This document shows, one piece after another, positions 1 through 32,000 of a stretch of 32,000 bases of DNA. Within the stretch, counting starts at the first letter, position 1. Every line of letters starts with the position of its first letter. The notes under the pieces are model-generated. The model searched no databases, was not told the DNA's origin, and was given only the letters and a program-made list of their open reading frames with translations. The DNA comes from Synechococcus sp. A15-28. GTDB taxonomy: Bacteria; Cyanobacteriota; Cyanobacteriia; PCC-6307; Cyanobiaceae. Both the position numbers and the translations under genes were made by a program. The stretch is from positions 570,001-602,000 of the forward strand of contig NZ_CP047931.1 of NCBI RefSeq assembly GCF_014280175.1, read 5' to 3'.

Positions 1-242
1 GTTTCCTGATGGCTCGAATGGCGGGGGCCTCCAGCCAGGCCCAGCGCACCATCAGCATTGAAGTGGGCATGCAGAATTCCGGGCTGGCGGTCGTCCTGGC
101 CCGCAGTGGTGGTTTCGCAAGTCCTCTCACGGCGCTGCCAGGAGCAATCTCAGCGGTGGTCCACTGCCTGCTTGGCAGCGCGCTGGCTGCCCTGTGGCGT
201 CGATCAGGCCGCGAAGAAGTCTGGAGCAGTCCACCTCCCTAG
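1..242 (+). CDS. bile acid:Na+ symporter (BASS/SBF) family transporter, C-terminal fragment (5' end outside window)
   Basis: The ORF is open from the window edge (frame 3) to a stop at 240-242. The sequence IEVGMQNSGLAVVLA...PLTALPGAISAVVHCLLGSALAALW looks like the last TM helices of SBF-like transporters. Composition is high-GC like the flanks. Confidence 0.6.
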   Translation, partial: FLMARMAGASSQAQRTISIEVGMQNSGLAVVLARSGGFASPLTALPGAISAVVHCLLGSALAALWRRSGREEVWSSPPP

Positions 243-269
243 GATTCAGGAAGGTGTTCAGGGCCCGTG

Positions 270-2999
270 ATGGCTGCGTCCGGCCTCGACCCAACAACGA
301 TCTTTCCCTTCCCGCTGGACGACTTCCAGCTGGAGGCCATCGATGCGCTGAACCAGGGCCATTCGGTGGTGGTGAGTGCCCCCACGGGGTCCGGTAAGAC
401 CCTGGTGGGGGAGTACGCCATCCATCGGGCCCTCGCCCATGGACAGAAGGTGTTCTACACAACGCCACTCAAGGCGTTGTCCAACCAGAAACTGCGCGAC
501 TTCCGGGAGGCCTACGGCGAGGACAACGTCGGGTTGATGACCGGTGACTTCAGCGTCAACCGTGAGGCCTCCATCGTTGTGATGACCACGGAGATCTTCC
601 GCAACATGCTCTATGCGGAAGCCAGTGAGCACGACGACCCGCTGGCGGACGTGGAAGCCGTGGTGCTGGACGAGTGCCACTACATGAACGACTCCCAGCG
701 CGGCACGGTCTGGGAGGAATCCATCATTCACTGCCCACCCTCGGTGCAGCTGGTGGCTCTGTCGGCGACGGTGGCCAACGCAGTGCAGCTCACCGATTGG
801 ATCGAGAAGGTGCATGGTCCGACGACCCTGGTGCTCAGCGATCACCGGCCGGTGCCGCTGCAGTTCAGCTTCTGCAGTGCCAAGGGCTTGCATCCGCTTC
901 TCAATGAGGCGGGAACCGGACTCCACCCCAATTGCAAGGTCTGGCGTGCGCCGAAGGGGCACAAACGCAAGGGACGTTCCGCCAAGCCTCCTCAGCCTGA
1001 GCCGCCACCGATCAGCTTCGTGGTGGCGCAGATGGCGGAACGGGACATGCTCCCCGCCATCTATTTCATTTTCAGCCGCCGTGGTTGCGACAAGGCCGTG
1101 CGTGATCTCGGCATTCAGTGTCTGGTCAACAAGGAGGAGCAGGCCCGGATCCGGGCACGATTGACGGCTTACAGCAATGACAACCCTGAGGCGGTGCGGG
1201 ATGGCATCCATGCCGATGCCCTGCTGAGGGGAATCGCCGCCCACCATGCCGGCGTCCTTCCGGCCTGGAAGGAATTGATTGAAGAGCTGTTCCAGCAGGG
1301 CCTGGTCAAGGTGGTCTTCGCGACGGAAACCCTGGCTGCCGGTATCAACATGCCGGCCCGCACCACCGTGATCGCGGCTTTGTCCAAACGCACGGAACGG
1401 GGCCATCGTCCGCTGATGGGCAGTGAGTTCCTGCAGATGGCCGGTCGCGCCGGGCGTCGCGGCCTGGATTCAAAGGGCTACGTCGTCACCGTTCAGAGCC
1501 GCTTCGAAGGCGTTCGGGAAGCGGGGCAGCTGGCCACCAGCCCTGCGGATCCGCTAGTCAGTCAGTTCACCCCCAGTTACGGCATGGTGCTGAACCTGCT
1601 GCAGCGCCATGACCTCAACAAGGCACGGGAATTGGTGGAGCGCAGTTTCGGGCGCTATCTGGCCAGCCTGGATCTGGTGGAGGAAGAGGAGATGCTGTCC
1701 CAACTGAGGCTGCAGCTCGGACAGCTTGAGGGGGTGGCAGGGGACATCCCCTGGGAGGACTTCGAGGAGTACGAAAAGCTCCGAGGCCGTCTGCGGGAGG
1801 AGCGGCGACTGCTGCGGATTCTGCAGCAACAGGCTGAAGAGACCCTGGCCAACGAACTCACCCTGGCGTTGCAGTTCGCCAGCACCGGCACGCTGGTGAG
1901 CCTCAAATCACCGCAGCTGCGCGGCAAGGTGACCCCCGCCGTGATCGTCGACAAAGTGGACGGCCCCGGTCAGTTCCCGCTGCTGCTCTGCCTCAGCGAT
2001 GAGAACGTCTGGCTGCTGTTGCCGTGTCAGTCCGTCGTCAGCATTCATGCCGAACTGAGCTGTCTGCAGGTGGATGGGGTTGCCTCCCCTGACCTGCACA
2101 GGGCTGGTGAAATGCGCCATGGCGATCAGGCCAGTGGTGGATTGGCCCTGGCGGTGGCCCACATGGCCCGTCGTCATGACATGACCACGCCTCAGTACGA
2201 CCTGGCCGGCGAAGTGCTGACCCAGGCCCGACTGGTGCAGTCCCTGGAACAGGAGCAGGAAGCCCATCCCGCCCATCGCTGGGGTGATCGCAAGCAGTTG
2301 AAGAAACATCGGCGCCGGATGGAGGAGCTGGAACAGGAGATCGAGGAGCGTCAGCGGCTGCTGCACCATCGCTCCAACCGCCACTGGGAAACCTTCCTGG
2401 CGTTGCTCGAGATTCTTCAGCAGTTCGGCTGCCTTGAGGAGCTGATGCCCACGGAGATTGGCCGGACCGTGGCCGCCCTGCGCGGTGACAACGAGCTTTG
2501 GCTGGGCCTGGCTTTGATGAGCGGCCATCTCGACGACCTCTCACCGCCGGATCTGGCAGCGGTGTTCGAAGCGATCAGCACGGAAGTGAACCGGCCTGAT
2601 CTCTGGAGTGGTTTTCCTCCCCCTCCAGCTGCGGAAGAGGCGCTGCACGATCTCTCGGGATTGCGGCGGGAGTTGTTGCGGGCTCAGGAGCGTCTGAGTG
2701 TGGTGGTGCCGGCCTGGTGGGAGCCGGAGTTGATGGGGCTGGTGGAGGCCTGGGCTAGGGGAACGGACTGGTCCGACCTGATCGCCAACACCTCGCTGGA
2801 TGAAGGGGATGTGGTGCGGATCATGCGCCGCACCGTGGACCTTCTGGCTCAGGTTCCCTACTGCGAAGCGATCAGTGAGCAGCTGCGCAGCCATGCCCGT
2901 CAGGCCCTGCGTGCGATCAACCGGTTCCCGGTGGCGGAGGCCGAGGACCTGCTCAAACAGGTCAGCGAGCAGAACCCCGCCACCGAACGGGCGGCCTGA
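270..2999 (+). CDS. Ski2/HelY-like superfamily II DExH-box RNA helicase with DSHCT-like C-terminal domain
   Basis: The ORF has 910 codons (GTG 267, first ATG 270). Helicase motifs occur in canonical order: APTGSGKT, VVLDECHYM (DExH), LSATVAN, QMAGRAGRRG. The C-terminal EGDVVRIMRRTVDLLAQV resembles the Ski2/Mtr4/HelY DSHCT region. Confidence 0.85.
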   Translation: MAASGLDPTTIFPFPLDDFQLEAIDALNQGHSVVVSAPTGSGKTLVGEYAIHRALAHGQKVFYTTPLKALSNQKLRDFREAYGEDNVGLMTGDFSVNREASIVVMTTEIFRNMLYAEASEHDDPLADVEAVVLDECHYMNDSQRGTVWEESIIHCPPSVQLVALSATVANAVQLTDWIEKVHGPTTLVLSDHRPVPLQFSFCSAKGLHPLLNEAGTGLHPNCKVWRAPKGHKRKGRSAKPPQPEPPPISFVVAQMAERDMLPAIYFIFSRRGCDKAVRDLGIQCLVNKEEQARIRARLTAYSNDNPEAVRDGIHADALLRGIAAHHAGVLPAWKELIEELFQQGLVKVVFATETLAAGINMPARTTVIAALSKRTERGHRPLMGSEFLQMAGRAGRRGLDSKGYVVTVQSRFEGVREAGQLATSPADPLVSQFTPSYGMVLNLLQRHDLNKARELVERSFGRYLASLDLVEEEEMLSQLRLQLGQLEGVAGDIPWEDFEEYEKLRGRLREERRLLRILQQQAEETLANELTLALQFASTGTLVSLKSPQLRGKVTPAVIVDKVDGPGQFPLLLCLSDENVWLLLPCQSVVSIHAELSCLQVDGVASPDLHRAGEMRHGDQASGGLALAVAHMARRHDMTTPQYDLAGEVLTQARLVQSLEQEQEAHPAHRWGDRKQLKKHRRRMEELEQEIEERQRLLHHRSNRHWETFLALLEILQQFGCLEELMPTEIGRTVAALRGDNELWLGLALMSGHLDDLSPPDLAAVFEAISTEVNRPDLWSGFPPPPAAEEALHDLSGLRRELLRAQERLSVVVPAWWEPELMGLVEAWARGTDWSDLIANTSLDEGDVVRIMRRTVDLLAQVPYCEAISEQLRSHARQALRAINRFPVAEAEDLLKQVSEQNPATERAA

Positions 3000-3001
3000 G
3001 C

Positions 3002-4399
3002 TCAGCGGTGGGGGGAGGCCATGGCGGCTGGATCGATCAACTGGTCAAAGCGTTCGGCGGTGATGGCACCGGATTGAAGGGCGGCCTCCCGCAGCGTTAG
3101 CCCCTCACGGTGGGCATGCTGGGCGATGGCGCAGGCCTTTTCGTAGCCGATCTCCGGCGTCAGAGCCGTCACCAACATCAGGGATCGCTCCAGGTAGAAC
3201 GCGATCCGCTCACGGTCTGGTTCCATCCCACTGACCAGATTCAGCCGGAAACACCGGCAGGCGTCCTGCAGCAGACGGATCCCCTCGATCAGATTGAAGC
3301 CGATCAGGGGTTTGTAGACGTTCATCTGCAGATGCCCGCCGGCCCCGGCCGCTGCCACGGCGGCATCCATGCCGATCACCTGGGTGCAGACCATGGCCAT
3401 GGCCTCGCACTGGGTGGGATTCACCTTGCCGGGCATGATCGAGCTGCCCGGTTCATTGGCCGGCAGCAGCAGTTCCCCCAGCCCAGCTCTGGGGCCGCAG
3501 GCCAGCAGGCGGATGTCATTGGCGATCGTGAGCAGCGTCACGGCCAGACGCCGCAGTTGTGCCATGGCCTGCACCAGAGCGTCATGGCCCGCCATCACGG
3601 CAAAGAGATTCTCGGCCGGTTGAAATTCGGATCCGGTGCGGTTGGCGAGTTCAGCACAAACCTCGTGCGCAAATCGTTCCGGCGTGTTTAAACCACTGCC
3701 GACGGCTGTTCCCCCTAGCGGTAGAGCTAGAAGCTTGTCCTGGGCTGCGCTCAGCCATTGGGCGCCGTCCCGGACCCTGTCGCGCCAGGCGCTGACTTCA
3801 TCGCCGAGGCGCAGCGGCACTGCGTCCTGCAGATGGGTTCGTCCGATCTTGATGATGTCCCGCCAGGCATCGGCCTTGGCATCGAGACTGGCGATCAGCT
3901 GATTCAGCTCCGGCAGCAGCGTCTGCTTCAGCTGCAGAGCAGCTGCCACATGGATTGCAGCAGGGAAGACGTCGTTCGTCGACTGGGATCTGTTGATGTG
4001 GTCGTTGGGATGGAGGGGACGGTGCGAGCCGAGGCTCTCCCCGGATTGCTGGGCGGCGAGGTTGCTAATCACCTCATTCACGTTCATGTTCGTCTGGGTG
4101 CCGCTGCCGGTCTGCCAGACACTTAAGGGGAATTGATCGTCATGCTGTCCTGTTTGGATCGCCTCACCAGCCCGTTCGATCAAGGCAACCTGCTGGTCGT
4201 TCAACAGACCATGGCGACCGTTCACGGCTGCGCAGCACTGTTTGATTTGAGCCAGAGCATGAATCAGCTCCGCTGGAATTTTCTGATGACCGATGGCGAA
4301 GTTGTTAATAGAGCGCTGGGTCTGGGCTCCCCAGAGCGCCGCAGCGGGGACGTCGACAGTGCCGATGCTGTCGTGTTCATGCCTGATCGGTTGGCCCAT
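3002..4399 (-). CDS. fumC: class II fumarate hydratase
   Basis: It carries the fumarate-lyase signature GSSIMPGKVNPTQCEA and the N-terminal DSIGTVDVPAAALWGAQTQRS typical of FumC. The ORF opens at ATG 4450 (another ATG at 4435). ATG 4399 (MGQPIRHEHDSIG) gives the canonical N-terminus and removes the overlap with the divergent gene at 4434. Confidence 0.9.
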   Translation of the reverse strand: MGQPIRHEHDSIGTVDVPAAALWGAQTQRSINNFAIGHQKIPAELIHALAQIKQCCAAVNGRHGLLNDQQVALIERAGEAIQTGQHDDQFPLSVWQTGSGTQTNMNVNEVISNLAAQQSGESLGSHRPLHPNDHINRSQSTNDVFPAAIHVAAALQLKQTLLPELNQLIASLDAKADAWRDIIKIGRTHLQDAVPLRLGDEVSAWRDRVRDGAQWLSAAQDKLLALPLGGTAVGSGLNTPERFAHEVCAELANRTGSEFQPAENLFAVMAGHDALVQAMAQLRRLAVTLLTIANDIRLLACGPRAGLGELLLPANEPGSSIMPGKVNPTQCEAMAMVCTQVIGMDAAVAAAGAGGHLQMNVYKPLIGFNLIEGIRLLQDACRCFRLNLVSGMEPDRERIAFYLERSLMLVTALTPEIGYEKACAIAQHAHREGLTLREAALQSGAITAERFDQLIDPAAMASPHR

Positions 4400-4433
4400 C
4401 TGACAATGCCGGTCCAAGTCGGCAATCGTATGC

Positions 4434-5003
4434 ATGCGTATGTCCTTCATCTGCCTTGCCGAGGCCAGCCATCACTGCACGGTTGCGCTGCCCGGTGGCG
4501 ATCAGGCTGTGCTGCAGCGGTTTCTGCAGCGCCCGAAGCGCTCGATGGCCGCTCTGCTTACCCGCCAGCGGATGGAGAGTCAGGGCGATGGGCGTTTCCT
4601 CTATTCCTCCCGACCGTTTCAAATCCTGCGGTTTGAAATCACACCGGAGGTGCTGTTTTCCGCGCAGTGGTCGGATCCAGCTCAAGCACTTGAGATTGCC
4701 TTTGAGGACTGCCGGATTCATGGCCTCGGCGCCATGCAGAGCGCCATTCGGTTTGAGTGTGTGGCGTTGCTTGCTCCCCAAGGGGAGTGTGTTGAAGCCC
4801 AGGCGCGGGCGGCGATTTTGCTGTCGTCGGACAGTCCGTTGATTGCGCTGCCGTCCGGTCTGCGCCAACGCCTGGCTCAGCAGGCTTTGCAGCTGGTATT
4901 CGCGCGGCTCGAACGGCGCTGCCAAGAGGGTCTGAGACGGGCCTTGCTGGATTGGATCGTTAAGGATGCTTCCGCGCGTTCCAATGTCAAGCATGAGAGT
5001 TAA
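4434..5003 (+). CDS. DUF1997-family conserved cyanobacterial protein
   Basis: The ORF has 189 codons with ATG at 4434. The pattern VLQRFLQRPKR..AALL....GDGRF.....PFQILRFEITPEV.....LEI....C.I.GLG matches my recollection of the DUF1997 profile. Assigned by eye only. Confidence 0.55.
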   Translation: MRMSFICLAEASHHCTVALPGGDQAVLQRFLQRPKRSMAALLTRQRMESQGDGRFLYSSRPFQILRFEITPEVLFSAQWSDPAQALEIAFEDCRIHGLGAMQSAIRFECVALLAPQGECVEAQARAAILLSSDSPLIALPSGLRQRLAQQALQLVFARLERRCQEGLRRALLDWIVKDASARSNVKHES

Positions 5004-5026
5004 ACTCCCGGGATGCATCCGGAGAC

Positions 5027-5848
5027 ATGAGCAACACGCAGCCCGGGCTTGTGGGGAGGTTCCAGTCAACGATTGATCGTCTTTGGCTGCAAATCAGAAT
5101 TGTTCTGGCGCTTTCTGAAACTGAATTCGTTCTCAGGGCGGAAAAGGGATCCTTTGGAGTGTGGGGGGTCTTGTTTGAGCCCTTGGCGTTGATGATGACC
5201 CTGTTAGCGCTCAGGATTTTGATCCGTTTGAAGTCCACTGATCTGCTGAATCCTGTGGTCTGGCTTATTTGCGGGGTCGCGCTTCTTTATATGTTCAGAA
5301 AAATAGGAATCAAGGCCCTTACAGGGGTTTCAAAGCGCCAAAAATTCTTTTTTTATCGTCGCATCCGTCCCTTAGACACGTTGCTGGCTTCAGCCTTGAT
5401 TGAAGCAAGAATCCATGGTTCAGTTCTGGTACTTGTTTTCCTAAGTGTTTCATTCTGGAATTGGCAGATCAAGCTGGATAATCCTGCCCTTGTGCTTGTT
5501 GACTTCCTCTTGACAATTGCTCTCGGATTGGGAGTAGGGATCAGCGCTTTGGTGATCGGCCATCGCATACCAATCGTTAAAACCTTGACAAAATTTGGGA
5601 TTAACCGCCTCGTGCTCTGGACCTCTGGAATTTTCTATGCCACCTACACACTTCCAGGCCCAATTCGTCCTTTTGTGACGTGGAACCCCTTACTCCACTC
5701 CGTTGAATTGTTGCGACATGGAATTAATCTGGCCTATCCAATACCCGGTATCAGCTTGCAGTATCTGTTCGTGTGTAGTTCTCTGAGCTGCGGTTTTGGA
5801 CTACTGTTCTATTTCTTCAACGAGGCTCTCCTGCTCTCCGATGACTGA
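5027..5848 (+). CDS. kpsM: capsule/polysaccharide export ABC-2 permease, KpsM-like
   Basis: The protein is 273 aa and multi-TM. It aligns by eye along its length with E. coli KpsM (YRRIRPLDTLLASALIEARIH vs YRPVKPIDTIIARALLETLIY; TWNPLLHSVELLRH vs LWNPLVHVVELSRE). The start is ATG 5027. GC is lower than the flanks. Confidence 0.85.
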   Translation: MSNTQPGLVGRFQSTIDRLWLQIRIVLALSETEFVLRAEKGSFGVWGVLFEPLALMMTLLALRILIRLKSTDLLNPVVWLICGVALLYMFRKIGIKALTGVSKRQKFFFYRRIRPLDTLLASALIEARIHGSVLVLVFLSVSFWNWQIKLDNPALVLVDFLLTIALGLGVGISALVIGHRIPIVKTLTKFGINRLVLWTSGIFYATYTLPGPIRPFVTWNPLLHSVELLRHGINLAYPIPGISLQYLFVCSSLSCGFGLLFYFFNEALLLSDD

Positions 5849-7064
5849 ACAGCCTCGTGTCAGACAGACGACCGGACTGCTGCCGAAATTCGGAGAAGGT
5901 ACACGCTGGTTCGATAGCTTCGCTGGCGATGCTGCTTCTTCCGTCACGCCAAGGGTTCGTTCTGGGCTGAACGGGACATTCAGGGATCTGTTCAATTCGA
6001 GCACATTAGCTGCAGCATTCGTCGTCATTTCGGCGGTGTATTGCTTTGGGATCGGCCGTGATCGCTATCAAGCGACGTCGGAATTCGTGATCAAGCAGCC
6101 GCTACCCCCTGCGACTGCTTCCACCACAGTCCTCGGTTCGATGCAGAGCTCCAGCGTGCTCTCGTCTCTAGAGGATGGTCGCTATCTGCAGGTCTACCTG
6201 AAATCCAATGCTGTGAAGCAGGCGGTTTTCCCTGATCCCTCAGCTTTCAAGTCGATTTATGCCCCGCAGGCTCCAGATCAATGGAGTGGCTTGCCAGGTG
6301 ATGCCAATGAGCAGGAGCAGCTCTCGTTCTTCCGCCAGCAGCTCGATGTGATTCCCCAGGAGCTATCTGGGACCATCGTTCTATCCACGAGTGCTTTCAC
6401 GGCAGACGATGCCTATCGTTTGAACCGCGATCTCCTGAAACAGGCACAGCGCTTCGTCAATGAGGTCAATCAGTCGATCAGTGCCGATCAGCAGAGCTTT
6501 GCTGAGGAACAGGTTGCTTTCGCAAAGAACCGTTTGACCACGGCCACCAATGCGCTGGAAGCCTTTCAGGATCGTTATGGCCAATTGGATCCTCTGGGAG
6601 AACAGTCGGCCACCACAGGCTTCATCACTGGCTTGGAATCGCGGCTGGTTGATCTGAAGGTCGAGGAAGCCAGCCTTCGACGCCAGTTCCGTGATCCCAA
6701 TGCTCCAGAAGTTGCTTTTGTTGCCGACCAGGTGCGTGAGCTCGAGCGTCAGATTCAGGAGGAGCGCCAGAAGGCCGTTGGGGCCGGAGGACGTGATCTG
6801 AACAAACTTGCCACGCAAGCAAGTCGTCTCCAGGGAGATGTGAATTTCGCTAGGGAATCCTTGCGTTCAGCCATGCGCGCGGCTGACAACAGCCGTATGG
6901 AGAGCCAGCGTCAGTTGAAATTCATCGTGATGCTGAGCAAGCCGCAGATGCCCACAGGACCCGAAATCTCATGGCGTTGGAAGGCCTTCCTGTCGTGCCT
7001 TGGGGTTCTGATCGTGGTCTGGGGTGTTGGGGGTTTCATGCTGACAGCATTGAGGCGCGATTAA
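5841..7064 (+). CDS. kpsE: polysaccharide co-polymerase / capsule export inner-membrane protein, KpsE-like (PCP-3)
   Basis: ATG 5841 overlaps the kpsM stop by 8 nt (ATGACTGA); the ORF-track start at 5796 is TTG. An N-terminal TM (AAAFVVISAVYCFGI) is followed by RYQATSEFVIKQ and a long helical region, then a C-terminal TM (AFLSCLGVLIVVWGVGGFML). RFVNEVNQSISADQQSFAEEQVAFAKNRL...YGQLDP aligns with E. coli KpsE RFINEMSHRIARDQLAFAETEMEKARQRL...NNVLDP. Confidence 0.85.
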   Translation: MTEQPRVRQTTGLLPKFGEGTRWFDSFAGDAASSVTPRVRSGLNGTFRDLFNSSTLAAAFVVISAVYCFGIGRDRYQATSEFVIKQPLPPATASTTVLGSMQSSSVLSSLEDGRYLQVYLKSNAVKQAVFPDPSAFKSIYAPQAPDQWSGLPGDANEQEQLSFFRQQLDVIPQELSGTIVLSTSAFTADDAYRLNRDLLKQAQRFVNEVNQSISADQQSFAEEQVAFAKNRLTTATNALEAFQDRYGQLDPLGEQSATTGFITGLESRLVDLKVEEASLRRQFRDPNAPEVAFVADQVRELERQIQEERQKAVGAGGRDLNKLATQASRLQGDVNFARESLRSAMRAADNSRMESQRQLKFIVMLSKPQMPTGPEISWRWKAFLSCLGVLIVVWGVGGFMLTALRRD

Positions 7065-7231
7065 AATCAATTTTAGTTAATACTTTTATGCGGATTGATC
7101 TTTATTTTGATCATCGGGCCAGCGTATAAAGCGTTTTTAGGGATGAATGAAAAATATTAACTCCGAGTTTATTGATTATGTTTTCGTCGAGCATACTTTT
7201 TGTCTCTTCAGCTAAGTTGTATTTTTATTGT

Positions 7232-10171
7232 TCAATGATCTTCGCGCATTCGTTCTGTCTCCTCCAGATAATTTTCTATTTGTCCCGCCAACCGACGATT
7301 GCCGCGACGAATGGTTTCTTTCCAGTCTTTAATGTCTACACCATGAGGATTGTCTCGAAGCAAGCTAACCTTGATAAATGGGAAATCATGATTCTCAATG
7401 AGTGATTTCCATTCAGCATGTAGAATATTGCCGTTGGCATTTTTTGAGAAAAGGCTTTCAAGGGTCATCCCATTCTTCTTAAGGAGGATGGAGAGACCTA
7501 CCTCATAGTTTTTGACGATGTTGCGTTTTTCATCCCAGCACATTATTTGCTCCCAAAACTGCCAGAATGCTGGGCAAGCAATAGCACGACTTTTAAACAT
7601 TAGAAACGCAGATTGTAGATGCGGTTCATACATGAGGTTATCCGTTAAACCGATCACATCCGCTTGACTATTGGTAAGGCGATTCACAAGTCCAGTTAGG
7701 GGACGAATCGGACCCCAGAAACTGTCGTTGCTGAGCAATACAGATTGTCTTTGATTGATCAGATCGCGACAAAATCTTAGACCAGTCATCCAGCTCCCAA
7801 AGTCATACCCTTCATTACGTCGAATGATCAGACCATCACAAACATTCCTAAGAGCTGCTAAATCACGAGGGTGTTCCAACAATGATGGTGTCGCAGCAAC
7901 GACTTGAACATAAAAATGACGTCTATACGTTCTTAAGAGATCAAGAATGTCAGAGCGGATTGGTTTGTCGTCATTGGATCCATATTGTGCGAATATAAGC
8001 GGTATGCGTTTGTCATTCTTTCTTAACGGACGCCTCCAGGTCAACAGCACTTCTTCTCGTGCTGGCCTGAGAGGGGCCACTTGTTTCAGGATTGGTTCGT
8101 ATCTAGTCGAATGATGATGAAGGAGGGGGCTGGTTAATGGATCACCTTGTGCATAAATTGTTTTGTGCTTTAGGCGAAGTCGACCAGATTCTCGTTGATG
8201 TCTTGCCCAAGCAAATCCAACTTGATCTTTACCGCGACTAATTGACTCATAGTGAGTGATTGTTGCATGTGGCGTTACAACAATTCTCCCCCCTGCATCC
8301 CTGAGCCTGAGGCAAAGGTCGACATCATTGAAAACAACGGCGAGTTTTTCATCAAATCCACCCACAAAGTCAAACCACTCGGCTTTCACCATCAAGCAGG
8401 CTGCAGAGGCTGCGGAAAACTCCTCTTGTGTTCTGAGTGGCAAAAGGCTAGCAATCACCTCTTGCTCTTTAAGATGCTTACCAGGTTCGAGAACGCAACG
8501 ACGCTCTCCAGGAATAATGACAACTCCTTGATGTTGGATGCTTCCATCGGGATAATTAAGTCTCGAACCGACGGCTACAGTTTTGGGATGTGCAAAGGGA
8601 TCTAGAAGTACATCAAGAATACTTTCGGAGACGAACTCAATATCGTTGTTGAGAAAAAGTAGAAAATCTCCTTTGCACAACTGACGAGCTCTATTGTTTA
8701 GCCGCGAGTAATTGAATTCTTCATCGAGACGTGTGCATTGAATATTGTCTTCCTTGATAGCTTTTTTTATCCATTCTATTGTTGAATTGTCGGCACTCCC
8801 GTTGTCAATTAGAATGATCTCATAATTGCAGCTTTTCCCTGCATTTTGCTGAATTGATTTGACACATGTGCTTGTTAATTCCACTTGATCTCTAAATGGA
8901 ATCAATATGGAAACCAACGATGATTCATCTGTTGGGCGTGACAAGTCATGGCATCCTGCCTGCAAGGGGTTGGGCTTGAGTCCTCCCTCTATTCCAAAAT
9001 ATTGTTTGGCATGCTGACTCTTGATACGATCTATCTCATCTAATTGCTTATCACTAAATGGGCATCGTTCACGGGGCCAGCCTTGTTCAGGCATTGAAGG
9101 ATTCTTAGAACCTTGATGCTTTACAAGTGCCTGATGACAATGGGTAGTCTTGATCGGCTCGCGAGTGATCTGTAGCAGTACATCCAGACGCAATGCTTCA
9201 AGGCAGGTATAACTAGGAGCAAATGAACACTGCTTAAATAGAGAATAATCGAGCGTTAGAAGTCCTCCAATGCCTCCTCGAGTACACAGACGAATGGCTG
9301 ATACTGAGCTTCGGTATTGCCGATGTTCGTATCCAAGTCCATCATTCCAAAGTTGGCGAACAATAATGTCATCGCAGGTCATCACAGTGTTCGTTTTCGC
9401 TTGTTGGAGATGTCCCGCTAAGGCATGTAGGGCTCCATTGGCCAAGATATCGCTGGCATGACAAATGCTGATCCACTCTGCAGAGTAATCTCGTAGCAGA
9501 TTTGGCAAAGAATTCATATTTGCCAAAGAGCATGAAACCACATGCTCCCAACCACCTGTAACAGCTAAAGATTGTGCTCGATGTATTGTTCCATCAATCA
9601 CTAAAAGAAGATACTTTGATGTTAAAACGCCGGGATTTATTGTGGGTAGCTTTGTTGGATGATATCGATCAAGCCCTGTCGCAACAGACTCTTGCCGACG
9701 GAAATGGTCCCACCCCTCAGTTGCGAGATGTTCGAGTAAAGAGATTTTATTAGCGCGGCTAATTTGTCTCTGTGTCTTGTTCAGGCCTGAGTCATAAGCT
9801 CCAATGGGAATGGGCGGTAGATCTCCGTAAAGAGAAAGATGACCATTTAAAATTTGATTAAGTGTCCCACTCATCAGTAACTCATCAATTGATGAGAGGT
9901 GCCGATGTTGAAGAAGTAAGGGGAGTTTTTGAATTCCATCCTCTGAAGGGTTCCATGTTGCTGGCTCCAACAGTAGGGAAATAGGTAAATATCGCGGATT
10001 AAGAAGATGAAAGTCTAAGTAATCATGCAGTCTCGCAAGATCTGTTTTAATTAAATTAAGATCTATACCGATACGCTTGAAGTGTTTGAGCTGCTTTTGT
10101 AAAGAGCTAATAGAGGTTTTTCCATTTCTCCAATCCTGAAAGGATTTTGCCCACCTGTCGTTTGGATTCAT
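7232..10171 (-). CDS. 979-aa multi-domain glycosyltransferase: degenerate GT2-like domain + GT2 domain + RgpF (rhamnan synthesis protein F) domain
   Basis: The GT2 domain spans aa ~419-650 (nt ~8222-8917): VSILIPFRDQVELTSTCVKSI...YEIILIDNGS...FLLFLNNDIEF...AACLMVKAEWFDFVGGFDE. The RgpF-like domain spans aa ~722-945 (nt ~7337-8008): IPLIFAQY...LIIRRNEGYDFGSWMTGL...LLSNDSFWGP. The segment aa ~186-315 (nt ~9227-9616) parallels a GT2 fold but reads CHASD where the paralog has LDHDD. ATG 10171 overlaps the upstream stop (ATGA). The gene is AT-rich. Confidence 0.8.
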   Translation of the reverse strand: MNPNDRWAKSFQDWRNGKTSISSLQKQLKHFKRIGIDLNLIKTDLARLHDYLDFHLLNPRYLPISLLLEPATWNPSEDGIQKLPLLLQHRHLSSIDELLMSGTLNQILNGHLSLYGDLPPIPIGAYDSGLNKTQRQISRANKISLLEHLATEGWDHFRRQESVATGLDRYHPTKLPTINPGVLTSKYLLLVIDGTIHRAQSLAVTGGWEHVVSCSLANMNSLPNLLRDYSAEWISICHASDILANGALHALAGHLQQAKTNTVMTCDDIIVRQLWNDGLGYEHRQYRSSVSAIRLCTRGGIGGLLTLDYSLFKQCSFAPSYTCLEALRLDVLLQITREPIKTTHCHQALVKHQGSKNPSMPEQGWPRERCPFSDKQLDEIDRIKSQHAKQYFGIEGGLKPNPLQAGCHDLSRPTDESSLVSILIPFRDQVELTSTCVKSIQQNAGKSCNYEIILIDNGSADNSTIEWIKKAIKEDNIQCTRLDEEFNYSRLNNRARQLCKGDFLLFLNNDIEFVSESILDVLLDPFAHPKTVAVGSRLNYPDGSIQHQGVVIIPGERRCVLEPGKHLKEQEVIASLLPLRTQEEFSAASAACLMVKAEWFDFVGGFDEKLAVVFNDVDLCLRLRDAGGRIVVTPHATITHYESISRGKDQVGFAWARHQRESGRLRLKHKTIYAQGDPLTSPLLHHHSTRYEPILKQVAPLRPAREEVLLTWRRPLRKNDKRIPLIFAQYGSNDDKPIRSDILDLLRTYRRHFYVQVVAATPSLLEHPRDLAALRNVCDGLIIRRNEGYDFGSWMTGLRFCRDLINQRQSVLLSNDSFWGPIRPLTGLVNRLTNSQADVIGLTDNLMYEPHLQSAFLMFKSRAIACPAFWQFWEQIMCWDEKRNIVKNYEVGLSILLKKNGMTLESLFSKNANGNILHAEWKSLIENHDFPFIKVSLLRDNPHGVDIKDWKETIRRGNRRLAGQIENYLEETERMREDH

Positions 10172-11079
10172 TGGGCTTTCCTGCTGACTAGCCTCAGAAG
10201 TTTTTGCAGGACCATTATGTAAAATTGTCTTTTCTTATCAGAGTTTTTGGTCTCCAATTGTCTACTTGACTGGCGCACATCAATTCCTGATTCTTGACTA
10301 GTTCTTTCATCATTGGCCCATCCAAGATTGTGCTCTTCTATATCTAGCTTGTTAGATAGCGATTGATTCGTCGAGGACTTTCTTAGTTCTTTGATTTCAT
10401 CCAAAAGTAGTGCATTTTTAGTTTTTTGTTTCCTTAATAAATTTTTCAGCCGTTCATTATCCTTCATAAGGCTTTCATAGTCATTTTGGATCTGCGCTAA
10501 TTGATTTACACTATTTCTAACTTCTTCAAAACTTGCTTCTCGGTCAAGGTTGACCTCCCACCAGTCCATCAGCACGAGATCAGTCAATGAGCTTTGAATC
10601 AACCTTTGTATATAGTTGCTGTCTGCTTCCAGACCAAATAAACAGGATTTAAGTTCTAGATTGAGGTAAATATCAATAATTCTTGGTTCTTTTTTCGCAA
10701 TAGCTAGGGTTAGCAAGCTAGAAAGGGGCTTCAAGCTTGGGAAGTTATTACTTTTATCTAGCTGTGGATCCTCACCATTGCATAATCTTCTGATCGATGT
10801 AATGTCGAGCAGATCAAGACGCCAACTTGATGAAATATTTTTATATTTTAACGATAAAAGCGATAACTCTTCGTAATGCACGTGAATTTCATCGCATTTT
10901 GTTGCCGTACTTTCTTCCAGTCTTTTTTGTTCGAGCACTTGATTGGGTGCCGAATAAATTAATAATACATTTTGAGGTTCAATATCAGGATTGGCAGATG
11001 AAAGAGGTTTAAGTCCTGCTTTAGCTAGTTTGTCTTGTAGTGATGCACTAATATTTGATATCGAATACCAGTACTGCAT
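10168..11079 (-). CDS. hypothetical protein with coiled-coil segment (no family recognised)
   Basis: The ORF is open to TTG 11148. The first ATG is at 11079 (MQYWYSISN), giving 303 aa. A heptad-like stretch reads EEVRNSVNQLAQIQNDYESLMKDNERLKNLLRKQKTKNALLLDEIKELRK. Its stop overlaps the start of the 979-aa glycosyltransferase by 4 nt. A sampled line is about 32% GC. Confidence 0.55.
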   Translation of the reverse strand: MQYWYSISNISASLQDKLAKAGLKPLSSANPDIEPQNVLLIYSAPNQVLEQKRLEESTATKCDEIHVHYEELSLLSLKYKNISSSWRLDLLDITSIRRLCNGEDPQLDKSNNFPSLKPLSSLLTLAIAKKEPRIIDIYLNLELKSCLFGLEADSNYIQRLIQSSLTDLVLMDWWEVNLDREASFEEVRNSVNQLAQIQNDYESLMKDNERLKNLLRKQKTKNALLLDEIKELRKSSTNQSLSNKLDIEEHNLGWANDERTSQESGIDVRQSSRQLETKNSDKKRQFYIMVLQKLLRLVSRKAQ

Positions 11080-11105
11080 TTGATTCCTGATTCTTACGCG
11101 CAGTC

Positions 11106-11111
11106 TATAAT
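11106..11111 (+). promoter_or_regulatory. possible -10 element (TATAAT) in the divergent control region between 11079(-) and 11134(+)
   Basis: A perfect TATAAT lies at 11106-11111, 23 nt upstream of ATG 11134. There is no convincing -35: TTGATT at 11080-11085 is 20 nt away. In AT-rich DNA such hexamers arise by chance. Confidence 0.25.
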
Positions 11112-11133
11112 GCAGAACGCTCCTGAAGCTCAC

Positions 11134-12402
11134 ATGGCGTTCAGTCAATGCATGAGTGTATTAGTTGGCTGTCCCGCATCACCAACGCAGCTTCCTGATG
11201 GCCCTTGTTTGATTGTTGATGCTGAGTCAATTGATCAGAAAGATTTAATTGCTCAAAAGTTCTATTGTGCTCACTACCCCGAACCACCTGTCGACAATGT
11301 AGTACTGCTCAACCAGACAGTTATTTCAGAATTCGATCATCAGATTATTGATTGGAATATTTTCTCTGACAGTCGCTTCAATGGTCCTTCAACATTATCA
11401 GAGTTATCTGAACAATATCCAAACCTAAGATTAATTGAAAGCAGGAAGATTGAAGGTATCACCCTTTCTACTGTATTAACACATCAAAAAATTATTTCTG
11501 ATCCACTTTCAACTTTTGAGCTTATTTTGTATGAAGGTGATCCGTTAGTTGCTCTTCAAAGTTTGAAGGAGTGGTTGGCCCGTTGCACTCGTATTTCTTT
11601 GCGTGGTTTAGTCACTAGCTCTAAATCTCGTGAGGCCGCTGAAGCATTTTTGGGGGCATCTGGCTTTTGCAAATCGTCGGTTGATTCTTGTGTATGGACT
11701 CCTGAGCTTGAGATATCGTCACTTCATCTGTCCATAATTAGATGTGGTTTGTTGGCTTTATTTAATGCCGATATCTATCGAGAGCTATTTCCTCAGACGA
11801 AGGAAATGACAGATGTTGAACTGATTGACCACTGGTTATCACAGCCTAGTTTTAGAGAAATTGCCAAGGAGATGGAAAAGAGTATCCATAATCCATTAGA
11901 CAGAGATGGACTTTTGGCACTATTTAATGCCGATATCTATCGAGAGCTATTTCCTCAGACGAAGGAAATGACAGATGCAGAACTTATTGACCACTGGTTA
12001 TCACAGCCTAATTTTAGTGATGTATCTAAATTGATAAATGATGCTATTCAACGTAATCCAAATCAGCTCTCTGAATTGACAGACCAAGATCCCTCACTTC
12101 AGTTGTTGCAGCATATTTTCCCTTTTGAGTTATATCGATCTCAGAGGCCAGATCTCCTACAAATATCCAACAGAGAGTTGATCAATCACTATTGGCAAAA
12201 TGGGCAATATGAGGGGATTGATCTCTCAGAGTCAAATGTCAAAAATATTCTCGATAGAGATCAATCGTTGCAAGTCGACCGACTAACTTCTCGTGTTCAT
12301 GAACTAGAGCATCTTTTATCGTGCGCGAACGCACAGATTAGTGCTATGCAAAAGTTGATTATTGGTTCACGAGATTCTGGAGCCATCAATGAACAAGACT
12401 GA
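11134..12402 (+). CDS. hypothetical protein with internal 54-codon tandem duplication and C-terminal coiled-coil-like segment (no family recognised)
   Basis: The ORF is open from TTG 11080, with in-frame ATGs at 11110, 11134 and 11152. It contains LLALFNADIYRELFPQTKEMTD(V/A)ELIDHWLSQP twice plus a diverged third copy, FPFELYRSQRPDLLQISNRELINHYWQNGQYEG. The C-terminus reads LQVDRLTSRVHELEHLLSCANAQISAMQKLI. The exact start is uncertain. Confidence 0.55.
   Translation: MAFSQCMSVLVGCPASPTQLPDGPCLIVDAESIDQKDLIAQKFYCAHYPEPPVDNVVLLNQTVISEFDHQIIDWNIFSDSRFNGPSTLSELSEQYPNLRLIESRKIEGITLSTVLTHQKIISDPLSTFELILYEGDPLVALQSLKEWLARCTRISLRGLVTSSKSREAAEAFLGASGFCKSSVDSCVWTPELEISSLHLSIIRCGLLALFNADIYRELFPQTKEMTDVELIDHWLSQPSFREIAKEMEKSIHNPLDRDGLLALFNADIYRELFPQTKEMTDAELIDHWLSQPNFSDVSKLINDAIQRNPNQLSELTDQDPSLQLLQHIFPFELYRSQRPDLLQISNRELINHYWQNGQYEGIDLSESNVKNILDRDQSLQVDRLTSRVHELEHLLSCANAQISAMQKLIIGSRDSGAINEQD
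11752..12017 (+). repeat. in-frame direct tandem duplication, two 104-bp copies with 162-bp period
   Basis: Copy 1 is 11752-11855 and copy 2 is 11914-12017. My manual alignment finds 6 mismatches and a 57-bp perfect run (11759-11815 = 11921-11977). The 162-nt period equals 54 codons. Confidence 0.9.
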
Positions 12403-13690
12403 TCAGATACTTGCCTGTCGCGTCTTGGCGGATGATTATTTGTCCGGAAGATGGCAGAAAATTATCAAGCCAGTCTGTTCTTTGAACGATACAGCAACAT
12501 GTGATAATTCTTCCACGCTTAGTGACTTCGTGCGACTTCTTGCCAGTCTAGTTCCTGCAGAAATCCTGAAGGAGGATTGGAAGCCTGCTTTATTGTCACA
12601 TCGCACCTCTTTTACTGAGGCACGTCTTCGCTACTGCGCAACTCATTTACTTTGTGCTTGTAATAATCTTGCGTGCAGAAACGATCAACAATATCGCTAT
12701 AAACTTCACCTCTTTTGCATTAGCTTGGGTAAATTACTAAAATCTGATGATGATTTTATACTCATTGCTGATGTGTTTTCATTCCCCGACTCTCTCGTAT
12801 CACTGAGTCAAAGTATTCGTATATTTTATTCGGCTTACAGTCGTCGTTTGCGTGAGTCATTCCCTCAACAGATGACGGTTGTTTTAGGGATGCATCGTAG
12901 TGGAACCTCTGCTTTAACTGGATTACTTGGTAACTTAGGCATTGCAGGACCTACGGATGCATTAGGTGCCACGGAAAATAATCTGTTGGGCTATTGGGAA
13001 TCTACTTCTTTAGTCACTTCTTCTGATCGTTTTTTGGCTTCTCAAAATAGCCATTGGTCTACTCTTTATCGTTGGTCTCTTGGGTGGTGGAAATCAGCGG
13101 CAGCTCTAGACTGGATCGATTCTTATTGGCATGATTTGCAAAATGCCTATAATACGAAGGAACACTTCGTCTTGAAAGATCCACGCCTTTGTATTTTGAT
13201 CGAGGGTATGACCCCATGCTTAGTTGATTCTCTACTGCAGTTGGATTTTTTGTTGATATTACGCTCTCCTGTTGAGGTTGTTATTTCTTTGTGTAAGGCG
13301 GAAGAAATTTCTCCATACGACGCTCTTAACTTGTGGATCGGATCAGTCTTACGCGCTGAATGTACCTCACGTCCTTATTCACGCAATATTCTCACGTACT
13401 ACCAACTGATGAATAGGCCTCAATCTATTTTGGATTCTTTTGGACTGAACTGGAATCAAAGCTTTATGGAATCGACGCTTGATCAGGCAAAATCCTTTTT
13501 AAGGCCATCATTGTATCGAACCAAGATTGATAACGTAAGGGAACCATTTGTGGCAACAAATCCTGAGTTGACTAGTCTTTTGGAGCTGGCTGAAGAGATC
13601 TTTGATTGTTTTCAACATGCTACCCCAGACATTGCTAGTATCTCAGAGAGATTAAATTATCAGTGGGTTGAAATCTTGGCAGGTCGTTAG
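12389..13690 (+). CDS. sulfotransferase-family protein with ~165-aa N-terminal extension of unknown function
   Basis: A PAPS 5'-phosphosulfate-binding-type loop, VVLGMHRSGTSALTGLL, is encoded from 12887 (GMHRSGTS). Downstream, FVLKDPRLCILIEG...LLILRSPVEVVISL resembles the second PAPS-binding region of bacterial sulfotransferases. ATG 12389 overlaps the upstream stop by 14 nt; the ORF-track start at 12362 is TTG. Confidence 0.65.
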   Translation: MNKTDQILACRVLADDYLSGRWQKIIKPVCSLNDTATCDNSSTLSDFVRLLASLVPAEILKEDWKPALLSHRTSFTEARLRYCATHLLCACNNLACRNDQQYRYKLHLFCISLGKLLKSDDDFILIADVFSFPDSLVSLSQSIRIFYSAYSRRLRESFPQQMTVVLGMHRSGTSALTGLLGNLGIAGPTDALGATENNLLGYWESTSLVTSSDRFLASQNSHWSTLYRWSLGWWKSAAALDWIDSYWHDLQNAYNTKEHFVLKDPRLCILIEGMTPCLVDSLLQLDFLLILRSPVEVVISLCKAEEISPYDALNLWIGSVLRAECTSRPYSRNILTYYQLMNRPQSILDSFGLNWNQSFMESTLDQAKSFLRPSLYRTKIDNVREPFVATNPELTSLLELAEEIFDCFQHATPDIASISERLNYQWVEILAGR

Positions 13691-13717
13691 CAAATGTTTC
13701 CGTAAATGATTTTTAGC

Positions 13718-16132
13718 TTAATATCGCTGATAGTAATCTTTCATCTTCCTGAAACTGGATCTAATTTCAATTCCTTTCTTGATGCTTTCTGGGGAAGTGC
13801 TGACGCTAAAATTTTCACGGATCTTTGTTAGGTTTGGATTGTAAAACAAATCACTTGGTAGTTCTTTGATGTTTTGAATGTCGTATTGATTCAGCATGAA
13901 GTTTATTTCTTTCCTGAACCTTTCTTGCTTTTCGGGAGAGTCCTCGGCTCCTCGCGATATTGATTCGTGGTGAAACAGCTCAGCGTATGGCGTGAAAATA
14001 TTCCGATATCCTCTTGCGTGAACTCTCATGCAGAAGTCGACATCATTAAATGCGATTGTGAGGTCTTGTTCATTTAGTCCGCCGACGTTATTGAAAATTT
14101 CTCTGCGAATTGCGAGGCATGCTGCAGTTACTGCTGTCATCTGTTGTACATATTGAAGTCTGTCGACATAACCAGGACTATCTTCCGGAAAGTATTTATG
14201 GGCATGACCGGCGACTTGGCCAATTCCAATAATTACACCTCCATGCTGAATAGTCCCATTCGAATAGTATAACTTTGCGCCGACACAACCAACGTCTGGC
14301 CTTGAAGTGTGGGAAACAAGTTCTTGGAGCCATTCGCCAGTGATAACCTCAACATCGTTATTGACCAAAGCAATGATATCTGCCCTTGATTTGCTGACGG
14401 CATAGTTGTTGATGGCTGAAAAGTTGAATTTTTTGTTATACTTGATTATATTTATTTTTTCACCATGTTTTCTTTTCAGTTTTTTGAATAGATTCTTTGT
14501 CTCGACCTCTGCGCTCTGGTTGTCTACAATTGTGATTGTATAGTTCGTATATGTCGTCTTGGTGATGATTGAATCAACTGCCAGATTTAATACCTCTGCT
14601 TGATCTCGAGTGGGGATGATGAGTTCCACAGATGGTGGCTTTTCTGGTATGTGCCACTCGCAGGTGAATCGGTTCCTTGCCTTGATGCGGGCTGTTGCCT
14701 TAATGCCGCCACGTCGATGCTGCTCGTCCAGGTAGTGCTGAACTGCTCTGTGTCCGCTTTCAGTTGTGTAATCCTTGCTGTTTGGGTTGCTGGCGGTTGA
14801 TCCAGAATGTGCTCGCCAGTGGTACAAGACTCTGGGGATGTGAATAATTTGGTCCGGGGAAGATTCCAGGACAGTCCTGAGCGCAAGATCGTGATCTTGG
14901 CTTCCCTCGAAGCCAACCCGGAAGCCACCAATTTGTTTGAGGATCTCTCTTCTGTAAACACCCAAGTGTGAAATAAAGTTATAAGACAAGAGTAGATCTA
15001 TGTTGAAGGCTGGCTTGAAGTGTGGGCATGAACGTATTCCATCATCGTTGACTTTGTCTTCATCGCTATAGATTAAATTTGCTTGCGGCTTTTTTTGCAA
15101 CTCACGTGCCACCCAGTAAAGAGCATTGTCTGCAAGGATATCGTCGTGATCGAGTAATGCTACGTATTCTCCTGTCGCCAGACTAAGTGCGTCATTGCTG
15201 GCTTCACATATGTGGCCATTCTTTTCGCGAAAGATAAGTTTAATTCTAGGGTCTATCGCTTGATAGCTCTTGAGGGTTGTCTTGACGCTCACTGTGCTGG
15301 AGCAGTCATCGCAGATGCAGAGTTCCCAGTTGGGATAGCTTTGACGGCATACGCTTTCGATGCATTTGCGAAGGTGGTTGCTGTTGGTGTTGTAGGTAGG
15401 AATAATAATGCTGATAAGTGGGGCGTCTTTATTTAGGTCAAGCCATTCCCTAATTTGCTCTTCCGTGTGGTCGAGCTCTGGTTCGATTTCTTTTAAGTAG
15501 CGATTGTATTGGTCATCTGCTCCTTGCTGGGTTTGATTGTTGATAGGTTTTTTGGGCCAAGACTGATGCCTGATCTGGGATGATCGATAGATCTGTTCTG
15601 TTCGCCATGCAATTTCTTTTTTTGTCGAGTAGGCCTCCCCCTCGATGACATTGTCGTTTGCCTTGGGCTTCCTTGATGTCCATTGTCTTAAAATATCTAC
15701 AAACGTATCTTCGGTTGTAGGCAATAGTGAAATAGTCGCATTGATTGCTCCGGGAGTATTGACTGGTTTGATCTTGACTCTGCTCCTTTGCAGGACGACG
15801 ATTGGAAGTACAAGGCACGGTTCTGATCTTGTGCCTTGGATCGGCACTGTGAATGTTCTTGCCAGCAATTTGTTGGGACCAACCGGCTCTATGGAAACGG
15901 AGCAAAGTGTTGGCTGCTCTTCGGAATTAATTGATAGTCGAAGTAAGTAGTACCCTTTCGCGATGCCTTTGCGTGTTTCGAAGTAACAATTTGCATGTTC
16001 GGCGTAGTATTTCCCGTCGCCAAGTAGTCGTATGTTGTTTCTAACCCAATCCTGCCGATGGCATCTGTCTTTTCTGGTTTCTTGTGTTTGTTCCACTACG
16101 TTTTCTTTTCGGCATAGTGTGTGATGTACCAC
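13718..16132 (-). CDS. 804-aa glycosyltransferase with two GT2 domains and an unassigned ~235-aa N-terminal domain
   Basis: GT2-A spans aa ~238-445 (nt ~14798-15421): LISIIIPTYNTNSNHLRKCIESVCRQSYPNWELCICDDCS...YVALLDHDDILA...LIYSDEDK. GT2-B spans aa ~501-730 (nt ~13943-14632): VELIIPTRDQAEVL...ITIVDNQS...IIALVNNDVEV...AACLAIRREIFNNVGGLNE. The start is ambiguous: GTG 16132 gives a 37-nt overlap with rfbB, and GTG 16096 gives a TAGTG 1-nt overlap. Confidence 0.8.
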   Translation of the reverse strand: MVHHTLCRKENVVEQTQETRKDRCHRQDWVRNNIRLLGDGKYYAEHANCYFETRKGIAKGYYLLRLSINSEEQPTLCSVSIEPVGPNKLLARTFTVPIQGTRSEPCLVLPIVVLQRSRVKIKPVNTPGAINATISLLPTTEDTFVDILRQWTSRKPKANDNVIEGEAYSTKKEIAWRTEQIYRSSQIRHQSWPKKPINNQTQQGADDQYNRYLKEIEPELDHTEEQIREWLDLNKDAPLISIIIPTYNTNSNHLRKCIESVCRQSYPNWELCICDDCSSTVSVKTTLKSYQAIDPRIKLIFREKNGHICEASNDALSLATGEYVALLDHDDILADNALYWVARELQKKPQANLIYSDEDKVNDDGIRSCPHFKPAFNIDLLLSYNFISHLGVYRREILKQIGGFRVGFEGSQDHDLALRTVLESSPDQIIHIPRVLYHWRAHSGSTASNPNSKDYTTESGHRAVQHYLDEQHRRGGIKATARIKARNRFTCEWHIPEKPPSVELIIPTRDQAEVLNLAVDSIITKTTYTNYTITIVDNQSAEVETKNLFKKLKRKHGEKINIIKYNKKFNFSAINNYAVSKSRADIIALVNNDVEVITGEWLQELVSHTSRPDVGCVGAKLYYSNGTIQHGGVIIGIGQVAGHAHKYFPEDSPGYVDRLQYVQQMTAVTAACLAIRREIFNNVGGLNEQDLTIAFNDVDFCMRVHARGYRNIFTPYAELFHHESISRGAEDSPEKQERFRKEINFMLNQYDIQNIKELPSDLFYNPNLTKIRENFSVSTSPESIKKGIEIRSSFRKMKDYYQRY

Positions 16133-17172
16133 TGCACTGTTTTCGCGATGGCTTCATTGAAATCATGCCGTGGTTTCCACCCCAGCTCGGTTTCAATTCT
16201 TGCTGGATCAATGGCGTATCGCCTGTCATGTCCAGGCCGATCAGTCACCAGTTGAATTAATTGCTTATGCGGATTGCGCGTCGGAAGTAGCTGATCCAAC
16301 TGGCTACAGATGCATTCCACGACCTCGCGATTGGTTCGTTCTCCATAGCCGCCGACGCAGTAACTGCGGCCTGATGCTCCCTTGCAAGCGGCCAGGAGCA
16401 GGGCATCGACGTGGTCTTCCACGTACAACCAGTCTCTGACGTTCAATCCATCGCCATACAAGGGGATTGGCTCTCCTGCAGCAGCCTTCAACGTCACGAC
16501 GGGAATCAACTTTTCGGGGAATTGCCAAGGTCCGTAGTTGTTGGAGCAATTCGTCAGCACCACTGGCAATCCGTACGTGTGGTGCCAGGCGCTCACCAGA
16601 TGGTCACTGGCCGCCTTGCTGCTCGAATATGGACTTCGCGGGTCGTAGGGGGTGGTTTCGCAGAAACGACCTTCCTCGCCCAGGGAGCCAAAGACTTCAT
16701 CGGTGCTGATGTGATGCAGTCGGAAGTTCTCTTGGCGCTCTCCGCTCAAGCCCTCGACATGCTCCCGTACCGCTTGCAGCAGGTTGTACGTCCCCGTCAC
16801 GTTGCTCTCGATGAACACACCAGGGCCCGCAATCGAGCGGTCCACATGACTTTCCGCCGCAAGGTGCATCACCAGATCGGGATCCGCTGCCTGCACCGCG
16901 TCTCGGACCGCCTTGGCGTCAGCAAGGTCCACCTGTTGCAGCACATGTCGTTGGGCAGCTCCATCACCAAGCTCAGTCAGCACCTCCTCGATCGAGGTGA
17001 GATCGCTGGCGTAGCCCATCTTGTCGAGATTGAACACCATGGCGTCGCTCTCGCGCAGCAGGCGCCGCACCACGGCTCCGCCAATAAATCCAGCCCCTCC
17101 TGTCACGAGCACCCGCCGGCGGGATCCCAGCAGCTCAGCAGCCGTCGGCATGGTGTTGGTCATCGCAATCAC
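16096..17172 (-). CDS. rfbB: dTDP-glucose 4,6-dehydratase
   Basis: Motifs VLVTGGAGFIGG, HISTDEVFGS and YSSSKAASDHLV are typical of RmlB. GTG 17172 overlaps the rfbD stop (GTGA). Alternative ATG starts lie at 17163 and 17151. Confidence 0.92.
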   Translation of the reverse strand: MIAMTNTMPTAAELLGSRRRVLVTGGAGFIGGAVVRRLLRESDAMVFNLDKMGYASDLTSIEEVLTELGDGAAQRHVLQQVDLADAKAVRDAVQAADPDLVMHLAAESHVDRSIAGPGVFIESNVTGTYNLLQAVREHVEGLSGERQENFRLHHISTDEVFGSLGEEGRFCETTPYDPRSPYSSSKAASDHLVSAWHHTYGLPVVLTNCSNNYGPWQFPEKLIPVVTLKAAAGEPIPLYGDGLNVRDWLYVEDHVDALLLAACKGASGRSYCVGGYGERTNREVVECICSQLDQLLPTRNPHKQLIQLVTDRPGHDRRYAIDPARIETELGWKPRHDFNEAIAKTVQWYITHYAEKKT

Positions 17173-18077
17173 GAGCTGGTGGGGATGGCCCGCAGCACAT
17201 CTCTGAGAGCTGCCCGCCAGGACTGCGCCTCAAGATTCAGCGCCGCGCGGCTTCCCTGGCAATCCAGCAGGGAATAAGCGGGACGGGTGGCTGGGGTTGG
17301 GTAGTCGGCGGTGCTGATCGGATTCACCGTGGCGGCTTTCTCCAGCAGACCAAGGTCCATTGCCAACTCACCCACTGCTACGGAGACGTCATACCAGCTG
17401 GCGGCGCCGCCATCACACCAATGCATGACAGGGGGGAGTACTACTTCTTTACAGCTGGTGGTGATCACCGTCCAGCAAGCCGTCGCCAGGTTCAACGTGC
17501 TGCTCGGGCAGCCCACCTGATCGGCCACCACCCCTAACTGCTCTCTCTCCCGATGCAGCCGCAACATGGTGAGGGCAAAGTTTTTGCCCACTGGACCCAT
17601 CACCCAGCTGGTGCGCAGCACCACACCTTGGTCACTTGCCCCAAGCAGCTCTTCCACCGCCTCCTCTCCGCTGGCCTTGCTGGCGCCATAGACCCCTAGA
17701 GGATCGCGCTTCTGATCGACCCGATAAGGGGACCCCTGCTGACCGTTGAAGACAAAGTCGGTGCTCAGCTGCAGCATCCGGCCGCCGTACTCCTCGATGG
17801 CGTCTGCAAAGGCGCGGGGTGCGGCTCCATTCACGGCATGGGCCAGCTCTGGCTCCGCTTCCGCTTTGTCCACCGCGGTGTACGCACCGGCATTCAGAAC
17901 CCAGTCGGGGCGGTGCTCCTCCACCGCCTTGCTGCAGGCCATGGCATCGGCCAGATCGAGGGCCAACAATCCATCCCCTCCACTGCGGCTGCTGGGCAGC
18001 AGCTCAATCCCATCCGGGGTCGCTTCGATCAACGCCTGGCCCAGCTGGCCGGCAGCACCGGTGAGCAACACCTTCAT
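17169..18077 (-). CDS. rfbD: dTDP-4-dehydrorhamnose reductase
   Basis: [16 protein letters not shown] and YGASKASGEEAV match RmlD, and the length is typical. ATG 18077 shares 1 nt with the rfbC stop (TGATG). Confidence 0.9.
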   Translation of the reverse strand: MKVLLTGAAGQLGQALIEATPDGIELLPSSRSGGDGLLALDLADAMACSKAVEEHRPDWVLNAGAYTAVDKAEAEPELAHAVNGAAPRAFADAIEEYGGRMLQLSTDFVFNGQQGSPYRVDQKRDPLGVYGASKASGEEAVEELLGASDQGVVLRTSWVMGPVGKNFALTMLRLHREREQLGVVADQVGCPSSTLNLATACWTVITTSCKEVVLPPVMHWCDGGAASWYDVSVAVGELAMDLGLLEKAATVNPISTADYPTPATRPAYSLLDCQGSRAALNLEAQSWRAALRDVLRAIPTSS

Positions 18078-18664
18078 CAGAATATATCTCCAGTTGCCGT
18101 GGCTTGATCCAGGCTGGCGGCGTCTCCATCCTTGCCCGACAGGTTCACCTCAGTTCCTGCCAGCTGATCCAAGGGCCAGGCGATGCCGATGGTGGCGTCG
18201 TTCCAGCGGATGGCCCGCTCGCAATCCTTGTTCCAGAAGCCGCGCGCCTTGTACTGCACTTCAGCCACAGCGCTGAGGGTCAGAAAGCCGTGGGCAAAGC
18301 CCTCCGGCACCCAGAGCTGCTGCTTGTTCTCTGCACTCAAATGGGCACCCACCCACTGCCCGAATGTGGTGGAACCCCGGCGGATGTCCACCGCCACATC
18401 AAAGATCTCTCCGATGCTGGCCCGCACCAACTTGGCCTGCGGTTCCGGCGAGAGTTGGTAATGCAGACCGCGCAGCACCCCTTGTGCGGAGCGGGAGTGG
18501 TTGTCCTGGGAGAACACCACCGCTTCATCCACGGCCTCATCAAATTTGCGTTGGTTCCAGCTTTCAAAAAACCAGCCCCGCTCATCGCCAAAGGCCTTGG
18601 GGCTGATCAGCAGGGGGCCTTCAATGGTGGCCCCTTGAGGGCTCTGCAGTTGCTCAACCTGCAT
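18077..18664 (-). CDS. rfbC: dTDP-4-dehydrorhamnose 3,5-epimerase
   Basis: From ATG 18664 the protein reads [37 protein letters not shown]...LRGLHYQ, the canonical RmlC pattern. The upstream part of the ORF (to 18793) overlaps rfbA and looks non-coding. Confidence 0.9.
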
Positions 18665-19595
18665 GGGTCGGCACCTCCAGACTGCTCTGCAACGCGGCGT
18701 GATCGCTGATGCTTTCCTCCAGCAGCTGCAGCAAATAGGTGCCGTAGCCGCTCTTCTTGAGGGGCTGTGCCAGTCGTTCCAATTGCGAAGCATTGATCCA
18801 ACCCTGGCGCCAGGCCACCTCCTCCGGGCAACCCACCTTCAGGCCCTGACGGTGTTCCAGCGTGCGGATATAGCCACCGGCATCGTTAAGGGAGTCGCAG
18901 GTGCCGGTGTCCAGCCAGGCCATCCCTCGACCCATCAATTCCACCCTGAGCAGGCCGTCATCCAGGTACATCTGGTTGAGATCGGTGATCTCCAGCTCCC
19001 CACGGGCTGAGGGTTTTACCTGGCGGGCCCGTTCCACGACGGAAGAGTCATAGAAGTAGAGGCCGGTCACGGCGTAGCGACTCTTGGGCTGCTGGGGCTT
19101 CTCCTCAATGCTCAGCACTCTCCCCTCCGCATCGAATTCAGCCACGCCATAGCGCTCCGGATCGCTGACGGGATAGGCAAACACCGTTGCGCCTTCCTCC
19201 CGGCCATCGCTGCTCACCAGCTGTGGCACCAGATCGTGACCGTGGAACAGGTTGTCCCCCAACACCAGGGCAGCCGATGCCCCATCCAGGAATTCAGCGC
19301 CGATCAGGAAGGCCTGCGCCAACCCATCCGGGCTGGGCTGAATGGCGTATTCGATCGTCATTCCCCAGCGGCTGCCGTCGCCCAGCAGGCGCTGGAAGGC
19401 CTCCTGATCGTGGGGGGTGGTGATGATCAACACCTCACGGATTCCCGCCAGCATCAACGTGCTCAGCGGGTAGTAGATCATCGGCTTGTCGTACACCGGC
19501 AGCAGCTGTTTGCTCACCGCCTGGGTGATCGGATGCAGCCGCGTGCCACTGCCTCCGGCCAGGATGATTCCCTTACGGCGCGAAGGATGAGGCAC
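18654..19595 (-). CDS. rfbA: glucose-1-phosphate thymidylyltransferase
   Basis: [54 protein letters not shown] is the canonical RmlA N-terminus. The start is GTG at 19595. Confidence 0.93.
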
Positions 19596-19644
19596 GAGAT
19601 CTCAAAAAGTTGGCGATATTTCAGCACAGGCGCACCTCCTGCAC

Positions 19645-20166
19645 TCAATCACGCCAGTCGAGCCAGGGGAGCCCAGGGGCAATGGCCGGGGTTGTGGAGC
19701 GGTACGTCGCGTAGTCCGGATGGAGCTGGAGCAAGGACCGTTCCTCCCGGCGGGCTTTCCCCCCCAGCACGACCACCAGCCCCAGCAGCAGCAGTAGATG
19801 CAGCAGGCTGCCGAAGGCCAGCACCACCCCGAGGGAACACAGCAGCACGGCCTGGTACATCGGGTGCCGGCAGCGTTGATAAGGCCCCTGGCAGATCAGG
19901 CGGTTTCCCTGCTTGGCCGCCGGCAACGGAGACAGGCTGCTGCCGAGGGCGGCAAAGGCTTGGGCTGCTACGACCAAGCCGCTCAACAGCAGCAGCACGC
20001 CGACGATGAAAAGGGGACGGGGCCAGATCTCCAACCCCCAGGCGGCAGCTGTTGGCCAGGGCGGCAGCAGGTGTGCCGTGATCATCACCAGCTGGGCCAG
20101 CAGCCACCATTCGCCGCGGCGGTTATCGAGCCAGCCCCCCCAGCTCAGTCCCCAACCTGAAAACAT
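19645..20166 (-). CDS. isoprenylcysteine carboxyl methyltransferase (ICMT)/phospholipid methyltransferase-family membrane protein
   Basis: It is a multi-TM protein with the C-terminal pattern GPYQRCRHPMYQAVLLCSLG...ARREERSLLQLHPDYATY typical of the ICMT/PEMT family. The start is ATG 20166, with GTG at 20169. Confidence 0.7.
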   Translation of the reverse strand: MFSGWGLSWGGWLDNRRGEWWLLAQLVMITAHLLPPWPTAAAWGLEIWPRPLFIVGVLLLLSGLVVAAQAFAALGSSLSPLPAAKQGNRLICQGPYQRCRHPMYQAVLLCSLGVVLAFGSLLHLLLLLGLVVVLGGKARREERSLLQLHPDYATYRSTTPAIAPGLPWLDWRD

Positions 20167-20184
20167 CACCTGACTACTCCTTCC

Positions 20185-20559
20185 CTAAAGCTCATCCTGA
20201 ACCAGTTGACGCGCGGTTTCGTCATCCAGTGAGCTCAGGTCGCAGCTGTCCGTCAGCTCGGTACCCAACAGATCGGCTGCCTTGCGGACCTGGGGGTTCT
20301 CCAGCACAGCAGCGCTGATGGCCATTTCTTTCAGGGCAATGGCGGTGGCTTGCTCGGCCTGTTGTTGGGACAACTGACCACGGCGCACCAGGCATTCGCC
20401 ATTGGCCAGAGAGCCTGCGGCAAAGGCGCGGATGCTGCGGGCCAGTTCCAGCCGCGCCACTTTGCGGATGGTCTCCGGTGACATGGATTTCGCAGCCGCG
20501 GTTGGCGCCATCAGGGCCAGCCCTGTCATCAGCAGTCTGATCAGAACGATGCCAACCAT
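20185..20559 (-). CDS. small secreted hypothetical protein (signal peptide)
   Basis: The protein is 124 aa. It has a hydrophobic N-terminus MVGIVLIRLLMTGLALMAPTAAA followed by a polar helical region with two Cys. Native GC and tight packing between neighbours support it as coding. Confidence 0.5.
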   Translation of the reverse strand: MVGIVLIRLLMTGLALMAPTAAAKSMSPETIRKVARLELARSIRAFAAGSLANGECLVRRGQLSQQQAEQATAIALKEMAISAAVLENPQVRKAADLLGTELTDSCDLSSLDDETARQLVQDEL

Positions 20560-20562
20560 GGT

Positions 20563-21123
20563 TTAGTCGAGGCGCGGAAAGCGATCGGCGATGGAGTCTC
20601 CCGTGAAGGTCGCGACCCAGCCCTCGCTGTTGTTGAAAAAGCGCAGGGCACAGAACGATGGGGTTGGTCCCATGTCGAACCAGTGGCGCGTCCCGGCCGG
20701 GACGCTGATCAGGTTGCCGCGCTCACACAGCGTCACCAGCACCTCCTGGCCGATGTGCATTGAGAACAGCCCCTGACCCTCCACGAAGAAGCGCACCTCG
20801 TCCTCGGCATGGGTGTGCTCCGCCAGGAATTTGCTGCGCAGGGCGACGCGCTCCGGATGGTCTGGCGTCATTCGGATGGCATCCACCGTTTGATAACCAC
20901 CCTCCTTCTGGACCCTGGCCACCTCCGTGGCGTAGGTCGCCAGGATTGCGCTCTGGTCCGCGTCCGGGGGCAGGGCATGGGCCGCAGGCCACTGCTCAAA
21001 ACCGACACCCCGTTCATCGAGTGCAGCCTGGATCGAGGCCGGGTCGTTGCAGACCAGATTCGGCAGAGGGAGGCCGCTGCCGCGGTCATCGCCATGGTCT
21101 GGAAAGATGCTGAGACGACTCAT
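20563..21123 (-). CDS. mtnD: acireductone dioxygenase (methionine salvage)
   Basis: It aligns by eye end-to-end with Klebsiella ARD: KFLAEHTHAEDEVRFFVEGQGLFSMHIGQEVL...LISVPAGTRHWFDMGP...FNNSEGWVATFTGDSIADRFPRL. Confidence 0.9.
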   Translation of the reverse strand: MSRLSIFPDHGDDRGSGLPLPNLVCNDPASIQAALDERGVGFEQWPAAHALPPDADQSAILATYATEVARVQKEGGYQTVDAIRMTPDHPERVALRSKFLAEHTHAEDEVRFFVEGQGLFSMHIGQEVLVTLCERGNLISVPAGTRHWFDMGPTPSFCALRFFNNSEGWVATFTGDSIADRFPRLD

Positions 21124-21191
21124 CGCCGGGCTCCCGGAGGACCGTTCCGCTGTCCATCATCAACCCGTCCGTTGCCGCTGGCCTCACGCTG

Positions 21192-21902
21192 GTGGGGGTT
21201 GGCCCCGGCGACCCTGAACTGTTGACGCTGGCGGCGGTGCACGCGATCGAACAGGCCGATGTGGTGGCCACACCGCTGGCCCGCGAGGGGGGCGCCAGCA
21301 TGGCCGCAGCCATTGCCTCCCGGTACATCGCTCCGCAGCAACGGCTGCTGCCCTTGTCGTTTCCCATGGTGGCGGCGGCGGCACCCCGGCAACAGGCCTG
21401 GCACCGGGCGGCCGATGCCGTCGCTGCTGAAGTTAGCGCTGGAAGGTCGGTGGCGTTGCTCTGCGAGGGGGATGCATCCCTGTTCGCCACCGGCAGCTAC
21501 GTGCTGCTGGCGTTGCAGCAGCGTCATCCTGATTGCCCCATTCGCGTGATTCCTGGGATCACAGCCATCTCCGCAGCGGCAGCAGCGGCGACCTGGCCTC
21601 TCGCCCTGCAGCAGGACCAGTTGCTGGTGCTGCCTTGTCCCGAGACAGCTGATGCCCTGACCGGTCTGCTCGAGACGGCCGCAGAGCAGTCCAGGGTGCT
21701 GGCCCTGATGAAGCTGGGTCACCGATGGTCCTGGGTTCGCCCGTTGCTGGAGCGCCGGAGCCTGCTCAGCGCGGCGTTGTTCGCGGAGCGGGTGGGCTGG
21801 CCGGATCAGGTCGTTCGCCCTGCTGGCGACATGGAGGCGAGTGAACGCCCCTACTTTTCGCTGCTGCTGGTGCGTCAGGGCTGGCCTGACGTGCTGCCCT
21901 GA
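21192..21902 (+). CDS. cobI: precorrin-2 C20-methyltransferase (CobI/CbiL)
   Basis: It has tetrapyrrole-methylase motifs GVGPGDPELLT, LCEGDASLF and VIPGITAISAAAA, and the C-terminal PYFSLLLV pattern typical of CobI. GTG 21192 is the first ATG/GTG in the open frame, so the true start may differ. Confidence 0.75.
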   Translation: MGVGPGDPELLTLAAVHAIEQADVVATPLAREGGASMAAAIASRYIAPQQRLLPLSFPMVAAAAPRQQAWHRAADAVAAEVSAGRSVALLCEGDASLFATGSYVLLALQQRHPDCPIRVIPGITAISAAAAAATWPLALQQDQLLVLPCPETADALTGLLETAAEQSRVLALMKLGHRWSWVRPLLERRSLLSAALFAERVGWPDQVVRPAGDMEASERPYFSLLLVRQGWPDVLP

Positions 21903-21904
21903 AC

Positions 21905-23887
21905 TCAGGGTTGTCGTGGGACGAGGCAGCGGTTGAAGGGTGCAGGAGCCGAGCCCCCCAGCAGCAACCGTTTCAGCAGCATCAGCAGCCCCATCAACTC
22001 CCGCCGGGGCAGCCGTTCCGGCCAGATCCCATCGCGGCAGAACAACCAGCGGATGAGGCTGTGCTGCTGCCGCTGGCTGAGGTTTCCCCAGCTCAGGGCC
22101 GCACGGCGCGGTTGGGTCTGCAGCAGCACCACCGGCAGGGGCTCAACGTCAGACGTCCATTGCAATTGACTGCTGGCGACGATGGGCGGCACCCCTTTGG
22201 CGAAAGCCAGCTCCACACCGCTCTCGCTGATGGCGGTGATCCGGCATTTGTGGCGATGGCCTCCGGCATCGGTGAGCTCGGCGGGCTGATCCAGGCTGAG
22301 CCAGGGGGAGGGATCGCTCTGGGGGGGATCCCAGCAGGCGCGAAGGGCCACCAGGGTCCCGAGCAGATTGAGCACGGCCCAGACCAGTCCCAGTTGAAGC
22401 AGCCCGAGTCCTCCCCAGCCCGTCTGCATCAGCTGCAGGAGGAGGCCCAGCAGATTCACCAGGTTGAGCAGGCTGAGCAGGATCAGGGGCAGCGCCAGAA
22501 ACCAGGCCCAGCCGCCCTGGGATCGCCGGCGATGCTTGGGGGTGACCCGGAAACCCATCGAAGCTCCGAACACGTGGCTGATCAGGGTCAACACCAGTGG
22601 AACGGTGAGCACCCAGCCGGTCAGTTCGGTGAGCAGGGCGGAGCGGCTGCTGCGGTTCAGCCAGCCGATGCTGAGCAGCACCGTTCCCCACAACGGCAGC
22701 ATCAGCTCGATGATCGCTCGTTCGTTTAACAGGATCGGTGTGATGCCAAGCAGTCCATAGCTCAGCGGCATCAGCATCAGCACCAGCCTTGGCAGGTTGC
22801 TCAGCCAGTGGATGACGCCCTCGAGGTAGGCCAACCGTTGGCCCAGGCGGAGGCCACGGGCCTGCAGCGGACCCTGGGGCAAGCGCAGGCTCTGCAGGGT
22901 GCCGTTGGCCCACCTTTGCCGCTGCTGAACGAAGTCCGCCATGGATTCCGCGGCCAGTCCAGCGCTGAGCTTCTGCTGCAGATAAAGCAATCTCCAGCCC
23001 TGCTCGCGTAGGGCGATGCCGGTGACGTAGTCCTCCGACAGGGCCGACTCCACGAAGCCACCCACCTGATCCAGGGCGCGTCGGCGCACCACAAACGCGG
23101 TGCCGGCGCAGACCACAGCCCCCCAGCTGTCCCGCACCGGTTCGATCCAGCGGTAGAAGCTCTCCTCATCCGGCAGCAGCCACGATTCCATCCGCAGGTT
23201 GCGCATCACCGGATCGGCATTAATGAACGACTGCGGTGTCTGCAGCAGGGCCACGTCGGGCTCCAGCAGAAAACCGATGCTGCGCTCCAGGAAGCGGCGC
23301 TGGGGGATGAAGTCCGCATCGAACACCGCCACCAACTCGCCATCACAGCGGCTCAGTCCGGCGTTGAGGTTGCCCGCCTTGGCGTGTCGACGCTCGGGAC
23401 GGTGCAGGTAGCGACAGCCCAGTCGCCTGGCCAGCTGTCTCACCTCCTCACGGCCGGCGTCATCCAGGACCCAGACGCTGGTGTTGGGATAGCTCTGCTG
23501 CGTGCAGCCCAGAAGCGAGCGTTGCAATACCGCCAGCGGCTCACCGCAGGTGGGTACCAGGATGTCCACATGGGGTCTCCAGCTCGAGGTCTGCCAGTCC
23601 TGATGGCGACGGTCGGCTTCCTGGCGACGGTCGGGGAAGCGGCGCCAGGCCAGCCATAGCGGCAGCAGGCCGGTGATCAGCAGCCAGCCCTCCGCCAGCA
23701 GCAACACACCACTGAGTCCCGTAGAGACAGGGCTGTCGAGATTGAGGCTGGCGGTGCAGCGCCAGTGCAGGTAGCGAACGGTGAGTCCGCTGATCAACAG
23801 GATCAGGCTGCGTCGGGCCCAGAGCGGAGAATCCGCTTCCGGTCGCTGGATCAACGCCAGCGGCCAGAGCAGCAGCAACAGGCTCAC
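21905..23887 (-). CDS. cellulose-synthase-like (BcsA-type) processive GT2 with C-terminal PilZ-like domain
   Basis: Motifs present: DILVPTCGEP, VWVLDDAGR, HAKAGNLN, AVFDADFIP, QTPQSF, SEDYVTG, QRQRWANG (QxxRW). There are multiple TM helices and a C-terminal beta-rich region HKCRITAISESGVELAF. GTG 23887 forms a GTGA overlap with the dus stop. The ORF-track start at 23998 would overlap dus by 115 nt. Confidence 0.8.
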   Translation of the reverse strand: MSLLLLLWPLALIQRPEADSPLWARRSLILLISGLTVRYLHWRCTASLNLDSPVSTGLSGVLLLAEGWLLITGLLPLWLAWRRFPDRRQEADRRHQDWQTSSWRPHVDILVPTCGEPLAVLQRSLLGCTQQSYPNTSVWVLDDAGREEVRQLARRLGCRYLHRPERRHAKAGNLNAGLSRCDGELVAVFDADFIPQRRFLERSIGFLLEPDVALLQTPQSFINADPVMRNLRMESWLLPDEESFYRWIEPVRDSWGAVVCAGTAFVVRRRALDQVGGFVESALSEDYVTGIALREQGWRLLYLQQKLSAGLAAESMADFVQQRQRWANGTLQSLRLPQGPLQARGLRLGQRLAYLEGVIHWLSNLPRLVLMLMPLSYGLLGITPILLNERAIIELMLPLWGTVLLSIGWLNRSSRSALLTELTGWVLTVPLVLTLISHVFGASMGFRVTPKHRRRSQGGWAWFLALPLILLSLLNLVNLLGLLLQLMQTGWGGLGLLQLGLVWAVLNLLGTLVALRACWDPPQSDPSPWLSLDQPAELTDAGGHRHKCRITAISESGVELAFAKGVPPIVASSQLQWTSDVEPLPVVLLQTQPRRAALSWGNLSQRQQHSLIRWLFCRDGIWPERLPRRELMGLLMLLKRLLLGGSAPAPFNRCLVPRQP

Positions 23888-24897
23888 TCCAGGGCCAGGC
23901 GTTGGGTGTCCAGTAACGCTAGGGCGTCCTCTGGGGTTGGCGCGCGCATGAGGGCATGGCGCAACCGCGGAGCTCCGGGGAAGCCTGTGCAGGTCCATCC
24001 CATGTGCTTCCTGGCGATCAACAGTCCGTGGTCACCTCGGGCCTCCACCAGGGCCTGCAGCTGCTCCCGGGCCAGGGCCAGGCGGGCCGCGGGGCCAGGG
24101 GTGGCAGGGACCGGCAGGCCCTTGAGCGCTGCATCGATCTGCCCCACCAGCCAGGGGGCTCCCATGGTTCCTCGGCCCACCATGACGCCGTCGGCGCCGG
24201 TCTCGGCCAGGCAGCGCTGAGCATCCTCAGGTGTGTTGATGTCTCCGTTGGCGATCACGGGGATGGTGAGGGACCGTTTGACGGCAGCGATGGCTGCCCA
24301 GTCCGCCTTGCCCTTGAACCCCTGCTCACGGGTCCGGCCATGCAGGGTGAGCAACTGTGCGCCGGCATCCTGAAGTTGCTGGCACCAGGTCTGAGGGTCG
24401 GCGTCACTGCCGCACCACCCCAGCCTTGTTTTCACAGTGACCGGCAGGCTGACGGCCCCGGCCACGGCTTCGATGATCCTGCTGGCGAGATCGGGATCGC
24501 GGATCAGCCCGGATCCACCTCCCTTGCGGGCGATCTTGCGCACCGGGCAGCCCATGTTGATGTCGATCAGGAAGGCCCCGGCGACTTCTGCTCTGCGGGC
24601 CGCCTCCGCCATGGCCTGCAGGCGGTGATCAAACAGCTGCACACCGATGGGCCCCTGCTCATCGCCGAGCTCCTCCACCTTGCCCCGGCCGAAGCCCAGC
24701 TCAAGGCTGGTGGCATTCACCATCTCGGTGAACAGCAGGGCATCCGGTGCCCAGCGGCGCACCAGATTCCGGAACACCCTGTCGCTGACACCGGCCAGGG
24801 GGGACTGCAGCACGCGGCAATTCAGCCGCCGCGCTGTGCCGGATCCCGAAAGCTGCAGCGGGAGGGTTGCAAGCATGGGCCCATGCTGCCGACTCAT
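23884..24897 (-). CDS. dus: tRNA-dihydrouridine synthase
   Basis: Dus-family motifs are present: LAGVSDRVFRNLVRRW, FTEMV, IDINMGCPVRKI, LTLHGRTREQGFKGKADW. An alternative ATG lies at 24876. Confidence 0.88.
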   Translation of the reverse strand: MSRQHGPMLATLPLQLSGSGTARRLNCRVLQSPLAGVSDRVFRNLVRRWAPDALLFTEMVNATSLELGFGRGKVEELGDEQGPIGVQLFDHRLQAMAEAARRAEVAGAFLIDINMGCPVRKIARKGGGSGLIRDPDLASRIIEAVAGAVSLPVTVKTRLGWCGSDADPQTWCQQLQDAGAQLLTLHGRTREQGFKGKADWAAIAAVKRSLTIPVIANGDINTPEDAQRCLAETGADGVMVGRGTMGAPWLVGQIDAALKGLPVPATPGPAARLALAREQLQALVEARGDHGLLIARKHMGWTCTGFPGAPRLRHALMRAPTPEDALALLDTQRLALE

Positions 24898-25350
24898 GTG
24901 ACCGATCTCTGGCCCCTCAGCCGGGCATTGCTCCTGCAGATCCTTGAGGACCGTTGCAGCGACCGCTTCGTCTGTGAGCGGATCTGGGAGCGTCTGGGTT
25001 ACGTCGACTCAGACGGCGTCTGGCGCGCTGGTTCCAAGACACCCAGCGACTGGGTGGAGGCCTTCCCTGAGGGGCCGCAGCTGATTGCTGAACGGCCGGC
25101 CTTGGTGCGTCTGACCCGATCGATCCCGAAGCAGCACAAGCAGCTGCTGAAGCAGCAACTGAAGTTTCAGGGTTACCGCATCGGTGAGCTCTATCCGCGA
25201 CGGACCCGCCGCGCCACCGCCGTGAGCTGGTTGCTGGCCTGGCTGGCCCAGCAGGAGATGCCCCTTCCGGAGCAGGGGCCCCTGGCTCCCGAGCTGCCGG
25301 TGCCCTCCGATCCGGTCGCCGGACATCCCGGCGACCTGCCAGTGGCGTGA
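24883..25350 (+). CDS. DUF1823-family conserved cyanobacterial protein
   Basis: Only the last ~155 codons of the 464-codon ORF look coding. The sequence ILEDRCSDRFVCERIWERLGY...RPALVRLTRSIPKQHKQLLKQQLKFQGYRIGELYPRRTRRATAVSWLL matches my recollection of DUF1823. The start is ATG 24883 or GTG 24898. Confidence 0.55.
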   Translation: MLPTHVTDLWPLSRALLLQILEDRCSDRFVCERIWERLGYVDSDGVWRAGSKTPSDWVEAFPEGPQLIAERPALVRLTRSIPKQHKQLLKQQLKFQGYRIGELYPRRTRRATAVSWLLAWLAQQEMPLPEQGPLAPELPVPSDPVAGHPGDLPVA

Positions 25351-25404
25351 ACCTTGCCGTGTCAGCGGGTCTGTAGGGTCAAGGATTGATCGGAGTCCCG
25401 CCCC

Positions 25405-26772
25405 TTGGCGCGTCCTGTCGTCGCGATCATCGGACGCCCCAATGTCGGCAAGTCGACTCTGGTGAATCGTCTCTGCCGCAGTCGCGAGGCGATTGTGCAT
25501 GACGAGCCCGGTGTCACCCGCGACCGGACGTATCAGGACGGCTACTGGGGCGACCGTGAGTTCAAGGTGGTCGACACCGGTGGTCTGGTGTTCGATGACG
25601 ACAGTGAATTTCTGCCGGAGATCCGCGAGCAGGCGGCTCTGGCCATGGAGGAAGCCAGCGTCGCGGTGGTGATCGTCGATGGCCAGCAGGGCATCACGGC
25701 CGCGGATCAATCCATTGCGGAGTTCCTGCGCAGTCGACCCTGTCCGACGCTGCTGGCGGTCAACAAGTGCGAGTCGCCGGAGCAGGGTCTGGCGATGGCG
25801 GCTGAATTCTGGAGCCTTGGACTGGGAGAGCCCCATCCGATCTCCGCCATCCATGGCGTCGGCACCGGGGATCTGCTGGATCAGGTGCTGACCTTTCTCC
25901 CCCCCAAAGACCAGGAGGGTGATGAGGAGGAGCCGATCCAGATGGCGATCATCGGACGACCGAACGTCGGCAAATCCAGCCTGCTCAATGCCATCTGTGG
26001 TGAGCAACGGGCGATTGTGAGCCCCATCCGCGGCACCACCCGGGACACCATTGACACCAACATCGTTCGCGAGAACCGTCCCTGGAGGTTGGTGGACACC
26101 GCGGGGATCCGACGCCGCCGGAGCGTCAATTACGGGCCTGAATTCTTCGGCATCAACCGCAGCTTCAAAGCGATTGATCGCAGTGACGTCTGCGTGCTGG
26201 TGATCGATGCCCTCGATGGCGTCACCGAACAGGATCAGCGACTGGCGGGGCGGATCGAGGAGGACGGTCGAGCCTGTGTGGTGGTGGTGAACAAATGGGA
26301 TGCGGTGGAGAAGGACAGCCACACCATGACCGCCATGGAGAAGGAACTCCGCGCCAAGCTGTATTTCCTCGACTGGGCACCGATGCTGTTCACCTCGGCC
26401 CTCACCGGTCAGCGGGTGGACAGCATCTTCGCTTTGGCGTCCCTGGCGGTGGAGCAGCACCGCCGGCGCGTCAGCACCTCAGTGGTGAACGAAGTGCTCA
26501 AGGAGGCCCTGAGCTGGCGCAGTCCCCCCACCACCCGCGGTGGACGTCAGGGGCGTCTGTACTACGGCACCCAGGTGGCCAGCCGGCCCCCCAGCTTCAC
26601 GCTGTTCGTCAACGACCCGAAGCTCTTCGGTGACACCTACCGCCGTTATGTCGAGCGTCAGATCCGGGAGGGGCTGGGGTTCGACGGCACTCCGGTGAAG
26701 CTGTACTGGCGTGGAAAGCAGCAGCGCGATGCCGAACGGGACATGGTGCGGCAGCAGAACCGTCAGAGCTGA
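25405..26772 (+). CDS. der: ribosome-associated GTPase Der/EngA
   Basis: It has two tandem G domains ([18 protein letters not shown] and [18 protein letters not shown], each with DTGG/DTAG and NKCE/NKWD) plus a KH-like C-terminus. The start is TTG at 25405. Confidence 0.93.
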
Positions 26773-26775
26773 CCC

Positions 26776-27654
26776 ATGGACTGGCTGCGGCAGATCCCGA
26801 TGGGGCAGTTCGTCGACGGGCGTGAGGGCTGGCTGCGTCGACTGGATGCCCGTCTGAAGCTGGCGTGGTCTCTGGTGTTTCTGCTTACGCCTGTGCTGGC
26901 GGGGCCGTTGTGGCGTGTTGCGCTGGTGCTGGGTCTGCTCCTTCTCACCCTGAGCTGTGGCATGCCCAGCAGGATCTGGTGGCGTTCCCTGCTGGTGCTG
27001 ACACTCCTGGCGTTGGCGGTCGGCACCCTGTCGATGTTGTTGCCGGCCGCTGATCCGGCAGCGGCCCTGGGGTTGCGCGATCCCCAGGAGCTGCCGGATG
27101 CCCTGTCCCAGGGACCGTCCTGGGTGGTGTTTGAGCTGGGTCCGCTCTCGGTGGACCGGGCTTCGCTGCTGCTGGGACTGCGGACATCAACGCTGATCTT
27201 CACGGTGATCCACAGCATCAACCTGGTGCTGATCAGCACCCCGCCTGAAGACCTGGTGTGGGCCCTGAGTTGGTGGTTTGCCCCCCTGAGCCGTCTCGGT
27301 CTGCCGATGGAGCGGTTGGGGTTTCAGTTGTTGTTGGCCCTGCGTTTTCTTCCGCTGGTGCAGGAGGAACTGCAGAATCTGCTGCGATCCCTGGCCAGTC
27401 GAGCCGTCAACCTGCGCCGATTGGGGTTCAAGGCATCCTTCGGGCTGGTGCTGGCGGTGGGGGAACGGTTGCTGGCCAACATCCTCCTGCGGGCGGAACA
27501 GGGAGCCGATGCTCTGGTGGCCCGCGGCGGCATGGTGTCGGGCCCTGCCGGCTTTCGACTGCCGGAGGAGCAGCCGGCTCCGCTGCTGAATGCACTGGCT
27601 GTGCTGAGTCTCTTGGCTGTTCTGGGTCTGAGGACTCGGTACGGTGCTATGTGA
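26776..27654 (+). CDS. cbiQ: energy-coupling-factor transporter T component (CbiQ/EcfT family)
   Basis: It is a multi-TM protein with a C-terminal coupling-helix pattern LRAEQGADALVARGG typical of EcfT/CbiQ. It starts 4 nt after the der stop. Confidence 0.7.
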   Translation: MDWLRQIPMGQFVDGREGWLRRLDARLKLAWSLVFLLTPVLAGPLWRVALVLGLLLLTLSCGMPSRIWWRSLLVLTLLALAVGTLSMLLPAADPAAALGLRDPQELPDALSQGPSWVVFELGPLSVDRASLLLGLRTSTLIFTVIHSINLVLISTPPEDLVWALSWWFAPLSRLGLPMERLGFQLLLALRFLPLVQEELQNLLRSLASRAVNLRRLGFKASFGLVLAVGERLLANILLRAEQGADALVARGGMVSGPAGFRLPEEQPAPLLNALAVLSLLAVLGLRTRYGAM

Positions 27655-27935
27655 TGGAGGCTGCATCCATGGCTGCCGAGCGTTACCTCAACCACCCCAC
27701 CTTCGGAATGCTGTATCGGGTGGCACCGGCCGGTGAAGGTCGGGACATCTACGCCACGCTGTACGCCCAGCGCATGTTTTTCCTGGTGACGTTGCAACCC
27801 CGTGGGGCGCAGTTCGAGGTGATTCCCTACGGCGATGCCCGTCACCATGCTGATGTCAATCTGCAGCGCTGCCAGCGCGCCGGCTCTGAAGAGCTCGAGA
27901 ACTGGCGGCAGTTGTTTGATCAAACCTTCATCTGA
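27654..27935 (+). CDS. pipX: PII-interacting protein X
   Basis: ERYLNHPTFGMLYRV....IYATLYAQRMFFLV.....QFE.I closely follows the Synechococcus elongatus PipX sequence as I recall it (NYLNHPTFGLLY...LFATLYAQRLFFLV). ATG 27654 overlaps the cbiQ stop (TGATG). ATG 27669 gives a more typical ~88-aa protein. Confidence 0.85.
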   Translation: MEAASMAAERYLNHPTFGMLYRVAPAGEGRDIYATLYAQRMFFLVTLQPRGAQFEVIPYGDARHHADVNLQRCQRAGSEELENWRQLFDQTFI

Positions 27936-27945
27936 CGGTTGAGCC

Positions 27946-28608
27946 TTGTCAGGCCCTCTCTTCGATCGCTGGTCCGCTCTCAAGGCGGAGCTTCCGGCCA
28001 CGGCTCGGCTGCTGGCTGTGAGCAAAGGTCACCCTGCCGAGGCGATCCGCGAGCTGGCGGAAAGCGGCCAGCGGCACTTCGGTGAGAGTCGCGTGCAGGA
28101 GGCGCTTCCCAAGCAGGACCAGTTGGCCGATCTGTCGTTGAGTTGGCATTTCATCGGCCGGTTGCAGAGCAACAAGGTGCGATCGGTGGTGCGTGCTTTT
28201 CCGGTGATTCATTCGGTGGACTCTCTGCCTCTGGCGCAACGGGTGTCGCGGATTGCCGGCGAGGAAGAGCAACGGCCGGAGGTGCTGCTGCAGGTGAAGC
28301 TCAGGCCCGATACCAACAAAGGGGGCTTCCTGCGGGATGAGTTGCTGTCGGCCTGGCCAGAGCTGGCTGCTTTGCCATCGATGACGGTCGTCGGCCTGAT
28401 GACCATGGCCCCGATGGGCTGCGAGGCCGACGATCGACAGGCCTTGTTCCAAGAGTGTCGCGAGCTCGCCGATCAGCTGGAGCTGGGGGAGTGCTCGATG
28501 GGCATGAGTGGCGACTGGCGTGAGGCGGCCGCGGCGGGCAGCACCTGGCTGCGGCTTGGTTCCGTGCTCTTTGGCCCACGGCCGTCTGCATCACCACCAG
28601 CTGGATGA
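27946..28608 (+). CDS. pipY: YggS-family PLP-binding protein (PipY)
   Basis: LLAVSKGHPAEAIRELAESGQRHFGESRVQEA and WHFIGRLQSNKVR are YggS/PROSC hallmarks. It lies immediately downstream of pipX, as in other cyanobacteria. The start is TTG at 27946. Confidence 0.88.
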   Translation: MSGPLFDRWSALKAELPATARLLAVSKGHPAEAIRELAESGQRHFGESRVQEALPKQDQLADLSLSWHFIGRLQSNKVRSVVRAFPVIHSVDSLPLAQRVSRIAGEEEQRPEVLLQVKLRPDTNKGGFLRDELLSAWPELAALPSMTVVGLMTMAPMGCEADDRQALFQECRELADQLELGECSMGMSGDWREAAAAGSTWLRLGSVLFGPRPSASPPAG

Positions 28609-28687
28609 CTTGCTGAGAGCTCTCTGAAACGTTATTCAAGGACAGGGCGGTCCTGATGCGAGGACTTCCCCCTTACGTCTCAGCCCG

Positions 28688-28694
28688 AAAGGAG
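28688..28694 (+). promoter_or_regulatory. Shine-Dalgarno-like site (AAAGGAG) for sepF
   Basis: AAAGGAG lies 7 nt upstream of GTG 28702. Confidence 0.5.
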
Positions 28695-28701
28695 TTTCAA
28701 G

Positions 28702-29268
28702 GTGTCGCTGATTTCCCGCCTGCGTGCCGTCGTCGCTGGTGACGACTATCTCGATGGCGATCTTGATGATCTGGTCTATGACGATGATCAACCCGAACAG
28801 GATCAGCGGGCCAGCCAGGCCGATGGTGGCGCCTTGGCCACCATCGGTGACAGTAATCCCTTCGATTTGGGAGACAACTTTTCAGGCTCCAATGTGATCG
28901 GCATGCCGGGCATCAGCACCGCAGCTGCCGAAGTGAATCTGATGGAGCCCCGCAGCTTCGACGAAATGCCCCGGGCGATTCAGGCCCTGCGTGAGCGCAA
29001 AACCGTCATCCTCAACCTGACGATGATGGAGCCGGATCAGGCCCAGCGCGCTGTGGATTTCGTTGCTGGTGGCACCTTCGCCATCGATGGTCACCAGGAA
29101 CGGGTCGGTGAAAGCATCTTCCTGTTCGCCCCCAGCTGCGTCACCGTGACCAACACCAGTCATGACGAGGCGTCCACTCCAACGGTGGTCAACCGTGAGA
29201 CGGAGGTGGAGCCACAACAGGAAGCAGCGGCGGCTCCCTCTCCCGCCTGGGGCGCCACAGCCCTTTGA
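28702..29268 (+). CDS. sepF: cell division protein SepF
   Basis: The C-terminal SepF domain reads [62 protein letters not shown]. The start is GTG, preceded by a Shine-Dalgarno-like site. Confidence 0.88.
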
Positions 29269-30092
29269 GTCCGAGTCCATTGGTTCCTTTCCTCGGTGTG
29301 ATCGGCCTGGGCCGCATGGCCCAGGCCCTGGTGGAACCACTGCTGAACAGCGGGTCGTTTTCTGCTGATCAGGTGCATGCGGTGGTGGGCTCCGCCGCCA
29401 CGGCCCAGCGTTTGGCTCAGGGGACCTTCGAGGCCGTGTCGATTCACCCCTCTGGCTGTTCTGAGGCCTTGCAGGTCTGGTCGGCTCCCGTGCAGTTGCT
29501 GGCCGTCAAGCCGCAGCAGATTGATGGGATCGCCGCCGCCGCACCCGACGTTGCCAATCACCCCCTGCTGGTGTCGGTTCTGGCCGGCGTCAGTCTTGAT
29601 CGTCTGCAGCGCCTGTTCCCAGGCCATCGGGTGGTGCGCGCGGTGCCGAACACTCCAGCCCTAGTGGGGGAGGGGCTCACGGCCCTCGCCTGGGGAGAGG
29701 CAATCAGCTCTGAGCAACGCCTGAAGGTGCGCGAGTTGTTTGCCGGTGTCAGCGAGGTGCTGGAGCTGCCTGAAGCGAAGCTCGATGCCTTTCTCGCCCT
29801 CACCTCCTCCGGCCCAGCGTTTGTGGCCCTCATGGCTGAAGCGATGGCGGATGGTGCTGTGGCGGCCGGTCTGCCGCGTGATCTGGCCCATCGTCTGGCT
29901 CACCGCACCCTGGCCGGGACGGCCGCGTTGTTGGATCAACGTCAGCTGCACCCTGCCACGTTGAAGGACATGGTGACGTCTCCAGGCGGCACCACCATTG
30001 CGGGAGTGCGTGCTCTTGAACAGTCGGGAGCCCGCTCCGCCTTCATGGAGGCCGTCATCGCCGCTGCCGAGCGCAGCCGGGAGCTCGCTTAA
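29265..30092 (+). CDS. proC: pyrroline-5-carboxylate reductase
   Basis: [12 protein letters not shown] is a Rossmann motif, and [17 protein letters not shown] is the ProC signature. TTG 29265 overlaps the sepF stop (TTGA). TTG 29280 and GTG 29298 are alternative starts. Confidence 0.88.
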
Positions 30093-30093
30093 C

Positions 30094-31263
30094 TCAGGCG
30101 GCCCGTTGGTCGGAGCTGACCAGGGACCCGTAGAGCGCTTCGATGGCGTCGATGTTGCGGCTGATGGTGTAGCGCTCGAGGGCACGCTGACGGGCCCGTC
30201 GCCCCAGTTCCGCAGTGAGCACCGGCTGATCCCGCAGCACCGGTAACAGGGTGCGCAGCTGCGTGGTGACCCCCTGGGTGCTCAGAACGATCCCGGCTCC
30301 ACCCTCCAAGGCCTCGCCATCCGCACCGGCATCGGTGGCCACGCAGGCGGTGCCGCTGGCCATCGCTTCCAGCAGCGCCAGGGATAACCCCTCAACGAGG
30401 CTGGGCAGAACGAAGACCTCGGCGCATTGCAGCAGCGCCACACGGGTGTCCAGATCGGGTTCATAGCCCCACCACAGCACCTCACCATTGCCGAACTGAT
30501 TCATCAGTCCGCTACTGAGGGGGCCATCGCCGACGATCACCAGTCGGCATCCGGTTGGTGAGGTGAGTCGCCAGGCCCGCAATAGCGCTTCGACGTTTTT
30601 CTCGGTGGCCAGCCGTCCCATGTACAGGAAGATCCGCTGGGATCCCAGCCGTTCGCGCACGCGTTTGAGGGTCAGGTTGCTGGTGCCATGGGTGGCAGGG
30701 GCCCAGCGTTCCGTATCCACGCCATTGGGAATGACCACCAGGCGCTGCTCCGGCACACCGAGTCGGACCAGTACATCAGCCTGCAGCTGGGAGAACACGA
30801 TCACCCGGTCGTAGCGCGCCAGGGCGGGGGCATACAGCTGATATGTGAGCTGCTGGGTACCGGCGGTGATGTTGCGCAGCCCCGCATCAAAAGGGGGGTG
30901 AAAAGTGGCCACCAGTGGCACGCCGAGCTGCTGGCAGAGCTCCGGCAGGCGGAAGTCAAGGGGTGAGAGGGTGAGGCTGGCGTGGACGATGTCCGGCTTC
31001 AGCCGCTCCAGGGAGTCCCTCAGCTCCCGCTGCGCCCCCGGTGAGGGGATCGTGTAAACCTGCGATTTGACCAGATACGGCAGGCTGACGTCCGGGTCAT
31101 TGGCCAGCAATGACGTTCCGCCGCTCTCGGGATTGCGAGGATTGTCGAAATGGATGAAGTGCGTCTGATGCCCCCGCTGACGCAAGGCCTCGGTGGTGCT
31201 GAGGCCGTAGGAGACGTTCCCGCAGAACGGTGTTTTCTTCCCCAGCCAGGCGATCTGCACCAA
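30094..31263 (-). CDS. GT4-family (group 1) glycosyltransferase
   Basis: The C-terminal GT-B motif is VFVLPSLVEGLSLALLEAMASGTACVATDAGADGE. The protein is 389 aa with native GC. The start is TTG 31263 or GTG 31260. Confidence 0.75.
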   Translation of the reverse strand: MVQIAWLGKKTPFCGNVSYGLSTTEALRQRGHQTHFIHFDNPRNPESGGTSLLANDPDVSLPYLVKSQVYTIPSPGAQRELRDSLERLKPDIVHASLTLSPLDFRLPELCQQLGVPLVATFHPPFDAGLRNITAGTQQLTYQLYAPALARYDRVIVFSQLQADVLVRLGVPEQRLVVIPNGVDTERWAPATHGTSNLTLKRVRERLGSQRIFLYMGRLATEKNVEALLRAWRLTSPTGCRLVIVGDGPLSSGLMNQFGNGEVLWWGYEPDLDTRVALLQCAEVFVLPSLVEGLSLALLEAMASGTACVATDAGADGEALEGGAGIVLSTQGVTTQLRTLLPVLRDQPVLTAELGRRARQRALERYTISRNIDAIEALYGSLVSSDQRAA

Positions 31264-31295
31264 GCGCGACTGCCCTCCTCAGGCGGACTGGCAAG

Positions 31296-32000
31296 TTAGC
31301 AGCGCTTCCAGGGGCGTTCGAGCACAGCCGCCACCAGAGCCATCGCAGCCAGAAGCAGCAAGACCGGCTCCAGCCCGACGCTGCTCACCAAGGTGCCGGC
31401 CAGCACCAGAGGAAGGCTCAGGGCGATGTTGATCAGGTTGTTCTGCAGTCCGAACACCCGTCCCCGCTCCCGCTCCGGTGTGTCCTCCTGCAGGGTGGTC
31501 TGGGCCGGTATCGCCACCAGTGCGGCGCCGATCCCCAGAACGGTGCAGAGCAACAGGGTGACTAAAAGGCGACCTTGCAACTGCCCCAGCATCACCAGGA
31601 CGAAGGTGATGGTGGCCAGGCCGGTGGCACCGAGGTGATGACGGCTGATCTGATGGCCCACCTGGGCCGTGACCACGGCCCCGATGGCCATGCCGAGGCC
31701 GCTCATGGCCAGCAGCGTGCCGAAACCGGTTGGACCGAGGCTGTTGATCGAGCCGGCCAGGCTGATGGCCAGCACGTACATGGCGGCCAGCAGGCTGTAC
31801 AGCAACACCAGGTTGCGCATCGCCCGCCGCACCGTCGGGCGTTTCACCAACACCTGCAGCCCCTCTCGGACCTCGTCCAGGATGCCGACATCCCCGGCTT
31901 CCCGGGGCGCTTCGCGCATCTGGATCGTGCTCAGACTCACCGCGGCCAGCCCATAGCAGAAGGGCAGCAGCAGAAACTCACCGCCCGCGAGGCCGATCCG
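31296..32000 (-). CDS. MFS-type transporter, C-terminal part (5' end outside window)
   Basis: The frame stays open past GTG 31940 to the window edge. It contains repeated hydrophobic helices (LLYSLLAAMYVLAISLAG, LLAMSGLGMAIGAVV, LLLCTVLGIGAALVAIPA) and RVFGLQNNLINIALSLP, typical of an MFS C-terminal half. Confidence 0.6.
   Translation of the reverse strand, partial: RIGLAGGEFLLLPFCYGLAAVSLSTIQMREAPREAGDVGILDEVREGLQVLVKRPTVRRAMRNLVLLYSLLAAMYVLAISLAGSINSLGPTGFGTLLAMSGLGMAIGAVVTAQVGHQISRHHLGATGLATITFVLVMLGQLQGRLLVTLLLCTVLGIGAALVAIPAQTTLQEDTPERERGRVFGLQNNLINIALSLPLVLAGTLVSSVGLEPVLLLLAAMALVAAVLERPWKRC

Follow-up and report, generated by a model that had tools for sequence, protein, structure and literature searches.

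A probable rhamnose-type surface-glycan locus with a putative sulfotransferase module in Synechococcus sp. A15-28

What kind of glycan would be made by a chromosomal block that joins rhamnose synthesis and capsule-type export genes to a sulfotransferase candidate, and where on the chain would the sulfate be placed? We addressed this question in a 32,000-nucleotide stretch of the Synechococcus sp. A15-28 chromosome (the window). A sequence-only reading had proposed that positions 5027-19595 encode an ABC-transporter-type locus for a rhamnose-containing, probably sulfated, surface glycan.

Gene content and chromosomal site

The gene content of the block was confirmed, and the KpsM/KpsE pair, the rfb genes, a giant glycosyltransferase, a dual-GT2 enzyme and the sulfotransferase candidate are all present at the coordinates first given for them. 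Two further conserved genes, absent from that description, lie inside the block (ORF326 and ORF440 below).

5027-5848, forward strand: kpsM-like ABC-2 permease, 273 aa (NCBIfam KpsM; PDB 8tsh_C; ~6 predicted TM segments)
5841-7064 (open reading frame from 5796), forward strand: kpsE-like PCP-3 co-polymerase (TIGR01010; PDB 8tsh_E)
7232-10171, reverse strand: soluble multi-domain glycosyltransferase, 979 aa (Pfam GT2 and partial RgpF)
10168-11079, reverse strand: ORF326, a conserved syntenic gene, 303 aa from M24 (the length also called in L012), with an N-domain of ~180 aa and a coiled-coil-like C-terminus
11134-12402, forward strand: ORF440, 422 aa, with an N-domain of ~185 aa, 54-aa units and a long C-terminal helix (repeat; homologues)
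12389-13690, forward strand: putative PAPS-dependent sulfotransferase, 433 aa (motifs, family of its relatives, predicted fold)
13718-16096 (open reading frame to 16132), reverse strand: dual-GT2 glycosyltransferase, 792 aa, candidate polymerase (two PF00535 domains)
16096-17163, reverse strand: rfbB/rmlB, dTDP-glucose 4,6-dehydratase (TIGR01181, 422 bits against a cut-off of 365)
17169-18077, reverse strand: rfbD/rmlD, dTDP-4-dehydrorhamnose reductase (TIGR01214, 264.7 against 224)
18077-18664 (open reading frame to 18793), reverse strand: rfbC/rmlC, dTDP-4-dehydrorhamnose 3,5-epimerase (TIGR01221, 226 against 156; called as 195 aa in L012)
18654-19595, reverse strand: rfbA/rmlA, glucose-1-phosphate thymidylyltransferase (TIGR01207, 498.7 against 360.65)

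The chromosomal site is fixed, with fumC/DUF1997 on one side and PEMT-like and ARD genes on the other. Comparison of the fumC-to-rfb interval, which had been suggested as a check, revealed an identical gene order in WH 8103 and conservation of the order in L006, L007, L012 and L013. The locus also appears to be present in WH8102, since one protein, an orthologue of ORF440 placed by locus tags, is tagged SYNW0643. L005 carries a simpler allele, in which one 1173-aa protein contains RgpF, WsaF_C and GT2 domains.

On the basis of its genes, the block should be a rhamnose-containing surface-glycan locus whose chains are assembled in the cytoplasm and then exported, with sulfate probably added to the glycan by the putative sulfotransferase. 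The best explanation of the block, with a probability of roughly 0.6, is a cell-surface glycan locus that is resident and highly polymorphic and has a scaffolded sulfotransferase module. The locus type is ordinary overall; the unusual part is the module of ORF326, ORF440 and the sulfotransferase. A literature search found no paper characterising this particular locus. However, the suggestion that sulfated-polysaccharide synthesis by a Kps/ABC-type rhamnan route would be new in marine picocyanobacteria was too strong, as Maeda et al. 2021 (PMC8205485) had already reported that ABC-type polysaccharide clusters of cyanobacteria include sulfotransferase genes, and had counted 12 sulfotransferases in WH8102.

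Rhamnose supply, chain assembly and export

RmlA, B, C and D all exceed the curated NCBIfam cut-offs, bearing out the proposed full dTDP-L-rhamnose operon, and together would supply dTDP-L-rhamnose. Both domains of the dual-GT2 enzyme were recovered by Pfam (PF00535, E 8.5e-44), as anticipated; the second matches the TIGR01556 rhamnosyltransferase subfamily (E 2.7e-11), and the protein matches chondroitin synthase 2z86 in the PDB (E 4.7e-26). The start of its gene overlaps the rfbB stop, and homologues with 42-67% identity adjoin sulfotransferase relatives in metagenome loci.

The 979-aa protein contains a GT2 domain at residues 420-660 (nt 8192-8914; Pfam E 1.1e-13) and no predicted TM segment, and residues 1-400 returned no family match. 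Its RgpF domain (PF05045, residues 772-939, nt 7355-7858; E 3.6e-21) covers model positions 15-198 of 503; because this match is partial, the rhamnan-polymerising role first given to the enzyme is an extrapolation from the family. In the streptococcal and lactococcal Rgp pathway (RmlABCD, RgpA/B/F, the RgpC/D ABC transporter and a cap sugar added by RgpE), which likewise uses dTDP-L-rhamnose and an RgpF-family protein, the chain is also built in the cytoplasm and exported by an ABC transporter, and termination via a cap has been proposed (PMC9574508). In contrast, the RgpF segment here corresponds to the N-terminal third of the model and is fused to a GT2 domain, orthologues of RgpA and RgpB are lacking from the locus, the host is a Gram-negative bacterium and has KpsE, and a sulfotransferase stands in for the capping glycosyltransferase.

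For the permease, NCBIfam KpsM gave E 1.6e-28, under the equivalog cut-off, and Pfam ABC2_membrane gave 24.9 bits, slightly below the gathering score; its sole PDB match was 8tsh_C, the KpsM chain in the KpsMT-KpsE structure (E 5.9e-19). Its partner matched TIGR01010 (BexC/CtrB/KpsE; E 4.8e-51), again below the NCBIfam equivalog cut-off, and 8tsh_E across residues 76-420 (E 1.1e-37), with TM segments predicted at its N- and C-terminal ends. The kpsE start at M16 fits 407-aa orthologue calls, and the gene overlaps the end of kpsM. Adjacent, overlapping genes of this kind, full-length matches to the solved complex 8TSH and a chain that would be finished in the cytoplasm before export are all features of group 2 capsule export by KpsMT-KpsE(-KpsD) in E. 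coli K1/K5. The locus differs in scoring under the equivalog cut-offs and in that KpsT, KpsD, KpsS/KpsC and KpsF/KpsU are missing from the window. Moreover, the Kdo-linker anchor usual for group 2 capsules is doubtful here, because Kdo is reportedly absent from the LPS of marine Synechococcus (PMC4515613).

TM prediction identified KpsM and KpsE as the only membrane proteins of the block; the glycosyltransferases, the sulfotransferase and the two ORF proteins have no TM segments. With intergenic gaps of ≤168 bp and KpsM as the sole polytopic protein, the block leaves no space for a Wzx or a Wzy, and neither was found in it, in agreement with the sequence-only reading. Because the 32-kb window contains no ABC ATPase motif, OPX or other outer-membrane exporter, priming transferase or KpsS/KpsC, export would depend on partners encoded outside it. 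The proposed cytoplasmic assembly followed by ABC export stands as pathway logic (soluble glycosyltransferases and a Kps-type pair without Wzx/Wzy), although the window encodes only part of the transporter. On this route, an unlinked enzyme would prime the lipid carrier, the dual-GT2 and GT2/RgpF-N proteins would build the chain at the cytoplasmic face, KpsM and an ATPase encoded elsewhere would export it, and KpsE with an unlinked outer-membrane channel would take it across the envelope.

The sulfotransferase module and the position of the sulfate

The 12389-13690 product consists of a helical N-domain (residues 1-155) and a catalytic domain from residue ~160. Direct profile-HMM support, set beforehand as a test of its assignment, was not obtained from any Pfam or NCBIfam model, even at E 10. 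Nevertheless, the GMHRSGTS loop that had prompted the assignment is encoded at 12887-12910, and Sulfotransfer_3 (PF13469) is matched by 28 of 35 relatives. The AlphaFold model (pLDDT 90.6) found only sulfotransferases or close fold relatives among its best 43 PDB matches in Foldseek, including 4gox, 3ap3, 2z6v and 4gbm. GMHRSGTS (5'-PSB loop), E204, KDPR and R292/P294/E296/S300 are invariant in the alignment, R292...S300 forming a 3'-PB-like pair. At the level of family, fold and motifs, this protein is therefore a putative PAPS-dependent sulfotransferase.

The ORF440 stop and the sulfotransferase start overlap, and ORF440 and ORF326 are transcribed divergently. ORF326 matched no family in Pfam or NCBIfam searches; it shares 69% identity with its counterpart in WH 8103 and 39-40% with the syntenic gene of L007, and its N-domain reappears at an equivalent relative position in an 801-aa protein of L008. 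ORF440 contains two 54-aa units and a degenerate third, with a direct DNA repeat at 11740-11858 and 11902-12020 (spacing 162 nt); one, two, three and four copies of the unit occur in 79, 39, 4 and 1 protein clusters, respectively. A ruler function for these units is our conjecture. Elsewhere, the ORF440 N-domain is fused, via coiled coils, to GT2+GT4 modules, a rhamnosyl O-methyltransferase, an FkbM methyltransferase or WbsX+RgpF. We infer coiled coils in ORF326 and ORF440 themselves from a weak predicted model of ORF440 (pLDDT 43) and faint Pfam matches. Genes resembling all three members of the module co-occur at other genomic sites (L008 and L015), where their neighbours include rfb, RgpF or further glycosyltransferase genes.

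We then considered 33 metagenome loci, each of at least 8 kb and holding a sulfotransferase relative. A dual-GT2 homologue is present in 15 of them, rfbA and rfbB lie within 10 kb in six (mostly with rfbC and rfbD too), and eight encode a Wzt/KpsT-type ATPase with a YS[SA]GM signature. Several show the order wzm, wzt, sulfotransferase, glycosyltransferase, and all four Wzt proteins tested from loci with sulfotransferase relatives carry a Wzt_C domain. In L055, L052 and L065, the sulfotransferase motif is N-terminal in long proteins with GT2 and GT4 modules. Where such systems have been characterised, a coiled-coil protein carries the terminator, and the cap is recognised by the carbohydrate-binding module of Wzt (PMC11231755). 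In unrelated bacteria, relatives of the sulfotransferase thus occur at positions known for terminators, either directly after a Wzt with a cap-binding domain or fused to a polymerase, which raises the possibility that sulfate is a chain-end cap.

This arrangement recalls ABC-dependent O-antigens whose terminator is mounted on a ruler formed by a coiled coil (WbdD/WbdA of E. coli O9a; WbbB of K. pneumoniae O12; O4 and O7). Multi-module polymerases and a modifying enzyme associated with coiled-coil proteins are common to both, and the relatives lie in the position of WbdD, after wzt (Wzt_C), or in a WbbB-like N-terminal position. Here, in contrast, the modifying enzyme is a sulfotransferase, the module is split among three proteins, and the transporter is Kps-type with no CBM seen in the window. 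Judged by gene position, a second counterpart is the O-antigen cluster of Aeromonas salmonicida, a Gammaproteobacterium with a Wzm/Wzt system, where a 216-aa sulfotransferase-domain gene is flanked by a 438-aa Wzt and the multi-domain polymerase wbbB. No sulfate was seen in its repeat-unit structure (PMC4483657), the pattern expected from a sub-stoichiometric cap.

By analogy, the A15-28 glycan may carry its sulfate as one cap at the chain end and not as a bulk decoration, which narrows what had been called a sulfated glycan. ORF326, ORF440 and the sulfotransferase would add sulfate from PAPS, most likely as a scaffolded complex resembling the terminator/ruler machinery of ABC-transporter-dependent O-antigens; the sulfate would then cap or mark the non-reducing end, with the geometry set by the coiled-coil proteins. 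Our literature search found no characterised sulfate cap.

Sulfation along the whole polymer is a possible alternative that we hold to be clearly less probable. The product would then be a bulk sulfated rhamnose capsule or exopolysaccharide, synechan-like but made by an ABC-type route, with ORF326 and ORF440 as accessory or scaffold proteins unrelated to termination. A KpsM/KpsE pair is capsule-type, and we know of no requirement for a terminal cap in such transporters; the relatives in L047 and L057 lie several kb away from wzt. The synechan repeat unit of Synechocystis is sulfated by XssA and XssE, and the ABC-type cyanobacterial clusters with sulfotransferase genes cited above point the same way (PMC8205485). 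The xss cluster of Synechocystis PCC 6803 resembles the present locus in serving polysaccharide synthesis in a cyanobacterium, in having sulfotransferases of its own and in its rhamnose-containing product; it differs in being Wzx/Wzy-dependent and plasmid-borne, in its eight-sugar repeat with two sulfates and in its Pfam-detectable sulfotransferases. Against bulk sulfation are the repeated placement of relatives directly after wzt with Wzt_C or at the N terminus of polymerases, the coupling of the sulfotransferase to coiled-coil proteins, and the fusion of the ORF440 N-domain elsewhere to end-modifying methyltransferases, although side-chain sulfation would be compatible with all of these.

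The product and the divergence of the locus

An unlikely alternative is that the product is an LPS O-antigen, with rhamnan made on undecaprenyl-PP, exported by the KpsM-like protein acting as Wzm and ligated to lipid A-core, and no capsule formed. Rhamnose is present in marine Synechococcus LPS, other bacteria have their relatives of the glycosyltransferases and the sulfotransferase in wzm/wzt loci, and WH7803 phage-resistance mutations affect dTDP-rhamnose production and transport genes, according to Marston 2012 as cited in PMC4453008; this last point fits the main reading of a resident surface-glycan locus equally. However, the sole PDB match of the permease is KpsM rather than Wzm, its partner is a KpsE-family PCP-3, which O-antigen ABC systems lack, and there is no WaaL ligase in the window. 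For purified WH8102 LPS, a glucose chain that bears a single rhamnose and lacks a long O-chain has been described (PMC4515613). As WH8102 seems to share the locus, the product is either not obviously LPS-bound or only conditionally made.

A role in protein glycosylation, acting on an S-layer protein or on one for motility (SwmA of clade III strains, for example), is improbable. The precedent would be Geobacillus, whose S-layer glycoprotein has a methyl-capped rhamnan made by an ABC-transporter-dependent route; SwmA is glycosylated, and the 1173-aa protein of the L005 allele has WsaF_C, WsaF being an S-layer glycan rhamnosyltransferase. Yet the window encodes no oligosaccharyltransferase, KpsE implies transport through the whole envelope, and the site is shared by lineages much more distant than WH 8103 (L007, L013 and L005), with flanking proteins only 58-92% identical.

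Base composition changes within the block, with a GC content of 37-45% against 62-67% in the flanks and a GC3 of 0.34-0.47 in five central genes against 0.66-0.81 in flanking genes. Recent foreign insertion of a mobile island outside any integrated host pathway, which this shift might suggest, is the least credible reading, given the absence of any tRNA, integrase, transposase or Rfam element found in the window, the same genes, order and site in lineages that are 8-42% different in their flanking proteins, the low GC of the divergent L013 allele too, and rfb genes with host-like GC that are translationally coupled to the dual-GT2 gene.

Compared with L007 and L013, the flanking, Kps and rfb proteins of the window are 56-92% identical and the two glycosyltransferases 28-59% identical. 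ORF326, ORF440 and the sulfotransferase, at 27-39% identity in this comparison and 27-40% between lineages overall, are the most divergent part of the locus. Diversifying pressure from phages and grazers would fit such marked divergence of the central genes.

Gene content of the locus

We examined the block at 5027–19595, which had been proposed from the sequence to combine Kps-type export genes, a complete dTDP-L-rhamnose operon, large glycosyltransferases and a sulfotransferase. All of the listed genes were found where the sequence-only reading had placed them. That description had omitted two genes, ORF326 and ORF440, both of which are conserved members of the block.

Genes of the 5027–19595 block, in order; the sulfotransferase gene lies between ORF440 and the dual GT2 gene
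5027–5848, kpsM: ABC-2 permease with about six transmembrane (TM) segments
5841–7064, kpsE: PCP-3 protein, TM segments at both ends
7232–10171, giant glycosyltransferase: 979 residues, GT2 domain and RgpF match
10168–11079, minus strand, ORF326: soluble; no family match in Pfam, NCBIfam or searches of its relatives
11134–12402, plus strand, ORF440: soluble; no family match in the same searches; its 3′ end overlaps the start of the sulfotransferase gene
13718–16096, dual GT2: 792–804 residues, two GT2 domains
19595 down to 16096, minus strand, rfbA, rfbC, rfbD and rfbB: all four above curated cut-offs

The four rhamnose enzymes all exceed their equivalog cut-offs (RmlA, 498.7 bits versus 360.65; RmlB, 422 versus 365; RmlC, 226 versus 156; RmlD, 264.7 versus 224), confirming a full dTDP-L-rhamnose operon. 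The KpsM/KpsE pair is supported by both family models and matches to 8tsh, the solved KpsMT–KpsE complex. KpsM matched the NCBIfam KpsM model with an E value of 1.6e-28, which is below the equivalog cut-off, and its sole PDB match was the KpsM of 8tsh (E 5.9e-19). KpsE, with TM segments at residues 65–83 and 398–416, matched TIGR01010 (E 4.8e-51) and, across nearly its full length, 8tsh_E (E 1.1e-37). ABC export is thus borne out at the level of the permease and KpsE, but the transporter is incomplete in the window. No ABC ATPase, defined by Walker A and ABC signature motifs, was present in any frame of the 32 kb, nor in the related loci L001–L012, and no KpsD/OPX outer-membrane exporter, KpsS/KpsC Kdo-linker enzyme or priming transferase was found among the window ORFs scanned. 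A KpsT gene may lie at another genomic site. Two lineage-specific ORFs of 261 and 263 residues, inserted beside kpsM/kpsE in related loci (L005, 8169–8954; L007, 4258–5049), are not ATPases, belong to no family and share no similarity with each other.

The stated absence of Wzx and Wzy also held: KpsM is the only polytopic protein of the locus, intergenic gaps do not exceed 168 bp, and TM prediction revealed no 10–12-TM flippase or polymerase. The giant glycosyltransferase matched RgpF (PF05045) with 75.8 bits against a gathering score of 25 (E 3.6e-21), so the assigned domain stands; however, the match covers only positions 15–198 of the 503-position model, C-terminal in a GT2 fusion, and the full-length RgpF architecture is absent. 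Proteins from L005 and L008 match the remaining part of the model (positions 233–503). An exact-sequence look-up of the giant protein returned no record. The second enzyme does carry two GT2 domains, the second of which resembles rhamnosyltransferases.

Several neighbouring genes were observed in the same window. rfbA is followed immediately by a PEMT/ICMT-like membrane methyltransferase (19645–20169), a 124-residue ORF with a hydrophobic N-terminus, an ARD dioxygenase of methionine salvage (20563–21123) and a TP_methylase (21192–21902, plus strand); together (19645–21902) these form a right-hand flank common to WH 8103 and two related loci, L012 and L013. At 21905–23998 on the minus strand, 2.3 kb from the rfb genes, the window encodes a 697-residue protein with several TM segments, a BcsA-like processive GT2 synthase that matched the cellulose synthase model TIGR03030 (E 8.5e-114, below the cut-off). 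It occupies the same place in WH 8103 and L012 and would add another polysaccharide route, of the synthase type. Further along, a Dus dihydrouridine synthase (23884–24897, minus strand) overlaps a 464-residue plus-strand ORF on the opposite strand (the two together span 23884–25350). The DUF1823 match of this ORF is confined to its last 110 residues, and the real plus-strand gene is probably much shorter. Another envelope-sugar gene, unrelated to the block, encodes a GT4 glycosyltransferase (30094–31263, minus strand) and adjoins an MFS transporter fragment (31296–31940).

The sulfotransferase and its three-gene module

Direct searches with the sulfotransferase failed, an outcome that the sequence-only reading had named as counting against its assignment: the protein matched nothing in Pfam (even at E 10) or NCBIfam, and neither single-sequence (phmmer) nor profile searches of the PDB returned a sequence match. 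Despite this, the assignment made from its GMHRSGTS loop is supported by the agreement of relatives, invariant motifs and predicted fold. Of 35 aligned relatives, 23–92% identical, 28 match Sulfotransfer_3 (PF13469; best E 1.9e-8), as do larger fusion proteins from three related loci (L055, L052 and L048). GMHRSGTS, E204, KDPR, R292, P294, E296 and S300 are invariant in the alignment, and R292 and S300 show the Arg-x7-Ser spacing of a 3′-phosphate site. We take GMHRSGTS to be the 5′-PSB loop and R292/S300 the 3′-phosphate site, presumably contacting PAPS as in the wider family. The AlphaFold model (pLDDT 90.6) has a predicted sulfotransferase fold, its top 43 PDB fold matches being sulfotransferases or near relatives in fold, including the OLS and CurM domains, TPST2 and Stf9. 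Its first 155 or so residues form a helical N-terminal domain that is missing from the catalytic-domain relatives. The protein is a member of a large family, one overlooked by standard HMM annotation in its Synechococcus host.

ORF326 and ORF440 are divergently transcribed, and their syntenic counterparts in L007 are 39–40% and 31–32% identical, respectively. ORF326 and its relatives show faint matches to coiled-coil families. ORF440 comprises an N-domain of about 185 residues, two 54-residue units (LFNADxYR...), a further degenerate unit and, at the C-terminus, a long predicted helix; an AlphaFold model from an 18-sequence alignment was of low confidence (pLDDT 43) and places a helix at 360–408. 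A repeat search detected the units in the DNA as copies 162 nt apart (11740–12020), a repeat that Tandem Repeats Finder did not detect, there being fewer than two copies. The number of units varies naturally, with one, two, three and four found in 79, 39, 4 and 1 clusters and corresponding to proteins of 376, 430, 484 and 530 residues (relatives P0121–P0244). One allele lacks a single unit relative to that of the window but is otherwise 99% identical to it where the two align, which indicates a recent expansion or contraction.

A second search with the ORF440 alignment recovered the same close relatives, and an exhaustive search of representatives yielded 118 clusters. The N-domain also occurs in larger proteins, fused to Methyltransf_24/rhamnosyl O-methyltransferase, FkbM methyltransferase, GT2 plus GT4 or WbsX plus RgpF domains, and the two methyltransferase fusions have weak coiled-coil-type matches between the N-domain and its partner. 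A visual impression that the N-domain is itself a degenerate FkbM methyltransferase was dropped; hhalign against two FkbM domains gave a probability of less than 1%, and a profile search of the PDB lent no support.

ORF326-like, ORF440-like and sulfotransferase genes recur together in other loci in the same divergent arrangement. In L008 the module adjoins rfbACDB and two RgpF proteins, and the ORF440-like/sulfotransferase pair is duplicated; in L015 it lies within a glycosyltransferase-rich locus on a contig of 67% GC. The L008 duplication (9066–13464 on a 585-kb JGI contig) is in tandem, with two 439-residue sulfotransferases giving identical BLAST results, and this locus has an rve_3 transposase fragment nearby and sits beside gltB, not fumC. 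At L015 (305–19101), the surrounding glycosyltransferases are GT61- and GT47/exostosin-like, families that are mostly eukaryotic, and the locus also encodes a 979-residue ABC exporter with a cNMP-binding domain.

A polymorphic locus at a fixed site

The gene order fumC, DUF1997, kpsM, kpsE, giant glycosyltransferase, ORF326, ORF440, sulfotransferase, dual GT2, rfbBDCA and PEMT is shared by WH 8103 and the related loci L006, L007, L012 and L013, with L012, a marine metagenome contig, being 98–100% identical across the block. The WH8102 orthologue of one block protein is SYNW0643, and the locus appears to be present in that strain. At the same site, L005 carries a simpler cassette with one 1173-residue RgpF + WsaF_C + GT2 protein and no sulfotransferase.

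Divergence from L007 and L013 is graded. Identity is 56–92% for the flanking, Kps and rfb proteins and 28–59% for the two glycosyltransferases, falling to 27–39% for ORF326, ORF440 and the sulfotransferase. Such a gradient is what O-antigen and capsule loci typically show when selection is diversifying. Base composition also differs across the region: the window has a GC content of about 64% with a trough of 37–49% at about 5.0–16.1 kb, and GC3 is 0.34–0.47 in the five central genes versus 0.66–0.81 in flanking genes. Scans for tRNAs and Rfam elements and family scans of the ORFs found no tRNA, Rfam element, integrase or transposase within the window, and a promoter and terminator scan performed no better than on shuffled sequence. 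We rejected a recent mobile island as the origin of the block, since the fixed site and graded divergence argue against such an insertion. The marine Synechococcus locus is a fixed-site cluster with serotype-like polymorphism.

Glycosyltransferase-rich islands of marine Synechococcus have long been known (PMC2441476), and a phylum-wide survey found most EPS genes missing from marine picocyanobacteria (PMC4594306). Maeda et al. (2021) described sulfotransferase genes within cyanobacterial ABC-type clusters and, using Pfam, 12 sulfotransferases in WH8102 (PMC8205485). In the literature searched, the only mention of the WH8102 genes SYNW0641 and SYNW0645 is a network prediction that labels each a 'possible glycosyltransferase'. 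Marine Synechococcus LPS is reported to contain rhamnose, and rhamnose-pathway mutations in WH7803 to confer phage resistance (PMC4453008); for WH8102, the LPS is described as a simple chain of glucose that has a single rhamnose and lacks Kdo (PMC4515613). Given the latter composition, the locus probably makes something other than the purified LPS, or is active only in certain conditions. Overall, the earlier observation is confirmed and its interpretation supported in part: the locus varies a known theme, that of ABC-transporter-dependent glycan loci, and is no new kind of system.

Proposed sulfation of the glycan and its possible role

We propose a pathway in which RmlABCD supply dTDP-L-rhamnose, an unlinked enzyme would prime the lipid carrier, and the dual GT2 and GT2/RgpF-N proteins, as their domains and solubility suggest, would polymerise a rhamnose-containing chain at the cytoplasmic face. 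ORF326, ORF440 and the sulfotransferase would transfer sulfate from PAPS, consistent with the fold and motifs of the enzyme. Export of the chain would then fall to the KpsM and KpsE identified here, working with an ATPase and an outer-membrane channel whose genes are unlinked.

The neighbourhoods of sulfotransferase relatives bear on where sulfate might be added. In a metagenome scan the catalytic domain had at least 539 relatives, and we examined the 33 loci of at least 8 kb. A dual-GT2 homologue is present in 15 of these, and in six rfbA and rfbB lie no more than 10 kb away, in most cases with rfbC and rfbD as well. Wzt/KpsT-type ATPases with GRNGxGKS...YS[SA]GM motifs were found in 8/33, several loci having the order wzm, wzt, sulfotransferase, large glycosyltransferase. 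All four Wzt proteins tested from loci with sulfotransferase relatives carry the carbohydrate-binding Wzt_C domain, and in L048 and L055 such a wzt lies directly upstream of the relative. In the fusion proteins of L055, L052 and L065 (1224–1664 residues), the sulfotransferase motif is N-terminal with GT2 and GT4 modules downstream, PF13469 matching the first two. The L055 fusion also has a weak coiled-coil-type family match between its domains. These fusions lie on non-cyanobacterial metagenome contigs (L055, 5566–9993; L052, 9902–13576; L065, 8397–13391); that of L055 directly follows wzt with Wzt_C and includes a methyltransferase domain.

A modifying enzyme beside or fused to a polymerase and beside wzt, as seen among L048, L055, L071, L052 and L065, occupies the position held in characterised ABC-dependent O-antigen systems by the chain terminator, such as WbdD or the N-terminal module of WbbB (PMC11231755). 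There, a coiled-coil ruler carries the terminator, and the cap that it adds is recognised by the carbohydrate-binding module of Wzt (PMC11231755). By analogy, we favour the view that a scaffolded complex places sulfate as a putative cap or mark at the chain end. This placement derives from genomic context in other organisms. Two features here weaken it, a transporter of the Kps type and the lack of an ATPase: no wzt, and no ATPase with the cap-binding Wzt_C domain, is present in the window, where the sulfotransferase gene sits between the two polymerase genes. Sulfation of side chains along the bulk of the polymer, the view taken by the sequence-only reading, is a serious rival to the end cap.

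An extension of the end-cap model is that sulfation would act as a chain-terminating signal on an ORF326/ORF440 scaffold, with the number of 54-residue units (one to four) serving as a glycan-length ruler. We regard this as unlikely, at roughly one chance in five. If true, natural changes in copy number would tune surface-glycan length in marine Synechococcus.

We found no description of a sulfate cap in the literature searched, and such a cap, if true, would be a possible new cap chemistry. In metagenomes from sediment and other environments, relatives follow Wzt_C-type wzt genes, which suggests that glycans capped with sulfate may extend far outside the cyanobacteria. That the family recurs at the terminator position in many bacteria also offers a concrete hypothesis for those O-antigen clusters that contain a sulfotransferase gene with no explained role. 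One example is Aeromonas salmonicida, in which a sulfotransferase-domain gene lies between wzt and wbbB and no sulfate has been seen in the repeat unit (PMC4483657).

The interest of the locus lies in its three-gene module with a sulfotransferase overlooked by annotation, the allelic variation of the ORF440 54-residue units and a testable sulfate-cap idea. Transposon mutagenesis has been reported for WH8102 and, with the locus apparently present in that strain, its product and its role towards phages and grazers may be directly testable. Marine Synechococcus are among the most abundant phototrophs, and their surface glycans decide who infects or eats the cells; even modest sulfation or sulfate capping on picocyanobacteria would affect marine dissolved organic sulfur and particle chemistry.

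Follow-up and report, generated by a model that had tools for sequence, protein, structure and literature searches.

A candidate sulfotransferase and scaffold module in a rhamnose-related glycan island of Synechococcus sp. A15-28

In the 32,000-nucleotide stretch of Synechococcus sp. A15-28 DNA analysed here (the window), three genes, designated A, B and C, lie in a low-GC island between two giant glycosyltransferase genes. A sequence-only reading had proposed a chain terminator mounted on coiled-coil rulers, capping a glycan with sulfate and so licensing its export. From the comparative analysis described below, the likeliest products of the three genes are one enzyme that adds sulfate and a pair of scaffold proteins, which would modify a rhamnose-rich surface polysaccharide.

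The three genes and their glycan surroundings

The locus contains (positions in the window):

5027–5848, plus strand: KpsM-like ABC-2 permease (domain search)
5796–7064, plus strand: KpsE-family export protein (domain search)
7232–10171, minus strand: 979-aa glycosyltransferase, with an unannotated N-terminal part of about 400 aa, then GT2, then a partial RgpF domain
10168–11079, minus strand: gene A, 303 aa, with an N-terminal domain, a heptad helix, a variable low-complexity stretch and a basic amphipathic tail
11080–11133, no strand: divergent intergenic gap between A and B (11080–11109 with the alternative B start, the ATG at 11110)
11134–12402, plus strand: gene B, 422 aa, with an N-terminal domain, 54-aa repeats and a C-terminal helix
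12389–13690, plus strand: gene C, 433 aa, predicted divergent Sulfotransfer_3-type enzyme (relatives and motifs)
13718–16132, minus strand: 804-aa glycosyltransferase with two GT2 modules, convergent with gene C
16096–19595, minus strand: dTDP-rhamnose genes rfbB, rfbD, rfbC and rfbA

The three open reading frames were confirmed along with both overlaps noted in the sequence-only reading: the stop codon of A overlaps the ATG of the 979-aa GT2/RgpF gene by 4 nt (ATGA, 10168–10171), the two genes being translationally coupled, and C overlaps B by 14 nt (12389–12402). M1 and W4 of A do not vary across 23 homologues, which makes its start secure. B is 100% identical to a protein of marine Synechococcus strain A15-28. 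For B, whose WH8102 orthologue is SYNW0643, the alternative ATG at 11110 yields a 430-aa protein, most database orthologues beginning MQNAPEAH..., and since most of them are annotated 8 aa longer the divergent gap is given as 30–54 bp; a promoter scan of this gap returned nothing beyond chance. No ATPase gene lies between or beside the KpsM-like and KpsE-family genes (5027–7064), and no ABC ATPase was found anywhere in the window. The earlier placement of the module in an ABC-transporter-type glycan pathway is supported.

Gene C and its relatives

The features of C are:

12389–12853, plus strand: N-terminal domain, residues 1–155, in cyanobacterial members only
12866–13588, plus strand: catalytic domain, residues about 160–400
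12884–12913, plus strand: LGMHRSGTSA, residues 166–175, invariant in 34 sequences
13262–13288, plus strand: R292-S-P-V-E-V-V-I-S300, with R292, P294 and S300 invariant in the 34 sequences

C itself matches no Pfam or NCBIfam model even at E 0.1, and a search of solved structures with the profile of its family gave no match up to E 1. Among 34 family members, 21 match PF13469, three of them above the threshold of 27 bits and over nearly the whole profile (P0032, 29.5; P0042, 30.0; P0094, 35.6 bits), P0032 being 55% identical to C. The LGMHRSGTSA segment matches the 5′-phosphosulfate-binding loop of PAPS sulfotransferases, and R292-x7-S300 matches the R-x7-S 3′-phosphate-binding motif. The sulfotransferase name, already given to C in the sequence-only reading, is owed to these relatives and motifs, as C itself is without a profile match; judged by them, C is a predicted PAPS-type sulfotransferase. 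Profile alignments start at position 14 or earlier in cyanobacterial homologues and at position 126 or later in non-cyanobacterial ones. The private 155-aa N-terminal domain of the cyanobacterial enzymes is a candidate docking domain, and these enzymes have no coil of their own, so that a ruler, if there is one, would need to work in trans by way of putative contacts.

Outside the cyanobacteria, 77 genomes or loci with a C-type catalytic domain were compared, with 858 ORFs as background. The sulfotransferase domain is N-terminal in 73 of the 77 relatives and, according to our own heptad heuristic, which is not a calibrated predictor, at least 100 aa of heptad-rich sequence follow it directly in 41 of the 77, as opposed to 51 of the 858 background ORFs (6%). 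The heptad-rich segments gave sub-threshold matches to the coiled-coil arms of SMC and Rad50. In at least seven proteins (L017, L031, L039, L042, L063, L076 and L086) glycosyltransferase modules of the GT2 polymerase type come next in the same polypeptide, the order in L086 being Sulfotransfer_3, coil, GT2, GT2, GT4/GT1, and a Wzt ATPase with a Wzt_C carbohydrate-binding domain is encoded in at least five such loci (L015, L027, L028, L039 and L074). The layout of the sulfotransferase subfamily matches published hallmarks of capped-glycan systems (PMC11231755). In terms of predicted domains, the C subfamily elsewhere has the layout of chain terminators: an enzyme at the N-terminus, a coiled coil and, optionally, polymerase glycosyltransferases.

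The partner proteins A and B

The features of A and B are:

10540–11079, minus strand: N-terminal domain of A, residues 1–180, unannotated
10348–10539, minus strand: heptad-like helix of A, residues 181–244 (AlphaFold and heptad heuristic)
10171–10224, minus strand: C-terminal basic amphipathic tail of A, residues 286–303, FYIMVLQKLLRLVSRKAQ (hydrophobic moment, conservation)
11134–11733, plus strand: N-terminal domain of B, residues 1–200, unannotated (sequence conservation)
11740–12063, plus strand: two tandem 54-aa repeat units of B, 162 nt each (repeat comparison)
12097–12228, plus strand: third, degenerate repeat of B, residues about 322–365, IFPFELYRSQRPDL..ELINHYWQNGQYEGIDLS
12229–12375, plus strand: C-terminal helix of B, residues 366–414, with the invariant core HELEHLLSCANAQ

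Neither protein has a curated family, in line with the earlier failure to assign them, and neither N-terminal domain has a match in PDB or Pfam; they are not orphans, however, their relatives forming 96 (A) and 140 (B) clusters at 90% identity, for B with 174 representatives among 1.84 billion proteins. AlphaFold modelling, suggested earlier as a check, gave a single confident part, residues 181–244 of A, which form one long helix (pLDDT up to 90), the models being otherwise unreliable (overall pLDDT 51 for A and 40 for B). The heptad segment of A, previously described as strong, is moderate, with a heuristic heptad cover of 66 of 96 residues that 20 of 1000 shuffles reached. The N-terminal domain of A, found in cyanobacterial triad loci only, holds the invariant block Y138-L-x-L-E-L...F-G-L...D-S-x-Y. 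In the C-terminal tail, which is conserved among orthologues, the hydrophobic moment reaches the protein's maximum (0.52; mean 0.24, sd 0.12) with a net charge of +4, making it a candidate in-plane membrane anchor.

The invariant residues of the B N-terminal domain are W74, D79, R81, G84, N97, D136 and W188. B does contain repeats, as had been proposed: two 119-nt copies (11740–11858 and 11902–12020) are 90% identical at a spacing of 162 nt (54 codons), and the degenerate third is of a type common to many large multi-repeat proteins. The 54-aa repeat occurs in one to four copies depending on the strain, and B proteins of 376, 430, 484 and 530 aa are found among strains. The C-terminal helix, read earlier as coiled-coil-like, is not significant alone, 164 of 1000 shuffles reaching its score in the heptad heuristic, but it is invariant among orthologues, and long coils occupy the same position in distant homologues. 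Elsewhere, the B N-terminal domain heads proteins that continue into coils and then into other domains, namely GT2/GT1 (P0366), WbsX/RgpF (P0429) or a CmcI-like O-methyltransferase (P0379 and P0420). One B-domain cluster carries the source name ‘predicted nuclease with TOPRIM domain’.

In all the cyanobacterial loci examined (the window, L001–L011, L091 and L092), C is found together with A-like and B-like proteins, both of which are absent from all 77 non-cyanobacterial C loci. B and C are tightly adjacent across loci, overlapping by 14 nt at one extreme and lying 18 nt apart at the other, the overlap between A and the GT2/RgpF gene is 1–4 nt in the window, L001, L003, L004 and L006, and synteny and translational coupling persist even where the identity of C is down to about 31%. 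The tails span 34 to about 590 aa in A-like and 121 to 366 aa in B-like proteins; A is constant and B variable in clade III strains, and in L091 a short B accompanies a very long A. The two tail lengths do not co-vary, which argues against a simple paired A–B coiled coil. In this strain the coils are short (about 60 aa in A and 45 aa in B), and this, with the B coil not significant against shuffles, counts against the ruler reading.

L090 encodes an A-like protein, a GT2/RgpF enzyme and a B-like protein fused to an O-methyltransferase, with no sulfotransferase; this swap fits an exchangeable capping enzyme. O-methylation is an established cap chemistry. Among the cyanobacterial clusters only L009 retains an ATPase, a short one of the KpsT type that lacks a binding module. 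With a KpsM/KpsE exporter, no ATPase in the window and no cap-binding module in L009, one hallmark of capped systems is missing, and the proposal that a sulfate cap licenses export is unsupported for this reason.

Known chain terminators and competing explanations

A, B and C may together constitute a split module that modifies and terminates a rhamnose-containing surface polysaccharide made by an ABC-transporter-type pathway; this is the best of the readings compared, held at about even odds. B would hold C, to whose gene its own is translationally coupled. A, being co-translated with the GT2/RgpF enzyme and carrying a basic amphipathic helix at its C-terminus, would link this complex to polymerase and membrane. 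C would thereby be kept at a set distance from the origin of the growing chain and, when the chain had reached sufficient length, would sulfate its non-reducing end; terminal sulfation would halt elongation and fix the length. The subfamily layout, the conserved A and B partners and the varying tails favour a terminator on a ruler; the short coils and the lack of a coil in C do not.

As in the WbdD–WbdA system of E. coli O9a and K. pneumoniae O3, the pathway is of the ABC-transporter-dependent type, polymerase and candidate non-glycosyl capping enzyme are separate proteins, and a multi-module glycosyltransferase, like WbdA, is encoded next door. A also shares the layout of WbdD, a globular N-terminal part followed by a coiled coil and a C-terminal amphipathic helix. 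Unlike WbdD, a kinase/methyltransferase to which there is no sequence similarity, the enzyme here would be a sulfotransferase, with the coils on different polypeptides, two scaffold proteins instead of one and a much shorter coil in this strain; the exporter belongs to the KpsM/KpsE type, and a Wzt carrying a binding module was not seen. A single protein unites the three parts in K. pneumoniae O12 (WbbB) and O7 (ORF6), running from terminator through coiled coil to polymerase; non-cyanobacterial relatives of C such as L086 repeat this order exactly, and the B N-terminal domain heads such fusions as well. In the window, by contrast, these parts are distributed among three small proteins and a pair of separate giant glycosyltransferases, and the WbbB/ORF6 chemistry involves Kdo or methyl-phosphate rather than sulfate. 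K. pneumoniae O4 offers a precedent for a fully split polymerase/terminator complex with a coiled-coil protein (PMC11231755). The O4 terminator, however, carries its own coiled coil, whereas in the window the coils belong to two partner proteins and not to the enzyme.

The best-surviving alternative, tentative and clearly less probable, is that C decorates internal residues of the polymer, A and B merely tethering it to the polymerases with no termination or length control. The Xss enzymes of Synechocystis synechan are PAPS-type sulfotransferases of a polysaccharide locus and a cyanobacterial precedent for sulfated polymers, and Sinorhizobium LpsS is a tailoring sulfotransferase of a bacterial surface glycan. 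Xss and LpsS decorate internal residues and lack coiled-coil partners such as those beside C, and synechan uses a Wzx/Wzy-type pathway, unlike the ABC-transporter type of the window. Decoration would agree with the short coils of this strain, with an exporter lacking a cap-binding ATPase, with the terminal modification without length control of K. pneumoniae O1 (PMC11231755) and with the ordinary tailoring sulfotransferases known from cyanobacterial sulfated extracellular polysaccharides such as synechan (PMC8205485). The enzyme/long coil/polymerase layout and the Wzt_C ATPases are hard to explain for a simple tailoring enzyme, and the variable tails and the swap in L090 point to a terminal role.

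It is unlikely that C is not a glycan sulfotransferase at all, being instead a pseudoenzyme or an enzyme for another acceptor (lipid anchor, protein or small molecule) or donor. This would be in keeping with the lack of matches to family models and solved structures and with an acceptor not readable from sequence, but both PAPS-binding motifs are invariant over 34 diverse members, close relatives exceed the Pfam threshold, and the domain occurs joined to glycan polymerase modules in other phyla. That A and B are unrelated to the glycan, for instance structural coiled-coil proteins or regulators present by chance in a variable island, is very improbable: the absence of curated families, the nuclease name of one B-domain cluster and a low-GC island that could hold acquired cargo are outweighed by the synteny and coupling with C and the glycosyltransferase despite a C identity of about 31%, the covalent joining of the B N-terminal domain to GT2/GT1, WbsX/RgpF and O-methyltransferase domains, and the confinement of A-like proteins to triad-type glycan loci.

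The termination reading, with its ruler, is backed by comparative evidence, though not proven. A, B and C would probably act together to stop and size a rhamnose-rich surface polysaccharide, and, as judged from these comparisons, they look like a new three-protein form of a known bacterial chain-length device.

Gene layout and the enzyme class of protein C

The three open reading frames at the centre of the island were borne out as first drawn, including the 4-nt overlap of the gene for protein A with the adjoining glycosyltransferase gene and the 14-nt overlap of those for B and C; an alternative B start, the ATG at 11110, lies 24 nt upstream and is the one annotated in most orthologues. The features referred to are the following.

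7232-10171, minus strand, 979-aa enzyme with GT2 and RgpF modules
10168-11079, minus strand, protein A, 303 aa
11134-12402, plus strand, protein B, 422 aa
12389-13690, plus strand, protein C, 433 aa, the sulfotransferase candidate
13718-16132, minus strand, 804-aa enzyme with two GT2 modules
19645-20169, PEMT/ICMT-family membrane methyltransferase, adjoining rfbA, outside the island
21905-23998, cellulose-synthase-like GT2, 697 aa, outside the island
30094-31263, GT4 enzyme, outside the island (like the two preceding entries, an envelope-related gene)

The gene order of the island is KpsM-like ABC-2 permease, KpsE-family protein, GT2+RgpF enzyme (minus), A (minus), B (plus), C (plus) and double-GT2 enzyme (minus), so that both multi-module glycosyltransferases share a locus with an ABC-2 exporter. 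With a GC content of 0.44 against 0.64 in the flanks, the island (approx. 5000-16100) is bounded by fumC/DUF1997 on one side and by the dTDP-rhamnose genes rfbBDCA on the other, and the PipX, SepF, DUF1823 and EngA genes of the flanks are cyanobacterial. Protein B shows 100% identity with a protein of Synechococcus strain A15-28. The GC contrast suggests that the island is either old and compositionally distinct or horizontally acquired; among the loci compared, low GC relative to the flanks is repeated in L001, L003, L004 and L006, but L009, L010 and L007 show the contrast more weakly or in the opposite direction. When scanned for promoters and terminators, the divergent gap and the junction between C and the 804-aa enzyme gave nothing beyond chance. 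No paper was found on SYNW0642-0644, the middle one of which is the WH8102 orthologue of B, with those of A and C on either side of it. No family match was obtained for the first approx. 400 aa of the 979-aa enzyme, in which residues 21-53 form a short heptad segment, or for the first approx. 230 aa of the 804-aa enzyme, and these N-terminal parts could be candidate docking sites for A or B.

Protein C itself matches no Pfam or NCBIfam model at E up to 0.1, so that the sulfotransferase label given to it by the sequence-only reading called for checking. The label was upheld through its relatives (1864 in number) rather than by a direct family match. Pfam Sulfotransfer_3 (PF13469) is matched at E up to 0.01 by 21 of the 34 aligned family members, and the threshold of 27 bits is exceeded by P0032 (29.5 bits; 55% identical to C), P0042 (30.0) and P0094 (35.6), with matches spanning positions 3-216 of the 216 of the profile. 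The LGMHRSGTSA motif at residues 166-175 of C is unchanged in all 34 sequences, as are R292, P294 and S300 of the R292-SPVEVVI-S300 segment. The former corresponds to the 5'-phosphosulfate-binding loop (x-R/K-S-G-T-T/S) and the latter, R292-x7-S300, to the 3'-phosphate-binding R-x7-S motif of PAPS sulfotransferases. These matches and invariant motifs place C in the PAPS-type sulfotransferase class, with the activity being predicted from sequence. The catalytic part comprises residues approx. 160-400, and residues 1-155 form an extra domain present in the cyanobacterial members only. The family profile retrieved no solved structure among PDB sequences at E up to 1, and no heptad segment was found in C.

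Conserved domains and variable tails of A and B

Neither A nor B could be assigned to a family from sequence alone, and this still holds: no match was found in Pfam, NCBIfam or PDB, nor did profiles of the N-terminal domains give anything significant against PDB sequences. The AlphaFold2 check that had been proposed failed, the models being unusable (mean pLDDT of 51 for A with a 23-sequence alignment, and of 40 for B with 20 sequences), with a heptad helix at residues 181-244 of A as the sole confident part. This helix is modestly significant, its score being reached by 20 of 1000 shuffles, and the terminal helix of B (residues 366-414) is not significant alone (164 of 1000). Both proteins consist of a conserved N-terminal domain of approx. 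200 aa followed by a helical tail of very variable length (34 to approx. 590 aa in A-like and 121-366 aa in B-like proteins, with a homologue coil of up to approx. 600 aa). No co-variation of the A and B tail lengths was found, which counts against a simple paired A-B ruler or coiled coil. At the C-terminus of A, a conserved basic amphipathic helix (charge, +4) has the highest hydrophobic moment of the protein and is a candidate membrane-associating helix.

The repeat reported in B was confirmed as 119-nt copies with 90% identity at a spacing of 162 nt, as found by a direct-repeat tool and missed by Tandem Repeats Finder. The sizes of clade III B proteins (376, 430, 484 and 530 aa) correspond to one to four copies of a 54-aa repeat. 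Close strains differ in the copy number of this repeat, located at 11740-12063 in the window (1, 2, 3 or 4 copies; compared with P0121, P0122, P0129 and P0213), and the A tail is constant there. Some A homologues (alignment A2; for example P0332, P0326 and P0328) carry additional tandem units of approx. 14 aa (KENKDLKSKIDLLT) past the heptad helix, a second source of length variation.

A degenerate repeat of B (12097-12228), with the pattern F-x-x-x-Y-R...P-D-L...E-L-I-x-H-Y...G-x-x-E-G, matched no Pfam family in the scans made. Very large proteins (P0358, P0380, P0392 and P0435) contain this repeat type in as many as 14 copies; GT1/GT2 domains are present in some of them and a serralysin C-terminal domain in one. 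The idea that the N-terminal domain of B is an FkbM-type methyltransferase, prompted by the resemblance of its VLVGCP..., LIVDAEP... and ILxQGDPLxxL pattern, found no support: Pfam scans (E up to 5) of nine diverse members gave no recurrent family.

Association of A, B and C and terminator-like build of the C subfamily

Profile HMMs of A and B match cyanobacterial loci only, and both proteins accompany C in every cyanobacterial locus with the long form of C (the window, L001-L006, L009-L011, L091 and L092, with a diverged form in L007/L008). The B-like gene is directly 5' of C in all loci containing the triad, the two genes overlapping by up to 14 nt or standing up to 18 nt apart, and the A gene overlaps that of the GT2+RgpF enzyme in five loci.

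Several variants of the arrangement were observed. L091 (9045-13464) has a tandem duplication of the B-like/C pair; its two C copies are identical, and the second is preceded by a 271-aa B fragment without the N-terminal domain. The B-like proteins of the near-identical metagenomic contigs L007 (8265-10001) and L008 (8297-9877) are 578 and 526 aa long, respectively, and their long coil contains an internal duplication of approx. 90 aa; the start choice of the ORF caller may account for part of the length difference. In L004 (8213-9959), B appears as two ORFs of 385 and 266 aa, and the translation includes a stretch of unknown residues; this probably reflects a gap in the assembly at the repeats, not a true pseudogene. 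L092 contains, besides the triad, a 555-aa FkbM-family (Methyltransf_21) protein and a second, shorter B-like paralogue of 369 aa (11961-13628 and 7678-8787).

An exhaustive search with the full-length B alignment as query returned 174 representatives among 1.84 billion proteins. The N-terminal domain of B also heads larger proteins that run through coils into other domains: GT2/GT1 modules in P0366 (from a Cyanobacteriota MAG), WbsX/RgpF domains in P0429, and CmcI-like rhamnosyl O-methyltransferase domains in P0379 and P0420. The locus of P0420, L090, encodes an A-like protein (E = 5e-38), a GT2+RgpF enzyme resembling that of the window and the B-like protein with the methyltransferase domain fused at its C-terminus, and no C-type sulfotransferase was found in it. 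O-methylation is an established cap chemistry. With a methyltransferase thus taking the place of the sulfotransferase, the comparison suggests that A and B may be a scaffold pair carrying an exchangeable end-modifying enzyme.

Of the 80 loci retrieved by a reference-genome scan for C relatives, 77 are outside cyanobacteria, mainly in Proteobacteria and also in Bacteroidota, Planctomycetota, Verrucomicrobiota and others. In 73 of these 77 relatives, the C-type domain lies at the N-terminus; by our own heptad heuristic, it is directly followed by a heptad-rich stretch of 100 aa or more in 41/77, as compared with 51/858 background ORFs of 300 aa or more. The coiled-coil-on-terminator feature is present in 41-49 of the 77. 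Sub-threshold matches of the heptad-rich segments to SMC and Rad50 arms provide independent support for the coil calls. In at least seven loci (L017, L031, L039, L042, L063, L076 and L086), the polypeptide runs on into GT2 modules resembling those of the 804-aa enzyme, as in L086, where the order is Sulfotransfer_3 (39-236), coil (approx. 301-671), GT2, GT2 and GT4/GT1. Furthermore, at least five proteobacterial loci with the fused form (L015, L027, L028, L039 and L074) encode a Wzt ATPase with an above-threshold match to its carbohydrate-binding domain, Wzt_C. Two hallmarks of capped glycans of controlled length have been published (PMC11231755): placement of the enzyme at the distal end of a coiled coil, and an ATPase that carries a binding module. 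Because both are present in the relatives, the sulfotransferase subfamily of C is best read, from its domain architectures, as a putative class of chain terminators. An uncharacterised 216-aa ORF with a sulfotransferase domain lies between wzt and a wbbB homologue in the O-antigen cluster of Aeromonas salmonicida, an O-antigen in which sulfate is unreported (PMC4483657); it may represent a further instance of a terminal sulfate present at low abundance.

Exporter, proposed mechanism and implications

The exporter genes of the window match the KpsM model (E 1.6e-28; 100 bits against a cut-off of 300) and the KpsE family (E 4.8e-51; 174 bits against a cut-off of 437.5), both below the cut-off score. 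No kpsT, kpsD, kpsC or kpsS, and no ABC ATPase gene, was found in the window, kpsM and kpsE being adjacent (5027-7064) without an ATPase gene between them. The freshwater Synechococcus locus L009 (22-2371) keeps the order kpsM-kpsT-kpsE, with a KpsT-like protein of 229 aa encoded in the middle, for which the domain scan gave ABC_tran only and no binding module. The marine strains must have their ATPase gene at another place in the genome. The earlier suggestion that sulfate licenses export is not sustained: the cyanobacterial export proteins are KpsM/KpsE-like, and the sole ATPase seen, that of L009, is without a binding module.

The system shares with those of the WbdD and WbbB type the presence of a multi-module polymerase and an ABC-2 exporter in one locus. 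It differs from them in that no gene for a cap-recognising carbohydrate-binding ATPase is in the window, and in that the coil, which they carry on the terminator itself, is here on A and B, and would have to serve C in trans. The polymerase-terminator-ruler principle and split versions of it, as in Klebsiella pneumoniae O4, are already known. What appears to be new is the form of the split, with a coil-less enzyme and two unannotated coil-bearing scaffolds, one of which varies by repeat number.

The sequence-based enzyme class of C, the terminator-like build of its subfamily, the fusions, the variable spacers and the obligate cyanobacterial A/B/C association can be taken as established. From here, a mechanism can be drawn in which the private N-terminal domain of C would dock onto B and/or A, A would anchor the assembly to the membrane and the polymerase, sulfate would be placed on the chain end, and chain length would be set by the length of the spacer. 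A serious rival is that C acts as a tailoring enzyme, sulfating internal residues of the chain. The full proposal of a three-protein heteromeric ruler that sizes a surface rhamnan in marine picocyanobacteria, with a PAPS-sulfotransferase cap, two distance-setting scaffolds and a swappable cap enzyme, is put forward tentatively, and we consider it rather unlikely to be correct as it stands.

To our knowledge, little is understood of the way in which KpsMT-type and cyanobacterial polysaccharide pathways set the length of their chains. That a sulfate cap is undescribed chemistry stands in so far as no demonstration was found in the accessible literature, the 2019 terminator census of Mann, Kimber and Whitfield aside, the abstract of which is said to predict 'new chemistries'. 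If the proposal were true, the glycan would be the first sulfate-terminated one in bacteria, and the principle would be extended by a cap chemistry, a split architecture, a new phylum and a new exporter type, with a scaffold pair taking either a sulfotransferase or an O-methyltransferase as cap enzyme. A working role would also be provided for three unannotated families, namely, the N-terminal domains of A, B and C. For sulfate capping as such, a more tractable setting is provided by the many Proteobacteria in which a fused sulfotransferase-coil-polymerase protein is encoded next to a Wzt_C ATPase, as in the Nitrosospira and Mesorhizobium loci.

Marine Synechococcus is a globally abundant phototroph, and its surface glycans affect how phages adsorb to it, how it is grazed and how it aggregates. 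Under the ruler proposal, one scaffold would alter length between strains in steps of 54 aa, so that strains with one, two, three or four B repeats would constitute a natural experiment, and glycan length would be rapidly evolvable, possibly under phage or grazer pressure.
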